From Bacillota bacterium (GTDB taxonomy: Bacteria > Bacillota > Clostridia > Oscillospirales > Acutalibacteraceae): a stretch of DNA of 64,000 nt. Under the pieces are notes generated by a model. The model ran no database searches, was not told the DNA's origin, and saw nothing but the letters and a program-made list of their open reading frames with translations. The position numbers and the translations under genes are program-made. The DNA lies in NCBI GenBank assembly GCA_029008595.1, contig JAQXJH010000106.1, forward strand, positions 8,957-72,956, in the 5' to 3' direction. This document shows, one piece after another, positions 1-64,000 of this stretch (position 1 is its first letter; the number at the start of each line of letters is the position of its first letter).

Positions 1-16
1 AGGAGGAAACTCGGAA

Positions 17-868
17 ATGAAAAAGCTCATGAAACTCTGTACAGTGCTCCTCGCCGGTGTAATGGCCGTTCTCTCTGTTGCCTGCTCCGGCAGCGCCAGC
101 AAGAAGGTCAAGGTCGTCGATATTCAGCTGACACAGGAAGAATACGCCTTCGGCGTTCAGAAGGATGACGCCGAACTGTTGGCAAAGGTCAACGAATATA
201 TTGCCAAAATCAAATCGGACGGCACCTTTGACGCGATCTGCAACAAGTATTTCGGCGACGGCGAGCCGACCGGCGTGACCTCAGCCGCGCTCGACAGCTC
301 CAAGGATCAGCTGGTTGTTGCAACGAACGCCGCGTTCGAGCCGTTTGAGTACATGAAGGGCGATACCTATTACGGCATCGACATGGAAATTGCCGCAGGC
401 CTTGCCGAATACCTCGGCAAGGAGCTGGTCATCTCCAACATGGATTTTGACGCCGTCTGCCTTTCCGTCAGCCAGAACAAGGCCAACATCGCCATGGCCG
501 GTCTGACCGTGAAAGAAGACCGTAAAGAATACGTCACCTTCTCCGACACTTATTACAACGCTTCTCAGAAGCTGGTCGTCATGGAAAGCGACAAGACGTT
601 CGACAGCTGCAAGACCGCTGAAGATGTGGAAAAAATTCTGAGCGGCCTTTCTTCCGCAAAGGTCGGCTGCCAGAACGGCACCACCGGCCAGAAGTACATC
701 ACCGGCGACGCCGACTGGGAGTTCGACGGTTTCTCCAATCTGGAGGCTGTCGGCTACAAGAACGGTTCTCTTGCCGTTCAGGATATGATCAACGGCAACA
801 TCAAGTTCGTTGTGATCGACGAAGCGCCGGCCAAGTGCATCGTTGACGCCATGAACAAGGTCAACTGA
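17..868 (+). CDS. Polar amino acid ABC transporter substrate-binding lipoprotein (SBP family 3)
   Basis: AGGAGG at 1-6 and ATG at 17. Signal peptide with lipobox LSVACSG. SBP_bac_3-like body. First gene of an SBP-permease-ATPase operon. Confidence 0.85.
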   Translation: MKKLMKLCTVLLAGVMAVLSVACSGSASKKVKVVDIQLTQEEYAFGVQKDDAELLAKVNEYIAKIKSDGTFDAICNKYFGDGEPTGVTSAALDSSKDQLVVATNAAFEPFEYMKGDTYYGIDMEIAAGLAEYLGKELVISNMDFDAVCLSVSQNKANIAMAGLTVKEDRKEYVTFSDTYYNASQKLVVMESDKTFDSCKTAEDVEKILSGLSSAKVGCQNGTTGQKYITGDADWEFDGFSNLEAVGYKNGSLAVQDMINGNIKFVVIDEAPAKCIVDAMNKVN

Positions 869-967
869 GCCGGAACATACCGTTTACGGCAAACCAAAGC
901 GTTCATACTGCCCCCGCTTCTTGATGAAAAAGGAGCGGGGAACTTGTTGTTATAAAGGGGAAGTGTC

Positions 968-1678
968 ATGGGGAACTTTGAATCGAAGCTCCGAAATTTC
1001 TGGGACATTTTTACCAACCAAAACGGCTGCTCTTATGTGTTGACCGGGTTGAAAAATACGGTTCTGATCGCTGTTCTCGGCCTTCTGATCGGTATTCTGG
1101 TCGGCACGCTGATCGCCGTGGTACGGGTGTTCCCGAAATACCGGCGTCTGCCGCGCGTTCTGAACGGGATCTGCAGCTTTTACGTTGCTCTGTTCCGCGG
1201 AACGCCGATCGTAGTTCAGCTGCTGGTTGCTTACTACGTTCTGCTGCCGCTTCTGGGCGTCAACTGGCCGTCGCTCAATGTGTGTATTCTGGTGTTCGGC
1301 CTGAACAGCGGCGCTTATGTTTCGGAGATCATGCGCAGCGGGATCCAGTCGGTCGATCCCGGCCAGCTGGAAGCCGGACGGGCCGTCGGGCTGAGCTATT
1401 CGGTCGCGATGACGCGCATCGTTGTGCCGCAGGCCGTCAAAAATATTCTGCCGACGCTCGGCAACGAATTTATCACACTGATCAAGGAAACCTCTGTCGT
1501 CAGCTTCGTCGGCGCCGCCGATCTGTATGTTGCCTTCAACAACATCGGATCCAATTCGTATGAATTTATGGTGCCGTACCTTGTGATGGCACTGATCTAT
1601 ATCGTTCTGGTGCTGCTGATCTCCCTGATGATCAGATTGATGGAAAGGAGCCTGAGAAAAAGTGATCGACGTAATTGA
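968..1678 (+). CDS. Amino acid ABC transporter permease (His/Glu/Gln/Arg/opine family)
   Basis: Multi-TM protein with an EAA-like loop ([30 protein letters not shown]). GGGGAAG RBS before the ATG. Confidence 0.85.
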
Positions 1679-2486
1679 TCTGAAGAAAAGCTACGGCGAA
1701 CTTGAAGTGCTCAAAGGCATCAATGTTACGATCCATGAAGGGGAAAAGGTTGCGATCATCGGTCCTTCCGGCAGCGGAAAAAGCACGTTTCTGCGCTGCC
1801 TGAACTGCATGGAGGATCCCACCGGCGGTTCGATCATCTTTGAAGGCGAGGACCTTGCCGACATGCGGGTCGATATCAACCTTCACCGCCGCCACATCGG
1901 CATGGTGTTCCAGCAGTTCAACCTGTTCAACAACAAAACCGTGCTCCAGAATATCATGCTGGCGCCGGTTCATATCCGCAACAGCGAACGCAAAAAGGCT
2001 TTGCGGAAAGCCGCGTTCCGCAAAATTGCAAACGTCTTCCGAAAGGAAAAGCTGCCGCTGCCCGATATCTCTGTCAGCAAAAAACAGATCATCGCCGAGG
2101 AACAGGCGCACGCCAGACAGCTTCTGCAGCGCATCGGTCTGGAAGAAAAGGCCGATGTGTATCCTTCCACGCTTTCCGGCGGGCAGAAACAGCGCATCGC
2201 TATTATCCGCGCGCTGGCGATGAATCCGAAGGTGATGCTGTTCGACGAGCCGACCTCCGCGCTTGACCCCGAAATGGTCGGCGAGGTGCTCGACCTGATC
2301 AAGCAGCTGGCCGACGAGGGCATGACGATGGTCATCGTCACCCATGAGATGGGCTTTGCCCGCGAAGTGGCCACACGCGTACTGTTTATGGACGGCGGAG
2401 TGATCCTGGAAGAGGCGCCACCGCAGGAGTTCTTTTCCCACCCGCAGAACCAGCGGACAAAGGATTTTCTTTCCAAGGTTCTGTAA
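1662..2486 (+). CDS. Amino acid ABC transporter ATP-binding protein (GlnQ-like) with an internal basic insertion
   Basis: GTG start overlaps the permease stop. Walker [10 protein letters not shown], signature LSGGQKQR, Walker [13 protein letters not shown]-loop VTHEM. Confidence 0.9.
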
Positions 2487-2510
2487 CAGCCGATCCGCAC
2501 AAACAAAAGC

Positions 2511-2552
2511 CGGGCTGCGCCTCAGAATTTTTCTGAAGTGCAGCCCGTTTTT
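2511..2552. terminator. Bidirectional intrinsic terminator between the ABC ATPase gene and ribU
   Basis: GGGCTGCGCCTCAGA / TCTGAAGTGCAGCCC hairpin, flanked by a T-run on plus and an A-run upstream. Confidence 0.7.
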
Positions 2553-2574
2553 TGATGCCGGGAAATTTTGCGGT

Positions 2575-3249
2575 TTACAGAATGCCGCTCCACACCAACG
2601 CCACCAGCAGCAGCGTCACCGTGCAGAGAAACGCCGCGATCGCAATGCCGATGCTGAGCTTGCGGCGGTTTTCAACGTTCTGCGGCTGCGGCAGCATATG
2701 CGCCTTGCGCAGGATCGTGACGACGGACTGGTAAAGCAGCATGGTCAGCGCCGTATTCAGCGCCGCTTTCAGAACATTGAACGGCAGGATCACCGGCAGC
2801 AGCATGCCAACTACTACCTCGCGCGAAACACCCATGTACAGCGGCGTGATCAGATAATTCCAGAGGATCATCCCCGCCGTCATCGCCGCCGTACCGGCCA
2901 GCAAACCGAGCAGCGCGCCCTTGACCGTCCGGCGATGCTTATAGATCAGCGCCGCAGGACAGACAAACAGCGAAGACGCCAGCACATTCATCACCAGACC
3001 GATCCAGCCGGTGGTGCTGATCGTGAGAAATTCCACCAGCGACACGATCAGCGACATCATAAACCCGGTCACCGGCCCATAAATGAACGCGCCGATGGCC
3101 AGAATGCAGTCTTTCGGCTCCAGACTCAAAAAACCGGCGATCTTGATCGGAAAGATCAGATTGCTCAGCGCAACGCACGCATAGGCCAGCGCGGAAAGCA
3201 TTGCCGTCACCGTCAGCCGGCGGACATCCATTGTTTTTGCTTCTTTCAT
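2575..3249 (-). CDS. ribU: ECF transporter S component, riboflavin transporter RibU
   Basis: Six-TM protein resembling RibU/YpaA. It lies directly downstream of an FMN riboswitch. The start was moved to MKEAKTMDV (3249) because upstream codons of the track ORF overlap the riboswitch terminator. Confidence 0.85.
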   Translation of the reverse strand: MKEAKTMDVRRLTVTAMLSALAYACVALSNLIFPIKIAGFLSLEPKDCILAIGAFIYGPVTGFMMSLIVSLVEFLTISTTGWIGLVMNVLASSLFVCPAALIYKHRRTVKGALLGLLAGTAAMTAGMILWNYLITPLYMGVSREVVVGMLLPVILPFNVLKAALNTALTMLLYQSVVTILRKAHMLPQPQNVENRRKLSIGIAIAAFLCTVTLLLVALVWSGIL

Positions 3250-3289
3250 GCAGCATTTCTCCTTTTGTTCCGCTGTCTGCGATCGTTCA

Positions 3290-3487
3290 AACAAAAGAAG
3301 CCCCGCGGAAAAGTTCCGCGGGGCGCAGGTGTTTCGAAAACCCAAAAAGGGCAGGAAACGCTTCTTCTTTCATCCGGACTGTACCGTCGGCTCTGGAATC
3401 TCACCAGATCAGCAGGAGCACCTGCTCGTGGGCTTTCACCACCGGTGGGGAATTTCACCCCGCCCCGAAGACAGCTTGATTGAATTT
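3290..3487 (-). promoter_or_regulatory. FMN riboswitch (RFN element) with terminator expression platform
   Basis: Minus strand reads CTTCGGGGCGGGGTGAAATTCCCCACCGGTGGTGAAAGCCCACGAGC...GATCTGGTGAGATTCCAGAGCCGACGGTACAGTCCGGATGAAAGAAGAAG, the conserved RFN core. This is followed by hairpin GCCCCGCGGAA/TTCCGCGGGG (3301-3324) and CTTCTTTTGTTTG. Confidence 0.95.
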
Positions 3488-3493
3488 ATACAG

Positions 3494-3522
3494 ATTGTAG
3501 CACGGCAGCGGCACAATGTCAA
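3494..3522 (-). promoter_or_regulatory. Sigma-A type promoter of the FMN riboswitch-ribU unit
   Basis: Minus strand TTGACA (3522-3517), 17-nt spacer, TACAAT (3499-3494). Confidence 0.65.
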
Positions 3523-3525
3523 TGC

Positions 3526-4902
3526 CTATTTCAGGTTTCGCAGCCCCTTCGGGTAACGGTTTTTCAGCATTCCGCCGGAAGCTTTGCCGAAGCCGAGCAT
3601 GACCCCTCCGACGGAAACACCCGTGAAACCGCTTTCGGCACAGGGGATCTCCTCCCCGCGCAGAAAGGCCGCAGCTTCGGCGGAATCGGGTTCCAGCGCG
3701 CAAAGCCTCCGCGTCTCCTCTTCCCTTGCCGCCGCAAAAAGGGCATGCGCCGGCTCCAACCGGTTCTTTTTCGCTTCGCAGCAGAGCACTCCCGCGCGCA
3801 GCACGCCAAGCCCGCGCAGTTCCGGCAGGCCGTCTGGCAGGAGCATTGTTTTTTCTCCGACCGTCTGCGGCGTACCGTAAAGCGGGCAGCGGAAATTTTC
3901 TTCAAACAGCGCGCGAACCGCCGCTTCCGGCTTCGGCGGGGCCATCATGGACGGAAAACGCTCATTCGGCGCGATCCTGCGCAGTCTGGCAACAAAATGA
4001 CCTTCGCCGCCGTCCATCGGAAAGATCCGCCGCGCCAGAGAAAGATCAAACCCTGCGCCGCCAAGCTCCGCAAAAGCCGGGCGGCCGAAGGAAACGCCGC
4101 AGTCCTCCAGCACAAATTCCGGATTCCCGCGCAAAAATTCCGTCACGACCCCTTCGTTTTCCTCCGGCGAAAAGGTGCAGGTCGAATAAACCAGCACGCC
4201 GCCTTCGCGCACCGCCTGCCGCGCGCTGTTCAGGATCGCCTGCTGGCGCACGGCGCAGGACGCCACATGCTCTTCGCTCCACTCGGCCGCCGCACGGCCG
4301 TCCTTCCGGAACATTCCTTCGCCGGAGCAGGGCGCGTCCACCAGAACACGGTCAAAAAAGCCCGCCAGCGCGCTGCAGAGCGTTTCCGGATGGCAGGAGG
4401 ATACCACCCCGTTGCGCACACCCATCCGTTCAAAATTGGAGAGCAGGATCTGCGCCCTGTTCGCCATGATCTCATTGCTCCAGAGCAGCCCCCTGCCGCC
4501 GAGCAGCGCGGCGATCTGCGTCGATTTTCCGCCCGGCGCAGCGCAAAGATCCAGAATCCGTTCCCCCGGCTTTGGCGCAAGCACCGTCACCGCAGAAGAG
4601 GCAGACGGCTCCTGCACATAAAACGCACCGGCATGGTGCAGCGCCAGACGGCCGACGTTCTCCGCCGAAGCGGGCAGATAGCAGGAAAGCGGCGAAAAAG
4701 GCGACGGACGCAGCGCTTCTCCGAATGTTCTGCCCAGCGCTGCACAGACGGCCTGCGGATCCGCTTTCAGCGGATTGAGGCGGATCCCGCGCTTCGGCGC
4801 ATCCTGCTGCAGCGTTTCTTCATATTGCCGGTACTCACCTTTCAGCAGAACCTTCATCCGGTTCAAAAAGCTTTGCGGCAGCAAGATCTCCTTTTCATCC
4901 AT
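3526..4902 (-). CDS. RsmB/RsmF-family rRNA cytosine-C5 methyltransferase (NOL1/NOP2/Sun)
   Basis: SAM motif DLCAAPGGKS and catalytic motifs DAPCSGEGMFRK and YSTCT. C-terminal PUA-like extension typical of RsmF. Confidence 0.85.
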   Translation of the reverse strand: MDEKEILLPQSFLNRMKVLLKGEYRQYEETLQQDAPKRGIRLNPLKADPQAVCAALGRTFGEALRPSPFSPLSCYLPASAENVGRLALHHAGAFYVQEPSASSAVTVLAPKPGERILDLCAAPGGKSTQIAALLGGRGLLWSNEIMANRAQILLSNFERMGVRNGVVSSCHPETLCSALAGFFDRVLVDAPCSGEGMFRKDGRAAAEWSEEHVASCAVRQQAILNSARQAVREGGVLVYSTCTFSPEENEGVVTEFLRGNPEFVLEDCGVSFGRPAFAELGGAGFDLSLARRIFPMDGGEGHFVARLRRIAPNERFPSMMAPPKPEAAVRALFEENFRCPLYGTPQTVGEKTMLLPDGLPELRGLGVLRAGVLCCEAKKNRLEPAHALFAAAREEETRRLCALEPDSAEAAAFLRGEEIPCAESGFTGVSVGGVMLGFGKASGGMLKNRYPKGLRNLK

Positions 4903-4964
4903 TGCACAGCATCCTTCCTTTTGCCCTGCACCGGTCTGTTTTTTCTTTCATCCCGCAGACGATT

Positions 4965-4993
4965 GCATAATCCCCCGTCTTCCGTCCATACTA
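4965..4993 (+). promoter_or_regulatory. Candidate forespore (sigma-G/F-like) promoter
   Basis: GCATA (4965-4969), 17-nt spacer, CATACTA (4987-4993). This resembles the remembered GHATR-N17/18-CATxxTA consensus of ssp promoters. Confidence 0.4.
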
Positions 4994-5015
4994 TCGGCGA
5001 AAGGGGTGAATCCAA

Positions 5016-5147
5016 ATGAATAATCAGAAAAATCAGAACCAGAACCAGAATCAGAGCCAAAATAAACAGAACAATCAGTTCGAAAACAAAAAGCAGAACC
5101 AGAATCAGCAGAACAACCAGTTTGAAAACAAGCAGGATCATCGCTGA
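5016..5147 (+). CDS. Unannotated 43-aa Asn/Gln-rich small protein (candidate small spore protein)
   Basis: AGGGGTG RBS 7 nt before ATG 5016. Product is MNNQKNQNQNQNQSQNKQNNQFENKKQNQNQQNNQFENKQDHR. The stop is followed by a hairpin terminator. It is too short for the 60-aa ORF track. Confidence 0.6.
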   Translation: MNNQKNQNQNQNQSQNKQNNQFENKKQNQNQQNNQFENKQDHR

Positions 5148-5163
5148 ATTGTTTTTGAAAGAA

Positions 5164-5199
5164 GAGACCGTCCCTTCCTGTGAAGGGCGGCCTCTTTTT
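5164..5199. terminator. Hairpin terminator between the small ORF and the convergent yitT-like gene
   Basis: GAGACCGTCCCTTC / GAAGGGCGGCCTC stem followed by TTTTT. Confidence 0.65.
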
Positions 5200-5212
5200 G
5201 ATTTGCCCGGCA

Positions 5213-6100
5213 TTATTTTTCCGGGTCGATCGGCGCAAAGCTTTCGCCGACGATCTGTTCCGCATTGCCAATGATCAGAAACGCGTCCGGATCGATCTTC
5301 CGCACGATCTCCCGCAGACGGAACACCTCGCTGCGGCGGACGGCGCACATCAGCGCATAGCCCTCGCTGCCGGTAAAGCCGCCTTTGGAACGGAGCATCG
5401 TCACGCCGCGATCCATCTCCGACGTGATTTCGCGGGTGATCTCCTCGCTTTTTTGGCTCATAATGAACAGCAGCTTTCCGTTTCCGCTGTCCAGACCGTA
5501 AAGCACCGTATCGACCGCGCGGGAACAGACAAAAATCGTGATCATGGCATAAAGTCCGCTTTCAATATTGCGGTAAACGGCCATGGACGCCAGAACGATC
5601 AGAAAGTCGATCACCAGGATCAGCTTTCCCATTGAAATATGGCGCAGGCGGCGGCCGATCAGCTTGGCGGCAAGATCGCTGCCGCCGGTCGTTGCCCCTG
5701 TCATAAAGGTCAGCCCAAGCCCCGCGCCGGAGATCACCCCGCCGAACAGCGCCGCCAGCATCATGTCGCCGCGGTACTGCGGCAGAAAGGGCGCGCTCAG
5801 ATCGATCACACCGGAATAGATCAGCGTGGCGATAATGGTTTTGCCGAAAAAGCGCAGGCCGGACTCCAGAACGCCCCATAGGAACAGCGGAAGATTCACC
5901 GCCAGCATCATCAGACCGATCGGGGTGCCGAAAACGTCCTGCAGGATCGTTGCCACGCCTGTCGCGCCGCCCGGTGCGATCCGGTTCGGCGCGGTAAAAC
6001 AGTTGACCGACACCGCATAAAGCACCGCCCCCGCAACCGTCAGCAGCAGAAAACGGATCAGTTCCGTCGTTGATTCGCGGTTCCAGGTTATTTTTTTCAT
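5213..6100 (-). CDS. YitT-family membrane protein (DUF2179 C-terminal domain)
   Basis: Five TM segments plus a soluble C-terminal domain with the typical YitT layout. The start was set at MKKITWN (6100), which has GAAAGGATGG upstream. Confidence 0.75.
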   Translation of the reverse strand: MKKITWNRESTTELIRFLLLTVAGAVLYAVSVNCFTAPNRIAPGGATGVATILQDVFGTPIGLMMLAVNLPLFLWGVLESGLRFFGKTIIATLIYSGVIDLSAPFLPQYRGDMMLAALFGGVISGAGLGLTFMTGATTGGSDLAAKLIGRRLRHISMGKLILVIDFLIVLASMAVYRNIESGLYAMITIFVCSRAVDTVLYGLDSGNGKLLFIMSQKSEEITREITSEMDRGVTMLRSKGGFTGSEGYALMCAVRRSEVFRLREIVRKIDPDAFLIIGNAEQIVGESFAPIDPEK

Positions 6101-6189
6101 GCAAACCATCCTTTCACCTTTTGATATGCCCGGGGCAAAGCGATTTATCCGTTTCACCCCAAACGATCAGGACAGCTTTGATGGCAAAT

Positions 6190-6585
6190 TTATTCGCCTG
6201 CGGCAGCGAACAGCGTGCGGATCCGGTCGATCTCACCCTTGAGATACAGGTAGCCGAACAGCGTTTCCAGCCCGGTTGCGCGGTGATAAACGGCCGGGTC
6301 CGCGTTTTTCGGCACATGGCCGGGATGCGCATTGCGGCCGCGGCGCAATTGATCCAGTTCTTCCTCCGTCAGCAGCGACTCCAGCCGGTCGGCGGCAGCG
6401 GCCTGCGCCTCGCAGCGCACCTGCTCCACAGAAAGCGCATGCAGCCGCCTGTTCGGGCAGTTCCCCGCGCAGACAAGCTTTTCCCGCACAAGCAGCCCGT
6501 AAACGCCGTCCCCGATAAAGGCGAGCGCCAGTGGGCTGTAGGTTTTGAGATCGGCAACGGGAATATTCAGCAATCGTTCCGGCAA
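6190..6585 (-). CDS. mrnC: Mini-ribonuclease 3
   Basis: LALAFIGDGVYGLLVRE RNase III-like signature, about 130 aa, TTG start preceded by GAGGGGG. Confidence 0.85.
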   Translation of the reverse strand: MPERLLNIPVADLKTYSPLALAFIGDGVYGLLVREKLVCAGNCPNRRLHALSVEQVRCEAQAAAADRLESLLTEEELDQLRRGRNAHPGHVPKNADPAVYHRATGLETLFGYLYLKGEIDRIRTLFAAAGE

Positions 6586-6615
6586 AAGCGTTTTCCCCCT
6601 CGCTCTTTCAAAAGA

Positions 6616-7980
<1,365 letters not shown>

Positions 7981-7985
7981 TCAAA

Positions 7986-8267
7986 TCAGTCGGCAGCGTA
8001 GACGCTGACCTTCTTACGATCGCGGCCAAGACGCTCGAACTTGACGTTTCCGTCAATCAGAGCAAACAGGCTGTCGTCAGAAGCACGGCCGACATTCTCG
8101 CCGGGATGGATATGAGTTCCGCGCTGCTTTACCAGAATGTTGCCGGCCAGAACGAACTGACCGTCGGCACGCTTGACGCCAAGACGCTTGGACTCGGAAT
8201 CACGGCCGTTCTTGGTGGAACCAACACCTTTTTTATGAGCAAAAAGCTGAATATTGATCTGAAGCAT
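7986..8267 (-). CDS. rpmA: 50S ribosomal protein L27 with N-terminal propeptide
   Basis: [29 protein letters not shown] lies 8 nt before ATG 8267. The propeptide is cleaved by the adjacent Prp in Firmicutes. Confidence 0.95.
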
Positions 8268-8284
8268 GTATGACACCTCCGCTG

Positions 8285-8608
8285 TTATTCTTTCGTTTGA
8301 AACACTGCAAGATTTTTTGGATACTGCTGTGAAAGCTGTTCGAGATGGATCCAGAGCGCCTGAAAAAACGGCTGACAGACCGCCTGTTCCCGTTCGGAAA
8401 CAGAGAGTGAGAGAAATCCATCCTCCCGCAGCTCAATTTTCGCGCTGACCATCAGCACATCGGTAATCGCATTCGCCGTCAGATAAACGGCCGATGAAAC
8501 CGACGCACAGACAATATCATCGCTCCCCTCGGGAGCCGCATCAGCATGACCGGAAACCGAGAATCCGCAAAAGCTCTGGCCCCGGCGGAAAAATTCGGCG
8601 CGTATCAT
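8285..8608 (-). CDS. prp: Ribosomal-processing cysteine protease Prp
   Basis: About 107 aa and located between rplU and rpmA. Conserved SGHA...VCASVS motifs. Confidence 0.9.
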
Positions 8609-8611
8609 GGA

Positions 8612-8920
8612 TCAGGCGTTGATGGATTCGATCTGCACCTTGGTATACGGCTGACGATGACCCATCTTGCGCTTTTCGTTTTTCTTTGCTTTATAGGTGA
8701 AGACGGTGATCTTCTTCGCTTTTCCGTTCTTCAGAACCTTTGCGGAAACGGAAGCTCCGTCAACGTAGGGCGTGCCGACCTTGAGGCCGTCCTCGCCGCC
8801 GAGCGCGATCACCTTGAAGCTGACCGTCTCGTCTTCTGCAGCGTTCAGCTTTTCAACGAAGAGAACGGTGCCGCTCTCGACCTTGTACTGCTTGCCGCCG
8901 GTTTCAATGACTGCGTACAT
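8612..8920 (-). CDS. rplU: 50S ribosomal protein L21
   Basis: [15 protein letters not shown]-terminus, 102 aa. Confidence 0.95.
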
Positions 8921-9034
8921 TCATATAACCTGCCTTTAATTCAGACTCGCTACTCTCGGGCGGAGAAAGGCTCACTTAAAAAAGCCCGGAATAAGCGGCT
9001 TAATGATTTTATCATATCACACACAGCTTGTCAA
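8921..9034 (-). promoter_or_regulatory. Sigma-A promoter and about 80-nt leader of the rplU operon (possible L21 leader)
   Basis: Minus strand TTGACA (9034-9029), 17-nt spacer, TAAAAT (9011-9006). The leader structure was not verified. Confidence 0.55.
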
Positions 9035-9164
9035 GTGGACAAAGCGGGAAATTGCAGTTCCCGCTTGTTTGGTGCGGCAGAGATGTATCCGCAGCCGAGC
9101 TTTTGCCCCGAACCCGTTTTTCGGGGCGTCTGCAGCGCCGCTTGCCGGGTGAAACATGTTCTTT

Positions 9165-11066
9165 TTATTCCTTCGTTTTGTTCCGATACGCCGAAGGTGT
9201 GACCCCGTATGCGTTTTTGAACACGGTAGTAAAATACGTCGAATTGGAAAACCCAACCTGCTCTGCAATTTCGGAGACCGTCCGGTTGGTTTCCCGCAGG
9301 GCGGCACAGGAGCGCTCCAGCCGGCACTGCGTCACATAAGCGGAAAAGGAGACGCCCCGGATCGACTTGAAGATCTTGCCGAGATAGGTGGTCGAAAGGC
9401 CGAAGTTCTGCGAAAGACTTTTCAGCGAAAGGCCCGGATCCGAAAGATTCAGCTTGGCGTATTCCTCAATCGATTCAACAAGCTTTTCATTCTTTTCCTG
9501 ATAATTGGAGTTTGAGGCGTTATTGGAGTCCACCAGCTTGTCGCGGCCGATCAGGCGGCTCATTTCCAGATATTGCTTTGCTTTTGTAAACGACAGGCAG
9601 ATCTCATTCTGTCTGTCCACCACCGAACCAAGGCTGCCGTTCACCGAGATATCTACCTGCTTTTCCACAAATTCTTTCAGCTGACGGAAGCACAGAACGT
9701 ATTTTTCGGAAACGGTTTCCTGTTCCAGCATCAGCAGAACGGCGACCGTTTTTTCTCCGGTTTCCACCGTCTTGCAGGAAAAATCCTCACCAAAAATTTC
9801 GTCCGCAAGATTACAGACAGTATAACGGTAAATTTTATATTCCTCGGCGCGCTCCCGTTCGCTCAGCTCCTTCATGGGCTGAATCTCGATCAGCAGCACG
9901 CAGTAGAACGCCGAATGGAATTTTTTTCCGAACCGTTCTGTGATCTCTCGGGAAACAAAGAACGGCATCTCCTGCCCCAGCATCAGATTCCGAAGGAACT
10001 GCGCCTGAACATAGTGTTCGCTCTGGTACCGTTCATGCTCCACACGGGTGATCGCCTTATCAATAAACTGCAGCTCATCCTCGTCGTGCAGTTCCTCGGC
10101 ACCCACCGTTGCGCGGCACTTGTTCACCAGCTGCCTCAGCGGTTTCTGCAGTTTGTGGCTGAACAGCACCGAGATCAGAACGCACATGGCCAGCAGCAGC
10201 AGCGCCACAACAAGACACACGGTCGCCGCGCGCGTAAAATTGCTGTAAAACTGGGAATAGTCCTGCACATCAACGAACCACCAGCCAAGCTTTTCGGAAT
10301 ACGTAAAAAAATAAAACCTCCGGCCGGCGGAATCATCATAAACCTGCTGTCCGGTGTGGCCGGCACGCAGCTCGGTCAGCCGCTGCGCAACCGTTACGCC
10401 GTCCACGATCTCCCGCGCGTTCTGCGTGACCGCCTCGCCCGATTCATCCAACACGTAGACCTCGCGGGACGCCGTCCCGATGCTGTAACCGAATCCGTCT
10501 GTAAAAACATCGACAATGATCGCGCTGTTGTTATAGGGCAGATACTGCAGAAACGAGACCACATTCTGCTTTTTTCCTGCGATCGTAACCGCCCGTACAA
10601 GGATCTGCCGCCCGTCCTTCAGCGCCTGACGGATCGGTTCGGAAAGTGCCGTCGGCTCTCCTTCCTCGGCGCCTGTGGCATGAACCGTTACTCCGCTCGA
10701 AAAATTGACCACGGAAATATCCGCCACATAAGAGTATACGCCGGTCACCTCACGCAGATGGAGAAACAAATAAAAATTATTCATTTTATTGTCCGTTTTG
10801 CTCTGCACAAATTGCTGCGTATTGCTTTCCGTCGTGATCGTCGAAATCAGATTGTCCACTTCCAACTTGATCCGTTCCGAGGTCATGACAAGCTGCCGCA
10901 GCAGCTGCTGGGAATGGTCTACACCGTATTCCCTGATATCCATGGCAAGCACACCGAACATGGTGCCCAGAATCACCACGGTCACCAGAAGGATCGTCAG
11001 TGCGTAACCGAAAAGACTTCTGCGAAAAGCCGACGTTGACATCAGCCTCCGAAAATATTTTTTCAC
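9165..11066 (-). CDS. Membrane-anchored AraC-family transcriptional regulator with extracytoplasmic sensor domain
   Basis: TM1 near the N-terminus and a second TM around residue 290. C-terminal double HTH (LSTTYLGKIFK...GFSNSTYFTTVFKNAYGVTPSAYR). The likely start is GTG 11066, 9 nt after AGAAAGGA. The track start TTG 11087 is also possible. Confidence 0.8.
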   Translation of the reverse strand: MKKYFRRLMSTSAFRRSLFGYALTILLVTVVILGTMFGVLAMDIREYGVDHSQQLLRQLVMTSERIKLEVDNLISTITTESNTQQFVQSKTDNKMNNFYLFLHLREVTGVYSYVADISVVNFSSGVTVHATGAEEGEPTALSEPIRQALKDGRQILVRAVTIAGKKQNVVSFLQYLPYNNSAIIVDVFTDGFGYSIGTASREVYVLDESGEAVTQNAREIVDGVTVAQRLTELRAGHTGQQVYDDSAGRRFYFFTYSEKLGWWFVDVQDYSQFYSNFTRAATVCLVVALLLLAMCVLISVLFSHKLQKPLRQLVNKCRATVGAEELHDEDELQFIDKAITRVEHERYQSEHYVQAQFLRNLMLGQEMPFFVSREITERFGKKFHSAFYCVLLIEIQPMKELSERERAEEYKIYRYTVCNLADEIFGEDFSCKTVETGEKTVAVLLMLEQETVSEKYVLCFRQLKEFVEKQVDISVNGSLGSVVDRQNEICLSFTKAKQYLEMSRLIGRDKLVDSNNASNSNYQEKNEKLVESIEEYAKLNLSDPGLSLKSLSQNFGLSTTYLGKIFKSIRGVSFSAYVTQCRLERSCAALRETNRTVSEIAEQVGFSNSTYFTTVFKNAYGVTPSAYRNKTKE

Positions 11067-11132
11067 GCACAAACATCCTTTCTGCAAATCACTTTGCCAT
11101 CATTCACGATTTGTCACGAGGTGTACGCTGCT

Positions 11133-11161
11133 ATTGTATAATATTATGTGCGAAATGTCAA
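11133..11161 (-). promoter_or_regulatory. Sigma-A type promoter of the AraC-type regulator gene
   Basis: Minus strand TTGACA (11161-11156), 17-nt spacer, TACAAT (11138-11133). Confidence 0.6.
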
Positions 11162-11177
11162 TTTTTATATCAATACA

Positions 11178-11222
11178 AACAAAAGAAAACAGACCTGCCG
11201 TCATTTCAGCAGGTCTGCCCGA
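11178..11222 (-). terminator. Intrinsic terminator after the beta-propeller-like gene
   Basis: Minus strand GCAGACCTGC...GCAGGTCTG hairpin followed by TTTTCTTTTG. Confidence 0.7.
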
Positions 11223-11248
11223 AAAAATCAGAAAAAAGCTGCAGCGGT

Positions 11249-12202
11249 TCAGCGCGCCATCGGAGAACTGAACGGATAATCGATCACGACGCGTCCTTCC
11301 TGAACGTCGCCCATTCCGCCGTAAAGATCCACTTTGCCGTCCTCACGCATCACAATTCCGGAGGTAAACGTGCAGTCGACCAGCGACGGTACCTTTGCCG
11401 GTCCGTCCGGATAGCAGGAGCGGGTGCCGATGATCCGGTTGTGCGTCACCGCAAAGGTCTTCGGATCAAATTCAAACGCCGTATTCACATAAACCGCCAG
11501 ATCTTCGCCGCCCGGAACCTCCTGCCGGAAGCTCTGGTGGCCGATGATGCCGATATTGCCGTTTTGCAGCAGAACCGGCTGGTTGCATCCGCCCCATTCG
11601 CCTTTGTCAAAGATCCCGTCGATCGGCTCGGCGTTGAAGATCACGTCGTCGGTCAGTTCCTCCAGCGAATCGATCACAGCGAAGCCGATCATGGCCGCGC
11701 TTCCGTACTTTTTCTCGATCTCCTTGTTGCGGGGACGGGAAAAGACACCGATCCGGCCGTCCGCCAGCTCCACCAGACGGCTATCCTTCATTTCGTCCGG
11801 GCCGGTGGTAAAATAGTGCATGTCGTTGATATCGGTGCCGCGGTAAAAATAACCGTAGTAGGTATCGATTTTTCCGCTGCGCTTGCGCACATGGGTGCCG
11901 CCCAGCGTCAGTTCGCCGTGGATCACGCTGACAAACGGATCTTCCAGCTGATAGATCATGTGGTCGGGCACAAGGGTGTAGTCGTCCTTGCCGGTCTTTT
12001 CAAACAGACGTACCCAGGAACGCGCCCATTCTCCGCGCTTTTCCACACGTCCGTACATATACTCCCGGCCCTGCCACACAAACGGGATGGAGCAGTTGTA
12101 AACATCAAATCCATCCACTCCGTGAAACGTCAGAACGACGCTTTCGTAAACTTTTTGTGCTTTTTGAGATTCAAAAAGCGCTTTCTGTTCCTGAATCGAC
12201 AT
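11249..12202 (-). CDS. Uncharacterized soluble protein, possibly DUF1861 / glycoside-hydrolase-like beta-propeller
   Basis: 317 aa with no signal peptide and GAAAGGA RBS. The family assignment is from memory only. It sits inside a sugar ABC locus. Confidence 0.45.
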   Translation of the reverse strand: MSIQEQKALFESQKAQKVYESVVLTFHGVDGFDVYNCSIPFVWQGREYMYGRVEKRGEWARSWVRLFEKTGKDDYTLVPDHMIYQLEDPFVSVIHGELTLGGTHVRKRSGKIDTYYGYFYRGTDINDMHYFTTGPDEMKDSRLVELADGRIGVFSRPRNKEIEKKYGSAAMIGFAVIDSLEELTDDVIFNAEPIDGIFDKGEWGGCNQPVLLQNGNIGIIGHQSFRQEVPGGEDLAVYVNTAFEFDPKTFAVTHNRIIGTRSCYPDGPAKVPSLVDCTFTSGIVMREDGKVDLYGGMGDVQEGRVVIDYPFSSPMAR

Positions 12203-12275
12203 GGTTCAACATCCTTTCGTTTCAGCGCGGCCGACGATTCCGCCGCCTGTTCTGGTCGCTGCAGACCCCTGACAG

Positions 12276-12311
12276 AAAAATCTTTGGGGAATGGTTTCCC
12301 CAAAGATTTTT
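12276..12311 (-). terminator. Perfect hairpin after the SBP gene (intra-operon attenuator/terminator)
   Basis: AAAATCTTTGGGGAA tgg TTTCCCCAAAGATTTT. Confidence 0.65.
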
Positions 12312-12348
12312 CGACTCAAAAGCCTTTGTTCAGTTGATGAAGTACTGA

Positions 12349-13878
12349 TTATTTCTTGCTTTCTTCAAACTGTGCCTTGAACTCGGCGACAATTTCATCG
12401 ATGCCGGCGGTTTTCAGCAGGTTCAGAGCATTTTCGATGTTGGAATCATAGTCCACGGCACCGCAGGCCATCGGAGCAATGACCGCGGAGATCTGGGTGT
12501 TGACGTCGGCAACCTGCGTCTGCACGGAGGAAGCGTCAAACGTCATCAGAGCGGCGATGCCGTCCACAGCGGTCTTGTCGGTGGTGTAAAGATGCTCGTT
12601 GGTCGGGGTCGGTGCATTGGCATTGAGATATTCAAAGGAGATATTGCCGGCCAGCCAGGTAGCGACATTATACTTCGGAACGCCGGTCTCGTCAACAATG
12701 GCTTCGTAATCGGTATCGCTGAGCTTGTTGTAGTCGGTTCCTTCTTCGCCATAGATAAACAGGTCGAAGTTTTCCTGAGAGGCATACAGCCAGTTGATGA
12801 ATTTGACGGAAGCTTCCGGATTTTTGCTGGAAGCCGGAACCGCCTGCATGTTGCGGGTTCCGTAGGGGCGGATCTCCGGCGTTTCGGTATCAAAATCGAC
12901 CCAGGCAAAGTCGTCGACCGTCACATCCGGATAGTTGGCCTTGAGGGAAGAGATATCGCCGATGGTGCCGGCATGAACCAGCCAGTCGCCCGTATTGAGC
13001 TGATTGTTCATCTGATCGCTCGTTACGGTCAGAACGTCCGGATTGATGAGACCCTTCAGATACCAGTCGCGAGCGTTCTGGCAGCTCTCTTTAAAGGTAT
13101 CGGTCTCAAAGTAATTCATGATGGTTCCGTCCTGATTGACATAGATCATGTTCTCGTAAAGAACATAGTTGTTGTCGCTGTTGAAGAAGTAGCCGCCCAC
13201 CTGCGAGGTTCCGATCAGCGGCAGATACGGCTTCTGATTGCCGTCCCAGTTGGCCATAACGGTCTGGAACGCAGCCGTCAGCTCATCCCAGGTGGTGGGA
13301 ACGGTATCAACACCGTATTTTTTGAGCAGATCGGTGCGGATCAGGCCCTGATGATCCAGTGCGCTTTCCACCCAGAACGCCGGAATTCCGTACTGTTTTC
13401 CGCCTACCTGGCCGGATTTGATAGCAAGCTCGGGGCAGTTGGCAATGATATTTTCACCGTACTCGGCAAAAATATCGGTCAGATCTGCCAGCGCATTGCG
13501 GGAAGCATAGTTTGCAATGGTAACACGGTCGTTCATGACGGCGAACATGTCAAAATCGTCGCCGGTGGAGAGCATCAGGTTGATCTTCTGATCCCAAACA
13601 TCCCACGCAAAGTATTTGAGTTCCAGCTCAACGCCGATACCGTCGGCTGCCAGCTTCTCATTGACGGCAGCGACGCCGCGGGACACTTCGACCGGTTCGT
13701 TGCCCGGCAGAACATAGGTCAGCTTTGCAGGTTCGGTGCTGCCCGAAGCAGAAGAAGCGCTCTCGTCCTTTGAGGCAGTCGCTGTGGAGGAAGAGTTGCT
13801 GCCGGTGCAGCCGGCAAACAGTGCCGCTGTCAGCACACAGGCCAGAAGCATGGAAAGGAATCTTTTCGTTTTCTTCAT
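12349..13878 (-). CDS. Extracellular solute-binding lipoprotein, large LplA-like sugar SBP (CUT1)
   Basis: Lipobox LFAGCTG and a Ser-rich linker, about 509 aa. AAGGAGA RBS. Confidence 0.85.
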   Translation of the reverse strand: MKKTKRFLSMLLACVLTAALFAGCTGSNSSSTATASKDESASSASGSTEPAKLTYVLPGNEPVEVSRGVAAVNEKLAADGIGVELELKYFAWDVWDQKINLMLSTGDDFDMFAVMNDRVTIANYASRNALADLTDIFAEYGENIIANCPELAIKSGQVGGKQYGIPAFWVESALDHQGLIRTDLLKKYGVDTVPTTWDELTAAFQTVMANWDGNQKPYLPLIGTSQVGGYFFNSDNNYVLYENMIYVNQDGTIMNYFETDTFKESCQNARDWYLKGLINPDVLTVTSDQMNNQLNTGDWLVHAGTIGDISSLKANYPDVTVDDFAWVDFDTETPEIRPYGTRNMQAVPASSKNPEASVKFINWLYASQENFDLFIYGEEGTDYNKLSDTDYEAIVDETGVPKYNVATWLAGNISFEYLNANAPTPTNEHLYTTDKTAVDGIAALMTFDASSVQTQVADVNTQISAVIAPMACGAVDYDSNIENALNLLKTAGIDEIVAEFKAQFEESKK

Positions 13879-13998
13879 TTCTTACGTCTCCTTTTCAAAT
13901 AAGAATTTGATTTATCCTGCGGTGTGCCCGCGCTGCAGTCAAAACCGCGGGCAGCCGCATCAACCAGTCCGCAATCGGACAGATCTGCAAAAAAACAC

Positions 13999-14874
13999 TC
14001 AGCCTTTCACCGAGCCGACCACAAGGCCCTTGACATAATATTTCTGCAGGAAAGGATACAGCAGAATGATCGGGCCGACCGTAATGATCGCGGTCGCCAT
14101 TTTCAGCGATTCGGTCGGCGGCGTTGCCGAGGTAGTTCCGCTGAGATACTGCAGATCCTTCAGCATACTGATCTGCGATTTGAGCTGCAGCAGCAGGTAC
14201 TGGATCGGATAAAGCGATTTTTCGTCCACCAGCATGATCGCGTTCCACCAATCATTCCAATAGGCGAGGCCGTAAAACAATCCGACCGTGGCAAGCGCCG
14301 GAACCGTAAGAGGAAAATAGATCCGGAATGCGATCACGGCGTCGTTTGCTCCGTCGATCGTAGCCGATTCACGCAGGGAATCGGGCAGCGCGCTCATAAA
14401 GTTGCGCACCAGGAACAGATTGAAAGTGTTGAACATCAGGTTCGGAACCAGCAGCGCAAGAATATTGTCGCGCAGGCCCAGCCCGGTGCAGATCAGATAC
14501 CACGGCACAAGGCCGGAACCGAACACCATCGGAATAAAGAAATACATACCGAGGGCACCGCGGTAACGCACATTTTTGTTGGCCAGCGTATAGGCAGCCA
14601 GCCCGGTGATCAGCACCGCCAGCAGCGTTCCGACGACCGTGACAAAGATCGAAACCAGATATCCCTTGATAACGCTGGAGCCGCCGCGGAAGATCAGCCG
14701 GTACGCATAGGTGGAAAACTTCTGCGGGAAAAAGCTGTAGCCGTTGCGGAGGATCGCCGCCTCATCCGTAAAGGAAACAACGAGCGTCAGGATCATCGGC
14801 AGCAGGCACATCAGCGCAAAAAGCAGAATAAAAAGACCGATCAGCATATTGGCAACGGAAAATTTCTTGTTCAT
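13999..14874 (-). CDS. Carbohydrate ABC transporter permease (LplC/BPD type)
   Basis: Six TM segments with an EAA loop (ESATIDGANDAVIAFRIYFPL). Start at MNKKFSV (14874) behind GGGAGG. The upstream part of the track ORF overlaps the neighbouring gene. Confidence 0.85.
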   Translation of the reverse strand: MNKKFSVANMLIGLFILLFALMCLLPMILTLVVSFTDEAAILRNGYSFFPQKFSTYAYRLIFRGGSSVIKGYLVSIFVTVVGTLLAVLITGLAAYTLANKNVRYRGALGMYFFIPMVFGSGLVPWYLICTGLGLRDNILALLVPNLMFNTFNLFLVRNFMSALPDSLRESATIDGANDAVIAFRIYFPLTVPALATVGLFYGLAYWNDWWNAIMLVDEKSLYPIQYLLLQLKSQISMLKDLQYLSGTTSATPPTESLKMATAIITVGPIILLYPFLQKYYVKGLVVGSVKG

Positions 14875-14893
14875 CTTCTGCCTCCCGCCTTTC

Positions 14894-15856
14894 TCAATAC
14901 AATGCGCCGTCGGGATAAAAACGGCGTGCCAGCCAGTTGGAACCGTACACCATAATAAACCCGATGACCGACTGGAACAGTCCGATCGCTGTGGACTGCG
15001 ACATATCTCCGACCTGCCGCAGAGCGCGGAAAACGTAAGTATCGATAATATCCGTCGTGGAATAGAGCGTGCCGTTATCGCCCACCAGCGCATAGATCAT
15101 ACCGAAATCGCCGTACATGATCTTTCCGAGGGAAAGCAGCGTCATAATGATGACCGTCGGCATGATCAGCGGCAGGGTAATGCGGAAGATCCTCTGGAAG
15201 CGGTTTGCGCCGTCGATGGCGGCCGCCTCATAAAGCGAAGTGTCGATACCCGTGATGGAGGCCAGGAAGATGATCGCATTCATGCCTGCGCCTTTCCATA
15301 TTCTCATGACCACAAGGATCGCCGGCCACACGCTTGCATTGGTGTACCAGTTGACGCCTTCCAGCCCGAGGGAGCGCAGCAGCTGATTCACAATGCCGTA
15401 TTCCGTGGAGAACAGGCTGAGCAGAATGTAGCTGACCATGACCCAAGAAATATAGTTCGGAAAAAGCATAACGGACTGCGTCGTTTTGACGAACCATTTG
15501 CAGCGCAGCTCGTTGAGCAGCAGCGCCAGAAGCACCGACATGACCGTGCCGGTAAGAATAAACAGGATGTTCAGGTACAGCGTGTTGAACGTTACCCGGA
15601 ACGCATTCTGTGAATTGAAAAAGAATTCAAAATTCTTGAACCCTACCCAATCGCCTTGAAACAGAATCCCGAAAATGCTGCTGTTTTTGTAATTGTAGCG
15701 CTGAAACGCCAACGCCATGTACGGATAAGAAAGATAGCTGAAAACGAACACATACAGGATGGCCGGCAGCGCAATCAAATAAGAAAACTTGTTGCGCGCC
15801 ACATCACGAAAAAAGCCGCCCTTTTTCTTTCTCTCCGCATTGAGAGCTTTCGCCAT
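14894..15856 (-). CDS. Carbohydrate ABC transporter permease (LplB type)
   Basis: EAA loop YEAAAIDGANRFQRIFRITLP. Start chosen at MAKALNAERKKK (15856), 9 nt after GAAAGGGG. Confidence 0.8.
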   Translation of the reverse strand: MAKALNAERKKKGGFFRDVARNKFSYLIALPAILYVFVFSYLSYPYMALAFQRYNYKNSSIFGILFQGDWVGFKNFEFFFNSQNAFRVTFNTLYLNILFILTGTVMSVLLALLLNELRCKWFVKTTQSVMLFPNYISWVMVSYILLSLFSTEYGIVNQLLRSLGLEGVNWYTNASVWPAILVVMRIWKGAGMNAIIFLASITGIDTSLYEAAAIDGANRFQRIFRITLPLIMPTVIIMTLLSLGKIMYGDFGMIYALVGDNGTLYSTTDIIDTYVFRALRQVGDMSQSTAIGLFQSVIGFIMVYGSNWLARRFYPDGALY

Positions 15857-16180
15857 GCCATTTTTCCCCTTTCGCATCTTTTTTTGCATCCGGAACTGCT
15901 TTTGGAACACCGTCCGCCGTCTTGGATTGTAATATGATTATAAATCTGATTTTCTGCTCTGAAAATGCGGCAGAAGTTTCAAAATGCTTTGAAAAATTGC
16001 AAAACCGGGCTTCAAATATTTGAACTGTCCTTTAAAAATCCGAAAAAAAGCTTGTTATCCGGATCGTTTCTTTGCTCTGATAAATTACAAAAGGGCACCG
16101 CCGCACCGGATCGCTCCGGATACGGCAGTACCCTTTTCCCTTCCTGGCGGCGGCACACCTGTTCCGATGCCGCCGGTCGA

Positions 16181-16720
16181 TCAGTTTTTCTCAAACACTG
16201 CCGGGCTGCAGTTCGGCAGAAAACGCGCCGCTTCTTCCGGTGTTTTCGGTTCTCCGTCAAAATACCGCTGAACGGCAATGCTGACGCCGCCGTGCGCCAC
16301 CATCAGCACCGTCTGCCGCGGAAACCGCGCAGAAAGCTCATCCAGCAGGGAAAAGACCCTGCCGCAGAAGCGATCCAGCGGTTCGATCCCGTCGGCGCTT
16401 CCGTCAAAGCCCGGCAGCCACCATTCCGCAAAAAGCGCCCGGTCAAAAACGGCGCCTTCAAAGCGGCCGAAATGGCGTTCGGCGATCCTTTCATCCGATT
16501 CTGCAGCGATGTTCCGTCCGGCGCAGATCCTTTCGGCTGTCTGCCGCGCGCGAACCAGCGGCGACGTCACCGCAAAATCCAGCGGCACGGCGGCAAGTTC
16601 CCTGCGCAGCGTTTCCGCCTGTTCCATCCCTGCCCGGTTGAGCGGAATATCCGTGCTGCCCTGCAGCAGCCGCTTTGCATTCCATTCTGTCTGTCCGTGC
16701 CGGACAAAAATCAGTTTCAT
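16181..16720 (-). CDS. Histidine phosphatase family protein (phosphoglycerate mutase-like)
   Basis: MKLIFVRHGQTEWN catalytic RHG motif. Confidence 0.85.
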   Translation of the reverse strand: MKLIFVRHGQTEWNAKRLLQGSTDIPLNRAGMEQAETLRRELAAVPLDFAVTSPLVRARQTAERICAGRNIAAESDERIAERHFGRFEGAVFDRALFAEWWLPGFDGSADGIEPLDRFCGRVFSLLDELSARFPRQTVLMVAHGGVSIAVQRYFDGEPKTPEEAARFLPNCSPAVFEKN

Positions 16721-16977
16721 TGATATCCTCTCCGGTTCCATCATGTTTCTCGTGCTGTAATTGCTTTTTTACCGCTCGCCGGTCCGTTCTGTACGCTGCG
16801 GCCGGTATTCGATATTCTGATTATACCACGCGGCGCGGCCTGTATCAATTCATAAACTGCAGGCGCCGGACCGCTGCGCAGAGTCCGGCGGCGGCAGACG
16901 GCGCTTCTGCAGTTCTTTTCCGCTTTTTTCGCGCATACGATTACAATGCTGCAGAGCAAAGGCGGATCGCGGGGGGA

Positions 16978-18084
16978 ATGCGGATGGTTCACGCAAAAAA
17001 ACGGCCGGTCATCGGAAAAAAGCAGTTCATGGCTGCGGCCTGCTGCGTTTTGTTGTGCGGGTGCATTGCGTTTGCCGTTCCGATCGGTTCGGCGGACTGG
17101 AGCCGGACGACCGTTCAGCCGCAGGCCGTCGATGCGGAAGGCACGATCCGCTGGGTGGATTTTACCGTTTCGTATGAGGCAATGGAGCGCGCCATGAATT
17201 ACGACATTGCATCACACGGCAGCGAGTCGCCGATCGACTGGATCGCGGTTCTGGCATATCTCGGCGCAAAATACGGCGGGGAATTTTCCCGCTACCGCGC
17301 AAAAGATATGGACGCCCTCTGCGATCGGCTGAAAAACGGCGAGACCATCGACGAAATAACGGCCGATATCAAAAAATATTACGATTACTATTACGAAGCC
17401 TATTCGGCGGTGCTGGGCGAATACCTCGGCACCTTTTCCATCCGCACGGAGGACGATTCCGGCAGCCCTGTCTGGCGGGAAAGCTACGGGCTGAAGGTTT
17501 TTTCTCCGATCGCCGAGGGCTTTTATTTTGACCACTATGACGACTTCTGCGCCAGCCGCAGCTACGGCTACAACCGCAAGCACTTCGGCCATGACCTGAT
17601 GTGCTCGCTGGGCACGCCGATCGTCGCGGTGGAGTCCGGCGTTGTGGAAGAGCTGGGCTGGAATCAGTACGGCGGGTGGCGCATCGGGATCCGCAGCTTT
17701 GACAAAAAGCGCTACTACTATTACGCCCATATGCGCCGCAACCGGCCGTATCATCCGAATATCCAGCTCGGCGCAGTCGTCAAGGCGGGCGATGTGATCG
17801 GTTATGTCGGGCGCACCGGCTACAGCACGGAGGAAAACACCAACAATATCACATCCACTCACCTGCACTGGGGCGTTGAGCTGATCTTTGACGAATCGCA
17901 GAAGGACGCCCCGACTCAGATCTGGATCGATCTTTACGAGATCACAAAGCTGCTGCAGAAACACCGTTCCACCGTCTGGCGCGACGAAGAAAGCAAGGAA
18001 TATTACCGGAAATACGATTACTGGGACGCCGGGCTGGTGCCGCGGCTGCCCGGGGAAAGCGTTTCCTCCGGCAGCAGCTCCTGA
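16978..18084 (+). CDS. M23 family metallopeptidase, membrane anchored
   Basis: N-terminal TM, HxxxD motif (HFGHDL) and HLHWGV motif. The start was trimmed to MRMVHAKK. Confidence 0.8.
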   Translation: MRMVHAKKRPVIGKKQFMAAACCVLLCGCIAFAVPIGSADWSRTTVQPQAVDAEGTIRWVDFTVSYEAMERAMNYDIASHGSESPIDWIAVLAYLGAKYGGEFSRYRAKDMDALCDRLKNGETIDEITADIKKYYDYYYEAYSAVLGEYLGTFSIRTEDDSGSPVWRESYGLKVFSPIAEGFYFDHYDDFCASRSYGYNRKHFGHDLMCSLGTPIVAVESGVVEELGWNQYGGWRIGIRSFDKKRYYYYAHMRRNRPYHPNIQLGAVVKAGDVIGYVGRTGYSTEENTNNITSTHLHWGVELIFDESQKDAPTQIWIDLYEITKLLQKHRSTVWRDEESKEYYRKYDYWDAGLVPRLPGESVSSGSSS

Positions 18085-18145
18085 CCGGGCACGGGATTCC
18101 CGGGCGCGTGTCTTTTTTCAAATTTATCGGAGAGGAAGCAGGCTC

Positions 18146-19087
18146 ATGCGTCATTGTCAGACCGGAAAAACGGAAAAGCATTTCTTTTTTCGCGCCTTTC
18201 ATCCGGGAAAAGGCGCCTCGGCGGCACTCTGTTTTGCGGCAGCGGCCGTTCTGGTCGCACTGACCGCGGTCTTTTCGCTGCCCCGGCAAACGATCGGCGC
18301 CGCCGCAAACGCCGCCTCTGCAGAAGAGGAAGGCGTCCGGGTTCCGGTACTGATGTATCACAGCCTGCTCAAGGACAGTTCCCGCGCCGGCAAATATGTG
18401 ATCCCGCCCTCATTGTTCGCCTCCGACCTTGCATGGCTGAAGGCGCATGGCTACGAAACCGTTCTGATGCAGAATCTGATCGATTATGTCGACAAAGGAA
18501 CGCCGCTCCCGGAAAAGCCCGTCGTCATCACCTTTGACGACGGCTACTACAATAATTATCTTTACGGATTCCCGATCCTGCAGGAACAGAATATGAAAGC
18601 CGTCATTTCCATCATCGGGCTTTACACCGACAAGTTTTCCGCCGTGGACGAAAACAACGCCTATTATTCCCACTGCACCTGGCCGCAGATCAACGAAATG
18701 CTGCAGTCCGGCCTGGTGGAAATTCAGAACCACACCTATAATCTGCACACCTACAGCAGCGGGCGTCACGGCTGCGCCAAAAAAGCCGGAGAGCCGCTTG
18801 CGTCTTACCGCAGCATGCTGTGCGAGGATCTTCTGAATCTGCAGAACCGGATCACCGAAATGACCGGCACCTCCCCCACCACCTTTACCTACCCGTTCGG
18901 CAGCTTCAGCAGCGAAACAAGGCAGATCGTCCGCGAACTTGGGTTCCGCGCAACGCTTTCCTGCGAAAGCGGCATCTCTCTGGTCACCCGCGACCCGGAG
19001 AGCCTTTACCTGCTCAAGCGCTTTCTGCGCCCGGCTGGCAAAAATTCGGAGCAATATTTTGCCTCTGTTTTTCCGTCAGAAAATTGA
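18146..19087 (+). CDS. Polysaccharide deacetylase family protein (NodB domain), membrane anchored
   Basis: GGAGAGGAAG RBS, N-terminal TM, VLMYH...ITFDDGY motif. Confidence 0.85.
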   Translation: MRHCQTGKTEKHFFFRAFHPGKGASAALCFAAAAVLVALTAVFSLPRQTIGAAANAASAEEEGVRVPVLMYHSLLKDSSRAGKYVIPPSLFASDLAWLKAHGYETVLMQNLIDYVDKGTPLPEKPVVITFDDGYYNNYLYGFPILQEQNMKAVISIIGLYTDKFSAVDENNAYYSHCTWPQINEMLQSGLVEIQNHTYNLHTYSSGRHGCAKKAGEPLASYRSMLCEDLLNLQNRITEMTGTSPTTFTYPFGSFSSETRQIVRELGFRATLSCESGISLVTRDPESLYLLKRFLRPAGKNSEQYFASVFPSEN

Positions 19088-19167
19088 CTTTCTGCGCCCG
19101 GTGTGTTACGCTCTGTAACACCGGGTGTGTTTTTTGCCCGGCAAAGCAAAACGAGAGGGCTTTTTGG

Positions 19168-20205
19168 ATGATACAAACGACAAAAGAACGCATACTTCAG
19201 TTCTGGAGCTGGTTTTGCACCGTGCGCCCGGAGCTGGAACAGGCAATCTCCGGCGGAAAATACGACCTGGCGGCTGCTTTCTGCGGCAGCAAGCTCAAGG
19301 GGCTTGGCCTGCCGTTTCTCTGCGAAGCGGGCGGCTCCGGCGGAAGCTTTGCGCTGGCCATGTGCCCCTGCGGCAGCAAAACCGAACAGTTCGTCTGCCG
19401 TTACTGGCGGCAGCTGGCGCCGGAATTTGAAAACTGGAAATTTTTTGCCTTCCGCCAGCCGCGTTCCCCGGCGGATTGCCGGACGCTGCGCCTTGGCGGA
19501 ACCGATATTGACGCATCGCTTTTTACATTTTACTGTGAGGCAAACGATGAACGGCAAAAGTACGATATCACCGCCGTTTCCCCGATCTTTGCCGGACGGA
19601 CGGACGCCGAAAAGCACGCCTTCGGCATGATGCTTCTGTATCTTTTTCTGGGCGAAGCGCTGACCGAGATCTACATCGGCGATCTCGTCTGCCGCGACAC
19701 CCCTCCCGCGGATGCGGAAAATGCAATGAATTTTACGGAATTCTGCACCATGCTGCAAAACACCCCCTCCACCCGCGCATGGCCGTGGATCAACGATCCG
19801 ACCGCGCTCTGTTTCGGCTATCACCCCACCACCGGCGCCGAAGACGGGCCGCGCGGCGACATCATCGGCGGGTTCACGCGCCACGTTCCGCTGCTGGGCG
19901 CGCCGTTTGACGAAGCGGACGGTCTGCGTGCATTCGGCGGTGTTTTCTGCTATTTCTATTATCCCGCGCGGCCGGAAAACGCCGCCGAGGTTGCCGAACG
20001 CAGCAGCCTGGCCGCAAAGCTGGAACAGCTGCTCGAAACCTACCGGCTCGGCTATTCGCTCGGCAGCGCCTTCGGCTCGGAATACAATTATCTGGACATG
20101 ATCATTTTTGACGAGCCGGTGTTCCGCGCCGTGTTCCAGGATCCCGAGGCAGTGCTCGGCGTACCGGTGTTTCTGGATTATTTCGGCGGTCACGGAATTC
20201 AGTAA
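19168..20205 (+). CDS. Hypothetical cytoplasmic protein, no family recognised
   Basis: 345-aa ORF from ATG 19168. GAGAGGG lies 8 nt upstream of the ATG. Confidence 0.6.
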   Translation: MIQTTKERILQFWSWFCTVRPELEQAISGGKYDLAAAFCGSKLKGLGLPFLCEAGGSGGSFALAMCPCGSKTEQFVCRYWRQLAPEFENWKFFAFRQPRSPADCRTLRLGGTDIDASLFTFYCEANDERQKYDITAVSPIFAGRTDAEKHAFGMMLLYLFLGEALTEIYIGDLVCRDTPPADAENAMNFTEFCTMLQNTPSTRAWPWINDPTALCFGYHPTTGAEDGPRGDIIGGFTRHVPLLGAPFDEADGLRAFGGVFCYFYYPARPENAAEVAERSSLAAKLEQLLETYRLGYSLGSAFGSEYNYLDMIIFDEPVFRAVFQDPEAVLGVPVFLDYFGGHGIQ

Positions 20206-20264
20206 ATAATTCAGTCCGAAACGGGCAAAATAGCCGCATCACGCAGCAAAGGCGGAATGCGGCT

Positions 20265-21701
20265 ATGTCTGTTTCAACCGAAAATCAAACGCTCAGCGGA
20301 AGCTTTGCGCAGGATTCCCGTGCGCTGGACCGTGCGCTCCAGATCGGCAAAAGCTTTGATCTTGTCACGAAGCCGGTGGTCATCGGGGAACGCAAAGGAA
20401 AGTTTTATCTGGTGGACGGCTTTGCAAAGGACGACCTGCTGGAAAAGGTCATGCAGTTTTTGTTTTCCGTCAAACCGGAGGATCTTGCGCCGCTGAAAAG
20501 CGCACAGGACTTTGCCGACCGGTTCGTCCCCTACACCGAAACCGAAATCGTCTCTTCTGCCGGCGACGTGGTGACGCAGGTGCTCTCCGGAACGATCGCG
20601 CTGATTCTGGACGGTTTTGCCGGGGCAGTCATGATCGATGCGCGCACCTATCCTGCCCGCTCGGTGGGGGAACCGGACGACGACCGGGTTCTGCGCGGCG
20701 CCCACGACGGCTTTGTGGAGACCCTGGTGATGAACACCGCCCTGATCCGAAGGCGTCTGCGCGATCCGCGGCTGACGATGCACTATGTGCGGGCCACCGA
20801 CGTATCCCGCGCCGACGTGGTTCTCTGCTATCTTGACGGGGCGGCGGACGAACGAACGGTTCAGCAGCTGATCAAAAAAATCGAAGCGATCCGCGCCAAA
20901 ACGCTGACGATGGGGCAGGAAAGCCTCGCCGAAACGCTGATTCCCCGGCAATGGTTCAATCCGTTTCCGCGCATCCGGTACACCGAGCGGCCCGACACGG
21001 CAGCCGCCTGCGCTGCCGAAGGAAAGATCCTGATCCTTACGGACAACTCCCCTTCCGTGATGATCCTGCCGGTCACGCTGTTCGATTTTGTGCAGGACAC
21101 GAACGATTTTTATTTTCCGCCCGCCGTTGGCAGCTATCTTCGTCTGCTGCGGATCACCGTCTTTCTTCTGACGCTGTTTTTAACGCCGGTGTGGTTCCTT
21201 CTGGTGGAAAATCCGCAGTGGATCCCCGAATGGCTGGCGTTTATCCGGGTGGAGGAACCGAATACGGTTCCCATCGCCGCGCAGCTGCTGATCATTGAAT
21301 TCATGCTCGACGCGCTGAAAATCGCCTCGCTGAACACGCCGAGCGCGCTGAGCACATCGTTTTCCGTCGTCAGCGCGCTCATTCTCGGCGATTTTGCGAT
21401 CCAGGCCGGCTGGCTTGTGCCGGAGGTCGTGCTCTATATGGCCTTTGTGGCCACGGGGAATTTTACGCAGCCCAGCTTTGAGCTTGGCTACGCGTTTAAA
21501 TTTTCACGCGTCGTAATGATCGTTCTGACGGCGATTTTCAGCGTCTGGGGATTCTGCGCCGCGATCGCGCTGCTGCTGCTGACGATCGCCTGCACCCGTA
21601 CCGTGACCGGCGGCAGCTACCTTGCCCCGCTGATCCCCTTCAGCGCCGCGCGTTTTGCCAAAATCTTTTTCCGCGGACCGATCAGCCGCAAAAATACCTG
21701 A
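20265..21701 (+). CDS. GerA-family spore germination protein (A subunit / SpoVAF-like)
   Basis: Soluble N-terminal domain with EPDDDRVLRGAHDGFVETLVMNTALIRRRLRD, followed by five or six TM segments. Confidence 0.85.
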   Translation: MSVSTENQTLSGSFAQDSRALDRALQIGKSFDLVTKPVVIGERKGKFYLVDGFAKDDLLEKVMQFLFSVKPEDLAPLKSAQDFADRFVPYTETEIVSSAGDVVTQVLSGTIALILDGFAGAVMIDARTYPARSVGEPDDDRVLRGAHDGFVETLVMNTALIRRRLRDPRLTMHYVRATDVSRADVVLCYLDGAADERTVQQLIKKIEAIRAKTLTMGQESLAETLIPRQWFNPFPRIRYTERPDTAAACAAEGKILILTDNSPSVMILPVTLFDFVQDTNDFYFPPAVGSYLRLLRITVFLLTLFLTPVWFLLVENPQWIPEWLAFIRVEEPNTVPIAAQLLIIEFMLDALKIASLNTPSALSTSFSVVSALILGDFAIQAGWLVPEVVLYMAFVATGNFTQPSFELGYAFKFSRVVMIVLTAIFSVWGFCAAIALLLLTIACTRTVTGGSYLAPLIPFSAARFAKIFFRGPISRKNT

Positions 21702-21711
21702 AAGCACAAAA

Positions 21712-21751
21712 AGACCCGTCTGCAGCGCATCATGCTCCTGCAGGCGGGTCT
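21712..21751. terminator. Bidirectional terminator between convergent genes
   Basis: AGACCCGTCTGCAG ... CTGCAGGCGGGTCT hairpin. Confidence 0.7.
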
Positions 21752-21757
21752 GCCGCA

Positions 21758-22906
21758 TTATTCTGTTGTGACCGTCATCACGTTCTGAACGGAATTCAGC
21801 CATTCGCTCAGGGCTTTGTCCTGTTCCGCCTGCGAATCAAGCGGACGGATGCTGCCGTCCTTCATCAGCGCATAGCTGCCTTCCGAAAAGATCTGATCGA
21901 TCTCCTGCATCCCGCTGATCTTTTTATCCGAAGGAAATTCGCTGTTTGTGTCGAGATGGTACAGCGTTCCGTCCGCCGTAAGATACCAGCCCGTTCCGGG
22001 GAAGAGCCGGACCACATTGACCGGCTCCGAAGGCCAGGGGTATTGCTGCTCGGCCCTTCCGTACGGGTAATCGCTTTTCCGGGCGCGCGTCAGGGAGCCG
22101 TCTTCATGCAGCGCATAGACGATCATATTGTAGGACATCATCTGCACAATGTCCTGCCAGGAAGCCGCTTCGCTTCGTTCTTCTTCCGTTTTCAGCTGTT
22201 CGATCAGCTTTGCTTCCAGCGTTCCGCCTTCTGTGAGAATATCCAGACGGCTATCGGACGGATCGAGCGAGATCTGCATCGCGCCGCTGCGCTCCGGTTC
22301 TTCCCGGAAGCTCCACCGGACGCTGCCGTCCTTTTTCAGATAAAACGGGCCGAATTCCTGTCCGCAAGCGAGCGCGGCCACGTCTTCCTGTTCTTCGGCC
22401 GCGACCTTTCCCCAATCCTTTTCGGAAATTTCGGTTCCCGGGCCAGCCATGGGCGAAAATTCTGCTTTCAGCGCCGTCATGGAAGAATCCTCCCAAAGGA
22501 CGAGCACCTCATAAGTGAGCGGCGCAACGCAGAAGCTGATTGCCCCGCTCCTTTTCGTCAGCTCCTGCAGCGCTTTGGCATAATCGTTCAGCCCGTATTC
22601 GCCGATCAGCTTTCGTTCGATGAAATCCGGGTTCCAGTGAAGAACGCCGTCGGTATCAATATAACCGTACTGCGAAATTGTCTGCCGCATATATTCCGGG
22701 TGAAAAGCAAGCTGCTGCGCAGAAACCGCCTGAGAGGACACCGGAGACGAGGCGCCTTCTGAGGAAACGGACGCCGAAGACGTCCCCTGTGAGGAGGCAG
22801 GCGGCACCGGTACGGAAGACGCCGGCGCAGGCGAACACGAGGACAGCACCGCCGCTGTCAGGACACAAGCGAGGATCATGGAAAAGTACGACTTCATTTT
22901 TTTCAC
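21758..22906 (-). CDS. Hypothetical lipoprotein with Ser-rich linker and repeated DG(S/T)(L/V) blades
   Basis: Lipobox LSSCSP. Repeated motifs are DGVLHW, DGSVRW, DGSLTR, DGTLYH and DGSIRP. The start is GTG 22906 or ATG 22897. Confidence 0.7.
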   Translation of the reverse strand: MKKMKSYFSMILACVLTAAVLSSCSPAPASSVPVPPASSQGTSSASVSSEGASSPVSSQAVSAQQLAFHPEYMRQTISQYGYIDTDGVLHWNPDFIERKLIGEYGLNDYAKALQELTKRSGAISFCVAPLTYEVLVLWEDSSMTALKAEFSPMAGPGTEISEKDWGKVAAEEQEDVAALACGQEFGPFYLKKDGSVRWSFREEPERSGAMQISLDPSDSRLDILTEGGTLEAKLIEQLKTEEERSEAASWQDIVQMMSYNMIVYALHEDGSLTRARKSDYPYGRAEQQYPWPSEPVNVVRLFPGTGWYLTADGTLYHLDTNSEFPSDKKISGMQEIDQIFSEGSYALMKDGSIRPLDSQAEQDKALSEWLNSVQNVMTVTTE

Positions 22907-23075
22907 GCTTCTGTTTTCATCTGTTCCGGAAACCGACGATCCGATCGCCGTCGGCTATGCAGCGGTCATTGCGCAGCCGGCAAAGCGGGAAAAAACCTGA
23001 TGTCCTCCGGATTTTCCGGATCGTTCTTTTTCTGTGGTATTTTCCTCTGATGCTAATATACGGTTTCCTGTCTTA

Positions 23076-23106
23076 ATTATATATATATATATATATAATT
23101 TGTCAA
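23076..23106 (-). promoter_or_regulatory. Candidate promoter whose spacer is the (TA)10 tract
   Basis: Minus strand TTGACA (23106-23101) is followed either by a 19-nt spacer to TATAAT (23081-23076) or by a 17-nt spacer to TATATA. It points at the lipoprotein gene. Confidence 0.5.
23078..23097. repeat. (TA)10 dinucleotide microsatellite
   Basis: Ten uninterrupted TA units, flanked by AAT and ATT. Confidence 0.99.
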
Positions 23107-23231
23107 GCAACAGAGAAAAAAACAGTAATTTTGATGTCGGTTTTCCGTGTCTGCAGGAAGCACAGGTTTCGCAGCCCTGTTGGGGCGCTTTGGAAAGCAA
23201 TAAATCTGATCCGGTCACGGAAAAGAGCCGT

Positions 23232-24113
23232 TCATTCGTGCAGTTCGAGCGGCAGACCGTCGGGGTCGCGGAAAAAGGTGAATTTCCCGCCGGAAAATTC
23301 ATCCGTGCGCACCGGTTCCGTTTCAATTCCCCGGCGGTTCAGCTCCCTGACGGCGGCTTCGCAATCCTCCACCCGGAACGCCAGATGGCGCAGGCCGAGC
23401 GCCTCGGGATTCGAAACACGCGCGGGATGGCCCGGCGCAATAAAAATTTCAAGCTCGCCGTCGCCTGCACGCAGATCAAGCTTGCAGTCGCCGCGCTCCG
23501 GTCGTTTATTTTCGCGAATGACCGGCAGGCCGAGCTGCTGTACATAAAACCGGATCGCCGCGTCATAATCCGACGCCCAGATTGCGGCATGGTGAAACTG
23601 TGCAGCCGGAACAGAGAGCGGTTTTTCAAATGCCAGCCGCGGCGACCCATCGGCAAGACGAATTCTGCCGCAGGGCAGAAAACCGAATTTCTGCAGCGCG
23701 CGCTGCATCGGCCCGTTCTGTTCATGTGTATCCACGCGCAGACTCTGCACACCGAACAGCCTCGCAGCCGATTCGCACCGGGCGAACAGCTCACCGGCCA
23801 GCCCCTGTCCCTTGCGGCTCTGCTCCGTTACCACACGGTGCAGCACCGCATAGTCGCCGTCACAGCGCCACGCTCCGTCAATTTCCGCATAGCTCGGTTC
23901 GGGCAGAAAGCCCAGCGATGCATAACAGACGACGCGCCCCTGTTCCCGGAGCACGACTCCGCTTCCCGCCGCTATATCCTTTCTCACGCTCTCCTCATTC
24001 GGATAGCCGTTCTGCCATTGGTCAATGCCGTTTTCGGCAAACCAGCGCTGTGCCTGCGTGATCATGCGGGCAATCGCCGGTGCGTCCTGCGGCGCGGCTT
24101 TTTGAAACAACAT
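23232..24113 (-). CDS. Fusion protein: N-terminal GNAT acetyltransferase plus C-terminal VOC/glyoxalase-fold domain
   Basis: GNAT motif A region (VVTEQSRKGQGLAGELF). The second half, FHHAAIWASDYDAAIRFYV...LRHLAFRVED...FFRDPDGLPLELHE, is typical of the VOC family. Confidence 0.75.
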   Translation of the reverse strand: MLFQKAAPQDAPAIARMITQAQRWFAENGIDQWQNGYPNEESVRKDIAAGSGVVLREQGRVVCYASLGFLPEPSYAEIDGAWRCDGDYAVLHRVVTEQSRKGQGLAGELFARCESAARLFGVQSLRVDTHEQNGPMQRALQKFGFLPCGRIRLADGSPRLAFEKPLSVPAAQFHHAAIWASDYDAAIRFYVQQLGLPVIRENKRPERGDCKLDLRAGDGELEIFIAPGHPARVSNPEALGLRHLAFRVEDCEAAVRELNRRGIETEPVRTDEFSGGKFTFFRDPDGLPLELHE

Positions 24114-24207
24114 ATCATTTCTTCTCTTTCTACCTGGATTCTTTTCTGATCTCCGTCAATCTGTTCCGCTCGCCGGAACACGCAGGAATCCCACGCTTTC
24201 CGGCAGG

Positions 24208-24251
24208 CAAAAGCCGGTGCAGCCTGTTACAGGCCGCACCGGCTCGTTTTT
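24208..24251. terminator. Intrinsic terminator after proS
   Basis: GCCGGTGCAGCCTG ttac CAGGCCGCACCGGC with flanking T/A runs. Confidence 0.75.
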
Positions 24252-24285
24252 GAATCAATTTCCTCTTCCGCCGGTCAGCGCGCGA

Positions 24286-25722
24286 TCAGTACGCCTTGCC
24301 CCAATAGACCATCGCTTTGGCTTCTTTGCCGCAGCAGACACAGTGGCCATCGAGATGCTCCTGTTCAAACGGCATGCAGCGGGAGGAAAGACCTGCTTCT
24401 TCCTTGATCTTTTCCTCACAGGCGAGGTCTCCGCACCACATCGCCTTGATAAAGCCGGGCTTTTCGTCGGCGATCTGCTTCATTTCTTCAAACGAAACAG
24501 CGGTGTAGGTCATCTGCTCGCGGCGGGCCAGCGCTTTTTCATACATGCCGTCGTGAACGGCCTTGAGCAGCTCCGGCACTCTGGTTTCCAGCTCGTCGAG
24601 CGAAACAAAGATTTTTTCGCGGTTGTCGCGGCGGACAAGCACGCACTGATTTTTTTCGATATCCTTCGGGCCGATCTCCAGACGCAGCGGAACGCCCTTC
24701 ATTTCATACTGGGCAAATTTCCAGCCGGGGCTCTGTTCGCTTTCATCGGTTTTGGCGCGGCAGAATTTCTGCAGACGGGCAAGCACCTCGCGCGATTTTT
24801 CAAGCACGCCTTCCTTGTGCATTGCGACCGGGATCACCATCACCTGAATCGGTGCGATCGCAGGCGGCAGAACGAGGCCGTTGTCATCGCCGTGGGTCAT
24901 GATGATGCCGCCGATGATGCGGGTGGACATTCCCCACGAGGTCTGGTGCGGATAGCTGAGCTTGTTTTCACGGTCGGTGAACTGGATCCCGAACGCACGG
25001 GCAAAGCCGTCGCCGAAATAATGGCTCGTGCCGGACTGCAGCGCTTTTCCGTCGTGCATCAGCGCTTCGATCGTATAAGTCGCTTCTGCGCCCGCAAATT
25101 TTTCCTTATCGGTCTTGCGTCCGCGGATCACGGGGATCGCCAGCTGCTGCTCGCAGAAATCGGCGTAAACATTGAGCATCTGCTCTGTTTCGGCGCGCGC
25201 CTCCTCGGCAGTTTCGTGCATCGTGTGGCCCTCCTGCCAGTGGAATTCCACGCTGCGCAGGAACGGCCGCGTTGTTTTCTCCCAGCGAACCACCGAGCAC
25301 CACTGATTGTAGAGCTTCGGCAGATCGCGCCAGGAATGGATCACACGCGCATAATGATCGCAGAAAAGCGTTTCCGAAGTCGGGCGCACGCAAAGGCGCT
25401 CGCTGAGCTTTTCGCCGCCGCCCATCGTGACCCATGCCACCTCCGGCGCAAAGCCTTCCACATGATCCTTTTCCTTCTGGAGCAGGCTTTCCGGAATAAA
25501 CATCGGCATCGAAACGTTTTCGTGCCCAAGCTCCTTGAATTTTTTATCGAGAATATCGCGGATATTCTCCCAGATCGCATAGCCGTACGGCTCGATCACC
25601 ATACAGCCGCGCACACCGGAATAATCGCACAATTCCGCTTTTTTGACGATATCGGTATACCACTGCGCAAAATCCTGATCCATCGGCGTAATGGCTTCCA
25701 CCATTTTTTTCTGTTCTGCCAT
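24286..25722 (-). CDS. proS: Proline--tRNA ligase, archaeal/eukaryote-like type without INS editing domain
   Basis: About 478 aa from [13 protein letters not shown]. Class II motifs are present. C-terminal Cys cluster and a terminal ...YWGKAY. Confidence 0.9.
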
Positions 25723-25785
25723 TCTGAAATTCTTTCCTTTCGCGGACAAGCATAATCCCTCAAAGCTTACGTTCAAGAGCGTCCT

Positions 25786-25989
25786 TTAATTCTTTTTTGC
25801 TTCTTCCTTCTCTTTTCTGGCTTCCTTTTCGGTCGTCTTATTGAGCAGCAGGATCACCAGATAAATCAGCACCATGACAACAAAGATGCCGGCCATTCCG
25901 TACAGCATGAGCTTCAGCGCCTGCATCAGCGTTGCATCGTTCACCGCGCCGAGCGCACTTTGAAACAAATCCTTTGCAAATCGCAGCAT
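25786..25989 (-). CDS. OadG-family decarboxylase gamma subunit
   Basis: 67 aa with a single TM plus a Lys/Glu-rich tail. GGGAGG RBS. Immediately downstream of the beta subunit gene. Confidence 0.7.
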   Translation of the reverse strand: MLRFAKDLFQSALGAVNDATLMQALKLMLYGMAGIFVVMVLIYLVILLLNKTTEKEARKEKEEAKKN

Positions 25990-26007
25990 TTTCTGTTCCT
26001 CCCTTTC

Positions 26008-27177
26008 TTACGCTCCGAGCAGTCTGAGCATATCCGGCACAAGCGCCAGAATAATTCCGCCTGCAATCACCGAGCCGATCTGACCGGCGACGTTCGCGCC
26101 GACAGCATGCATCAGCAGATGGTTCTGTTTGTCTTCTTTCAGAGCCATTTTCTGAATGACGCGCGCCGACATCGGGAACGCGGAAATTCCTGCGCCGCCG
26201 ACCATCGGGTTGATTTTTTTGCCCTTCGGCAGGAAGAGGTTGAGCAGCTTTGCAAACATCACGCCGCCCATGGTATCGATCACAAACGCGACCAGCCCGA
26301 GCGCCATGATCAGCAGCGTTTCCCACCGCACGAACTGCTCCGCCTTCATGCTGGCCGAAATGGTGATCCCGAGGAAGATCGTGATCAGGTTGGCAAGCGG
26401 GCCCTGCGCGGTCTGCGAAAGGCTTTCCAGCTTACCGCATTCCCGGATCAGGTTGCCGAACATCAGAAATCCGACAAGCGCGACCGACGCCGGCGCGATC
26501 AGCCCGGCGATCAGCGTGACGATGATCGGGAACAGGATGCGCGTGGTGCGCGAGACCGACTGCGGATTGTACGGCATCCGGATGCTGCGCTCCTTCTTCG
26601 TTGTGACCGCTTTGATCGCCAGCGGCTGAATGATCGGCACCAGCGCCATATACGAATATGCCGCAACGGCGATCGCGCCGATATAATTGCTCTTGAGCAC
26701 CTGAGAAACCAGAATGGAGGTCGGGCCGTCCGCCGCACCGATGATGCCGATGGAGGCGGCATCCTTGAGCGGGAACCCGAGCAGCACAGCCATCAGCACC
26801 GTAAAGAAGATGCCAAACTGGGCCGCGCCGCCGAACAGCAGCATTTTCGGATTGGAAAGTAGCGGGCCGAAATCGATCATTGCGCCGATGCCGACAAACA
26901 GCAGCAGCGGGAACGCCTCCGACGCTTTGATCCCGATATCGAACAGCCATTGCAGGATGCCGGCCGCTTCTTCGCCGCCGACCACCTGATCCAATACTCC
27001 GGAAAACGGAATATTGACCAGAATGGCGCCGAAGCCCATCGGCAGCAGCAGCGCAGGTTCAAAGTCCTTTTTGATAGCCAGCCAGATCAGCAGACCGCCG
27101 ATGACCCACATCAGGATCATTTTCCAGCCGTCGGCGCTGCTGAACAGCGCCTTGATTCCGTCAAGCAAAAAGTCCAA
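26008..27177 (-). CDS. Sodium ion-translocating decarboxylase beta subunit (OadB/GcdB/MmdB family)
   Basis: 389-aa polytopic protein with the typical family N-terminus (DGWKMILMWVIGGLLIWLAIKKDFEPALLLPMGFG). TTG start 9 nt after AAGGAG. Confidence 0.85.
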   Translation of the reverse strand: MDFLLDGIKALFSSADGWKMILMWVIGGLLIWLAIKKDFEPALLLPMGFGAILVNIPFSGVLDQVVGGEEAAGILQWLFDIGIKASEAFPLLLFVGIGAMIDFGPLLSNPKMLLFGGAAQFGIFFTVLMAVLLGFPLKDAASIGIIGAADGPTSILVSQVLKSNYIGAIAVAAYSYMALVPIIQPLAIKAVTTKKERSIRMPYNPQSVSRTTRILFPIIVTLIAGLIAPASVALVGFLMFGNLIRECGKLESLSQTAQGPLANLITIFLGITISASMKAEQFVRWETLLIMALGLVAFVIDTMGGVMFAKLLNLFLPKGKKINPMVGGAGISAFPMSARVIQKMALKEDKQNHLLMHAVGANVAGQIGSVIAGGIILALVPDMLRLLGA

Positions 27178-27268
27178 TTTTGACAGCTCCTTAATTTAAA
27201 ATTGAATCCGGGTCTATTTTACCACAGATCCGGCAAAAAAGCAAAACAGCCCCTTAAAACGATCCATT

Positions 27269-27300
27269 GAAAAAAATCCGCGGTGCGGCGCACTGCGGAT
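27269..27300 (-). terminator. Intrinsic terminator after acpP
   Basis: Minus strand ATCCGCAGTGCG...CGCACCGCGGAT hairpin followed by TTTTTTT. Confidence 0.75.
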
Positions 27301-27337
27301 CTGATAAAACAGGGGCTCCGGTCGTTTTTCAGGGATC

Positions 27338-27565
27338 TTACTGATTGCTTTCAATGTAGGCAACCAGCTCGCCGACCGTTTTAATATTTTCGATTTCATC
27401 ATCGGGCACTTCAATCTCAAACTCGTCCTCGATCGACATCAGCAGATCAACAACATCCAAAGAATCTGCGCCCAGATCATCGGCAATTTTGGTATCGTAA
27501 GTGATGGTATCCTCTTCAACGTCGAATTGCTCCGCGAGGATGGCTTTTACCTTCTCAAACACCAT
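27338..27565 (-). CDS. acpP: Acyl carrier protein
   Basis: 75 aa, with LGADSLDVVDL phosphopantetheine attachment motif. Confidence 0.9.
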   Translation of the reverse strand: MVFEKVKAILAEQFDVEEDTITYDTKIADDLGADSLDVVDLLMSIEDEFEIEVPDDEIENIKTVGELVAYIESNQ

Positions 27566-27671
27566 GATTTCTTTCCCTCCTTACGTGAATGTCGGCCTTC
27601 CGGAACAGAATGAATGGACAACGGACGTTCGTTGTGCTACAATTCTTTCTATCGGTCGGTACTCTATCAAA

Positions 27672-27700
27672 ATATTATTAGTATTTGCTGCCTTTGTCAA
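27672..27700 (-). promoter_or_regulatory. Sigma-A type promoter of acpP
   Basis: Minus strand TTGACA (27700-27695), 17-nt spacer, TAATAT (27677-27672). Confidence 0.55.
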
Positions 27701-27857
27701 TACGCTTTTGAAAAAAAAATTCCGGATGCGAATTCTTTTTTCCGCTCTGCGGCGCAAACCGTATCCTGCAGCCGCGCGCTGCGGCGGATGTCTGCGCAAA
27801 GGCAGCCGCGGCGCCGGCCCGACTTCTGACCTCCGTCTGCAGAAAGGAATGATCCCG

Positions 27858-28715
27858 ATGACCACTGCCCGTTTTGCCGTTGTCGGCCACCCGATCGGCC
27901 ACACGATGTCCCCTTTTATCCATCTTCGCCTGTTTGCGCTTGCCGGAATCCGGGCGGAATATGAAGTGTTCGATATTCCGCCCGAAAATCTTCTGTATGA
28001 AGCCGAGCACTCTCTGGCGGCGCTGGACGGCTACAATCTGACGATTCCCCATAAGTCCGTCATTATTCCCGCTCTGGCAAAAATGAGCGAGAAAGCGTCG
28101 CTTTACCGCTCGGTGAACACCGTCCGCAACGGCAGCGAGCGCTGCGGCTGGACGACCGATCCTTTTGGGTTCCTGCAGGCGCTGCGGGCGGAAGGGATTC
28201 CCCTGGCGGGCAGCGTAACGGTTCTTGGCAGCGGCGGCGTTGCCCGCGTTTTTGTGTTTGAAGCCGTCCTCGCCGGTGCTTCCGTCACCATTGCCGTGCG
28301 CGATCAGGGGCTGGAACGGGCGGCTGCGCTCTGCAGCGCGGCGAAGGCCCTTGTGCCGGACGCCAAAGTTACGGTATGTACCTTTTCACAGCTTGCCGCA
28401 GACAACCGCCCGATCGACCTTCTGGTAAACGCAACGCCGGTGGGCATGTTCCCCAACACCGGCTGCTCCCCTGTGGACGAAAGCGTTCTGCGCCGGTCTG
28501 CCGCCGTTTATGACGCCGTTTACAACCCTGCGGAAACCGCGCTGATGGCTGCCGCGCGCGCAAACGGTTCCCGGGTGCTCGGCGGAATGTCGATGCTGGT
28601 GTATCAGGCAGTGGAGTCACACCGCATCTGGCACGGCTCGCAGTATGAAAAGGCTGCTGTAGACGAACTGATCCGCGACGCTCTGCAGGAAATGCAGCGC
28701 AAGTTCAGCGAATAA
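27858..28715 (+). CDS. aroE: Shikimate dehydrogenase
   Basis: FAVVGHPIGHTMSPFIH and NLTIPHK motifs. The start was trimmed to MTTARF (ATG 27849 is also possible). Confidence 0.9.
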   Translation: MTTARFAVVGHPIGHTMSPFIHLRLFALAGIRAEYEVFDIPPENLLYEAEHSLAALDGYNLTIPHKSVIIPALAKMSEKASLYRSVNTVRNGSERCGWTTDPFGFLQALRAEGIPLAGSVTVLGSGGVARVFVFEAVLAGASVTIAVRDQGLERAAALCSAAKALVPDAKVTVCTFSQLAADNRPIDLLVNATPVGMFPNTGCSPVDESVLRRSAAVYDAVYNPAETALMAAARANGSRVLGGMSMLVYQAVESHRIWHGSQYEKAAVDELIRDALQEMQRKFSE

Positions 28716-28740
28716 TCTCATATAGAGAGGAAGTCTTTGG

Positions 28741-29295
28741 ATGATGACAGACCGTGCAATCATTCTCTGCGGCTTTATGGGTTGCGGAAAAAACACCGTC
28801 GGCACAGTGCTGGCGCGGCAGCTGAACCGTGAATTTCTTGATACGGACCGCGTGATCGAACAGCAGGCGGGCATGTCGGTCTCCGAAATTTTTGCATCGC
28901 GCGGCGAGCCGGAATTCCGTGCAATGGAACGGGATGTCTGCCGCCGGCTGGCGCAGAAAAAGGACTGTGTTGTTGCGACCGGCGGCGGCGCGCTCACCTT
29001 TCCCGAAAACGCGCGTGCCTTCCGGGAGGCTGGCTGTCCCGTCGTTCTGCTGGACGTTCCGCTCCGTGTGATCCTGCAGCGGCTGCAGAACGATACCACA
29101 CGCCCCCTGCTGCAGCAGCCCGACAAGGAACAGGCGGCACGGCAGCTTTTTGACCGGCGCCTTCCCGTTTACCGCGCGGCCGCTACTCTGACGGTCGACG
29201 GCAACCGGTCTCCTGCTCAAACCGCGCGGGAGATCGTGCAGCGGCTGGAATCTTCCGGCGCCGCAGCACAGGAGATCCCTGAAATAAGATTCTGA
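28741..29295 (+). CDS. aroK: Shikimate kinase
   Basis: P-loop GFMGCGKNTVG and DTD motif, about 180 aa. Confidence 0.9.
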   Translation: MMTDRAIILCGFMGCGKNTVGTVLARQLNREFLDTDRVIEQQAGMSVSEIFASRGEPEFRAMERDVCRRLAQKKDCVVATGGGALTFPENARAFREAGCPVVLLDVPLRVILQRLQNDTTRPLLQQPDKEQAARQLFDRRLPVYRAAATLTVDGNRSPAQTAREIVQRLESSGAAAQEIPEIRF

Positions 29296-29375
29296 CCGAT
29301 CTGCCCAAACCGTTCTTTTCTGCGTCCCGCTTTTCGGTCAAAATGCTTTTTTTCGCATTAAACATTCTTTTTTTA

Positions 29376-29405
29376 TTGACAACTGCCGTTTTTCAGGATT
29401 ATGAT
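29376..29405 (+). promoter_or_regulatory. Sigma-A type promoter of the aroF operon leader
   Basis: TTGACA (29376-29381), 18-nt spacer, TATGAT (29400-29405). Confidence 0.6.
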
Positions 29406-29435
29406 ACAAGGGAAGAATTTTTCGGAGGTAAAACC

Positions 29436-29549
29436 ATGGCGCTTCTTTCTGCACGATTTACCGGCTTTACATATCCCTGCTATTACGGCTGGGATGTTTC
29501 GTCGTGCACCCCAAACGCTATGGTCGCATCACCGGATCGGAATTCCTGA
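29436..29549 (+). CDS. Candidate 37-aa aromatic-rich leader peptide
   Basis: GGAGG (29424-29428) lies 7 nt before the ATG. Product is MALLSARFTGFTYPCYYGWDVSSCTPNAMVASPDRNS, with F8 F11 Y13 Y16 Y17 W19. Confidence 0.55.
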   Translation: MALLSARFTGFTYPCYYGWDVSSCTPNAMVASPDRNS

Positions 29550-29590
29550 ATTCAGACAACCATTGAATGCAGGCAGGATAATAGGATGAT

Positions 29591-29626
29591 GACGGAACCC
29601 ATGGCCGGGGTTCCGTCTTTTTTATT
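29591..29626 (+). terminator. Intrinsic terminator (attenuator) in the aroF leader
   Basis: GACGGAACCC (29591-29600) pairs with GGGTTCCGTC (29608-29617) and is followed by TTTTTTATT. It lies 36 nt upstream of the aroF ATG. Confidence 0.75.
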
Positions 29627-29661
29627 ACCTGCATGAAAATCGGAAAGGAAGTCAAATCCAC

Positions 29662-30681
29662 ATGATCATCGTATTGAAAAACGGCACCACCCCTGAGCAG
29701 ATCAAAGCCTTTGAAGACAAGCTGCAAAGTCAGCACCGTGTAAAAGTAAACATCTGGCAGGGTGTGGAATCCACCGTTCTCGGACTGATCGGCGATACAC
29801 ACCAGATTGATATTGAAAGCATCGGCGCCCAGCCGATCGTGGAAAGCGTCAAACGCGTACAGGAGCCGTATAAAAAGGCCAACCGCAAATTTCACCCGGA
29901 CGATACCGTCATTACCCTGCCCGGCGGGCAGCAGATCGGCGGCGGAATCTTTCACATTATGGCTGGCCCCTGCTCGGTGGAATGTGAATCACAGATCATC
30001 GAGGTGGCGGAGCGCGTAAAAGCGGCAGGCGCGACCTTCCTGCGCGGCGGTGCGTTCAAGCCCCGCACTTCGCCCTATTCGTTCCAGGGGCTTCATGCAC
30101 AGGGTCTCGAACTGCTGCGCAAGGCCCGTGAAAAAACCGGGATGCCCATCGTAACGGAAATTATGCGCGAATCGCATATCGATATGTTTGAAGACGTCGA
30201 TATCATTCAGGTCGGCGCACGCAACATGCAGAATTTTGAGCTGCTCAAGGAGCTTGGCAAAACAAAAAAACCGATCCTGCTCAAACGGGGCCTTTCCAGC
30301 ACGATCGAAGAGCTGCTGATGATCGCCGAATATATCATGGCAGGCGGCAACGACAACGTGATCCTCTGCGAACGCGGCATCCGCACCTTTGAAACGAGCA
30401 TGCGCAATACGCTGGATATCTCCGCTGTGCCGATGCTGAAAAAGAAATCCCACCTGCCGGTCATCGTTGACCCGAGCCACGCCGCCGGGATCCCGTGGAT
30501 GGTGGAGCCGCTCGCAATGGCTGCGCTGGCCGCCGGAGCCGACGGACTGATGATCGAGGTGCACAACGACCCGAGCCATGCTCTTTCGGACGGCGCGCAG
30601 TCCCTGACACCAGATCAGTTTGACCATGTTGCTCACCATGTATTTGCTGCACGCGATGCGCTGAGCCATCTGGCCGATTAA
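29662..30681 (+). CDS. aroF: 3-deoxy-7-phosphoheptulonate (DAHP) synthase, type I-beta with N-terminal ferredoxin-like regulatory domain
   Basis: N-terminus MIIVLKNGTTPEQIKAFEDKL (regulatory domain), then a catalytic barrel (MAGPCSVE, LRGGAFKPRTSPYSFQG, IVDPSH). Confidence 0.9.
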   Translation: MIIVLKNGTTPEQIKAFEDKLQSQHRVKVNIWQGVESTVLGLIGDTHQIDIESIGAQPIVESVKRVQEPYKKANRKFHPDDTVITLPGGQQIGGGIFHIMAGPCSVECESQIIEVAERVKAAGATFLRGGAFKPRTSPYSFQGLHAQGLELLRKAREKTGMPIVTEIMRESHIDMFEDVDIIQVGARNMQNFELLKELGKTKKPILLKRGLSSTIEELLMIAEYIMAGGNDNVILCERGIRTFETSMRNTLDISAVPMLKKKSHLPVIVDPSHAAGIPWMVEPLAMAALAAGADGLMIEVHNDPSHALSDGAQSLTPDQFDHVAHHVFAARDALSHLAD

Positions 30682-30725
30682 ACGCTGCAGAAGCATAAAT
30701 ATTAATCAGAAAAGGAGCGTTTGCC

Positions 30726-31559
30726 GTGTTTGATACCATTGCAATTGTCGGTCTTGGGCTGATCGGCGGTTCTCTTGCCAAAACGATCCGCGCCAGAACC
30801 CGCTGCCGGGTCCTCGGAACCGACAGCGATCCCCGGGTCATTGAAAAAGCACTGCTCAACCGCGCGATCGACGCCGAAGCGACCGATCAGGCGCTGGCAG
30901 AAGCCGATCTCGTGTTTCTTTGCCTGTATCCTGCGGCAGCAGTGGAATTTGCCGCGGCACACGGCGCGCTTCTGAAAGGCTCCGTTGTCTGCGACGTTTC
31001 CGGGATCAAGCGTTGGATCTGCGCCAGAATGCCGGAAATCGCCGCAAAAAACGGCTTCACGTTCATCGGCGTCCATCCGATGGCGGGCAAGGAGCGCAGC
31101 GGCTTCGACGCCTCGGATTCCGCCCTGTTCCAGGGGGCCAGCTTTATTACGGTTCCCTGCGGCGCTCCGGAAAACCTGCTGAATGAACTGGAAAGCTTTG
31201 CGGTTCAGCTGGGCTTCGGCCGCTGCGTGCGCACGACCCCGGAGGAGCACGACCGCATGATCGCCTTCACCTCTCAGCTGCCTCACGTTCTGGCGTGCGC
31301 GTATGTACAAAGCCCCTGCTGCCCGAAGCACAACGGCTTTTCCGCCGGCAGCTACCGCGATGTTTCCCGCGTGGCGCGCATCAACGAAACGCTCTGGACC
31401 GAGCTTTTTCTGGAAAACCGTGAGCCGCTCTGCGACGAACTGGATCTGCTGATCAGAAATATCTGCGCCATCCGTGACGCCGCAAAGGACGGCGACGCCG
31501 AAACGCTCCGCTCGCTGCTGCAGAAAAGCCGTGAGATCAAGGAACGTCTTGGAGAATGA
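30726..31559 (+). CDS. tyrA: Prephenate dehydrogenase
   Basis: GTG start 9 nt after AAGGAG. IVGLGLIGGSLA NAD fold and HPMAG motif. Confidence 0.85.
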   Translation: MFDTIAIVGLGLIGGSLAKTIRARTRCRVLGTDSDPRVIEKALLNRAIDAEATDQALAEADLVFLCLYPAAAVEFAAAHGALLKGSVVCDVSGIKRWICARMPEIAAKNGFTFIGVHPMAGKERSGFDASDSALFQGASFITVPCGAPENLLNELESFAVQLGFGRCVRTTPEEHDRMIAFTSQLPHVLACAYVQSPCCPKHNGFSAGSYRDVSRVARINETLWTELFLENREPLCDELDLLIRNICAIRDAAKDGDAETLRSLLQKSREIKERLGE

Positions 31560-31653
31560 TCCTTGAAAAATATCACGGAAGCAAAATTTCCGATCGTAAA
31601 TTCAGCAGGCCGAACCGCGTTTTTCTCCGCGGCCGGCAGAAAGATTTGGTGAT

Positions 31654-32727
31654 ATGATGGAATCGAAAATTTCCGTTCATGCGGGGCGCGGCTATGACAT
31701 TCTGATCGGCCGCGGCATCCGACATTCCGCTGCGGAGCATATTCTGCCGCTGTTTCCAAAAGCGGAACGCGTCTGCGTCGTCAGCGACAGCAACGTCTCT
31801 CTGCTTTACGCCGGCGCGCTGCTCGATGCGCTGCGCCGGGCCGGACTGAACGCTTCTCTCTTCGTATTTCCCGCCGGAGAACAGAGCAAGACGCTTGCCA
31901 CCGTCGGACAGATGTATGCACACTTTGCCGCTCACCGGCTCACCCGCACCGATTTTGTCATTGCGCTCGGCGGCGGCGTAACGGGTGATCTTTGCGGCTT
32001 TGCGGCGGCAACGTATCTGCGCGGCATTGATTTTGTGCAGATACCCACTTCGCTGCTGGCTCAGGTGGATTCCTCCGTGGGCGGAAAAACCGGCGTCGAC
32101 CTACCGGAGGGCAAAAATCTGGTGGGCGCGTTCTGGCAGCCGCGGCTGGTGCTGATCGACCCGGACGTGCTGCAGACGCTTTCTCCCCTGTTTTACGCCG
32201 ACGGCATGGCGGAGATCATCAAGACCGCCTGTATCAAGGATGCGGCGCTCTTCGACCGGCTGAACCGGGAAACGCCGCCGCCCATTGAAGAAACGATTGC
32301 CGATTGTGTCGCCATCAAGGCGGGCGTAGTAGAACGGGACGAGCGCGAAGCCGGAGAACGCACGCTGCTCAATTTCGGTCACACTGTCGGCCACGCGCTG
32401 GAAAAGCTGCACGGCTACTGCGGTCTGACACATGGCCACGCCGTTGCCGTCGGCATGGCGAAGCTGACCGCCGCCGCCGAACAGTCCGGGCTGACCGAGC
32501 CGGGCTGCACCCGGCAGCTGAAGCTTTGCCTTACGCGCTACTTTCTGCCCTGCACGGACCCTGCTTCTGCCGCCGAGATCGCCGCTGCCGCCGCCGGAGA
32601 CAAAAAAACGACCGGCAGCACCATCAAGCTGGTGCTGCTGCACCGCATCGGCGAGAGCTATGTTTATCCGGCGACGCTCACCGCACTGGAGCAGCTGCTT
32701 GCCAAAACGGGAGGCGCACAGGAATGA
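31654..32727 (+). CDS. aroB: 3-dehydroquinate synthase
   Basis: GGGVTGDLCGFAAATYLRGIDFVQIPTSLLAQVDSSVGGKTG signature. Confidence 0.92.
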   Translation: MMESKISVHAGRGYDILIGRGIRHSAAEHILPLFPKAERVCVVSDSNVSLLYAGALLDALRRAGLNASLFVFPAGEQSKTLATVGQMYAHFAAHRLTRTDFVIALGGGVTGDLCGFAAATYLRGIDFVQIPTSLLAQVDSSVGGKTGVDLPEGKNLVGAFWQPRLVLIDPDVLQTLSPLFYADGMAEIIKTACIKDAALFDRLNRETPPPIEETIADCVAIKAGVVERDEREAGERTLLNFGHTVGHALEKLHGYCGLTHGHAVAVGMAKLTAAAEQSGLTEPGCTRQLKLCLTRYFLPCTDPASAAEIAAAAAGDKKTTGSTIKLVLLHRIGESYVYPATLTALEQLLAKTGGAQE

Positions 32728-34034
32728 ATCTTTCGGATCCGGTCACCCTTACGCCTTCGGAGCTGCACGGCAGCATCGTCATTCCGCCGAGCAAAAGCAT
32801 TTCTCACCGGGCGATCCTCTGCGCCGCCATGGCAGACGGCGTCAGCCGGATCGCGCCGATCGCACCGTCTCAGGATATGGAAGCCACCGTCCGCTGCATC
32901 CGTGCGCTCGGCGCTTCGGCCGTGCGTGACGGCGACGCGCTGCTGATCGACGGCCGCGGGCTTTTTTCCCCGGAGCACGGCGCTTCCGATGCTTCCCCCG
33001 TTTTGCTGGACTGCGGAGAATCCGGTTCCACGCTGCGGTTTCTGATCCCTCTGGCAGCGGCGGGCGGTGTTACGGCCGTTTTTACCGGGCGCGGAAGGCT
33101 GCCCGAACGCCCGATCGGCTGCTTCTGCGACTGCCTGCCCGGCGCCGGAGCCGAGCTGCAGACGGAAGGCGGGCTTCCGCTGACAGTCCGCGGCAGGCTG
33201 CACAGCGGCAATTTTTCTCTGCCCGGCAACGTCAGTTCCCAATTCATCACCGGTCTGCTGCTCGCGCTGCCTCTGCTGGACGGCGACAGCACCATCACGC
33301 TGACCACACCTCTGGAATCTGCCGCATATATTGACCTGACGCTCAGTGTGATGCACTCGTTCGGTGTTTCCGCGCAGCGCACGGAAACCGGATGGTCGGT
33401 TCCCGGCAACCAGCACTACCGCGCGCAGGATTACACCGTGGAGGGCGACTGGTCTCAGGCTGCCTTCTTTCTCGGGGCAGGGCTTCTCGGTTCCCGCCTT
33501 TCGCTTTGCGGGCTGCGCAGGGATTCCGCGCAGGGAGACCGCGCCTGCGAGCCGCTGTTCACCGCCATGGGCGCCGTGACCCGCTGGCAGGACGGCATTC
33601 TGCAGGTTTTCCCCGGCGAAAAGCGCGCTGCCGTGATCGATGCGTCGCAGATCCCCGATCTGGTTCCGGTGCTGGCGGCCTGCGCCGCCTTTTGCCCGGG
33701 AGAAACACAGATCGTCAACGCAGCCCGGCTCCGCATCAAGGAAAGCGACCGTTTGCAGACGACTGCGTCCCTGATCCGCTCTCTCGGAGGTTCCGTCCGC
33801 GAGCTTGCCGACGGGCTGCAGATCACCGGGGCACCTTTCTTGCCCGGCGGAAGCTGCTCCGGCGCAAACGATCACCGCATCGTGATGGCCGCGGCGATCG
33901 CTGCGCTCGGCTGTACCGGCCCGGTAACCGTCTCCGACGCACACAGCGTGAAGAAATCCTTTCCGGATTTCTTTGAACAATACAACAGACTGGGAGGACA
34001 CGCCAATGTCATCGACATGGGGAAATCAAATTAA
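32724..34034 (+). CDS. aroA: 3-phosphoshikimate 1-carboxyvinyltransferase (EPSP synthase)
   Basis: The ATG overlaps the aroB stop (ATGA). PPSKSISHRAILCAA and LGGSV...DHRIVMAAAIAAL motifs. The upstream 140 codons of the track ORF are an overlap artefact. Confidence 0.92.
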   Translation: MNLSDPVTLTPSELHGSIVIPPSKSISHRAILCAAMADGVSRIAPIAPSQDMEATVRCIRALGASAVRDGDALLIDGRGLFSPEHGASDASPVLLDCGESGSTLRFLIPLAAAGGVTAVFTGRGRLPERPIGCFCDCLPGAGAELQTEGGLPLTVRGRLHSGNFSLPGNVSSQFITGLLLALPLLDGDSTITLTTPLESAAYIDLTLSVMHSFGVSAQRTETGWSVPGNQHYRAQDYTVEGDWSQAAFFLGAGLLGSRLSLCGLRRDSAQGDRACEPLFTAMGAVTRWQDGILQVFPGEKRAAVIDASQIPDLVPVLAACAAFCPGETQIVNAARLRIKESDRLQTTASLIRSLGGSVRELADGLQITGAPFLPGGSCSGANDHRIVMAAAIAALGCTGPVTVSDAHSVKKSFPDFFEQYNRLGGHANVIDMGKSN

Positions 34035-35091
34035 AATTTCTGTTTTCGGCGAAAGCCACGGTGCCGGAATCGGCGTGGTACTGGACGGGCTTCCGGCCGG
34101 AGCGCCGGTCGACATGGACGCGGTTCTGCTGCAGATGGCCCGCCGCGCACCGGGCAACGACCCGGCTGCCACGCGCCGCCGGGAGGCCGATATGCCGGAG
34201 ATCCTTTCCGGTATGCAGAACGGCCGCACCACCGGCGCGCCGCTTGCCGCGCTGATCCGCAACGGGGACACCCGTTCGCAGGATTACGCCAACCTTTCGC
34301 TGGTTCCCCGGCCCGGTCATTCGGATCTTGCCGCCTTTTTCCGCTATGACGGCTGGAACGACATCCGCGGCGGCGGCCATTTTTCCGGGCGGCTGACCGC
34401 GCCGATCGTGTTCGCCGGTTCCGTCTGCCGCCAGATCCTTTCCGCGCGCGGCGTCACGGTGGGTGCACATCTGCTTTCGGCGGGCACCGTCAGCGAAGAG
34501 CCGTTTGACCCTGCCGCCGTAAACAAGGAGCTGCTGGATTCGCTCAACTGCCGCCCGTTCCCAACCCTGAATGAAGAGGCAAAGCAGCGGATGCGCGATG
34601 AGATCGAACGTGCCCGGATGGACTGCGACAGCGTGGGCGGCGTTGTGGAATGTGCGGCGGTCGGGTTGGCTCCCGGAACCGGCAATCCGATGTTCGGCGG
34701 CGTGGAAAATGTGCTCGCATCCATTCTGTTCGGCATTCCGGCCGTCAAGGGAGTGGAATTCGGCGCCGGTTTTGCCGCGGCAAAACTGCGCGGCAGCGAA
34801 AACAACGATCCGTTCCGCGTGGCGGCGGACGGAAGGTTTTTTTCCGAAACGAACCGCCACGGCGGAATCCTCGGCGGGATCACCAGCGGCATGCCGGTGA
34901 TCGTGCGCGCCGCATTCAAGCCGACGCCGAGCATTGCAAAGCCGCAGCGCTCCGTTGAGCTGGTCGGCCGCACCGAGGAAGAGCTTGTAATCCGCGGACG
35001 GCACGACGCCTGCGTTGCGGTGCGCGCGGTTCCCGTGGTAGAAGCCGCCGTCTGCATCGGCCTGCTCGATCTGCTGCAAGGCCGCTGCTGA
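34006..35091 (+). CDS. aroC: Chorismate synthase
   Basis: GGGAGGA RBS. FGESHG and RPGHSD motifs. It overlaps the aroA 3' end by 29 nt. Confidence 0.92.
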   Translation: MSSTWGNQIKISVFGESHGAGIGVVLDGLPAGAPVDMDAVLLQMARRAPGNDPAATRRREADMPEILSGMQNGRTTGAPLAALIRNGDTRSQDYANLSLVPRPGHSDLAAFFRYDGWNDIRGGGHFSGRLTAPIVFAGSVCRQILSARGVTVGAHLLSAGTVSEEPFDPAAVNKELLDSLNCRPFPTLNEEAKQRMRDEIERARMDCDSVGGVVECAAVGLAPGTGNPMFGGVENVLASILFGIPAVKGVEFGAGFAAAKLRGSENNDPFRVAADGRFFSETNRHGGILGGITSGMPVIVRAAFKPTPSIAKPQRSVELVGRTEEELVIRGRHDACVAVRAVPVVEAAVCIGLLDLLQGRC

Positions 35092-35201
35092 ACAACCGGG
35101 CATGCTGCCTGAGCCGGACGAAGCATTTTTGCGGCACACGGCAGGAAATCCCCGGAAAGAACCCGGTCACGAATACATTATCATGTGAGGGCGATGGATA
35201 T

Positions 35202-36326
35202 ATGGAGCTTTCTGAAGTCCGGAAAAAAATAGACACAATTGATTCGCAGCTGCTTTCGCTGTTCGAACAGCGGATGGACTGCGCCCGGCAGGTGGCGGAG
35301 ATCAAGGGCAAAAAGGGACTGCCGGTCTTCAACCCCGAGCGCGAGGAAGAGATTCTGGAACGCCGCTCCGCCGAGGCCGGTGAACTTGGTGATGAGGCGC
35401 GGGTGCTGTTTTCCACACTGATGGAACTCAGCCGCTCCCTGCAGCATCAGATGCTTCAGGCAGAAAATCCGCTTGCCTCGCTGCTGGATTCCGCCGAAAC
35501 GGTTCTTCCCTCCACCGGCAGAATCGCCTGCCAGGGCGTAGCGGAGGCTTATTCTCACAAAGCGGCGCAGCGCTGTTTTCCGGGCTGCGAACCGGAATTC
35601 TTCGCAAAATGGGAGGACGTTTTCCGTGCGCTGGAAGCCGGACGCGCCGATTTCGGCGTTCTTCCGGTCGAAAATTCCTCTGCCGGCGCCGTCAGCGAGG
35701 TTTACGATCTGATCCTGAAATACCGTTATTATATTGTAGGCGCAGTAGAGCTTGCCGTAAACCATTGCCTCGCCGCCAAACCCGGCACCGCCAAAGAACA
35801 GATCCGCCGCGTGATTTCCCACCCGCAGGCGCTGGCGCAGTGTGAAAATTTCCTGAAGGACAACGGCTATCATCCGGTCTCCTGTTCCAACACTGCGGTG
35901 GCCGCGCAGCACGTTGCCGCCGAACCGGGAGACGATTGTGCGGCGCTCTGCTCCGAAACCGCCGCGGAACGCGCCGGACTTGTGGTGCTGCAGCACGCCG
36001 TTCAGGACTGCACCGCCAACTGCACGCGGTTCGTGGTCGTTTCCCGCCGCCTGATCCTGCCCGAGAACGGCGACAAGATCAGCCTCTGCTTTTCGTTGCC
36101 GCACGTCACCGGCTCGCTTTACCGCGTTCTGGCCCGGTTTGCCGCCATGGGGCTGAACCTGACCAAAATCGAATCGCGCCCCATTGCAGGCAAAGCCTTT
36201 GAATATCTTTTTTATCTTGACTTTACCGGCAGCGTCCACAGCGAATCCACCCGCCGCCTGCTCGGCTCCCTTTCCAAAGAACTGCCCGGCTTTTCATTTT
36301 TGGGCAACTACCGCGAGTTGATATGA
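35202..36326 (+). CDS. pheA: Bifunctional chorismate mutase / prephenate dehydratase (P-protein) with ACT domain
   Basis: N-terminal CM_2 helix (IDSQLLSLFEQRMDCARQV), PDT core (VENSSAGAVSE, TRFVVVS) and a C-terminal ACT domain (ESRP). Confidence 0.9.
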   Translation: MELSEVRKKIDTIDSQLLSLFEQRMDCARQVAEIKGKKGLPVFNPEREEEILERRSAEAGELGDEARVLFSTLMELSRSLQHQMLQAENPLASLLDSAETVLPSTGRIACQGVAEAYSHKAAQRCFPGCEPEFFAKWEDVFRALEAGRADFGVLPVENSSAGAVSEVYDLILKYRYYIVGAVELAVNHCLAAKPGTAKEQIRRVISHPQALAQCENFLKDNGYHPVSCSNTAVAAQHVAAEPGDDCAALCSETAAERAGLVVLQHAVQDCTANCTRFVVVSRRLILPENGDKISLCFSLPHVTGSLYRVLARFAAMGLNLTKIESRPIAGKAFEYLFYLDFTGSVHSESTRRLLGSLSKELPGFSFLGNYRELI

Positions 36327-36366
36327 ACTGACAGAAAAAAACGATGATCGTCAAGGAGGAACTTGT

Positions 36367-37248
36367 ATGAGTTACGCAAACCTGCATCTGCACTCTTTTT
36401 TCTCGGACGGCGTATTCACTCCGCAGCAATTATGTACACTGGCAAAGCAAAAGGGATACGGCGCAATTGCTGTTTCTGACCACGAAACCGCGCGCGGCGT
36501 GGAATTCATGCGGTCGGCAGCAAAGGAGCTTGGCCTTGAATTTATTTCCGGCATGGAAACCTATGCGTTTGATTTCGGTGAGGAATTTCATATTCTTGCT
36601 TATGACTTTGATCCCGATGAACCGAACCTCCGCGCGTATACCAACGAAATGGAAGAATCAGCGGCAGCGCTTACGAAAGCGCGTTTTGACGCCTGCAAAA
36701 AAAGCGGTCTGATCCGTCAGATCAACTGGCAGCAGGTTCTGGATCGTTTTCCGCAAACGGGATGGCTGTGCAACGAACAGGTTTTTGACACCATGAAGGC
36801 CTTCGGCGAGGCAACCGAGGCCGATTACTGGAGCTTCTTTCCGCAGTTTCAGCAGGCGGCTTCCGCACCGCGCAGAGTGTTCGACAGCAAGACGATCATC
36901 TCCATGATCCGCGGCGCGGGCGGCGTTGCCGTGCTGGCGCATCCGCACCGGCAGACACAGTATCTTGCCGATCTGCTGAAAAACGGGCTGAACGGCGTCG
37001 AAGCCTCCCACCCCGATATCGATGAAGCCGATGAGAAGGCTGCAAGGGAATTTGCGCGGGAGCATCGGCTCTACACGACCGGCGGAACCGATCACACGGG
37101 GCTGCTCGGCACGCTGCCGTCCCGCGGGGATGAACCCGGGCGTCTTTCCCCCGCAGGCAGCGGCGCTCTGACCGATTATACCGCCGATGTTTTCAACGGA
37201 GCTTCCCGCGAAGAGTTCGATGCGCTGCGCAGCCGGATCTACGGCTGA
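36367..37248 (+). CDS. PHP domain-containing phosphoesterase
   Basis: LHLHSFFSDG ... AVSDHET ... AHP motifs. AAGGAGGAA RBS. Confidence 0.75.
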   Translation: MSYANLHLHSFFSDGVFTPQQLCTLAKQKGYGAIAVSDHETARGVEFMRSAAKELGLEFISGMETYAFDFGEEFHILAYDFDPDEPNLRAYTNEMEESAAALTKARFDACKKSGLIRQINWQQVLDRFPQTGWLCNEQVFDTMKAFGEATEADYWSFFPQFQQAASAPRRVFDSKTIISMIRGAGGVAVLAHPHRQTQYLADLLKNGLNGVEASHPDIDEADEKAAREFAREHRLYTTGGTDHTGLLGTLPSRGDEPGRLSPAGSGALTDYTADVFNGASREEFDALRSRIYG

Positions 37249-37287
37249 TCCGCAATTTTGCATTCATGAAGAACCTCCTGTGATGTA

Positions 37288-37316
37288 TTGCGTTTTTTCC
37301 TGTCATCGGGTATAAT
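37288..37316 (+). promoter_or_regulatory. Sigma-A type promoter of prfB
   Basis: TTGCGT (37288-37293), 17-nt spacer, TATAAT (37311-37316). Confidence 0.6.
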
Positions 37317-37408
37317 ATTTTAGTTAAAGCAAATGCTGACGTCCCTGCGCTGCGGCGGACGGTCGGAACCGCGGCATGTTCAAAATTCGCAATAAAGGAT
37401 GATTCGGA

Positions 37409-38542
37409 TTGTTACAGTATGAAGAACTGCGTCTCGAGCTGGAAAACATGCAGCCGGAGCTGCACGATCTTGCCGACGCGCTCGGCCTTGATAAAATGGC
37501 CAACGAAGTGGCCGAACTGGAACTGAAGGCTTCCCAGCCCGGGTTCTGGGATAATGCGGAGGAATCTCAGAAGGTTCTGCAGCGAAGCGGCGCGCTCAAG
37601 GGAAAAATTGAGGCCTACAACAAACTGAAGGCCTCGTTCGACGACACCATGGCGCTGATCGAGCTGGCCGACGAGGAAGGGGATCTTTCTCTGCTGGAGG
37701 AAGCGCAGCAGGGCGTTGAAAACGTTCGTCAGGAGATGGAAGCCCAGCGCCTTTCCACGCTTCTGACCGGAGAGTACGATGCCCGCAATGCCATTCTGAC
37801 GCTGCACGCCGGCGCCGGCGGAACAGAAGCGCAGGATTGGGCGCTGATGCTTTACCGCATGTACTGCCGCTGGGGCGAGCGCCATAACTTCAAGGTCAAT
37901 ACGGTGGATATGCTCGACGGCGAAGAAGCCGGCATCAAAAGCGCAACGATCACCATCGAAGGCGAAAATGCCTACGGCTATCTGAAAGGCGAAAACGGCG
38001 TCCACCGTCTGGTGCGCATCTCGCCGTTTGACGCCTCGGGCCGCCGCCACACCTCCTTTGCCTCGCTGGAGGTGATTCCCGAGATAGACGACAGCATTCA
38101 TGTGGAGATCGCGCCGGAGGATATTAAAATGGATGTCTTCCGTTCCAGCGGCGCCGGCGGCCAGCACATCAACAAAACCTCCTCCGCCGTTCGCCTGACC
38201 CACCTGCCGACCGGCATCGTTGTTTCGTGCCAGACCGAACGCAGCCAGTTCCAGAACCGCGACACCGCAATGAAGATGCTGGTCTCCAAGCTGATGGAGA
38301 TCAAAGAACGTGAGCATCTGGCCACCATCAACGATATCAAGGGCGTTCAGAAGGAGATCGCCTGGGGTTCTCAGATCCGCTCCTATGTCTTTATGCCCTA
38401 TACGCTCGCTAAGGATCACCGCACCGGGTTTGAATCCGGCAACATCAACGCCGTGATGGACGGGGATATCGACGGTTTTATCAATGCCTATCTGAAAGCA
38501 CAGAATCTGAAAAATCTCGATCCAAACGAAGACGATCTGTAA
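37409..38542 (+). CDS. prfB: Peptide chain release factor 2, encoded in a single frame (no programmed +1 frameshift)
   Basis: TTG start 9 nt after AAAGGA. SPF tripeptide (RISPFDASGRRHTSF) and GGQ (SGAGGQHINKT). The site homologous to the frameshift reads CTT GAT. Confidence 0.92.
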   Translation: MLQYEELRLELENMQPELHDLADALGLDKMANEVAELELKASQPGFWDNAEESQKVLQRSGALKGKIEAYNKLKASFDDTMALIELADEEGDLSLLEEAQQGVENVRQEMEAQRLSTLLTGEYDARNAILTLHAGAGGTEAQDWALMLYRMYCRWGERHNFKVNTVDMLDGEEAGIKSATITIEGENAYGYLKGENGVHRLVRISPFDASGRRHTSFASLEVIPEIDDSIHVEIAPEDIKMDVFRSSGAGGQHINKTSSAVRLTHLPTGIVVSCQTERSQFQNRDTAMKMLVSKLMEIKEREHLATINDIKGVQKEIAWGSQIRSYVFMPYTLAKDHRTGFESGNINAVMDGDIDGFINAYLKAQNLKNLDPNEDDL

Positions 38543-38987
38543 AACGCACGCACTTAAAAGGGACTGCATTATTGTTAGAGACACCGTAATTGAGTGGAAG
38601 ATACTTGCCTCTGAATTGCGAAATAAATCACGAAACCAGCAAGAGGATGGGGAACTGCTTGCATATGCAGAAGCTCTTTCAATTATTCAGTCTATGATTC
38701 CGGAAGAGGAGCGTTCAAAACATCTGCTCAATTTTGACATAGGCAAAACCTGTCTGCTCAATTGACCGCTCCTTACAAAGGCATCTTTCGCCCCACTGGA
38801 CAGTGTCTTTTTTCCTGAGCATGCGTATCAATCGCCCGGAAATACCCTTGCGCCGTGAAAGATCAACTGCCGCTGCGGATAGAAACAGCGCAGTCACCGT
38901 CGGCGCGTTCGCGCTGAAATCCGGCAAAGACACCGGCAAAATACGGCGCAGAGACACGTCAGAGATCCTGCCGCCATATATCAAATA

Positions 38988-39027
38988 AAAGACAGCATAG
39001 CCATTTGACTATACTGTCTTTTTTTTG
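38988..39027. terminator. Bidirectional intrinsic terminator downstream of the FGGY kinase gene
   Basis: AAAGACAGCATAG...TATACTGTCTTT hairpin flanked by T-runs on both strands. Confidence 0.7.
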
Positions 39028-39072
39028 ATGATTTGATTCGGTTTTCTGCTTCACGGGTGAGCGCATTCCGCC

Positions 39073-40527
39073 TTACGGCAGCCGCTCTTTTGCGGCGAGG
39101 GAGCGATAGCGTTCCGATTTTTTGCGGTAAAAGCTGCGCATAGCGTTGTCCTGCGCGAGCAGCGGCGTCATTTTTGCCTTGGCGGAACCTGCTTCGGCAT
39201 AAGAGTAAAAAACGCCCGCACCCACTCCGGCGATCATCGCCGCACCGGCGCAGCAGGTTTCCGGCTGCGACATCCGGTACACGGTGCAGCCGGTGATCCA
39301 TTCCACCAGCCTGCTCCAAAGCTCGCTGCGTGCGGCGCCGCCCGTCATGATCAGCCGGTCTGCCGCAAGCCCCTGCCGGCGGAATTCCTCCAGTACAAGA
39401 TCCGCTTCAAACGCGACACCTTCCATCAGCGCCAGCGCAAGATCATAACGGTCATGCGAGAGAGAAAGGCCATAGATCTCCGCGCGCCGGCCCGGCCGGT
39501 TGTGCGGAAATCCCGCTCCGGCAAGATACGGCAGGAAAAACAGATTTTCGGCGGATTTCACCCGTTTTTCCGCTTCCCGGTCGATCGACGCATAGTCGCT
39601 GCCGATCAGATCCCGGTACCACTTCAGCGCCGAACCGGCCGTCACCAGCGACGCCATTGCGCCGAATCCTCCGGCCGGATGAATGCCCGGCGAAAGATGG
39701 GTATCCGAAAACATCAGATGGTCTGCGATCCCGAAAACGACCCATGTGGTTCCGGTGGCCAACAGCAGATCTCCCGGCCGGACTGCTCCGCTGCCCAGCG
39801 ATGCGCAATACTGGTCATGCGCGCCGTTGAATACCGGCGTGCCTTCCGGCAAGCCCAGTTCTTCTGCCGCCTGTGCCGTCAGCCCGCCGACTGCGGCGCC
39901 GGTCGGGCGGATCTCCGGCAGCCGTTCCGTTTGCACACCGACTTCGCGCAGGATATCGCCGTCCCATTCTCCGCGGCCGATATTGAACAGCTGGCGGATC
40001 GCGCCGCAGGTCGGGTCGATCACGCTTTTCCCCGTCAGCCGCCAGTTGATGAATTCCGGCGTGGAAACAAACTGATATGCGCGAGCAAAAAGCTCCGGCT
40101 CCTGTTTTCGCAGCCAGAGCAGCTTTGCCGCATCCAGAGACGGATTGACCGGCCAGCCGCAGGCGCGGTAGATCGTTTCTTCCCCCAGCGCGGCGGCCAG
40201 CTCTTTGGCCTCCTGCTGCGCACGGGTATCCATCCACGTCATCACCGGGCACAGCGGACGGCACTCTTTATCGACCGCCGTCATGCTGGCACCCTGCGCG
40301 GAGATTGAAATTCCCGCAGCCTTCTGCGGATCCAGTCCCTGCATCGCCTCGCGAACGCTCTGCACGACAGCCTGCCACCAGTCCTCCGCCGACTGAGTGA
40401 CCGCGCTGCCGTCGGTCTGCAGCGAATATTCCCGGTAGCCGCTCCCCAATGCCGTTCCGTCCGCGCGAAAAACGACTGTTTTGGTACCGGTCGTTCCGAC
40501 GTCGATCCCGATCAGATACGGATCCAT
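39073..40527 (-). CDS. FGGY-family carbohydrate kinase (xylulokinase-like)
   Basis: YLIGIDVGTTGTKTVVF N-terminal ATPase motif, GGAARS motif, about 484 aa. Start chosen at MDPYL. Confidence 0.85.
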   Translation of the reverse strand: MDPYLIGIDVGTTGTKTVVFRADGTALGSGYREYSLQTDGSAVTQSAEDWWQAVVQSVREAMQGLDPQKAAGISISAQGASMTAVDKECRPLCPVMTWMDTRAQQEAKELAAALGEETIYRACGWPVNPSLDAAKLLWLRKQEPELFARAYQFVSTPEFINWRLTGKSVIDPTCGAIRQLFNIGRGEWDGDILREVGVQTERLPEIRPTGAAVGGLTAQAAEELGLPEGTPVFNGAHDQYCASLGSGAVRPGDLLLATGTTWVVFGIADHLMFSDTHLSPGIHPAGGFGAMASLVTAGSALKWYRDLIGSDYASIDREAEKRVKSAENLFFLPYLAGAGFPHNRPGRRAEIYGLSLSHDRYDLALALMEGVAFEADLVLEEFRRQGLAADRLIMTGGAARSELWSRLVEWITGCTVYRMSQPETCCAGAAMIAGVGAGVFYSYAEAGSAKAKMTPLLAQDNAMRSFYRKKSERYRSLAAKERLP

Positions 40528-40560
40528 TGCCATCCTTCCTTTCGCAGTCTGCACAAGCAG

Positions 40561-41334
40561 CTATACTTCCTGAATCCGGACACAGTAATTCCGCAGCTCT
40601 TCGCGCCGCACCGCCGGCAACCCCGTGTCGGTGATCAGAAGGTCGATTTTCCGGCCGCGCGTATAGCTGACCACTGCGGAATTCTCAAACTTGCTCGCAT
40701 CCGCAAGGATCGTGCCGCAGTCCGTCTGCCCCAGCACCAGTTGATTCAGCCGCGCGGTTGAAAAATCCGTTGCGGTAAAGCCCGTCTGTCCGTTAAAGCC
40801 GTCCGTCCCGAAAAAAGCCTTGGAAAAATGAAGATTCCGGACGGTTTCCTCTGCCAGATAACCGCAAAAATCCCTGCGGTTGGAACGGTATACGCCGCCG
40901 ATCAGATTGACGTCCGTTTCGGCGCAGAGCAGCTCCAGATTGACCATTGAATTGGTAAAAACCGAGAGATTCAGCTTTTCCGCGCGGATCCTTGCCGCCA
41001 GAAGCGCACTCAGCTGCGCGATCGTCGTGCCGGAATCCAGATAAACAACGTCTCCGTCCGCGATCATCTGCACGGCGGCGGCAGCGATCCTTGTTTTTTC
41101 TTCCGAATGGATCCCTTCCAGCTGCTCATAACGGTAATCGGAATTGGCCAGCCCTTCCAGCTGGATGGCGCCGTGTACGCGGACAACGCCGCTTTTTCCT
41201 GCCATGGCGGTAAACAACCGGCGAACGGTCGATTCCGAAACGTCGAGCATCCGCATTGCCTCCGACAAATCGATCCGGCCGGCGATTTTCAGCGCATCCA
41301 GCAGCTTCCGTTCATATGCGTCGCTTTTTTTCAT
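40561..41334 (-). CDS. DeoR/GlpR-family transcriptional repressor
   Basis: N-terminal wHTH (MRMLDVSESTVRRLF) and C-terminal sugar-phosphate-binding DeoR_C domain, 257 aa. Confidence 0.85.
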   Translation of the reverse strand: MKKSDAYERKLLDALKIAGRIDLSEAMRMLDVSESTVRRLFTAMAGKSGVVRVHGAIQLEGLANSDYRYEQLEGIHSEEKTRIAAAAVQMIADGDVVYLDSGTTIAQLSALLAARIRAEKLNLSVFTNSMVNLELLCAETDVNLIGGVYRSNRRDFCGYLAEETVRNLHFSKAFFGTDGFNGQTGFTATDFSTARLNQLVLGQTDCGTILADASKFENSAVVSYTRGRKIDLLITDTGLPAVRREELRNYCVRIQEV

Positions 41335-41379
41335 AACTGACCGATTCCTTTCTGTTTCTGTGCGGGTGCAGGCGCTGCA

Positions 41380-42636
41380 TTACTCCGCTTCCTTGCCCGC
41401 TTCAAACAACGCCCGGCAGCGGGCGTAAACCTCGTCCGGAATCACCGGATCGCCGTCCTTGCAGACCGGCAGCAGCTGATCGCCCGCAATTGCACGGTTT
41501 GTGCAGGCGTGGTCGTTCCGCCATGCGTCGCGTTCCGCCGGATTCCGGAGATCCGGCACGCGCATCGGCCGGTTTCCGTTCAGAATGGAGCGGTAGGCAA
41601 GAATTCCGCAGATCCCCATGTCGACCGCATGGTAAACATCGATCGAATACTGCTCGCCTTCGGGGCTGCCGAGGATTTTTTCAATAAAGAAATGCGTCGG
41701 ATAAAAATCGCTGCCGCCGTGGGAGGCAAATTTTTCGGCCAGAGCCGGCGTGATGAATTTTTCCGGCTTGTAATGCTTCAATTCTCCCTTGCAGAGCTTT
41801 TCGCCCTCGATATAGCAGGAAAGATCGCCGGTATCCCACCGGCCGGATTCCATCATGCCCTTCGTGCCGTACACTTCGAACGTATAGCTGACCGGTTCGC
41901 GCTTCAGGCCGCCGTGAACGCTTTTGCCGATCGCACCGTTGTCAAACGTGATCATTTCAATGGCGCCCGTTCCGCCGTTCAGGCTGCAGGTATCGCCGCG
42001 GGACATATTTTTGTTCGTTTCAAAACCGACCACCTGCACCGGCCGTCTGCCTGTGATCATCATCATCGGGCCGATGCTGTGCGTGCAGTAAAAGGTGGAA
42101 TAGGCACGGTTTCTCCAATGATTTTTATCCCCCTGCGTGATGCGCGGCCAGATGGAAGAACAGTCGTGTACATATTCGCCTTCGGCGTACTGCACCTCGC
42201 CGATATCTCCGTTGGCGTAGCGGCGCCACATTTCAAAGGTGCTGGCCATATAGCAGTAATTTTCGGCGTACGCATAAATCTTGCCGCTCTGCTCCACCGC
42301 TTCGATCAGCTCCACCGCCTGTGCCATGGTTTCGCACGGCAGAACCTCGCTGAGCACATGCCGGCCCGATTTCAGGCAGCGGATCGCATAGGGCGCGTGC
42401 TCGTTGGCATAGTTGGCAAGCACGACGGCGTCCATATCATGGAGGAAGAATTCTTCAAAGTCCGTATACAGAGCAATTTCGGTATGATATTTTTCGGCGA
42501 TCTCCTTTACCGCATCCAACGCCGGAACATAGCGGTCGCACACAGCCACGACTTCCGCATCGGGATGCGACGCCAGCACCTCGATCATCACCTTGCCGCG
42601 CTGAGCGCCGAAAACGCCGACTCTGATCTTTGCCAT
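41380..42636 (-). CDS. Gfo/Idh/MocA-family oxidoreductase
   Basis: N-terminal Rossmann fold (IRVGVFGAQRG), 418 aa. AAAGGAG RBS. Confidence 0.8.
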   Translation of the reverse strand: MAKIRVGVFGAQRGKVMIEVLASHPDAEVVAVCDRYVPALDAVKEIAEKYHTEIALYTDFEEFFLHDMDAVVLANYANEHAPYAIRCLKSGRHVLSEVLPCETMAQAVELIEAVEQSGKIYAYAENYCYMASTFEMWRRYANGDIGEVQYAEGEYVHDCSSIWPRITQGDKNHWRNRAYSTFYCTHSIGPMMMITGRRPVQVVGFETNKNMSRGDTCSLNGGTGAIEMITFDNGAIGKSVHGGLKREPVSYTFEVYGTKGMMESGRWDTGDLSCYIEGEKLCKGELKHYKPEKFITPALAEKFASHGGSDFYPTHFFIEKILGSPEGEQYSIDVYHAVDMGICGILAYRSILNGNRPMRVPDLRNPAERDAWRNDHACTNRAIAGDQLLPVCKDGDPVIPDEVYARCRALFEAGKEAE

Positions 42637-42674
42637 AAAACAAAACTCCTTTCATCCTGGTAGACTGACCCGGT

Positions 42675-44234
42675 TCAAACTTCCTGTTCCAGATGATCCA
42701 GCGCGGCCCGAAGCCGTCCGGCAAGAAAATCCAGCATTTTTTCGGACGCGATCACCGGCGGCTTCAGCAGCACGGCCGGCGGGCAGTTGGCTTTGTACAG
42801 CTGCGCCGAGGTATCGATACATTCTTCATTCACCAGCGAAGCGAAGCGGGCAGCCGTTGCCACGTCATGAAAATGCAGCGCACCCAGCAGCCCCAGACCT
42901 TCCGCACGGCAGACCGTCGCGCTGTAATCGTCCGCGATCTGCTGCAGCGCGTGCTCAAACTGCTCGCCCAGCTTGTGCAGGCGCTCCTGATTGGCCTCTT
43001 CAAACGTCATGGTGATCAGATAAGCCAGCGACGCCAGCTCCTCCTGCCCGTTGGTGACCAGCGCGCCGAACTGGCTGAGGGTATCCATCTCCGCCGTGGT
43101 AATGATCTTGCTGGCGGGGTATTCTCCGCCCGGGAAGCCTTTTCCGACCGTAACAAAATCCGGCTGCAGGCCGTAAAGCTGGAACAGGAACATGCCCGGA
43201 TACCACATTCCGGTCTGAATTTCGTCTACCATGGTGGGGGTATCGGTTTCGCGGCAGAGCGCATGCGCTGCGCGGACATACTCCGGCTCCAACCGCACTC
43301 CGCCGTAATTCATCAGGATCAGCTCATGCAGAAAGCCTGCCGTTTTGAAGTTTCCGCTGTTGTAGCGTTCCATCTTAGCGCGGAAATCTTCCAGATCGTT
43401 GACGGCGACCGGAACCACCTTGTAGATCCCGGCAGCTTCCAGCTTTTCGGCAAGCTCCGGCCACAGCCCGCGGAACGTCTGCGCCGTGATGCAGGTGCCG
43501 TGATAGTTGGCCTCCGGTCCGCCGTTCTGATCCTGCATCACAAAAAACACCGGCGTTTTTCCCGCATATTTCGGTTCGGCCGAGGTCGGCTCCAGACGGT
43601 AAAAGCGCGCCAGCATCATTTTGATCGCCGCTTCGCACGCAAGAGATCCCGTTTCCAGATTGATCACGCGGTTCAGAACATGCGGCTCGGCCGACTGCAG
43701 AACCGTTTCCAGCGCAGCGCCATCTTCGCCGATGATCCCGTTGGCCGCTGCAATGAGCCGCTGCTCCAGCAGGCGGGTGACAAAGCCGCGCGTATTGTTG
43801 TGCGTCGCGTTGAGGATGCCGATTTTTCTCGCATTGTCAATCAGCCGGTAGCCCGGGAAGCGGTGTCCCAGCGAAGCCTGATAATGCTCGCTTTTCCCCA
43901 GCAGGTAAAGCCGGCCGTTTTCCCCCAGACGATAGCCGCAGGCGCCGGTCAGCGGAGCGGCAAAGGAGTGCGCAGCCTTTCGGAATGCATCGGTCGGCGC
44001 GCCCTGATTCTCCTCCCGGAACGGCGGGATCATCTCTTTGCCGACGGAACGCAGCAGCTCATCGTTTTTTTGCTGCATCGCTTCCGGATAAAAATCAACT
44101 TTTTCGTTGGCCGCCGCAAGCGCTTCCTCTTTGCTCAAAAGCCCAAGGGCCGCTCCGGCTTCCGCCACATGTTCCACATACTCTGCGCCAAGCAGATCGG
44201 TCAAGGATAATTTCGGTGAACAGAACATTTTCAT
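42675..44234 (-). CDS. Class-III PLP-dependent aminotransferase with N-terminal extension
   Basis: SLGHRFPG, DEIQTGMWYPG and VTVGKGFPGG (Schiff-base Lys) motifs. About 519 aa, with the start at MKMFCSP. Confidence 0.75.
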   Translation of the reverse strand: MKMFCSPKLSLTDLLGAEYVEHVAEAGAALGLLSKEEALAAANEKVDFYPEAMQQKNDELLRSVGKEMIPPFREENQGAPTDAFRKAAHSFAAPLTGACGYRLGENGRLYLLGKSEHYQASLGHRFPGYRLIDNARKIGILNATHNNTRGFVTRLLEQRLIAAANGIIGEDGAALETVLQSAEPHVLNRVINLETGSLACEAAIKMMLARFYRLEPTSAEPKYAGKTPVFFVMQDQNGGPEANYHGTCITAQTFRGLWPELAEKLEAAGIYKVVPVAVNDLEDFRAKMERYNSGNFKTAGFLHELILMNYGGVRLEPEYVRAAHALCRETDTPTMVDEIQTGMWYPGMFLFQLYGLQPDFVTVGKGFPGGEYPASKIITTAEMDTLSQFGALVTNGQEELASLAYLITMTFEEANQERLHKLGEQFEHALQQIADDYSATVCRAEGLGLLGALHFHDVATAARFASLVNEECIDTSAQLYKANCPPAVLLKPPVIASEKMLDFLAGRLRAALDHLEQEV

Positions 44235-44250
44235 CCGCCTTTCTTCTGTT

Positions 44251-45636
44251 TCAGATCCGTACGGTCTCCATGCCCAGCAGGCGGGCAAAGAATTCCAGCT
44301 GCTCCGGCTCCGCGCCGTAAATCAGAATACTGTGGTGCGTTGCGCCGTTCTGAGAAAGCCGCTCAAGAAAATCCGGCAGTTCAGCCTGCGGGCGCATCCA
44401 GCCGCGCATGGCGGACGGGAAGACCTCCGGCGGGATGTCCAGCATTTCCACCGGGGAGATGACCGCGCGGAAATCCTCGGCGCCGCGGGAAATGTTCAGA
44501 AAAACTGCTTTTCCGCCGCGGAAGCCTGCGTAGCCGACCACCGGCGCCGACGCATCGGTATAATTGAAGGAAGCGCCGCGCAGCTGCGGTTTTCCGTCTG
44601 CGATACGGTAATTGATCTCTCCCATATGGCTCAGGAACAGGTTGCCGTTCTGCCAGTCGGGGCAGAATATCTCGGTGAACGAGCTTTCCGGGAACGCCTG
44701 CAGCAGCGCACCGGTAAAGGCCGCCGTCAGAACGTCGCCTTCTCCGGCGTATCCGACTCCGTTTTCCATTGCACGGCAGGCCTCGGTAAACGGCATGGAA
44801 TCCAACCCAGCCGACGGGCTGACCTTCAGGAAATTGACCGAAAAAGCGCCGAGCTGATGACGTTCCGCCCATTTGCGCACCGTCAGGCAGGCCTTTGTAT
44901 TCAGCCGGAAGCAGGTCTCATCCAGCGGTTCCGGGATCTCGAAGCGTTCCCGCGCACACGCCATCTCCCGTTCAATTTCCTCATTCGTTACGGAATCGCG
45001 GATCCTGCACAATTCGGCCGGGTCAGCCGTCTCCAGCTCCACGCCGAACCGGCTGCGCAGTTCTTCGCCGGACACCAGAAAATCTCCCATACCGGCAAAG
45101 CTGCCGCCGCAGCTGCCGACCCGCATTCCCTTCAGCGCTCCGGCTGCTCTGGCTGCGCGGGCAAAACCTGCAGCGCGGTGGATCACGTCTGAATTCTGCC
45201 AGTGTCCGGCGCAGATTGCATACGGTTTTCCGTTCCGGCGCAGCAGACTGCAAAGATCCATCACGCCGTGGATGCCGTGGTTGTAGTTGATCTCGTCGGG
45301 ATCCTGCTGAAAATCAAAGGTAAAAGTCTCGGTCGTGTCCAGCACGATGACCGGCAGCGGAGTTTCGGTCAGCACCGCCACGGATTCCAGCGACGGCGAA
45401 TACGCCATGTGGAGCGTGATGATGCAGTCGGCACCCTGCTGCTCAAACTGCCGCACCGCCCCGGCAAATTCCGATTCCAGCCGGCAGAATCCGGTGCGCA
45501 GCACCTCAAGGCCCTCCTGCTCCAGCCGGCCGGCAATTTTTTGATAAAACGGCTCCAGCCTGTCGCGCAGGGACGGGATCAGATCGTCATAAAGCTTGAT
45601 GTAAAGGGGCAGAAGCCCCGCCCGGATCTTTTTCAT
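44251..45636 (-). CDS. L-arabinose isomerase (AraA) family sugar isomerase
   Basis: By-eye matches to E. coli AraA motifs: HGIHG...AGHWQN, GYAGEGDVLTAAF, LSHMGE, GATHHSILIYG. Confidence 0.7.
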   Translation of the reverse strand: MKKIRAGLLPLYIKLYDDLIPSLRDRLEPFYQKIAGRLEQEGLEVLRTGFCRLESEFAGAVRQFEQQGADCIITLHMAYSPSLESVAVLTETPLPVIVLDTTETFTFDFQQDPDEINYNHGIHGVMDLCSLLRRNGKPYAICAGHWQNSDVIHRAAGFARAARAAGALKGMRVGSCGGSFAGMGDFLVSGEELRSRFGVELETADPAELCRIRDSVTNEEIEREMACARERFEIPEPLDETCFRLNTKACLTVRKWAERHQLGAFSVNFLKVSPSAGLDSMPFTEACRAMENGVGYAGEGDVLTAAFTGALLQAFPESSFTEIFCPDWQNGNLFLSHMGEINYRIADGKPQLRGASFNYTDASAPVVGYAGFRGGKAVFLNISRGAEDFRAVISPVEMLDIPPEVFPSAMRGWMRPQAELPDFLERLSQNGATHHSILIYGAEPEQLEFFARLLGMETVRI

Positions 45637-45675
45637 ACATCCATTCTTCCTTTCTGCGTTTTTGCATGAGTTCCA

Positions 45676-46698
45676 TCAAAACCGGATGCCAAACAGCTTT
45701 GCCGCATTGCCGCAAAGAATATCGGCGACCTCTTTTTTGTTCAGCGCAAGCTTCTGTGCACAGCGGCGGAAGGCCCGCAGCTCCTCATACAGGAAATTGG
45801 TCAGTCCCGGTTCGTCCGTTTCCCGCATATGCGGATCGGACGATACGTCGCCGTACAGGCCGCGCGGAACCACATTATAATAGATCCCGTTTTCCGTGAT
45901 GCGGTACATCCGCATTTTGGTGATCGGCAGGTCGGAACCGAACATGAGGCGGCCGGTTCCCACCGCTTCAATGCATTGCTCCATCGCAAGATCCAGCGTG
46001 TTGGCGGTAAAATCAAACATCATGTGCTGCGTATGCTTCAGCGTCTGGAACGCATCGCCGAGATCCTCTTTGGAATACGCGCGGCCGACATGCGCAACGA
46101 TCAGCTTCACGTTCGGCCAGCGTTCTTCGATCTGCATCAGCTGGGCAATATTCAGTGGATCGCGCAGACGGCCGGGACGCGAGATGTGCAGCATGACGAT
46201 CCAGCCGTAACGGTTTGCCAGCTCCAGATGCTCCGGCGGCAGAAAGTCAAAGATCCTCACCTCGCTGCCGGGGATATAGGCCGGCGCATTGCTCAGATAA
46301 GGCTTCAGCCCACAGTAGCCGCCTTCCGTAACTGCCCGTTCCACTTCCTCAGCAGACTGTGACGAATGCGTACAGTAGAGCACCGGCAGACTGGCCTTCG
46401 CGGCGCAGGCCTGTGCATAGGCGTTCGTTCCCGCCAGATCGACGACCGGATAGCCCATCAGCACCGGTTTGACGCACTGGTTCGGGAACAGATCGCGGTA
46501 CGTCTGCTGAAGATCCTCCATCGTGCATTCCTCTGCGACCAGCTGCGTCCAGGTCACGCAGCCCTTCGCCTCCTGATGGTGATCATGCTCCTTCTTCCAC
46601 AGATGCGCGTGTACATCGATCATATGTTCCGGCAGAAACGGAGCCAGTTCTTCTTCATAGACCCGCCGGTCGGCCTCGGTCATTTCAAATCCAAACAT
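45676..46698 (-). CDS. Amidohydrolase-2 family metal-dependent hydrolase (lactonase/decarboxylase fold)
   Basis: IDVHAHLW N-terminal metal motif, ...VMLHISRPG..., ...VAHVG..., FGSDLP. GGAGGA RBS. Confidence 0.7.
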   Translation of the reverse strand: MFGFEMTEADRRVYEEELAPFLPEHMIDVHAHLWKKEHDHHQEAKGCVTWTQLVAEECTMEDLQQTYRDLFPNQCVKPVLMGYPVVDLAGTNAYAQACAAKASLPVLYCTHSSQSAEEVERAVTEGGYCGLKPYLSNAPAYIPGSEVRIFDFLPPEHLELANRYGWIVMLHISRPGRLRDPLNIAQLMQIEERWPNVKLIVAHVGRAYSKEDLGDAFQTLKHTQHMMFDFTANTLDLAMEQCIEAVGTGRLMFGSDLPITKMRMYRITENGIYYNVVPRGLYGDVSSDPHMRETDEPGLTNFLYEELRAFRRCAQKLALNKKEVADILCGNAAKLFGIRF

Positions 46699-46701
46699 GT
46701 T

Positions 46702-47835
46702 TCATTCCTCCAGCGAAACGACGCGCCCGGTGCGGAAGGATTCCAGCGCCGCCGTATGCAGTTTATGCGAAAGCGCGGTTTCCTCCGGCGTAAAGCAGCC
46801 GAACCGCGGATCCTGACCGTCCAGCTCTGCCAGAAAGGCAGCCCACATCTGCAGGATCGCGTCGGTAAAGCCGAATTCAAAGATCCCGCCGGTGATGGTT
46901 GCAAACAGCGGCTTGTAGCCGACATTCAGCCGGCACCACGCCTGTTCCTTGTCCCAGCTTTGGGTGTAGCAGAACGCTCCCGGATCGTTTGTGGAAAAAC
47001 GGGCGGAATTCTTCAGCCCGAGCACCTCAAGGCTCCATTCGTTCGTGGAACCGGGCGACATGCGCTTGGTTTCAAAATAAATCGGGAAGGTTCCGTTTTC
47101 ATCTTCCGTGTCGCAGATCATCACAGCGTTGTCCCACGTTCTGCATTCCGCCATACCGCCCTTGCCGTCCGGCCGTTCGGTGATCAGGTTGGAAAGCTTT
47201 GCATAAACGTTTTTCGGCTTCCAGCCCACGCGGAACGGAACGTGCTGCGTATGGATCCCCAGGTCGCCCATACAGCCGTACTCCCCGTTGATCTCGATCA
47301 TCCGCTTCCAGTTGATCGGTTTGTTCGGATCCATATCGCTGCTGTGCTTGAAGCAGGAGCGCACCTCGATAATTTTGCCGAAGCGCCCTTCGCGGATCCA
47401 GCGGATGAGCTGCTGGCAGGCCGGATAATACGGGAACTCGCTTGCGCAGCGCACCAGAACCTCCGGATGCTCCCGGACCGCCTGCATAATCCGGTCGTTG
47501 GCTGCCTTGTCGATTCCGAAGGGCTTTTCCCCCAGAAGGTGCTTGCCGGCACGGATGATATCGCAGTAGACCTGCGCGTGCAGATTATGCGGCAGGGCGC
47601 AGTAAACGGCCTGAACCTGCGGGTCGCGCAGCAGCTCGTGATAATCGTCGGTCACCAGACCGATCGACGGAAAATGATCGGTAAACCACTTGGCAGACGC
47701 CGGATTCTTATCGCACACCGCGACCAGCTCCGGCTGCGGAAGATCCTCCAGCAGATGGCACCATCTGGCCGAAGCGCTCGCAAATTCACGGCCCATCAGA
47801 CCACAGCCGATAATCCCGAATCGAATCTTTTTCAT
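46702..47835 (-). CDS. Gfo/Idh/MocA-family oxidoreductase
   Basis: MKKIRFGIIGCGLMGREF Rossmann N-terminus with AGGGGG RBS. The track start at 47874 was trimmed. Confidence 0.8.
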   Translation of the reverse strand: MKKIRFGIIGCGLMGREFASASARWCHLLEDLPQPELVAVCDKNPASAKWFTDHFPSIGLVTDDYHELLRDPQVQAVYCALPHNLHAQVYCDIIRAGKHLLGEKPFGIDKAANDRIMQAVREHPEVLVRCASEFPYYPACQQLIRWIREGRFGKIIEVRSCFKHSSDMDPNKPINWKRMIEINGEYGCMGDLGIHTQHVPFRVGWKPKNVYAKLSNLITERPDGKGGMAECRTWDNAVMICDTEDENGTFPIYFETKRMSPGSTNEWSLEVLGLKNSARFSTNDPGAFCYTQSWDKEQAWCRLNVGYKPLFATITGGIFEFGFTDAILQMWAAFLAELDGQDPRFGCFTPEETALSHKLHTAALESFRTGRVVSLEE

Positions 47836-47894
47836 AAACAGCCCCCTGACACTTTGCTGAATTTTGCCGGGCAAACGCTTTGCCCGATGAAATC

Positions 47895-47923
47895 ATCATA
47901 TCATTTCCGAACGAATCGGTCAA
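47895..47923 (-). promoter_or_regulatory. Internal sigma-A type promoter of the enzyme sub-operon
   Basis: Minus strand TTGACC (47923-47918), 17-nt spacer, TATGAT (47900-47895). Confidence 0.55.
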
Positions 47924-47962
47924 TAGATTGGGTTAAAATGACCGTTTTATTTGAAATCGGTC

Positions 47963-47998
47963 AAAAAAATCATCCGCGCAGCAAAACGCGGATGATTT
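47963..47998 (-). terminator. Intrinsic terminator after the 2-hydroxyacid dehydrogenase gene
   Basis: Minus strand AAATCATCCGCG...CGCGGATGATTT hairpin followed by TTTTTTT. Confidence 0.75.
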
Positions 47999-48044
47999 CT
48001 GACTGTTTGTTTGAACGAAGACTGCCGCGCTCCGGCAGCCGGCC

Positions 48045-49067
48045 TTACGCTTTTTTGTCTGACGCATGCAGCGCCCCGGGCGAAAGCGTCATATGCCGGG
48101 CGTATTCCAGACTGATCTCATTTTCCAGTTCCGGCTCGCCCGCCAGCCAGCGCTCCAGGTCATGGATCAGCGCCAGCGTTACGTATTCCCGGATATCGAT
48201 AGTCGGGCCTGCGCGGTGCGGGATCAGAATGATATTTTCACACCCGCGCAGCGAAGAATCCATCGGCAGCGGTTCCTTCTCATACACATCCAGAACGGCG
48301 CGGATCTTTCCGGCGCGCGCTGCCTCGGCCAGGTCGTCCTCCACAATGATCGGGCCGCGCGCCGTGTTGACGAACAGGGCGTCCTGCTTCATCATGGAGA
48401 AATAGTGCCGGTCGATCATATGATATGTTTCATCGCGCAGGGATTCGTGCAGCGAAACGATGTCGCAGGTGGAAAACAGCTCATCCATGTCGCACTTCTG
48501 CGCATGGTATTCCGCTTCGTCCTCCGGACGGTAAAAATCCGAACAGATCTTCACCCTGCACTCAAAAGCTTGCAGCATTTTCGCCAGATATTTTACCACC
48601 ATGCCGAATCCGATCAGACCGATGGTCTTGAAGCGGATCCCGTCGGAATAATACATGGGCGCCCAACCGTTGGCAGCCGTTTCGTTCACCAGCTTGACCA
48701 GCCTTCTCTGCGCAAGCAGAATATAGCCGATGGTTCCCTCGGCGACCGAATTGGCAAACAGCTTGTTTCCGCACAGCACCCGCACGCCGCGCTGCACAAG
48801 CGCTTCGGTCATAAAGCCTGCCACGCTGCCGCCGGTGTAACACACCAACTTCAGGCGGTCGGCGTGCTCCAGCATCGCCTCGTCAAGCTTCGGGATCCCC
48901 CATCCGGCAAACAGCACATCGACGCCGCGCAGATTTTCCTTCAGCTCCTGCGGCGAAAAAACGCCGTAGCGAACCGTGCCACAGTTTTCCAGTTCTTCTT
49001 TCACCCGGTCGGTAAAAAAAGTTCGGTTGGTCTCTTCCGAGGCCATACAGCTGACAAGAATGTTCAT
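48045..49067 (-). CDS. D-isomer-specific 2-hydroxyacid dehydrogenase family protein
   Basis: GLIGFGMVVKYLA NAD motif, and NTARGPIIVEDDL...IPHRAG catalytic Arg/Glu/His region. Start at MNILVS. Confidence 0.85.
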   Translation of the reverse strand: MNILVSCMASEETNRTFFTDRVKEELENCGTVRYGVFSPQELKENLRGVDVLFAGWGIPKLDEAMLEHADRLKLVCYTGGSVAGFMTEALVQRGVRVLCGNKLFANSVAEGTIGYILLAQRRLVKLVNETAANGWAPMYYSDGIRFKTIGLIGFGMVVKYLAKMLQAFECRVKICSDFYRPEDEAEYHAQKCDMDELFSTCDIVSLHESLRDETYHMIDRHYFSMMKQDALFVNTARGPIIVEDDLAEAARAGKIRAVLDVYEKEPLPMDSSLRGCENIILIPHRAGPTIDIREYVTLALIHDLERWLAGEPELENEISLEYARHMTLSPGALHASDKKA

Positions 49068-49156
49068 AAACACGCTGTTCCTTTCCGTTTTCCGGCCGTC
49101 GACCGGTTTCATTTTTACTCAACAGAATCATATCAATCCGGCTGCATCATAACAGA

Positions 49157-49190
49157 CGAAAAAGACCCAGCGCAATAACCGGGTCTTTTT
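49157..49190 (-). terminator. Hairpin after the SBP gene (attenuator/terminator)
   Basis: Minus strand AAAGACCC...GGGTCTTT stem followed by a T-run. Confidence 0.65.
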
Positions 49191-49209
49191 CTCCTGATAC
49201 AACCTGAAA

Positions 49210-50841
49210 TCAGGCGTTGTAGCGGTCAAAAGAATCCTGATAGACCTTCAGAACCTGCTCGATGCCCATGTTCTCGATTGCAGCCACATACGCATTCCAG
49301 CTGTCGTCCGTCACACCGTCGGTGATGAAGGTCGCTCTGCTGTCCGCAACATACTTCGAGATATCGGTGTAGCTTTCTGCCAGGACGCTCGATTCGTCAT
49401 CCGTGAAGGCAAGATAGTTCTTCGGGAAGATATCGACCGAATACGGCAGCAGCTTGTCACGGGTACCGTTGCCCTTGCAGAGCAGACCCATGGAGGAAGA
49501 GTTCAGGGACATGAAGATGCAGTTGTTGGCGTTGGAGAAGCCGAACTCCGTCAGGAAGTTGGTCGGTGCGCCGTCGTAATCATCCGGAACCTTGATGGTG
49601 TAGGTTTCTTTGCTGTCATCATCATAGTCCCAGTTTACGCCCTTGACGCCGAGCCACATGGAGATACTGGAAACGCCGGGAGCGATCTCGTTTTCTTCGG
49701 TCGTGTAGAGAGCGTTGACCCATTTCACCAGCGTCTCAATATCAGAGCACTTGGTGGAAATTTCGAACGAACCCATACGGGAAGGATAACTCTTCGGATA
49801 CTTCTGCGTGGAGGTGTATTCCGAGGTCAGCGGAGCGAGCAGATCGACATCGTAGTTGCCGCTCTTGAAGTTATCCAGAGAATAAATCGTGCCGTAGGTC
49901 GTGATCGCAGCGTTGTTCGCCAGCAGAACGGCCTTGGCGTTGGTGCCGTCTTCGGAGAAGATGTTCTTGTCAAAGCCGCCGGAGGTATACAGTTCATGCA
50001 TGTACTCCATCAGACGGCGGTACTGTTCGGAGGTGTAGTTGAAGGTGACCGTTTTGCCGTCGGAGGAACCGAATTCCATATCGACCTCATCGCCGAACGC
50101 CGGGAAGAGGAAATACAGCAGCATAGAAGAGAGATGACCATTGGAATAGGGCTGGAACGCAATGAAATCCTTGTTGTTTGCGCCGTAGTAGCTCTGCAGA
50201 TCCTTAACGGCCTGCAGCAGCTCGTCCGTCGTCTTCGGAACTTCCACAGCGGCTTCCGCGAACATATCGGTACGATAGTAGATCGTTCCGGCGAAAGCGG
50301 TCAGCGTCTGCAGAAATGTCGGCAGCGCATACATGGAGCCGTCTTCGTTTTCAACGGTCTTGTAGGATTCCGGATGGGCATCCATCAGCGCGACCAGGTC
50401 GGGCATATACTTGAGGTAATCCTTGTAGTTGATGAAATACTGCTGCTGACCGTATTTCAGAGCCTGTGCCTTATCCATTCCGGTGTTGTCAAGGTTGAAG
50501 ATCAGATCCGGAACCTCGTTGCCGGAAAGCGCAACGCCGAGCTGTGTCTCCCAGTCGGACCAATACTGCCAGTCGATCGCCACGTTAGTGGCCTCTTCAT
50601 AGGCTTTGTACCACAGGTGCTCGCTCACACCGTCCCTCGGAGCGGCAGCGGTAAAGGTGACCTTTTCCGAAACGATCGGATAGGACGGCGTGTACGTTTC
50701 TTCTTCCTGAGAAGAAGTGGATGTTTCGCTCGCAGCTGAAGACGATGCCGGCGCGGAGGAGGATGCGTTTCCCGAGCAGGCCGTCATCATGCCGATCCCC
50801 AGAAGGACCGACAGGATCAGCGCGAATACTTTCTTGGACAT
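49210..50841 (-). CDS. Extracellular solute-binding lipoprotein, large LplA-like sugar SBP (CUT1)
   Basis: Lipobox MMTACSG and a Ser-rich linker, 543 aa. AAAGGAG RBS. Confidence 0.85.
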   Translation of the reverse strand: MSKKVFALILSVLLGIGMMTACSGNASSSAPASSSAASETSTSSQEEETYTPSYPIVSEKVTFTAAAPRDGVSEHLWYKAYEEATNVAIDWQYWSDWETQLGVALSGNEVPDLIFNLDNTGMDKAQALKYGQQQYFINYKDYLKYMPDLVALMDAHPESYKTVENEDGSMYALPTFLQTLTAFAGTIYYRTDMFAEAAVEVPKTTDELLQAVKDLQSYYGANNKDFIAFQPYSNGHLSSMLLYFLFPAFGDEVDMEFGSSDGKTVTFNYTSEQYRRLMEYMHELYTSGGFDKNIFSEDGTNAKAVLLANNAAITTYGTIYSLDNFKSGNYDVDLLAPLTSEYTSTQKYPKSYPSRMGSFEISTKCSDIETLVKWVNALYTTEENEIAPGVSSISMWLGVKGVNWDYDDDSKETYTIKVPDDYDGAPTNFLTEFGFSNANNCIFMSLNSSSMGLLCKGNGTRDKLLPYSVDIFPKNYLAFTDDESSVLAESYTDISKYVADSRATFITDGVTDDSWNAYVAAIENMGIEQVLKVYQDSFDRYNA

Positions 50842-50908
50842 GTTGTTTGCTCCTTTCGACTAATCAAATTTTATGATAACAGAGATCCCTCTGTCAACAC
50901 CCGATCAA

Positions 50909-51814
50909 TCATCCCTTGACGGATCCGAGCATAACGCCCTTGTCAAAGTATTTCTGCAGGAATGGATAAACGATCAGCAGCGGGGCCGAGCTGACGATGA
51001 TCAGCGCGTACTTGAGCAGATTGGCCAGGTTTGCATAATACACGGCAAGTTCCTCATCGATCGAAGCGCCGCCGGCGGAGTTCATCGTGTTCAGGATCAG
51101 GATCTCGCGCAGGACGAGCGCCAGCGGGATCTTTTCGCGCGCAGAGGCCAGGTAGATCAATGCGCTGAAGTAGGAGTTCCAGTGCGCCACCGCATAATAC
51201 AGCGTCAGAACACCGAGCAGCGCTTTGGAAAGCGGAAGCACGATTTTGGCAAAGGTCTGGATCGTCGAGCAGCCGTCGATCCTCGCCGCTTCTTCCACCT
51301 CGGCAGGAACACCGTTCTGGAAAAAGGTTCTGGCGATGATCAGATTATAAGTGGAAATACCGGCCGGCAGAATCATTGCCCACCAGGTGTTGAGCAGCCC
51401 GAGATCCCGCACCGTCAGATAAGTCGGAATCATGCCGCCGCTGAAATACATGGTGAACACGATCAGGAACATGATCACGTTGCGCCCCATAAAGTTTTTC
51501 TTGGAAAGCGCATACGCAGCGGTCAGCGTAAAGAACAGGTTGACGATCGTTCCGACAACGGTGTAAAAAATCGTATTGCGGTAGCCCATCAGAATATCGT
51601 CGTTTTTAAAAACGGTTTTATAGGCATCCAGCGTGATCTGCTTCGGCCAGAACCAGACCTCACCTGCCGCGACGGCATTCGGGTTGGAAAAAGAACAGAT
51701 CACCACAAAATACAGCGGATAAAGCACGATCAGAAAAAAGAGGGTGACCACGGTGATATTGATCGCGTTGAAAACTCTGTCGCCTTTGCTTTCTTTGATA
51801 ACGGCCATTTTCAT
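50909..51814 (-). CDS. Carbohydrate ABC transporter permease (LplC type)
   Basis: EAA loop EEAARIDGCSTIQTFAKIVLPL. The start is ATG 51814 or, better spaced from GGGAGGG, ATG 51808. Confidence 0.85.
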   Translation of the reverse strand: MKMAVIKESKGDRVFNAINITVVTLFFLIVLYPLYFVVICSFSNPNAVAAGEVWFWPKQITLDAYKTVFKNDDILMGYRNTIFYTVVGTIVNLFFTLTAAYALSKKNFMGRNVIMFLIVFTMYFSGGMIPTYLTVRDLGLLNTWWAMILPAGISTYNLIIARTFFQNGVPAEVEEAARIDGCSTIQTFAKIVLPLSKALLGVLTLYYAVAHWNSYFSALIYLASAREKIPLALVLREILILNTMNSAGGASIDEELAVYYANLANLLKYALIIVSSAPLLIVYPFLQKYFDKGVMLGSVKG

Positions 51815-51824
51815 TCCCTCCCTT

Positions 51825-52778
51825 TCAGAACAGACTGGTATCCGACATTTTTTTCGAGATCCAGTTGACCAACATGACCAGCCCGAAGTTGATCACGTTG
51901 TTCATCAGGCCGACCGCCGCAGAAAAGCTGAAATCCGTTTTGATCAGGCCGCGGTCGTAAATGTACAGCGCAATGACGTAAGCGTTGTTTGCATTCAGAT
52001 CATTCTTCATCAGATACGTCTTTTCAAAGCCGACACTGAGCAGCGAACCGGCGTTCATAATGAAGAGGATCGTTGCCGTCGGCAGGATCGCAGGCACATT
52101 GATGTGCCAGATGCGCTGCAGGCGCGAGGCACCGTCGATCATGGCAGCCTCGTGCAGACCGGGATCCACACTGGAGAGCGCTGCCAGATAAATGATGCAG
52201 CCCCAGCCTGCTCCCTGCCAGACGCCGGACCAGACATAAAGATGACGGAACGCCGTGGAGGAGGTGATGTAGTTGACGGCTTCGTACCCTAAAAGCTCCC
52301 GGAGGTTATTGATCATTCCGTTCGGCCCGAAGAACAGGTTGAGCATACCGACCAGAACGACCACGGAAATAAAATGCGGCGCATAAACCGTAGTCTGTAC
52401 GATCTTCTTGTATCTCTGGCTTTTCAGCTCGTTGAGCATCAGCGACAGAATGATCGGGATCGGGAAGCTGGCCAGCATGGAATACAGCGCAAGAACGACC
52501 GTATTTTTGATAACCGTCCACGCATATGCCGAACGGAAAAAGCTTTGGAAGTGCTTCAGCCCGACCCAGGGGCTGGCCTGAATCCCCAGCGCTCCGCTGT
52601 AATCCTTGAAGGCGATCTGCAGACCGTACATCGGTACATAGCAGAAAATGATGTACCAGATCACCGCCGGCAGAACCAGAAGGTATAATTGATAGTCCTG
52701 AATCAGACGCTTCCAGACGCTTTTTTTACGCGGAACGGAAAGCGGCTTTTTTTTCTTTGCAACGGCTGTTTTTCCCAA
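51825..52778 (-). CDS. Carbohydrate ABC transporter permease (LplB type)
   Basis: EAA loop HEAAMIDGASRLQRIWHINVP and a basic N-terminus, 317 aa. Confidence 0.85.
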   Translation of the reverse strand: MGKTAVAKKKKPLSVPRKKSVWKRLIQDYQLYLLVLPAVIWYIIFCYVPMYGLQIAFKDYSGALGIQASPWVGLKHFQSFFRSAYAWTVIKNTVVLALYSMLASFPIPIILSLMLNELKSQRYKKIVQTTVYAPHFISVVVLVGMLNLFFGPNGMINNLRELLGYEAVNYITSSTAFRHLYVWSGVWQGAGWGCIIYLAALSSVDPGLHEAAMIDGASRLQRIWHINVPAILPTATILFIMNAGSLLSVGFEKTYLMKNDLNANNAYVIALYIYDRGLIKTDFSFSAAVGLMNNVINFGLVMLVNWISKKMSDTSLF

Positions 52779-52988
52779 AATTCCTGACCTCGATTCTGTT
52801 TGTTGATTTTTTGTACAAAAATATTTTAACGTCCTTGTTTTGAAATGTGTAGTATGATTTTTTTGCAGAGACCCGCAAAATTTGCAGTTTGTTCATAATT
52901 TCAATTTTTCACACGAAAATCCGATTTTTTTGCAAAAAAACAATGGTTCTGCAAAAATCAAACAGAAGCATTTCCCCGGCAAATATGC

Positions 52989-52994
52989 TATAAT
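52989..52994 (+). promoter_or_regulatory. Extended -10 element (TGcTATAAT) upstream of the second AraC-type regulator gene
   Basis: TG at 52986-52987 and TATAAT at 52989-52994. The -35 is weak. Confidence 0.45.
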
Positions 52995-53102
52995 GACTGA
53001 TAGACCGCTGCCTGCAGCGCTGTTTTCTGGATTTGTTGCAAAAAACATGCACGGTCTGCAAAAAAACAATACTGTGAAAGGTTCTGAAATTTACCGGAAA
53101 GG

Positions 53103-55295
53103 ATGATTCAAAAAATGCAGTCCACCGAAAAGAAATCGCCTGCAAAAACAATCAAACGATTCGGAAAGTACCCGTTTTTGTTCAAAATGATCTTCACCAT
53201 CTATTTTCTGATCTGCATCCCGATGATCCTGATCCAGGTGTTTGTGCTCCGCTCCTCTTATCAGAAGCTGAACACGCAGAACGACGCCTACTGTGTTGCG
53301 GAAACGCGGAATCTCTCTTCCCGTATGTCTTCCCAGATCTCTGCCTTCCGTACCACGGCGCTGAAGATCAGCAATACCAACCAGACCAATATCAAAAGAT
53401 ACCTCAGCCCCAACGCACCGGACGGCACGGCCCGGCTCGCTTCGGAGGAGCTTTCCAACTATCTGCTCAGCGTACCGATGGCAAAGCATATCGGGATCTA
53501 TTATGTCGACCGGCAGATCTTTCTGAATGATGAATATTATTATCTGCTGGAAAACTTCTGTTCTTCCTTTTCAAAAGGCGATCCGGACGTGTATGAGCGC
53601 GTCTATTCCCTGTTCACCGAACCGTTTGAAGGGCGTTACCGGATGATCTCCTCCATGCGATCCCGATCGTCCGTCGATGCGGAAATCATCGTCGCTTTTC
53701 CCGTGCGGATGAACCAATACAGCGACGACTATGACGCCATTATCTATTTCACCATGACCTATTCCTCCATGAACACCTTTCTGACCACTTCGCTTTCCGA
53801 AAGCAGCACTTATGCAATTTTCAGCCAGTCCGGGAATCTGTTTTTCACGAATAACAGCGCCAATATAGACGAACTTTATTCCGAATCCTTTGCCGGTTTT
53901 CTGAAGGACGAAACCCAAAGCAAGTACCAGCTTGCCGCCGGCGATGCAGACGCCTATAAATATCGGGAGGAAAATTCCTCCTATACCTTTGTTACGGTCG
54001 TCGGCAAAAATCAGTTTGAAGAAAACAGCTTTACGTTTTTGCGCTCCATGGAGCTGCTTTTGCTGGCTAATCTTCTGGTGACCCTCATTCTGGCGGGCAT
54101 CACGTCCTATATCAATTATAATCCGCTGCGCAAGCTGGTTTCCAGAATTTCGTCCCACGGAAAAGACTCCTCCTCGGAGCTGGACCGGATCGAAAGCGCC
54201 ATCACCGAACTGGACAACCGCGCTTCCGACCAGAGCATTGTCATTATGGATTATGTTCTCAACGACCTGCTGTACGGCACATCCGTGCGCCAGCAGCAGC
54301 TGACCGATCTTGTTCCGAACTTTGACTGCCGCAATTTCTGCGCGGTGTCGGTTCTTTGTACCCGCCCCACAACCGAACAGTCGCGCCGGATCTCGGAACT
54401 GACCCTGAAATCCAGCGGATGCCAGATTTATATCACCGATCTTCCCAACAAGGAGTACAGCCTGTTCGTCTGCCTTTCCAAGCAGGAGATCGACACCGAA
54501 CAGCTTTCCCGCTCGATTACGGAGGCCGTCCGGGAGATCCTGCAGGAAACGTGTGAGGTGTATGTCGGTACCGTTGTAAACAGTCTGGACGACATTCCGC
54601 TTTCCTACTATGCCTCTCAGGCCCGGGCAGGCGGACAATCCGGCTTTGTGTATTCCAAGGACTATCCTTCGGCAGAGATCCAGCTGTTTTCCCGCCAGAT
54701 CGAAGCCTCCAACCTTTCTGCCGCCCGCCAGACGCTGCAGGTGATCTTTGAATTCGCGCTGAAAAATTCCCATAACCGCGTTTTGTGCCGCTATGTCAGT
54801 TACGAGGTTCTGATCGCTTATGTTTCCGCGCGCAAGCGCACCCGCTTCCCCATCACGGACGCCGAACTGAAAAATCTGCTGGCGTTTACCAATGCAGCGC
54901 ACCTGCAGAAGGAGCTGGAATCGTCGATCGCTGCGATGGAACAGCATCTTTCGCAGGAACACACGGATGAAACCACCGCTCTGCAGAACGAGATCGTCGA
55001 GTATGTCAACGAAAACTTCTACAAAACCGATATCAGCCTGATCAACGTGGCAGATCATTTCGGGATCTCGATCTACATGCTCAGCCGTGTTTTCAAGTCC
55101 CGTACCGGAATCGGCTTTAAGGAATATATTACGGCAAAGCGTCTGGAGCTTGCCTGCAGGCTGCTGATCACCACCAATGACAATATTTCGGTCATTGCAC
55201 AGAACAGCGGGTTTGAAAATCCGACGTATTTTGCCTCCATCTTCAAAGCGCATTACGGCATGACGCCCTCAAAATTCCGTGAGAGCGCTGTCTGA
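53103..55295 (+). CDS. Membrane-anchored AraC-family transcriptional regulator with extracytoplasmic sensor domain (paralog of 9165-11066)
   Basis: Two TM segments flank a domain of about 270 aa. C-terminal double HTH (ISIYMLSRVFK...GFENPTYFASIFKAHYGMTPSKFR). ATG 53115 is better spaced from GGAAAGGA than ATG 53103. Confidence 0.8.
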   Translation: MIQKMQSTEKKSPAKTIKRFGKYPFLFKMIFTIYFLICIPMILIQVFVLRSSYQKLNTQNDAYCVAETRNLSSRMSSQISAFRTTALKISNTNQTNIKRYLSPNAPDGTARLASEELSNYLLSVPMAKHIGIYYVDRQIFLNDEYYYLLENFCSSFSKGDPDVYERVYSLFTEPFEGRYRMISSMRSRSSVDAEIIVAFPVRMNQYSDDYDAIIYFTMTYSSMNTFLTTSLSESSTYAIFSQSGNLFFTNNSANIDELYSESFAGFLKDETQSKYQLAAGDADAYKYREENSSYTFVTVVGKNQFEENSFTFLRSMELLLLANLLVTLILAGITSYINYNPLRKLVSRISSHGKDSSSELDRIESAITELDNRASDQSIVIMDYVLNDLLYGTSVRQQQLTDLVPNFDCRNFCAVSVLCTRPTTEQSRRISELTLKSSGCQIYITDLPNKEYSLFVCLSKQEIDTEQLSRSITEAVREILQETCEVYVGTVVNSLDDIPLSYYASQARAGGQSGFVYSKDYPSAEIQLFSRQIEASNLSAARQTLQVIFEFALKNSHNRVLCRYVSYEVLIAYVSARKRTRFPITDAELKNLLAFTNAAHLQKELESSIAAMEQHLSQEHTDETTALQNEIVEYVNENFYKTDISLINVADHFGISIYMLSRVFKSRTGIGFKEYITAKRLELACRLLITTNDNISVIAQNSGFENPTYFASIFKAHYGMTPSKFRESAV

Positions 55296-55356
55296 TCGCT
55301 CCGCGCGGAAATTTTTACCCTTTCCCCGCTCCGGAAAGATCTCTGCCATAGGGGGA

Positions 55357-55385
55357 TTGACAATCCCCCGGCAATCTGTTATAGT
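55357..55385 (+). promoter_or_regulatory. Sigma-A type promoter of the pfl leader
   Basis: TTGACA (55357-55362), 17-nt spacer, TATAGT (55380-55385). Confidence 0.65.
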
Positions 55386-55387
55386 GG

Positions 55388-55490
55388 AACCACGGTCCGC
55401 AACTGGCGTAACGCAGAATACTGCGGGGGAGCGGAACCGGAACTTTCGCCGCACGCCTGGGCATGATTTTTGATCATGCCCGGTTTTTTT
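55388..55490 (+). promoter_or_regulatory. ZTP riboswitch (pfl motif) with intrinsic terminator
   Basis: Conserved ACTGGCG in the 5' subdomain and CCGCACGCCTGGGCA in the 3' subdomain. Terminator GGGCATGAT/ATCATGCCC (55459-55481) plus a T-run overlaps the pseudoknot strand. Confidence 0.8.
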
Positions 55491-55577
55491 GTGCCTTTTT
55501 CGGCTGCCGCGGCATGAATATGCTGCGCGCACAGGCTCCGAACGGCCCTGTGCAGAAGAGAAAGGAACGATTGATTG

Positions 55578-57806
55578 ATGAAAGCCTGGAGAAGCTTCAG
55601 CGAAGGCAACTGGTGTACCGAAATTGATGTCCGCGATTTTATTCACAGAAATTATACGCCGTATGAAGGCGACGGCGCTTTTCTCTGCGGCCCGACGGCA
55701 CGCACCGAACGGCTCAGCGGCCGCGTTCAGGAGCTGCTGCGCCTGGAGCAGGAAAAAGGCGGCGTACTGGACGTGGATACCGACCGCGTTTCCTCCATTC
55801 TGACCTATGCGCCGGGCTATATCTGCAAAGGCGAGGACATCATCCTCGGGCTGCAGACCGAACAGCCGCTGAAGCGGGCGGTCAATCCGTTCGCCGGATT
55901 CCGCAACGCAGAGCAGGCGTGCAAGGCCTACGGCTATGAGATCGGCGACGATGTCCGCAGGGAATTTTCCTACCGGACAACGCACAACACGGGCGTTTTC
56001 CGCGTTTATACCGACACGATGAAAAAGGCCCGCCACGCCGGGATCCTCACCGGACTGCCGGACGCTTACGGCCGCGGCCGCCTGATCGGCGATTACCGGC
56101 GGCTGGCGCTTTACGGCATGGATTTTCTGATCCGGCAGAAAGAAGCCGACCGGCGCGCACTGGACGAGCGGAATATGGACGACGAGACCATCCGGCTGCT
56201 GGAGGATGTTTCCCGCCAGATCGAATTCATGCAGGCGTTGGTTCAGATGGCCGCGGAATACGGCTGCGATATCTCCCGCCCGGCGGAAAACTCCTACGAA
56301 GCGGTGCAGTGGCTCTATTTTGCTTATCTGGGCGGCCAGAAGGAACAAAACGGCGCCGCCAACAGCATCGGCCGGATCACGACCTTTCTGGATATTTATT
56401 TTGAGCGCGATCTGAAGGAAAACGCCATTACGGAATCCGGCATTCAGGAGCTGCTGGACGATCTGGTGCTCAAGCTTCGCCTGATCCGCCATCTGCGCAC
56501 GCCGGAATACAACGATCTGTTTGCGGGAGACCCGGTATGGGTCACCTGTTCCGAAGGCGGCATGAACGAAGACGGCAGAACCCTTGTGACCAAAAGCAGC
56601 TTCCGTATGCTGAACACGCTTTATAACCTCGGCCCTTCCGCCGAACCGAACATCACCGTTCTGTGGTCGGAGCGGCTGCCCGCTGCATTCAAAAAATTCT
56701 GCGCCAGGGTTTCGATCGATACCGATGCGATCCAGTATGAAAACGACGACGTCATGCGCGAAGCATACGGTGACGATTACGCGATCGCATGCTGTGTTTC
56801 CGCCATGAAATGCGGCAAACAGATGCAGTTTTTCGGCGCGCGCTGCAACCTGCCGAAGGTGCTGCTGATGGCGCTCAACGGCGGCAAGGATGAAATTTAC
56901 GCCACGCAGATCGCCCCGGAAGGAAAGGTTTTTCCGGAAAATGTTCCGCTCCGGTATGACGAGGTGCTGGAACAGCTGAAAATCTATTTGTCCTGGATGG
57001 CGCGCCTTTATGTCAACACGATGAACGTCATCCACTTTATGCACGACAAATATGCCTATGAGCGGCTGATCATGGGCTTTCACGACACCCAGGTGGAACG
57101 GCTGATGGCGTTCGGCGTCAGCGGTCTTTCGGTGCTGACCGACTCCCTCAGCGCGATCCGGTATGCTTCTGTTACGCCGGTACGCGATGAACGCGGCCTG
57201 ATCACCGACTTCCGCACCGAGGGTGATTTCCCTAAATACGGAAACGACGACGACCGTGCCGACAGCATTGCGCAGTGGATCACGGATTTCTTTTACCGCG
57301 AGCTTTGCAAAACGCCGGCATACCGCGGCGCAAAGCACACGCTTTCTGTGCTGACGATCACCTCGAACGTGATGTACGGCCGGAAAACCGGCAACACCCC
57401 GGACGGACGGCGAGCCGGTGAGCCTTTTGCGCCCGGCGCCAACCCGATGCACGGCCGTGACTGCGAAGGCGCGCTGGCTTCGCTGAACTCGGTCGCCAAG
57501 CTGAAGTACAGCTGCTGCCGCGACGGTATTTCCAACACCTTTTCCATTACGCCCGGCACGCTCGGCACCGATGACGACGACCGCGCCGCCAAGCTGACCG
57601 CGGTGCTGGACGGATATTTTTCGCAGGGCGCCCAGCATCTGAACGTCAATGTGCTCAACCGGCAGAAGCTCATCGACGCCATGAACGATCCGACGCTTTA
57701 TCCGAACCTGACTATCCGCGTTTCCGGCTATGCGGTGAACTTCAACAAGCTTTCGCGTGACAAGCAGCTCGAAGTGATCTCCCGCACATTCCATGACAAG
57801 CTGTAA
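55578..57806 (+). CDS. pflB: Formate C-acetyltransferase (pyruvate formate-lyase)
   Basis: About 742 aa, with the glycyl radical motif RVSGYAVNF near the C-terminus and an active-site CC region (ACCVSAM). AAAGGAA RBS. Confidence 0.95.
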
Positions 57807-57864
57807 GCCCGCCGTTCTGCCTCACCGCATGATCGCCGGAAGCATCTGAGAAAGGGGCTGTGGT

Positions 57865-58590
57865 ATGAGAGTTCATTCCGTGGAATCGCTGGCCGCGCTG
57901 GACGGCGAAGGACTTCGCTATGCCGTTTTCCTCAACGGATGCCCGTTGCGCTGCATTTACTGTCACAATCCGGATACCTGGAACCCCTGCGCGGGACAGG
58001 AAAAAACACCGGACGAGCTGTTTGCAAAAATCCGCCGCTGCCTTCCGTATTTCAAAGCAGGCAACGGCGGCGTAACATTCAGCGGCGGGGAACCTCTGCT
58101 GCAGGCGGAGGGGATCAACGCCCTCGCCGCGCTGCTCCGGACAGAGCACATTGGCTATACGATCGATACCTGCGGCTGCGTTCCCCTTTCGGCCGCCGTC
58201 CGCACAGCAGTAAAAAACGCCGATCTGGTCATCTGTGATCTCAAGTTTCCGGAGGAAGACAGCTTTCGCCTTTATACCGGCGGAACGCTGCAGACTGTGC
58301 TCGATTTTCTGGACTATCTGCGCCGGATCGGACAGCGGACCTGGATCCGCACCGTTGTCGTTCCGGGAATCAACGACAGCACCGCATGGCTGGACCGCTA
58401 TCTTGAGGTGCTGCGGCCGTTTAGCGTCGTGATCGAAAAATATCAGCTGCTGGGGTACCACACCATGGGGGCTTTCAAATACAAAAAGCTTGGCATCCCG
58501 AACCCGCTCAGCAGCTGCCCGGCGATGGATCCGCAGCGGCTGCAGGCATTGCAGGAATATGTTGACCAAGCGATACCCGGCCAAAAATAA
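57865..58590 (+). CDS. pflA: Pyruvate formate-lyase activating enzyme (radical SAM)
   Basis: CPLRCIYCHN CxxxCxxC motif and GGVTFSGGEP, 241 aa. Immediately downstream of pflB. Confidence 0.93.
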   Translation: MRVHSVESLAALDGEGLRYAVFLNGCPLRCIYCHNPDTWNPCAGQEKTPDELFAKIRRCLPYFKAGNGGVTFSGGEPLLQAEGINALAALLRTEHIGYTIDTCGCVPLSAAVRTAVKNADLVICDLKFPEEDSFRLYTGGTLQTVLDFLDYLRRIGQRTWIRTVVVPGINDSTAWLDRYLEVLRPFSVVIEKYQLLGYHTMGAFKYKKLGIPNPLSSCPAMDPQRLQALQEYVDQAIPGQK

Positions 58591-58599
58591 ACTGAAAAA

Positions 58600-58642
58600 A
58601 CGAACCGTCTGCAGAAAATCGCTGCGGACGGTTCGTCTTTTG
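58600..58642 (+). terminator. Intrinsic terminator after pflA
   Basis: ACGAACCGTC...GACGGTTCGT stem followed by CTTTTG. Confidence 0.75.
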
Positions 58643-58674
58643 TATATTTCTGTTTTATATTCCTCTCCGTTGAT

Positions 58675-59583
58675 TCAGCCGCCGAACAGCTGCGTCCAGT
58701 ACAGAAGCCCGTTGCTGCCGCGGTAACAACCGACGCCGATCTCCGTAAAACCGGCGCCTAAAATATTGGCGCGGTGTCCCGAAGAATTCATCCATGCTTC
58801 CATCACAGCCTCTGCCGAGGAATAGCCGTAAGCAATGTTTTCGCCCACGGTGCTGAATCCTGCCCGGAATGCCAACTGATACCCATACTCGCCGTTCGGG
58901 CGCTCGTGCGAAAATTTTGTAACGATCTCCCGGCTTCTGATCTGGGCGCCTTCCATCAGCTCCGTATTCACGCGCAAAGCGGAAAGTCCCTGTCTGGCGC
59001 GCTCCTGATTGACCAGATCGATCACCTGCCGCGCCATCTGCATCAGATCGCTTTCCTCCGTCGGAACGGAAGCGGAGGAAGGGCTGCCGTTTTCTGAAGC
59101 TGCCGGCGTGCTGCTCTGCGGCATTGCCGAGCTGACTGCGGGCGTACTGCTCTGGGGAAGCGTCGAGCTGGCTGCGGGCGCGCTGCTCTGCGGCACTGCC
59201 GGGCTGGCTGCGGACGAACTGCTCTGCGGCATTGCCGAGCTGGCTGCAGGAGTGCTGCTTTGCGGCACCGACGAACCAGCTGCGGGAGTGCTGCTTTGCG
59301 GCATCGACGAACCGGCTGCGGGCGCGCTGCTTACTGCGGAATCTTCTTCGTCTTTCTTGTCACCGGCAGAAGGTTTTTCCTCCCGCTCGGTTTCGGATGA
59401 AAGCTCCGATCCGCCGGATATGCTTTCCTGGTCGGACGTTTCCGGGATGCTTGTCTCCACGGCGCTTTCTGCCGGACGGCTCACCGGCCCGGAGGTCTGC
59501 CCCTGCGGCGCAGCACAGCCGGCCAAAAAGAATACAAAAATCACTGCTGCGGCCCAACTTTTTATTCCGGAAAACCGTTCCAC
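58675..59583 (-). CDS. CAP/SCP (YkwD-like) domain lipoprotein with Ser/Pro/Ala-rich tandem-repeat linker
   Basis: Lipobox FLAGCAA. C-terminal CAP domain (GENIAYGYSSAEAVMEAWMNSSGHRANIL). Six and a half 12-aa repeats. Confidence 0.85.
   Translation of the reverse strand: MERFSGIKSWAAAVIFVFFLAGCAAPQGQTSGPVSRPAESAVETSIPETSDQESISGGSELSSETEREEKPSAGDKKDEEDSAVSSAPAAGSSMPQSSTPAAGSSVPQSSTPAASSAMPQSSSSAASPAVPQSSAPAASSTLPQSSTPAVSSAMPQSSTPAASENGSPSSASVPTEESDLMQMARQVIDLVNQERARQGLSALRVNTELMEGAQIRSREIVTKFSHERPNGEYGYQLAFRAGFSTVGENIAYGYSSAEAVMEAWMNSSGHRANILGAGFTEIGVGCYRGSNGLLYWTQLFGG
59098..59322. repeat. Imperfect 36-bp tandem repeats (about 6.5 copies) inside the CAP-domain gene
   Basis: They encode PAAGSSMPQSST / PAAGSSVPQSST / PAASSAMPQSSS / SAASPAVPQSSA / PAASSTLPQSST / PAVSSAMPQSST. 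Confidence 0.9.
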
Positions 59584-59638
59584 TCTGCCTCATCCTTTCC
59601 TGACCTGCCGATCGACCGATCATGCGCATTGCATGGCT

Positions 59639-59667
59639 ATCATAACAAATTCCGTCTTATAATGCAA
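59639..59667 (-). promoter_or_regulatory. Sigma-A type promoter of the CAP-domain gene
   Basis: Minus strand TTGCAT (59667-59662), 17-nt spacer, TATGAT (59644-59639). Confidence 0.55.
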
Positions 59668-59712
59668 GAATATTTGTCGAATGACCGCAGCTGTGTTCCG
59701 GTCACGTCCTAC

Positions 59713-59752
59713 GAAAAAAGCGTTCCGCCCGGAAACCCGAACGGAACGCTTT
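59713..59752 (-). terminator. Intrinsic terminator after cstA
   Basis: Minus strand AAGCGTTCCG...CGGAACGCTT hairpin followed by TTTTTCG. Confidence 0.75.
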
Positions 59753-59779
59753 GAAGTTTCGGAAATTCTCAGCCGCTGA

Positions 59780-61519
59780 TCAGACAGCCTGCGGAACCTC
59801 TTCTTCTTTTTTCGCAAGGAGCTTGCCGATGCCCTGAATGGCAACGACCACACCGAGAGCAAGCAGCAGCGCCGCAAAGACCAACTGCAGCAGAGCGCCC
59901 CACGCCGTCATCACCGTCTTGCCGTCGACGACCTGAGTCACACCGGCGACCCACGCATAGGTGGTGCCGAGCTTGGACGCCAGCCCAATGATCTGCATGG
60001 TCAGCGCCGTACCGGTAACGGCCAGCATGATGACCATCGGCACCCACAGCATCCAGCCCTGACGCTTGGTGCGCTTGAGGTACACCGCGCAGGCCAGCAG
60101 TGCCAGAGCGCTGAGCAGCTGGTTGGCAGAACCGAAGAGCGGCCAGATCGCAGCATAACCGGCTTTTGCCAGCGCATACGCCAGAACCAGCGTGATCCCG
60201 GTTGCAAAATACTTGTTGGTCAGCACCTTGCGCCAGCCCTTGATATCCTCATCCTTGATACTTTCGTCAAGGAACAGCTCCTGGAAGCTCAGGCGGCCGA
60301 CACGGGCGACGCTGTCCAGACTGGTGAGCGCAAAGGCGGAAACAGCCAGGTTGATCAGCGTAAAGACCACATTATGCGGCAGACCGACAACCGTCAGGAA
60401 GTTCGCCACACCGCCGGCAAACACCAGAGAAGGCGTTGTGTATCCGGCTTCTGCAGCGGCACCGGTAGCAAAGCTTGCAGCCGCGATCAGCGCGACCACT
60501 GCGAGCATGCTCTCCAGCAGCATGGCGCCGAAGGAAACCGGAAGCATATTCTTTTCATTCTTGATCTGCTTGGACGCAGTACCGGAGGAAACCAGCGAAT
60601 GGAAACCGGAAACAGCGCCGCAGGCGATGGTAACGAACAGGATCGGGAACAGGCTGCCGGTTCCTTCCACATTGAACGAAGTGAACGCCGGCAGATTTAC
60701 CGACGGATTGGCAACGACAATACCGACGACCGCCGCCAGGATCATTGCCACCAGCAGATAGCTGTTCAGATAGTCGCGCGGCTGCAGCAGCGCCCAGACC
60801 GGCGTGATCGATGCGATCAGAATGTACACGAAAATAACAAGATGCCACACGCTTCCCGCAATGAAGACCGGCACATTGAGTCCGATGGCGATCGCAGCGA
60901 TCAGAAACACGATCGCAATAACGGTGTTCAGCCATTTCGGGAGTTTTGCATAGCGGAGAATAAAGCCGAGCGCCACCGCAAAGCCGATAAACAGCATGGA
61001 GGTGGTTGCAACGGAGCCGTTGGCAATATTGACCGAATCGGCATTGCCGACACCGTTAAAGGTTTTCGCCACAACATCCGCAAACGCTGCAACGACCAGA
61101 ATGCAGAACAGCCAGCAGAACAGCAGGAAAAGCTTCTTGCCGGTCTTGCCGATGTAGCGTTCGATAATATAGCCGATGGAACGGCCTTTGTTTTTCACCG
61201 AGGCATACATGGCAACAAAGTCCTGCACTGCGCCGAAGAAAACGCCGCCGATCAGGATCCAGAGCAACACCGGCACCCAGCCGAAAACCGCCGCCTGAAT
61301 CGGCCCGTTGATCGGGCCTGCACCCGCAATTGAAGCAAACTGGTGCCCGAACACCACGTTGGTGTCGGCAGGAACGTAGTCCACACCGTCCTCCATCTCG
61401 TAGGCAGGTGTTTTTGCATTGGGGTCGATCCCCCATTTTTTTGCAAGCCACCGGCCATAGATCAGGTAGGCGCCGCCCAGAACGACAATTGCGATCAACA
61501 TCATTGTCAATCCGTTCAT
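59780..61519 (-). CDS. cstA: Carbon starvation protein A (peptide/pyruvate transporter family)
   Basis: About 579-aa polytopic protein with the conserved CstA N-terminus (YGRWLAKKWGIDP...FGHQFASIAGAGPINGPI). Start at MNGLTMM behind AAGGAAAGG. Confidence 0.9.
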   Translation of the reverse strand: MNGLTMMLIAIVVLGGAYLIYGRWLAKKWGIDPNAKTPAYEMEDGVDYVPADTNVVFGHQFASIAGAGPINGPIQAAVFGWVPVLLWILIGGVFFGAVQDFVAMYASVKNKGRSIGYIIERYIGKTGKKLFLLFCWLFCILVVAAFADVVAKTFNGVGNADSVNIANGSVATTSMLFIGFAVALGFILRYAKLPKWLNTVIAIVFLIAAIAIGLNVPVFIAGSVWHLVIFVYILIASITPVWALLQPRDYLNSYLLVAMILAAVVGIVVANPSVNLPAFTSFNVEGTGSLFPILFVTIACGAVSGFHSLVSSGTASKQIKNEKNMLPVSFGAMLLESMLAVVALIAAASFATGAAAEAGYTTPSLVFAGGVANFLTVVGLPHNVVFTLINLAVSAFALTSLDSVARVGRLSFQELFLDESIKDEDIKGWRKVLTNKYFATGITLVLAYALAKAGYAAIWPLFGSANQLLSALALLACAVYLKRTKRQGWMLWVPMVIMLAVTGTALTMQIIGLASKLGTTYAWVAGVTQVVDGKTVMTAWGALLQLVFAALLLALGVVVAIQGIGKLLAKKEEEVPQAV

Positions 61520-61599
61520 TTTGATCCGACCTTTCCTTGGAAAGCCTTGCCCGGCAGAAGCTTCGCCGCCCTGCCGCATCCTGCTTTCTCATTTTTTTC

Positions 61600-61628
61600 A
61601 TCTTATCACTGTGCCCAAGTAAAGTCAA
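61600..61628 (-). promoter_or_regulatory. Sigma-A type promoter of cstA
   Basis: Minus strand TTGACT (61628-61623), 17-nt spacer, TAAGAT (61605-61600). Confidence 0.55.
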
Positions 61629-61771
61629 TTCAATATTGTATGATTGATTGAAATTCAGAAGATGCGACAAATTCCGCAAGAAATTTTAAGAAATTGTTGC
61701 TCAATTATGAACGACTTGAACAACGGTTTCCTTCGCGCTGCGGCTGTCCGGTAATTTTCCAAAGATTTGGC

Positions 61772-61800
61772 TTTACTTTCTCTTTTCTCTGTGCTATAAT
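61772..61800 (+). promoter_or_regulatory. Promoter of the cold-shock protein gene
   Basis: TTTACT (61772-61777), 17-nt spacer, TGcTATAAT with TATAAT at 61795-61800. Confidence 0.55.
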
Positions 61801-61926
61801 CATTTTACATCCAAATCGACAGTTTGAACTCACATTTTTGTAGGTCATAGTTCTGTCTATGATTTGCAGCTATGTGAGTTTTTTATTGCAGTCACGGGTG
61901 AATTTATAATTGGAGGTACCTGTAAG

Positions 61927-62136
61927 ATGAACGGTACGGTAAAATGGTTTAACGAGAGCAAGGGCTACGGCTTCATTTCCAACGACGAAGGCGGCGAAGA
62001 TGTTTTTGTGCATTTCTCCGCGATCCAGACGGAGGGCTTCAAGACTCTGGCGGAAGGCCAGAAGGTCACCTTTGAAACCGAGCCGGATCCCAAGAACAGC
62101 GCAAAGCTGAGAGCCGTCAACGTTTGCCCGCTGTAA
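61927..62136 (+). CDS. csp: Cold-shock protein (CspA family)
   Basis: [20 protein letters not shown]1 motif and [11 protein letters not shown]2 motif, 69 aa. GGAGG RBS. The track ORF start at 61864 was trimmed. Confidence 0.95.
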
Positions 62137-62150
62137 TTTCTTCCTCAGGC

Positions 62151-62194
62151 AAAAGACCGTTCTGCCATGCTGCAGGGCGGTCTTTTTCTGTTTT
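62151..62194 (+). terminator. Intrinsic terminator after csp
   Basis: AAAGACCG...CGGTCTTT stem followed by TTCTGTTTT. Confidence 0.75.
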
Positions 62195-62325
62195 CGCGGA
62201 AAATTGCCGCGCCGGTTCTTGAGATTCCATAGAGAGTATGATACAATAATCCGGTATTCATTTCAGAAAGATTTTGCCGTCCGGGCTGCCCGGTGCGGCT
62301 TTTTTGCAGAAGGGAGAAGCGCCGC

Positions 62326-63963
62326 GTGCTCAGAAAGAACGACCTTGCGGAACTGACCATTACCGGGATGACAGCCGAGGGCAGCGGCGTCGGCCGTGTG
62401 GACGGCGCTGCCGTTTTTGTGGCGGCGTCGGCTCCGGGGGACCGGCTGCTTGTCCGCATTATCAAGGTATCGAAAAATTATGCGGTCGGCCGCGTGGAAA
62501 AGATCCTGCAGCCGTCTCCCGCGCGGATCGGAGTGGACTGCAGCGTATCCCGGCCGTGCGGCGGCTGCGTTTACCGCCATCTGGATTATGCGGAGGAGTG
62601 CCGCATCAAGCAGCAGAAGGTGCAGGACGCGCTGCAGCGCATCGGCGGTCTGACCGGGTTTGCCGTGGAACCGATCGTTGCCGCAGCGGAAACCGACCGT
62701 TACCGCAACAAAGCGCAGCTGCCGGTCGGAACGGGCGCAGACGGAAAGCTCTGCACCGGTTTTTTTGCGCAGCGCAGCCACAGGATCGTTTCCTGCACGG
62801 ACTGCCTGCTGCAGCCGAAGGAGTTTTCGGTCATCACGGAATCCTTTCTCAACTGGGCGCAGCAGCGCGGACTTTCGGCGTACGACGAACAGACCCACAA
62901 AGGCGTTCTGCGTCATCTCTGCCTGCGCCAGGCGCGCGCAACGGGCGAACTCATGGTCTGCATCGTGTGCAACGCCGATTCTCTGCCGGGAGAACAGGAG
63001 CTTGCCGCGTGTCTGACGGCAGATGTGCCGCAGATCAGAAGCATTGTGCTGAATGTGAACCGGGAACGCACGAATGTGATCCTTGGCGAACACTGCCGCA
63101 CCATCTGGGGGCAGGATACGATCACCGACAGGCTCGGCGGCGTTTCGTTCCGCATTTCCCCGCTTTCGTTTTATCAGGTCAATCACGACCAGACCGAACG
63201 GCTGTATTCCATCGCCCGGCAGGAGGCGGCGCTGACCGGCCGGGAGCTGCTGCTTGACCTTTACTGCGGAACGGGAACGATCGGGCTGTTTATGGCCTCC
63301 GCTGCGCGGCGTGTCATCGGCGTCGAGATCGTGGCGCAGGCGGTGGAGGACGCAAAACAGAACGCAGCCCGCAACGGCATCGGAAATGCCGAATTTCTTT
63401 GCGCCGATGCGGCCGAAGCGGCACAGACGCTTGCCCGCAGAGGCGAATCGCCGGACGTTGTGGTGGTTGATCCGCCCCGCAAGGGCTGCAGCGCCGACCT
63501 GCTGCATACCGTTGCGGAACAGATGCAGCCACAGCGCATCGTTTATGTCTCGTGCGACCCGGCTACCCTTGCGCGCGACGTCAGGCTGCTCGGCGAAATG
63601 GGTTACCGGCTCTGCCGCGCAACCCCTGTTGACCTTTTCCCCCGCACCTGCCACGTTGAAACGGTATGTTTATTGTCCAAACTTAATACAAAGCAACATA
63701 TCGAGATTGATCTGGATATGGATGAGCTGGATTTGACCGATGCGGAGAAGAAAGCCACCTATCAGGAAATCAAGGATTATGTGCTGAAAGAATTTGGCTT
63801 AAAGGTTTCAACTTTATATATTTCTCAGGTCAAACGGAAGTACGGCATCGAAGTCGGGGAGCATTACAATATCTCTCAAAAAGAAAACCAGAAAGTGCCG
63901 CAATGTCCGAAAGAAAAGGAAGATGCTATCCGTGCTGCTCTTGAACATTTTGCAATGATCTGA
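62326..63963 (+). CDS. rlmD: 23S rRNA (uracil-C5)-methyltransferase RlmD/RumA with a foreign-looking AT-rich C-terminal tail
   Basis: TRAM domain and Fe-S Cys cluster (C...CGGC). SAM motifs (DLYCGTGTIG, DPPRKG) and the conserved end VDLFPRTCHVETV. The frame then continues about 95 codons into low-GC DNA. GTG 62326 lies behind AGGGAGAAG. Confidence 0.85.
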   Translation: MLRKNDLAELTITGMTAEGSGVGRVDGAAVFVAASAPGDRLLVRIIKVSKNYAVGRVEKILQPSPARIGVDCSVSRPCGGCVYRHLDYAEECRIKQQKVQDALQRIGGLTGFAVEPIVAAAETDRYRNKAQLPVGTGADGKLCTGFFAQRSHRIVSCTDCLLQPKEFSVITESFLNWAQQRGLSAYDEQTHKGVLRHLCLRQARATGELMVCIVCNADSLPGEQELAACLTADVPQIRSIVLNVNRERTNVILGEHCRTIWGQDTITDRLGGVSFRISPLSFYQVNHDQTERLYSIARQEAALTGRELLLDLYCGTGTIGLFMASAARRVIGVEIVAQAVEDAKQNAARNGIGNAEFLCADAAEAAQTLARRGESPDVVVVDPPRKGCSADLLHTVAEQMQPQRIVYVSCDPATLARDVRLLGEMGYRLCRATPVDLFPRTCHVETVCLLSKLNTKQHIEIDLDMDELDLTDAEKKATYQEIKDYVLKEFGLKVSTLYISQVKRKYGIEVGEHYNISQKENQKVPQCPKEKEDAIRAALEHFAMI

Positions 63964-64000
63964 AGGTCATTGCTGATTTCAAGGAGGAATAGCATATAAA
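63665..64000. mobile_element. Probable edge of an integrated mobile element (low-GC DNA fused to the rlmD 3' end), truncated by the window
   Basis: The sequence changes sharply from GC-rich to AT-rich around 63660-63670. The rlmD frame is extended. A new AAGGAGGAA RBS sits at 63981-63989 for a gene beyond the window. Confidence 0.5.

Follow-up and report, generated by a model that had tools for sequence, protein, structure and literature searches.

A chromosomal two-unit locus in an uncultured gut Clostridia bacterium with a possible role in the catabolism of amino- or N-acyl-sugar glycosides

The locus described here, from an uncultured gut Clostridia bacterium, is a tightly packed assemblage of sugar uptake and breakdown genes, 11 of which occupy the minus strand, with a membrane AraC-family regulator encoded divergently. 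The whole stretch of DNA that was analysed, 64,000 nucleotides in length, is hereafter referred to as the window. The open reading frames lie at the coordinates previously given by an initial reading made from the DNA letters (hereafter, the sequence-only reading). The gene families, gene order, minus-strand orientation, and divergent AraC gene reported there were confirmed by ORF, Pfam, and NCBIfam analyses, which bore out the family of every gene except the SBP, for which neither database returned a match. No ABC ATPase gene is encoded within the locus. The G+C content is unremarkable, and housekeeping genes (prfB, pheA, and pyruvate formate-lyase) flank the locus. The former description of an orphan island thus had to be abandoned on both counts, as this is not a mobile island and its core is widespread in relatives.

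The first genes encode two CUT1-type ABC permeases (51825..52778, minus strand, PF00528 BPD_transp_1, E 1.6e-11; 50909..51814, minus strand, PF00528 BPD_transp_1, E 1.1e-9), with 87% and 91% identity, respectively, to their counterparts in locus L001. They are followed by a 543-aa lipoprotein SBP of the large oligosaccharide-binding type (49210..50841, minus strand), characterized by an N-terminal signal peptide with a Cys (..GMMTAC) and by PDB matches headed by FusA 5g5y (E 1e-22) and AlgQ1/AlgQ2, the oligosaccharide-binding proteins that it resembles. Just 3' of the SBP gene is a 14-bp hairpin (49158..49191, minus strand), detected by terminator scan and in the sequence, which we regard as a partial terminator or an mRNA-stabilising element. 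The final gene of this unit encodes a D-isomer-specific 2-hydroxyacid dehydrogenase resembling glyoxylate/hydroxypyruvate reductases (48045..49112, minus strand; PF02826 2-Hacid_dh, E 7.7e-46), whose top NCBIfam matches score about 130 bits, where the cut-offs exceed 450.

A gap of 209 nt, holding a terminator and a promoter-like site, separates the hydroxyacid dehydrogenase gene from that of a first Gfo/Idh/MocA dehydrogenase (Gfo1). The intrinsic terminator closing the transporter unit (47960..47998, minus strand; AAATCATCCGCG-TTTTGC-TGCGCGGATGATTT then TTTTTT) has a G+C-rich stem of 11-12 bp followed by a T-run, and the internal promoter of the enzyme unit is of the sigma-70 type (47895..47923, minus strand; TTGACC-17-TATGAT, 10/12 matches, with a TG extension). 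The sequence TTGACCGATT occurs as two direct repeats, one overlapping this promoter and the other at 47955-47964. The terminator/promoter scan and reading of the sequence showed that the hairpin, terminator, and internal promoter noticed earlier are real. Because this terminator and promoter lie between the hydroxyacid dehydrogenase and Gfo1, the locus is divided into two transcription units, the first comprising the ABC importer and the D-2-hydroxyacid dehydrogenase, and the second seven enzyme and regulator genes. Intergenic gaps in the enzyme unit range from 3 to 45 nt, a Shine-Dalgarno-like sequence precedes each of its genes, and an intrinsic terminator (38987..39022, minus strand; 16-bp stem, then T-run) closes it after the kinase gene. 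This second unit corresponds to a block kept in loci L008, L012, L018, L022, L089, and L113-L125, as well as in Paenibacillus (L088).

The enzyme unit includes a DeoR-family repressor (40561..41334, minus strand; PF00455, E 2.9e-38; PF08220). At the other end of the locus, the divergent control region (52779..53102) contains a promoter-like site (52851-52823) and, according to a k-mer analysis, five or more TTTTTTTGCA(G/A)A-type repeats, some in each orientation, which are candidate AraC sites. The membrane-anchored AraC-family regulator (53103..55295, plus strand; 75% identity in L001) has a C-terminal HTH (HTH_18 and HTH_AraC, residues 650-727), and its pair of predicted membrane segments (hydropathy peaks at residues 23-53 and 311-338) would flank an extracytoplasmic domain some 260 aa long. 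This regulator, the transporter, and the hydroxyacid dehydrogenase are confined to near-identical relatives, a divergent paralogue of the latter adjoining a Subdoligranulum cluster. The eight-enzyme set for which a neighbourhood survey had been proposed is therefore not co-conserved as a whole.

At the centre of the enzyme unit, the AraA-like aldose-ketose isomerase of the L-arabinose-isomerase family (44251..45636, minus strand) displays the N-terminal, central, and C-terminal AraA domains of Pfam. Its NF002795 score (101.7 bits) is far under the cut-off of 622, and its identification as an AraA orthologue was rejected. The four catalytic/metal residues of AraA (Glu/Glu/His/His) align with its invariant E299, E322, H337, and H434/H435. 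The XylB-like FGGY sugar kinase (39073..40527, minus strand; FGGY_N and FGGY_C domains) has an ORF extending over 39073-40554, with a start more likely at 40527, and scores 301.6 bits with TIGR01312, under the equivalog cut-off of 380. Since the isomerase keeps the AraA catalytic residues and the kinase is XylB-like, the aldose-to-ketose-phosphate endgame suggested by the sequence-only reading is reasonable. It counts against an amino-sugar substrate that we know of no AraA-family enzyme or FGGY kinase that acts on such sugars.

The gene adjacent to that of the isomerase encodes an amidohydrolase-2-fold metal enzyme, AMH2 (45676..46698, minus strand; PF04909 Amidohydro_2, E 3e-20), with invariant residues D28, H30, H32, K132, H171, H203, and D256. 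It represents a small and distinct subfamily, for which only 93 clusters at 50% identity reached E<=1e-30. Sequence searches returned no PDB match, the top profile match had an E of 1.6e-4, and the AF2 model (pLDDT 93) reached a top Foldseek TM-score of just 0.5-0.57, without discrimination among lactonases, decarboxylases, and hydratases. Profile search and Foldseek thus place this protein near no lactonase or decarboxylase, contrary to its first description as a lactonase/decarboxylase fold. To our knowledge, the Amidohydro_2 family comprises lactonases, decarboxylases, and hydratases, and no deacylases. Gene fusions link AMH2 both with the kinase step and with N-acetyl chemistry, FGGY::AMH2 being found on three contigs and AMH2::GNAT on two, as well as in two more remote families.

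Between the isomerase gene and those for the repressor and kinase is a class-III-fold PLP enzyme of 517 aa, AT3 (42675..44228, minus strand; PF00202, E 6e-23), whose ORF spans 42675-44288 and whose real start is most likely ATG 44228, as in relatives. AT3 has an invariant DEIQ motif (335-338) and keeps the PLP lysine (K363). The top Foldseek matches of its AF2 model (pLDDT 87) were YgjG, AcOAT, SapH, and OAT, with identities near 20%, and AT3 is most likely an omega-amine:2-oxoacid aminotransferase. It directly adjoins Gfo1 in 45 of the 105 homologous loci, and the clusters of relatives include an alanine dehydrogenase (six clusters) or a glutamate dehydrogenase (three). The retained lysine, the adjacency to Gfo1, and these dehydrogenases, although seen in only nine loci, argue for a genuine catabolic removal of an amino group by AT3, as the earlier reading had supposed. 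AT3 might instead be likened to the PLP-dependent ethanolamine-phosphate phospho-lyase, releasing phosphate and ammonia from an amino-alcohol phosphate made by the FGGY kinase. The kinase gene is directly downstream of AT3 in 46 of the 105 loci, and the matches of AT3 in sequence and in fold include the bacterial class-III phospho-lyase 5g4i. However, this route is improbable: the top structural matches are true aminotransferases, two further genes separate AT3 from the kinase gene in the window, and an alanine or glutamate dehydrogenase in nine clusters fits only a transaminase whose acceptor needs recycling.

Gfo1 (46702..47835, minus strand; ORF 46702-47874, likely start 47835) was assigned by Pfam, has the canonical GxGxxG, EKP, and D..H motifs, and is conserved at 60-77% identity in relatives. 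Its top PDB matches (E ~1e-22) are levoglucosan dehydrogenase 6a3f and scyllo-inositol/L-glucose dehydrogenase 5ya8. The second protein of this type, Gfo2 (41380..42636, minus strand), had been described as another Gfo/Idh/MocA oxidoreductase; membership in the family was confirmed, but the protein looks like a GH109-type glycosidase. Its top PDB match over the full length is alpha-N-acetylgalactosaminidase 2ixa (E 2.5e-14), although the likeness to GH109 is weak, with about 25% identity and a Glyco_hydro_109_C Pfam score under the cut-off. In the alignment, EV replaces EKP, and an ENxCY motif, the Tyr of GEYVHD, the His of YCTHSIGP, and the His of SHGG are present; the catalytic roles of Tyr/His/His in GH109 have been described (PMC10755693). 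Gfo2 may be a cytoplasmic NAD+-dependent glycosidase, and is a candidate for the missing glycosidase of the locus.

These proteins bear on the aminocyclitol/rhizopine idea put forward earlier, in a version of which the Gfo enzymes would oxidise a cyclitol, AT3 convert an inosamine to an inosose, and the amidohydrolase open the ring, with the isomerase, kinase, and an aldolase replacing IolB/IolC/IolJ. Both Gfo proteins have weak inositol-dehydrogenase matches, Gfo1 has a scyllo-inositol dehydrogenase among its top PDB relatives, and the aldolase found in relatives is of a family to which IolJ also belongs. Yet, this idea has no specific support, the Gfo scores (42-70 bits) are far under the IolG cut-off of 355, IolE and IolD homologues are absent, Gfo2 has GH109 rather than dehydrogenase motifs, and the oligosaccharide-type SBP, together with neighbouring glycosidases in relatives (GH29, GH38, and rhamnosidase-like), indicates glycans, making an inositol-type catabolism quite improbable.

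The enzyme core recurs in hundreds of gut species, the AraA-like isomerase being carried by at least 542 species-level genomes; among the cultured carriers are Subdoligranulum variabile and Paenibacillus sp. J5C2022. Co-conservation was counted in homologous loci flanked on each side by 6 kb or more, with 34 loci for the AMH2-isomerase pair and 21 for AT3. AMH2 and AraA-like genes were side by side in 33 of the 34, which included FGGY in 26 (both clades counted), AT3 in 16, and Gfo1 in 13, shares of about 40-75%; the 21 AT3 loci included AMH2 (14), the isomerase (13), Gfo1 (13), and FGGY (16). A class-II ketose-bisphosphate aldolase was found in 17 relatives with AT3 versus none without it, so that the lack of an aldolase noted earlier holds true within the window and not in these relatives.

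In about one third of the AMH2-isomerase loci, AT3 is absent and its place is taken by YjbQ-TIM-YjbQ and a KpsF-like SIS isomerase, the two sets never occurring together in one locus; therefore, the universal core need not act on an amine. Its substrate could be nitrogen-free, either a neutral sugar or a sugar lactone, and be degraded through hydrolysis of a lactone or ester, isomerisation, and phosphorylation, with AT3-Gfo1 as an accessory branch or serving another purpose. In line with this are the 28 loci combining the AMH2-isomerase core with YjbQ/TIM/SIS in the absence of AT3, the Gfo1-AT3 pair standing alone amid housekeeping genes in L093-L098 and L110, and the sugar lactonases known among characterised Amidohydro_2 enzymes, with a weak NCBIfam match of AMH2 to L-fucono-1,5-lactonase (E 9e-4). 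We nevertheless consider it rather unlikely: in the window and many relatives AT3 is inside the operon, in the isomerase-to-kinase interval; the AMH2::GNAT fusions and the linkage to alanine/glutamate dehydrogenase indicate amine chemistry; and architecture A has no lactone-making dehydrogenase.

Though widely conserved, the enzyme core matches no characterised pathway. The view that none was known is upheld by scores far under the NCBIfam equivalog cut-offs, reached by none of the enzymes, by the remoteness of their PDB relatives, and by full-text literature searches on the pathway or its component families, which retrieved no described counterpart. With chances that we regard as about even, the locus is a chromosomal two-unit system that breaks down a glycoside of an amino- or N-acyl-sugar to yield a ketose phosphate, all roles being assigned from fold, conserved residues, and gene linkage. 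The first unit (permease-permease-SBP-hydroxyacid dehydrogenase), for which the divergent membrane AraC sensor is the probable activator, would bring in an oligosaccharide or glycoside. The second (Gfo1, AMH2, AraA-like isomerase, AT3, GH109-like protein, DeoR, FGGY kinase), with its own promoter and probably repressed by DeoR, would be a conserved modular pathway from an amino- or N-acyl-substituted sugar to a phosphorylated ketose. The GH109-like NAD+ enzyme would release the sugar from the imported glycoside; the amidohydrolase, with a binuclear or mononuclear metal centre, would hydrolyse the N-acyl group or another amide/ester bond; the aminotransferase would use pyruvate or 2-oxoglutarate as acceptor of the amino group; and Gfo1 would reduce the carbonyl so formed. 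The AraA-like enzyme would then convert the aldose to a ketose for phosphorylation by the kinase, and the class-II aldolase of relatives would cleave the ketose phosphate; in the present organism, a housekeeping enzyme presumably does so, unless central metabolism can take up the product as it is. The kinase, amidohydrolase, and isomerase need not act in the sequence given here, a NagK/NagA/NagB-like order being equally possible.

Amino-sugar biosynthesis, too, typically involves an oxidoreductase paired with an aminotransferase, and the cluster might install an amino group on a sugar that ends up in a cell-surface glycan or a secondary metabolite. This is highly improbable, since the cluster lacks a nucleotidyltransferase, a glycosyltransferase, and an exporter, and AT3 is of class III and not of the DegT type usual for biosynthetic sugar aminotransferases. 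The uptake ABC system, the DeoR repressor, and the FGGY kinase, as well as the aldolase and amino-acid dehydrogenases of relatives, likewise speak for catabolism.

The locus occupies positions 39073-52778 on the minus strand, and the ORF list, together with Pfam and NCBIfam searches, returned every gene that a sequence-only reading had named, in the order and on the strand it had stated. Two BPD_transp_1 permease genes (51825-52778 and 50909-51814; Pfam) are followed by the gene of a 543-aa solute-binding lipoprotein (SBP; 49210-50841), related by PDB matches to FusA and AlgQ1/AlgQ2, and then by genes assigned from Pfam/NCBIfam to a D-2-hydroxyacid dehydrogenase (48045-49112), a first Gfo/Idh/MocA protein (Gfo1; 46702-47874), an Amidohydro_2 protein (45676-46698), an AraA-family protein (44251-45636), a class-III aminotransferase (42675-44288), a second Gfo/Idh/MocA protein (Gfo2; 41380-42636), a DeoR regulator (40561-41334), and an FGGY kinase (39073-40554). 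A 730-aa AraC-type regulator with a C-terminal AraC HTH is encoded divergently from the permease genes (53103-55295, plus strand). Based on relatives and ribosome-binding sites, shorter starts are favoured for Gfo1 (ATG 47835, 377 aa), the transaminase (ATG 44228, 517 aa), and the kinase (ATG 40527, 484 aa). Direct reading of the 209-nt gap between the hydroxyacid dehydrogenase and Gfo1 genes revealed a strong stem-loop with a T-run (ca. 47998-47960), and the same gap holds a promoter-like TTGACC-17-TATGAT with a TG extension (47923-47895), while the genes running from Gfo1 to the kinase are separated by 3-45 nt. Together, these features predict two transcription units, one comprising the transporter and the hydroxyacid dehydrogenase, and the other seven enzyme and regulator genes. 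A 14-bp hairpin 3' of the SBP gene and a 16-bp terminator 3' of the kinase gene were also found. The hairpin and the terminator plus internal promoter noted from sequence are thus borne out.

The view of this locus as an orphan island was not upheld. Its G+C content (0.52-0.58) is similar to that of the remainder of the window, it is flanked by the housekeeping genes prfB, pheA, and pyruvate formate-lyase, and all twelve genes recur in unchanged order beside prfB in a MAG labelled Acutalibacteraceae whose proteins are 90% identical. A mobile element or genomic island was rejected on these grounds; the locus is taken to be chromosomal and its source to be an uncultured gut bacterium of Oscillospirales type. 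An 841-aa ORF without family match (55269-57794, minus strand) lies antisense to the pyruvate formate-lyase gene (55575-57806, plus strand) and is almost certainly a spurious ORF of G+C-rich DNA; comparable shadow ORFs overlap the cluster, as at 46366-48405 on the plus strand. Nor is the locus an orphan, since a pattern scan using one genome per species detected relatives of the AraA-like protein in at least 542 genomes, nearly all from uncultured gut Clostridia. Metagenome contigs encoding relatives of the transaminase number at least 442 and come from the guts of humans, ruminants, and termites as well as from digesters and sediments. An exact-match look-up of the window's isomerase came back empty, and in a plasmid collection the transaminase matched only a Subdoligranulum replicon and the amidohydrolase had no match.

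For the comparison of gene neighbourhoods, the window proteins were used to query the 80 top-ranking loci from each scan, and crude ORF calls were clustered; two clusters (c18, c25) that are antisense artefacts of crude calling in G+C-rich loci were left out. Co-occurrence with the isomerase was counted only in loci flanked by 6 kb or more on either side (n = 34). The amidohydrolase gene lay beside the isomerase in 33 of these, and an FGGY kinase was found in 26 (17 of the window's clade and 9 of a distant clade), the transaminase in 16, Gfo1 in 13, Gfo2 in 8, the hydroxyacid dehydrogenase in 2, and the SBP and permeases in a single locus. Anchoring on the transaminase (n = 21) gave 14 loci with the amidohydrolase, 13 with the isomerase, 13 with Gfo1, and 16 with FGGY. 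The amidohydrolase and isomerase are thus the universal pair, joined next by the kinase, the transaminase with Gfo1, Gfo2, and DeoR. This co-conserved set coincides exactly with the second transcription unit of the window. The importer, AraC sensor, and hydroxyacid dehydrogenase are extras confined to particular lineages, and the eight-enzyme set is not co-conserved as a whole. The core is arranged transaminase-DeoR-FGGY-amidohydrolase-isomerase-Gfo in Paenibacillus sp. J5C2022, and SBP-Gfo2-Gfo1-transaminase-FGGY-amidohydrolase-isomerase-aldolase on human-gut contigs L113-L125 (L numbers designate homologous loci from other genomes or metagenome contigs). Subdoligranulum variabile has a modified cluster, Gfo-aldolase-FGGY-AraA'-transaminase-Gfo1, without the amidohydrolase and with a hydroxyacid dehydrogenase gene nearby. 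In four homologous human-gut clusters, L125 (3568-4794) and three sister loci, the DeoR gene is closely preceded by one for an Eis-like GNAT acetyltransferase (Acetyltransf_9/17 and SCP2_2 domains).

The amidohydrolase-isomerase pair occurs in two flavours. The first, to which the window belongs, includes the transaminase, usually with Gfo1 and often with a class-II ketose-bisphosphate aldolase, the latter being found in 17 loci, every one of which has the transaminase. The second includes a YjbQ-TIM-YjbQ triplet, with a TIM of archaeal type, and a KpsF-like single-SIS isomerase, sometimes accompanied by a GH109-like Gfo2, an FSA/transaldolase, and a GDSL esterase; transaldolase was found in 7 loci, all of them lacking the transaminase. 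The two flavours are mutually exclusive, with the transaminase in 105 loci, TIM/YjbQ/SIS in 28, and both in none. The existence of a transaminase-free flavour speaks for the main rival to an amino-sugar route, namely that the core acts on a neutral sugar or lactone.

Two permeases and an extracellular solute-binding lipoprotein place the transporter among CUT1 sugar importers. The SBP has no Pfam match, and its PDB matches are to FusA (E 1e-22) and AlgQ1/AlgQ2, and also to family-1 SBPs. No ABC ATPase gene was found in the locus; in CUT1 systems of Firmicutes the ATPase may be encoded elsewhere and shared, and such sharing is assumed here. In the AraC-type protein, about 260 residues lie between two hydrophobic segments (residues 23-53 and 311-338), an arrangement that, with the AraC HTH, points to a membrane-anchored sensor. 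The divergent region (52779-53102) that separates the AraC gene from the permease operon contains at least five TTTTTTTGCA(G/A)A-type motifs in both orientations, which are possible AraC sites. Two copies of the direct repeat TTGACCGATT, 41 bp apart (47914-47964), stand on either side of the internal promoter, one of them overlapping its -35 box, with short inverted repeats GACCG..CGGTC close by, and may represent a DeoR operator. Elsewhere in the window, two minus-strand genes (12349-13878 and 21758-22906) encode lipoproteins of 509 and 382 aa whose N-termini are signal peptides with Cys, suggesting further ABC uptake loci.

The two Gfo/Idh/MocA proteins differ in their motifs. Gfo1 has the canonical dehydrogenase motifs, and its remote relatives include levoglucosan, scyllo-inositol/L-glucose, and sugar 3-keto reductases and dehydrogenases. 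Orthology with levoglucosan dehydrogenase or IolG was rejected for both proteins, NCBIfam scores falling far under the cut-offs of NF052479 (94.4 for Gfo1 and 33 for Gfo2, cut-off 650) and TIGR04380 (70 and 42, cut-off 355). Very weak inositol-dehydrogenase similarity is the sole point in favour of aminocyclitol catabolism, an unlikely alternative. The locus resembles the moc (rhizopine/inosamine) and iol systems in having Gfo/Idh/MocA proteins beside nitrogen-removing chemistry, and in the IolJ-family aldolase of its relatives, but it has no homologues of IolE, IolD, IolB, IolC, or MocC/D/E, its IolG similarity is very weak, and its context suggests glycans. Among solved structures, Gfo2 is closest to the GH109 alpha-N-acetylgalactosaminidase 2ixa, with a full-length match (E 2.5e-14), and Pfam Glyco_hydro_109_C scored 21.9 bits (cut-off 27). 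Aligned to 2ixa, Gfo2 presents Y155 (GEYVHD), H186 (YCTHSIGP), the His of SHGG, and an ENxCY motif, and it has SEVLP where dehydrogenases have the EKP lysine. PMC10755693, citing Teze et al. 2020, gives a Tyr, a His, and the His of the GGHGG loop as the catalytic residues of GH109, to which those of Gfo2 presumably correspond once mapped onto the Akkermansia numbering. The designation of Gfo2 as a second Gfo/Idh/MocA oxidoreductase is thus right as to family, but its motifs are of the GH109 type and the EKP lysine is replaced. Since the imported ligand would be glycoside-sized and no classical glycosidase gene is present, Gfo2 is plausibly an NAD+-dependent glycosidase, which the lack of a signal peptide would place in the cytoplasm. 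The same source describes NAD+-dependent glycosidases of GH109 and GH188 as gateway enzymes in catabolic clusters. The likeness extends to the missing EKP lysine, the Tyr, His, and (G/S)HGG-loop His, and a cluster with an importer and no classical glycosidase; in contrast to GH109, Gfo2 has no signal peptide and shares only about 25% identity with that family.

The amidohydrolase scored 73.6 bits against PF04909 (gathering score 26.4) and displays the (beta/alpha)8-barrel pattern in which HxH follows strand 1, strands 5 and 6 are each followed by His, and strand 8 by Asp; D28, H30, H32, K132 (strand 4), H171, H203, and D256 are invariant at predicted strand ends. A phmmer search of the PDB gave no match, the best profile match had an E-value of 1.6e-4 over some 70 residues, and the fuconolactonase model scored 18.8 bits (cut-off 400). 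With a confident AF2 model, Foldseek TM-scores of 0.5-0.57 were alike for decarboxylases, hydratases, lactonases, and dihydroorotase, so that no function can be assigned from structure. Its earlier placing with lactonases and decarboxylases was not supported, the protein being equally remote from sugar lactonases, LigI, ACMSD-type decarboxylases, and the LigJ hydratase. The subfamily is small, with 93 clusters (50% identity) at E<=1e-30 among 1.84 billion representatives. The Thermotoga IolN-type ring hydrolase was considered as a precedent, as a lead only. Gene fusions are found on independent contigs: a 778-aa FGGY::amidohydrolase-2 protein, carried by three contigs, belongs to a transaminase-isomerase cluster (L175:4220-6556, L176:822-3158), and a 529-aa amidohydrolase-2::GNAT acetyltransferase protein adjoins a GH109-type Gfo gene (L173:2196-3785, L174:1445-3034), GNAT domains being also found in two remoter amidohydrolase families (proteins P0454 and P0446). 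Through these fusions the amidohydrolase is tied both to the kinase step and to chemistry involving N-acetyl groups or amines.

The isomerase scored 101.7 bits against the AraA equivalog NF002795, far under the cut-off of 622, and so is not an orthologue of AraA; the proteins with which it shares 52-60% identity are all uncharacterised and from Clostridia. In profile alignments to the AraA structures 4r1o and 7cx7, the Glu/Glu/His/His of AraA, numbered E306/E331/H348/H447 in Geobacillus, align with the invariant E299, E322, H337, and H434/H435, and metal-dependent aldose-ketose isomerisation can be soundly inferred from this invariance. The kinase is XylB-like; XylB TIGR01312 gave the best score of twelve FGGY models (301.6 bits, cut-off 380.25), all of them under their cut-offs, and XylB orthology was rejected on that score. 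For the transaminase, PF00202 scored 81.5 bits (gathering score 30.5), and D335-E-I-Q338 and the PLP-binding K363 are invariant across 29 homologues. None of the NCBIfam cut-offs for named class-III aminotransferases (putrescine, ornithine, acetylornithine, GABA, DAPA, and others) was reached, the best equivalog being putrescine aminotransferase (75.6 bits against 612), over the C-terminal half only. Foldseek supported the class-III fold for a model with a pLDDT of 87, whose closest structures, at about 20% identity, are omega-amine aminotransferases (putrescine, acetylornithine, and ornithine aminotransferases, and SapH).

The transaminase and FGGY genes are adjacent in 46 of the 105 loci, as would suit a phospho-lyase; yet alanine dehydrogenase genes are found within the cluster in six loci (L101, L123, L130, L131, L132, L159), and glutamate dehydrogenase genes adjoin the transaminase gene or its cluster in three (L091, L169, L170), which weakens that alternative. 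Such linkage is the classical arrangement for acceptor recycling and ammonium release, and argues that the enzyme genuinely transaminates in catabolism and is neither a lyase nor biosynthetic. A biosynthetic role is also unlikely given the importer, repressor, kinase, and aldolase. The taurine:pyruvate aminotransferase-alanine dehydrogenase modules (Tpa-Ald) offer a parallel to this arrangement, but neither dehydrogenase is encoded in the window, and the amine handled is evidently sugar-like, not a sulfonate or simple amine.

From the gene content, operon structure, catalytic residues, folds, co-conservation, fusions, and amino-acid dehydrogenase linkage, all directly observed, we infer the catalytic roles, step order, and substrate class of the following route. 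The AraC-type membrane protein would sense an extracellular signal and the importer take up a glycoside or oligosaccharide, from which the GH109-like enzyme would release a modified sugar inside the cell. The amidohydrolase would then cleave an N-acyl group, or open another amide or ester bond; the transaminase would pass the amino group to pyruvate or 2-oxoglutarate, and Gfo1 would reduce the resulting keto sugar. The AraA-like enzyme would form a ketose and the kinase phosphorylate it, the sugar phosphate presumably lifting DeoR repression. In relatives, a class-II aldolase would cleave the ketose phosphate; none is encoded in the window, so that either a housekeeping enzyme is needed or a central metabolite is made directly. 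An acid or aldehyde fragment of two or three carbons may be dealt with by the hydroxyacid dehydrogenase. The fusion and the universal pair are accommodated equally well by a NagK/NagA/NagB-like order, in which the kinase would act first, then the deacylase, and then a deaminating isomerase.

Several known routes share parts of this design. As in AraA/AraB, FucI/FucK/FucA, and RhaA/RhaB/RhaD, there is an AraA-family isomerase with its catalytic residues, an FGGY kinase, and a sugar-responsive repressor, and relatives have an aldolase that would release DHAP; however, this aldolase is of the class-II FBA/GatY type rather than the FucA/RhaD type, and the isomerase is paired with a novel amidohydrolase, with a transaminase and NAD enzymes added. 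With NagK/NagA/NagB and AgaK/AgaA/AgaS-KbaY, the locus may share the logic of a kinase, an amidohydrolase-superfamily deacylase, and aldose-to-ketose conversion with nitrogen loss, followed by a class-II tagatose/fructose-bisphosphate-type aldolase, and the kinase::amidohydrolase fusion of a relative fits consecutive steps. In contrast to those routes, none of whose enzymes has a family-level homologue among the locus proteins, nitrogen would apparently be removed by a class-III transaminase and a ketoreductase, and the amidohydrolase is a deacylase only putatively. The sulfoquinovose routes (sulfo-EMP, and sulfofructose-transaldolase with the AraA-like isomerase SftI) were considered because of a weak SftI match, the NAD+-glycosidase parallel, and the transaldolase of relatives. 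They share the design of gateway glycosidase, aldose-ketose isomerase, kinase with aldolase or transaldolase, and C3-fragment dehydrogenase, and the transaminase-free relatives have a TAL/FSA-type enzyme; membership was ruled out by negligible scores (23.8 bits for the isomerase against SftI model NF048012, cut-off 700) and the absence of sulfonate genes, leaving an analogy of design.

Consistent with the sequence-only reading, which knew of no characterised pathway with this enzyme set, no locus enzyme reached a curated equivalog threshold in NCBIfam release 20, the related solved structures are all remote, and the source records bear generic names ('L-arabinose isomerase family protein', 'amidohydrolase family protein', 'aminotransferase class III-fold...'). 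Full-text literature searches directed at the pathway or the families of its components found no description of the cluster or pathway, which is weak evidence as most subscription journals lie outside their coverage. The enzyme combination and at least three of the protein subfamilies are uncharacterised, within a sugar-catabolic operon of ordinary architecture whose parts come from familiar superfamilies; the module is abundant in gut Oscillospirales, and its chemistry is probably new. The proposed catabolism of an amino-deoxy sugar, amino-polyol, or aminocyclitol glycoside is partly supported, since the transaminase, isomerase, and kinase chemistry is plausible, whereas the island, the orphan status, and conservation of the whole set were not upheld. 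N-acetylated amino-6-deoxyhexoses of bacterial surface glycans are a speculative substrate class, one that would fit the fucose- or rhamnose-like endgame and the GH29, GH106, and rhamnosidase-like neighbours in L089, L091, and L101. Our joint reading, possible rather than probable in its entirety, is a widespread and undescribed route for amino- or N-acyl-deoxy sugars from host, dietary, or bacterial surface glycans in gut Oscillospirales and some soil Bacillota. Its entry enzyme would be a cytoplasmic GH109-like NAD+ glycosidase and its deacylase a new amidohydrolase subfamily; a class-III transaminase and a ketoreductase would remove nitrogen in place of the canonical NagB/AgaS deaminases, and a new AraA-like isomerase, an FGGY kinase, and a class-II aldolase would form a 'fucose-like' endgame. 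Once the substrate is solved, several abundant protein families could be annotated together, a possible transaminase-based nitrogen removal from sugars would be recognized, the small group of NAD+-dependent glycosidases would gain a cytoplasmic member, and the feeding of abundant butyrate-producing Oscillospirales on a glycan component absent from pathway maps would be explained. The question is experimentally tractable, as two carriers, Subdoligranulum variabile and Paenibacillus sp. J5C2022, are cultured.

If the joint reading is true, the YjbQ-TIM-YjbQ/SIS/transaldolase architecture would be a second pathway, also unknown, built on the same amidohydrolase-isomerase pair; it looks like one, and like a rare genomic clue to the function of YjbQ. 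The YjbQ (UPF0047)-TIM-YjbQ triplet and the SIS gene precede the amidohydrolase, isomerase, and kinase genes in 28 loci, including L006, L010, L016, L023, L025, L035, and L036 (e.g., L036:1-3040). Other genes are inserted around the pair elsewhere. In ten loci (L034, L040, L046, L055, L059-L061, L065, L066, L082), a lipoprotein gene of about 670 codons lies between those of the kinase and the amidohydrolase (e.g., L034:6352-8334), its product having Cys-rich repeats and no Pfam or NCBIfam match. In L026, L033, L037, L042, L063, L085, and L087, the pair is followed by one to three tandem genes for 500-aa orphan solute-binding lipoproteins with weak SBP_bac_1 and SBP_bac_8 matches (e.g., L087:2383-7532), and some of these loci also have a DHDPS/NanA-family aldolase gene.
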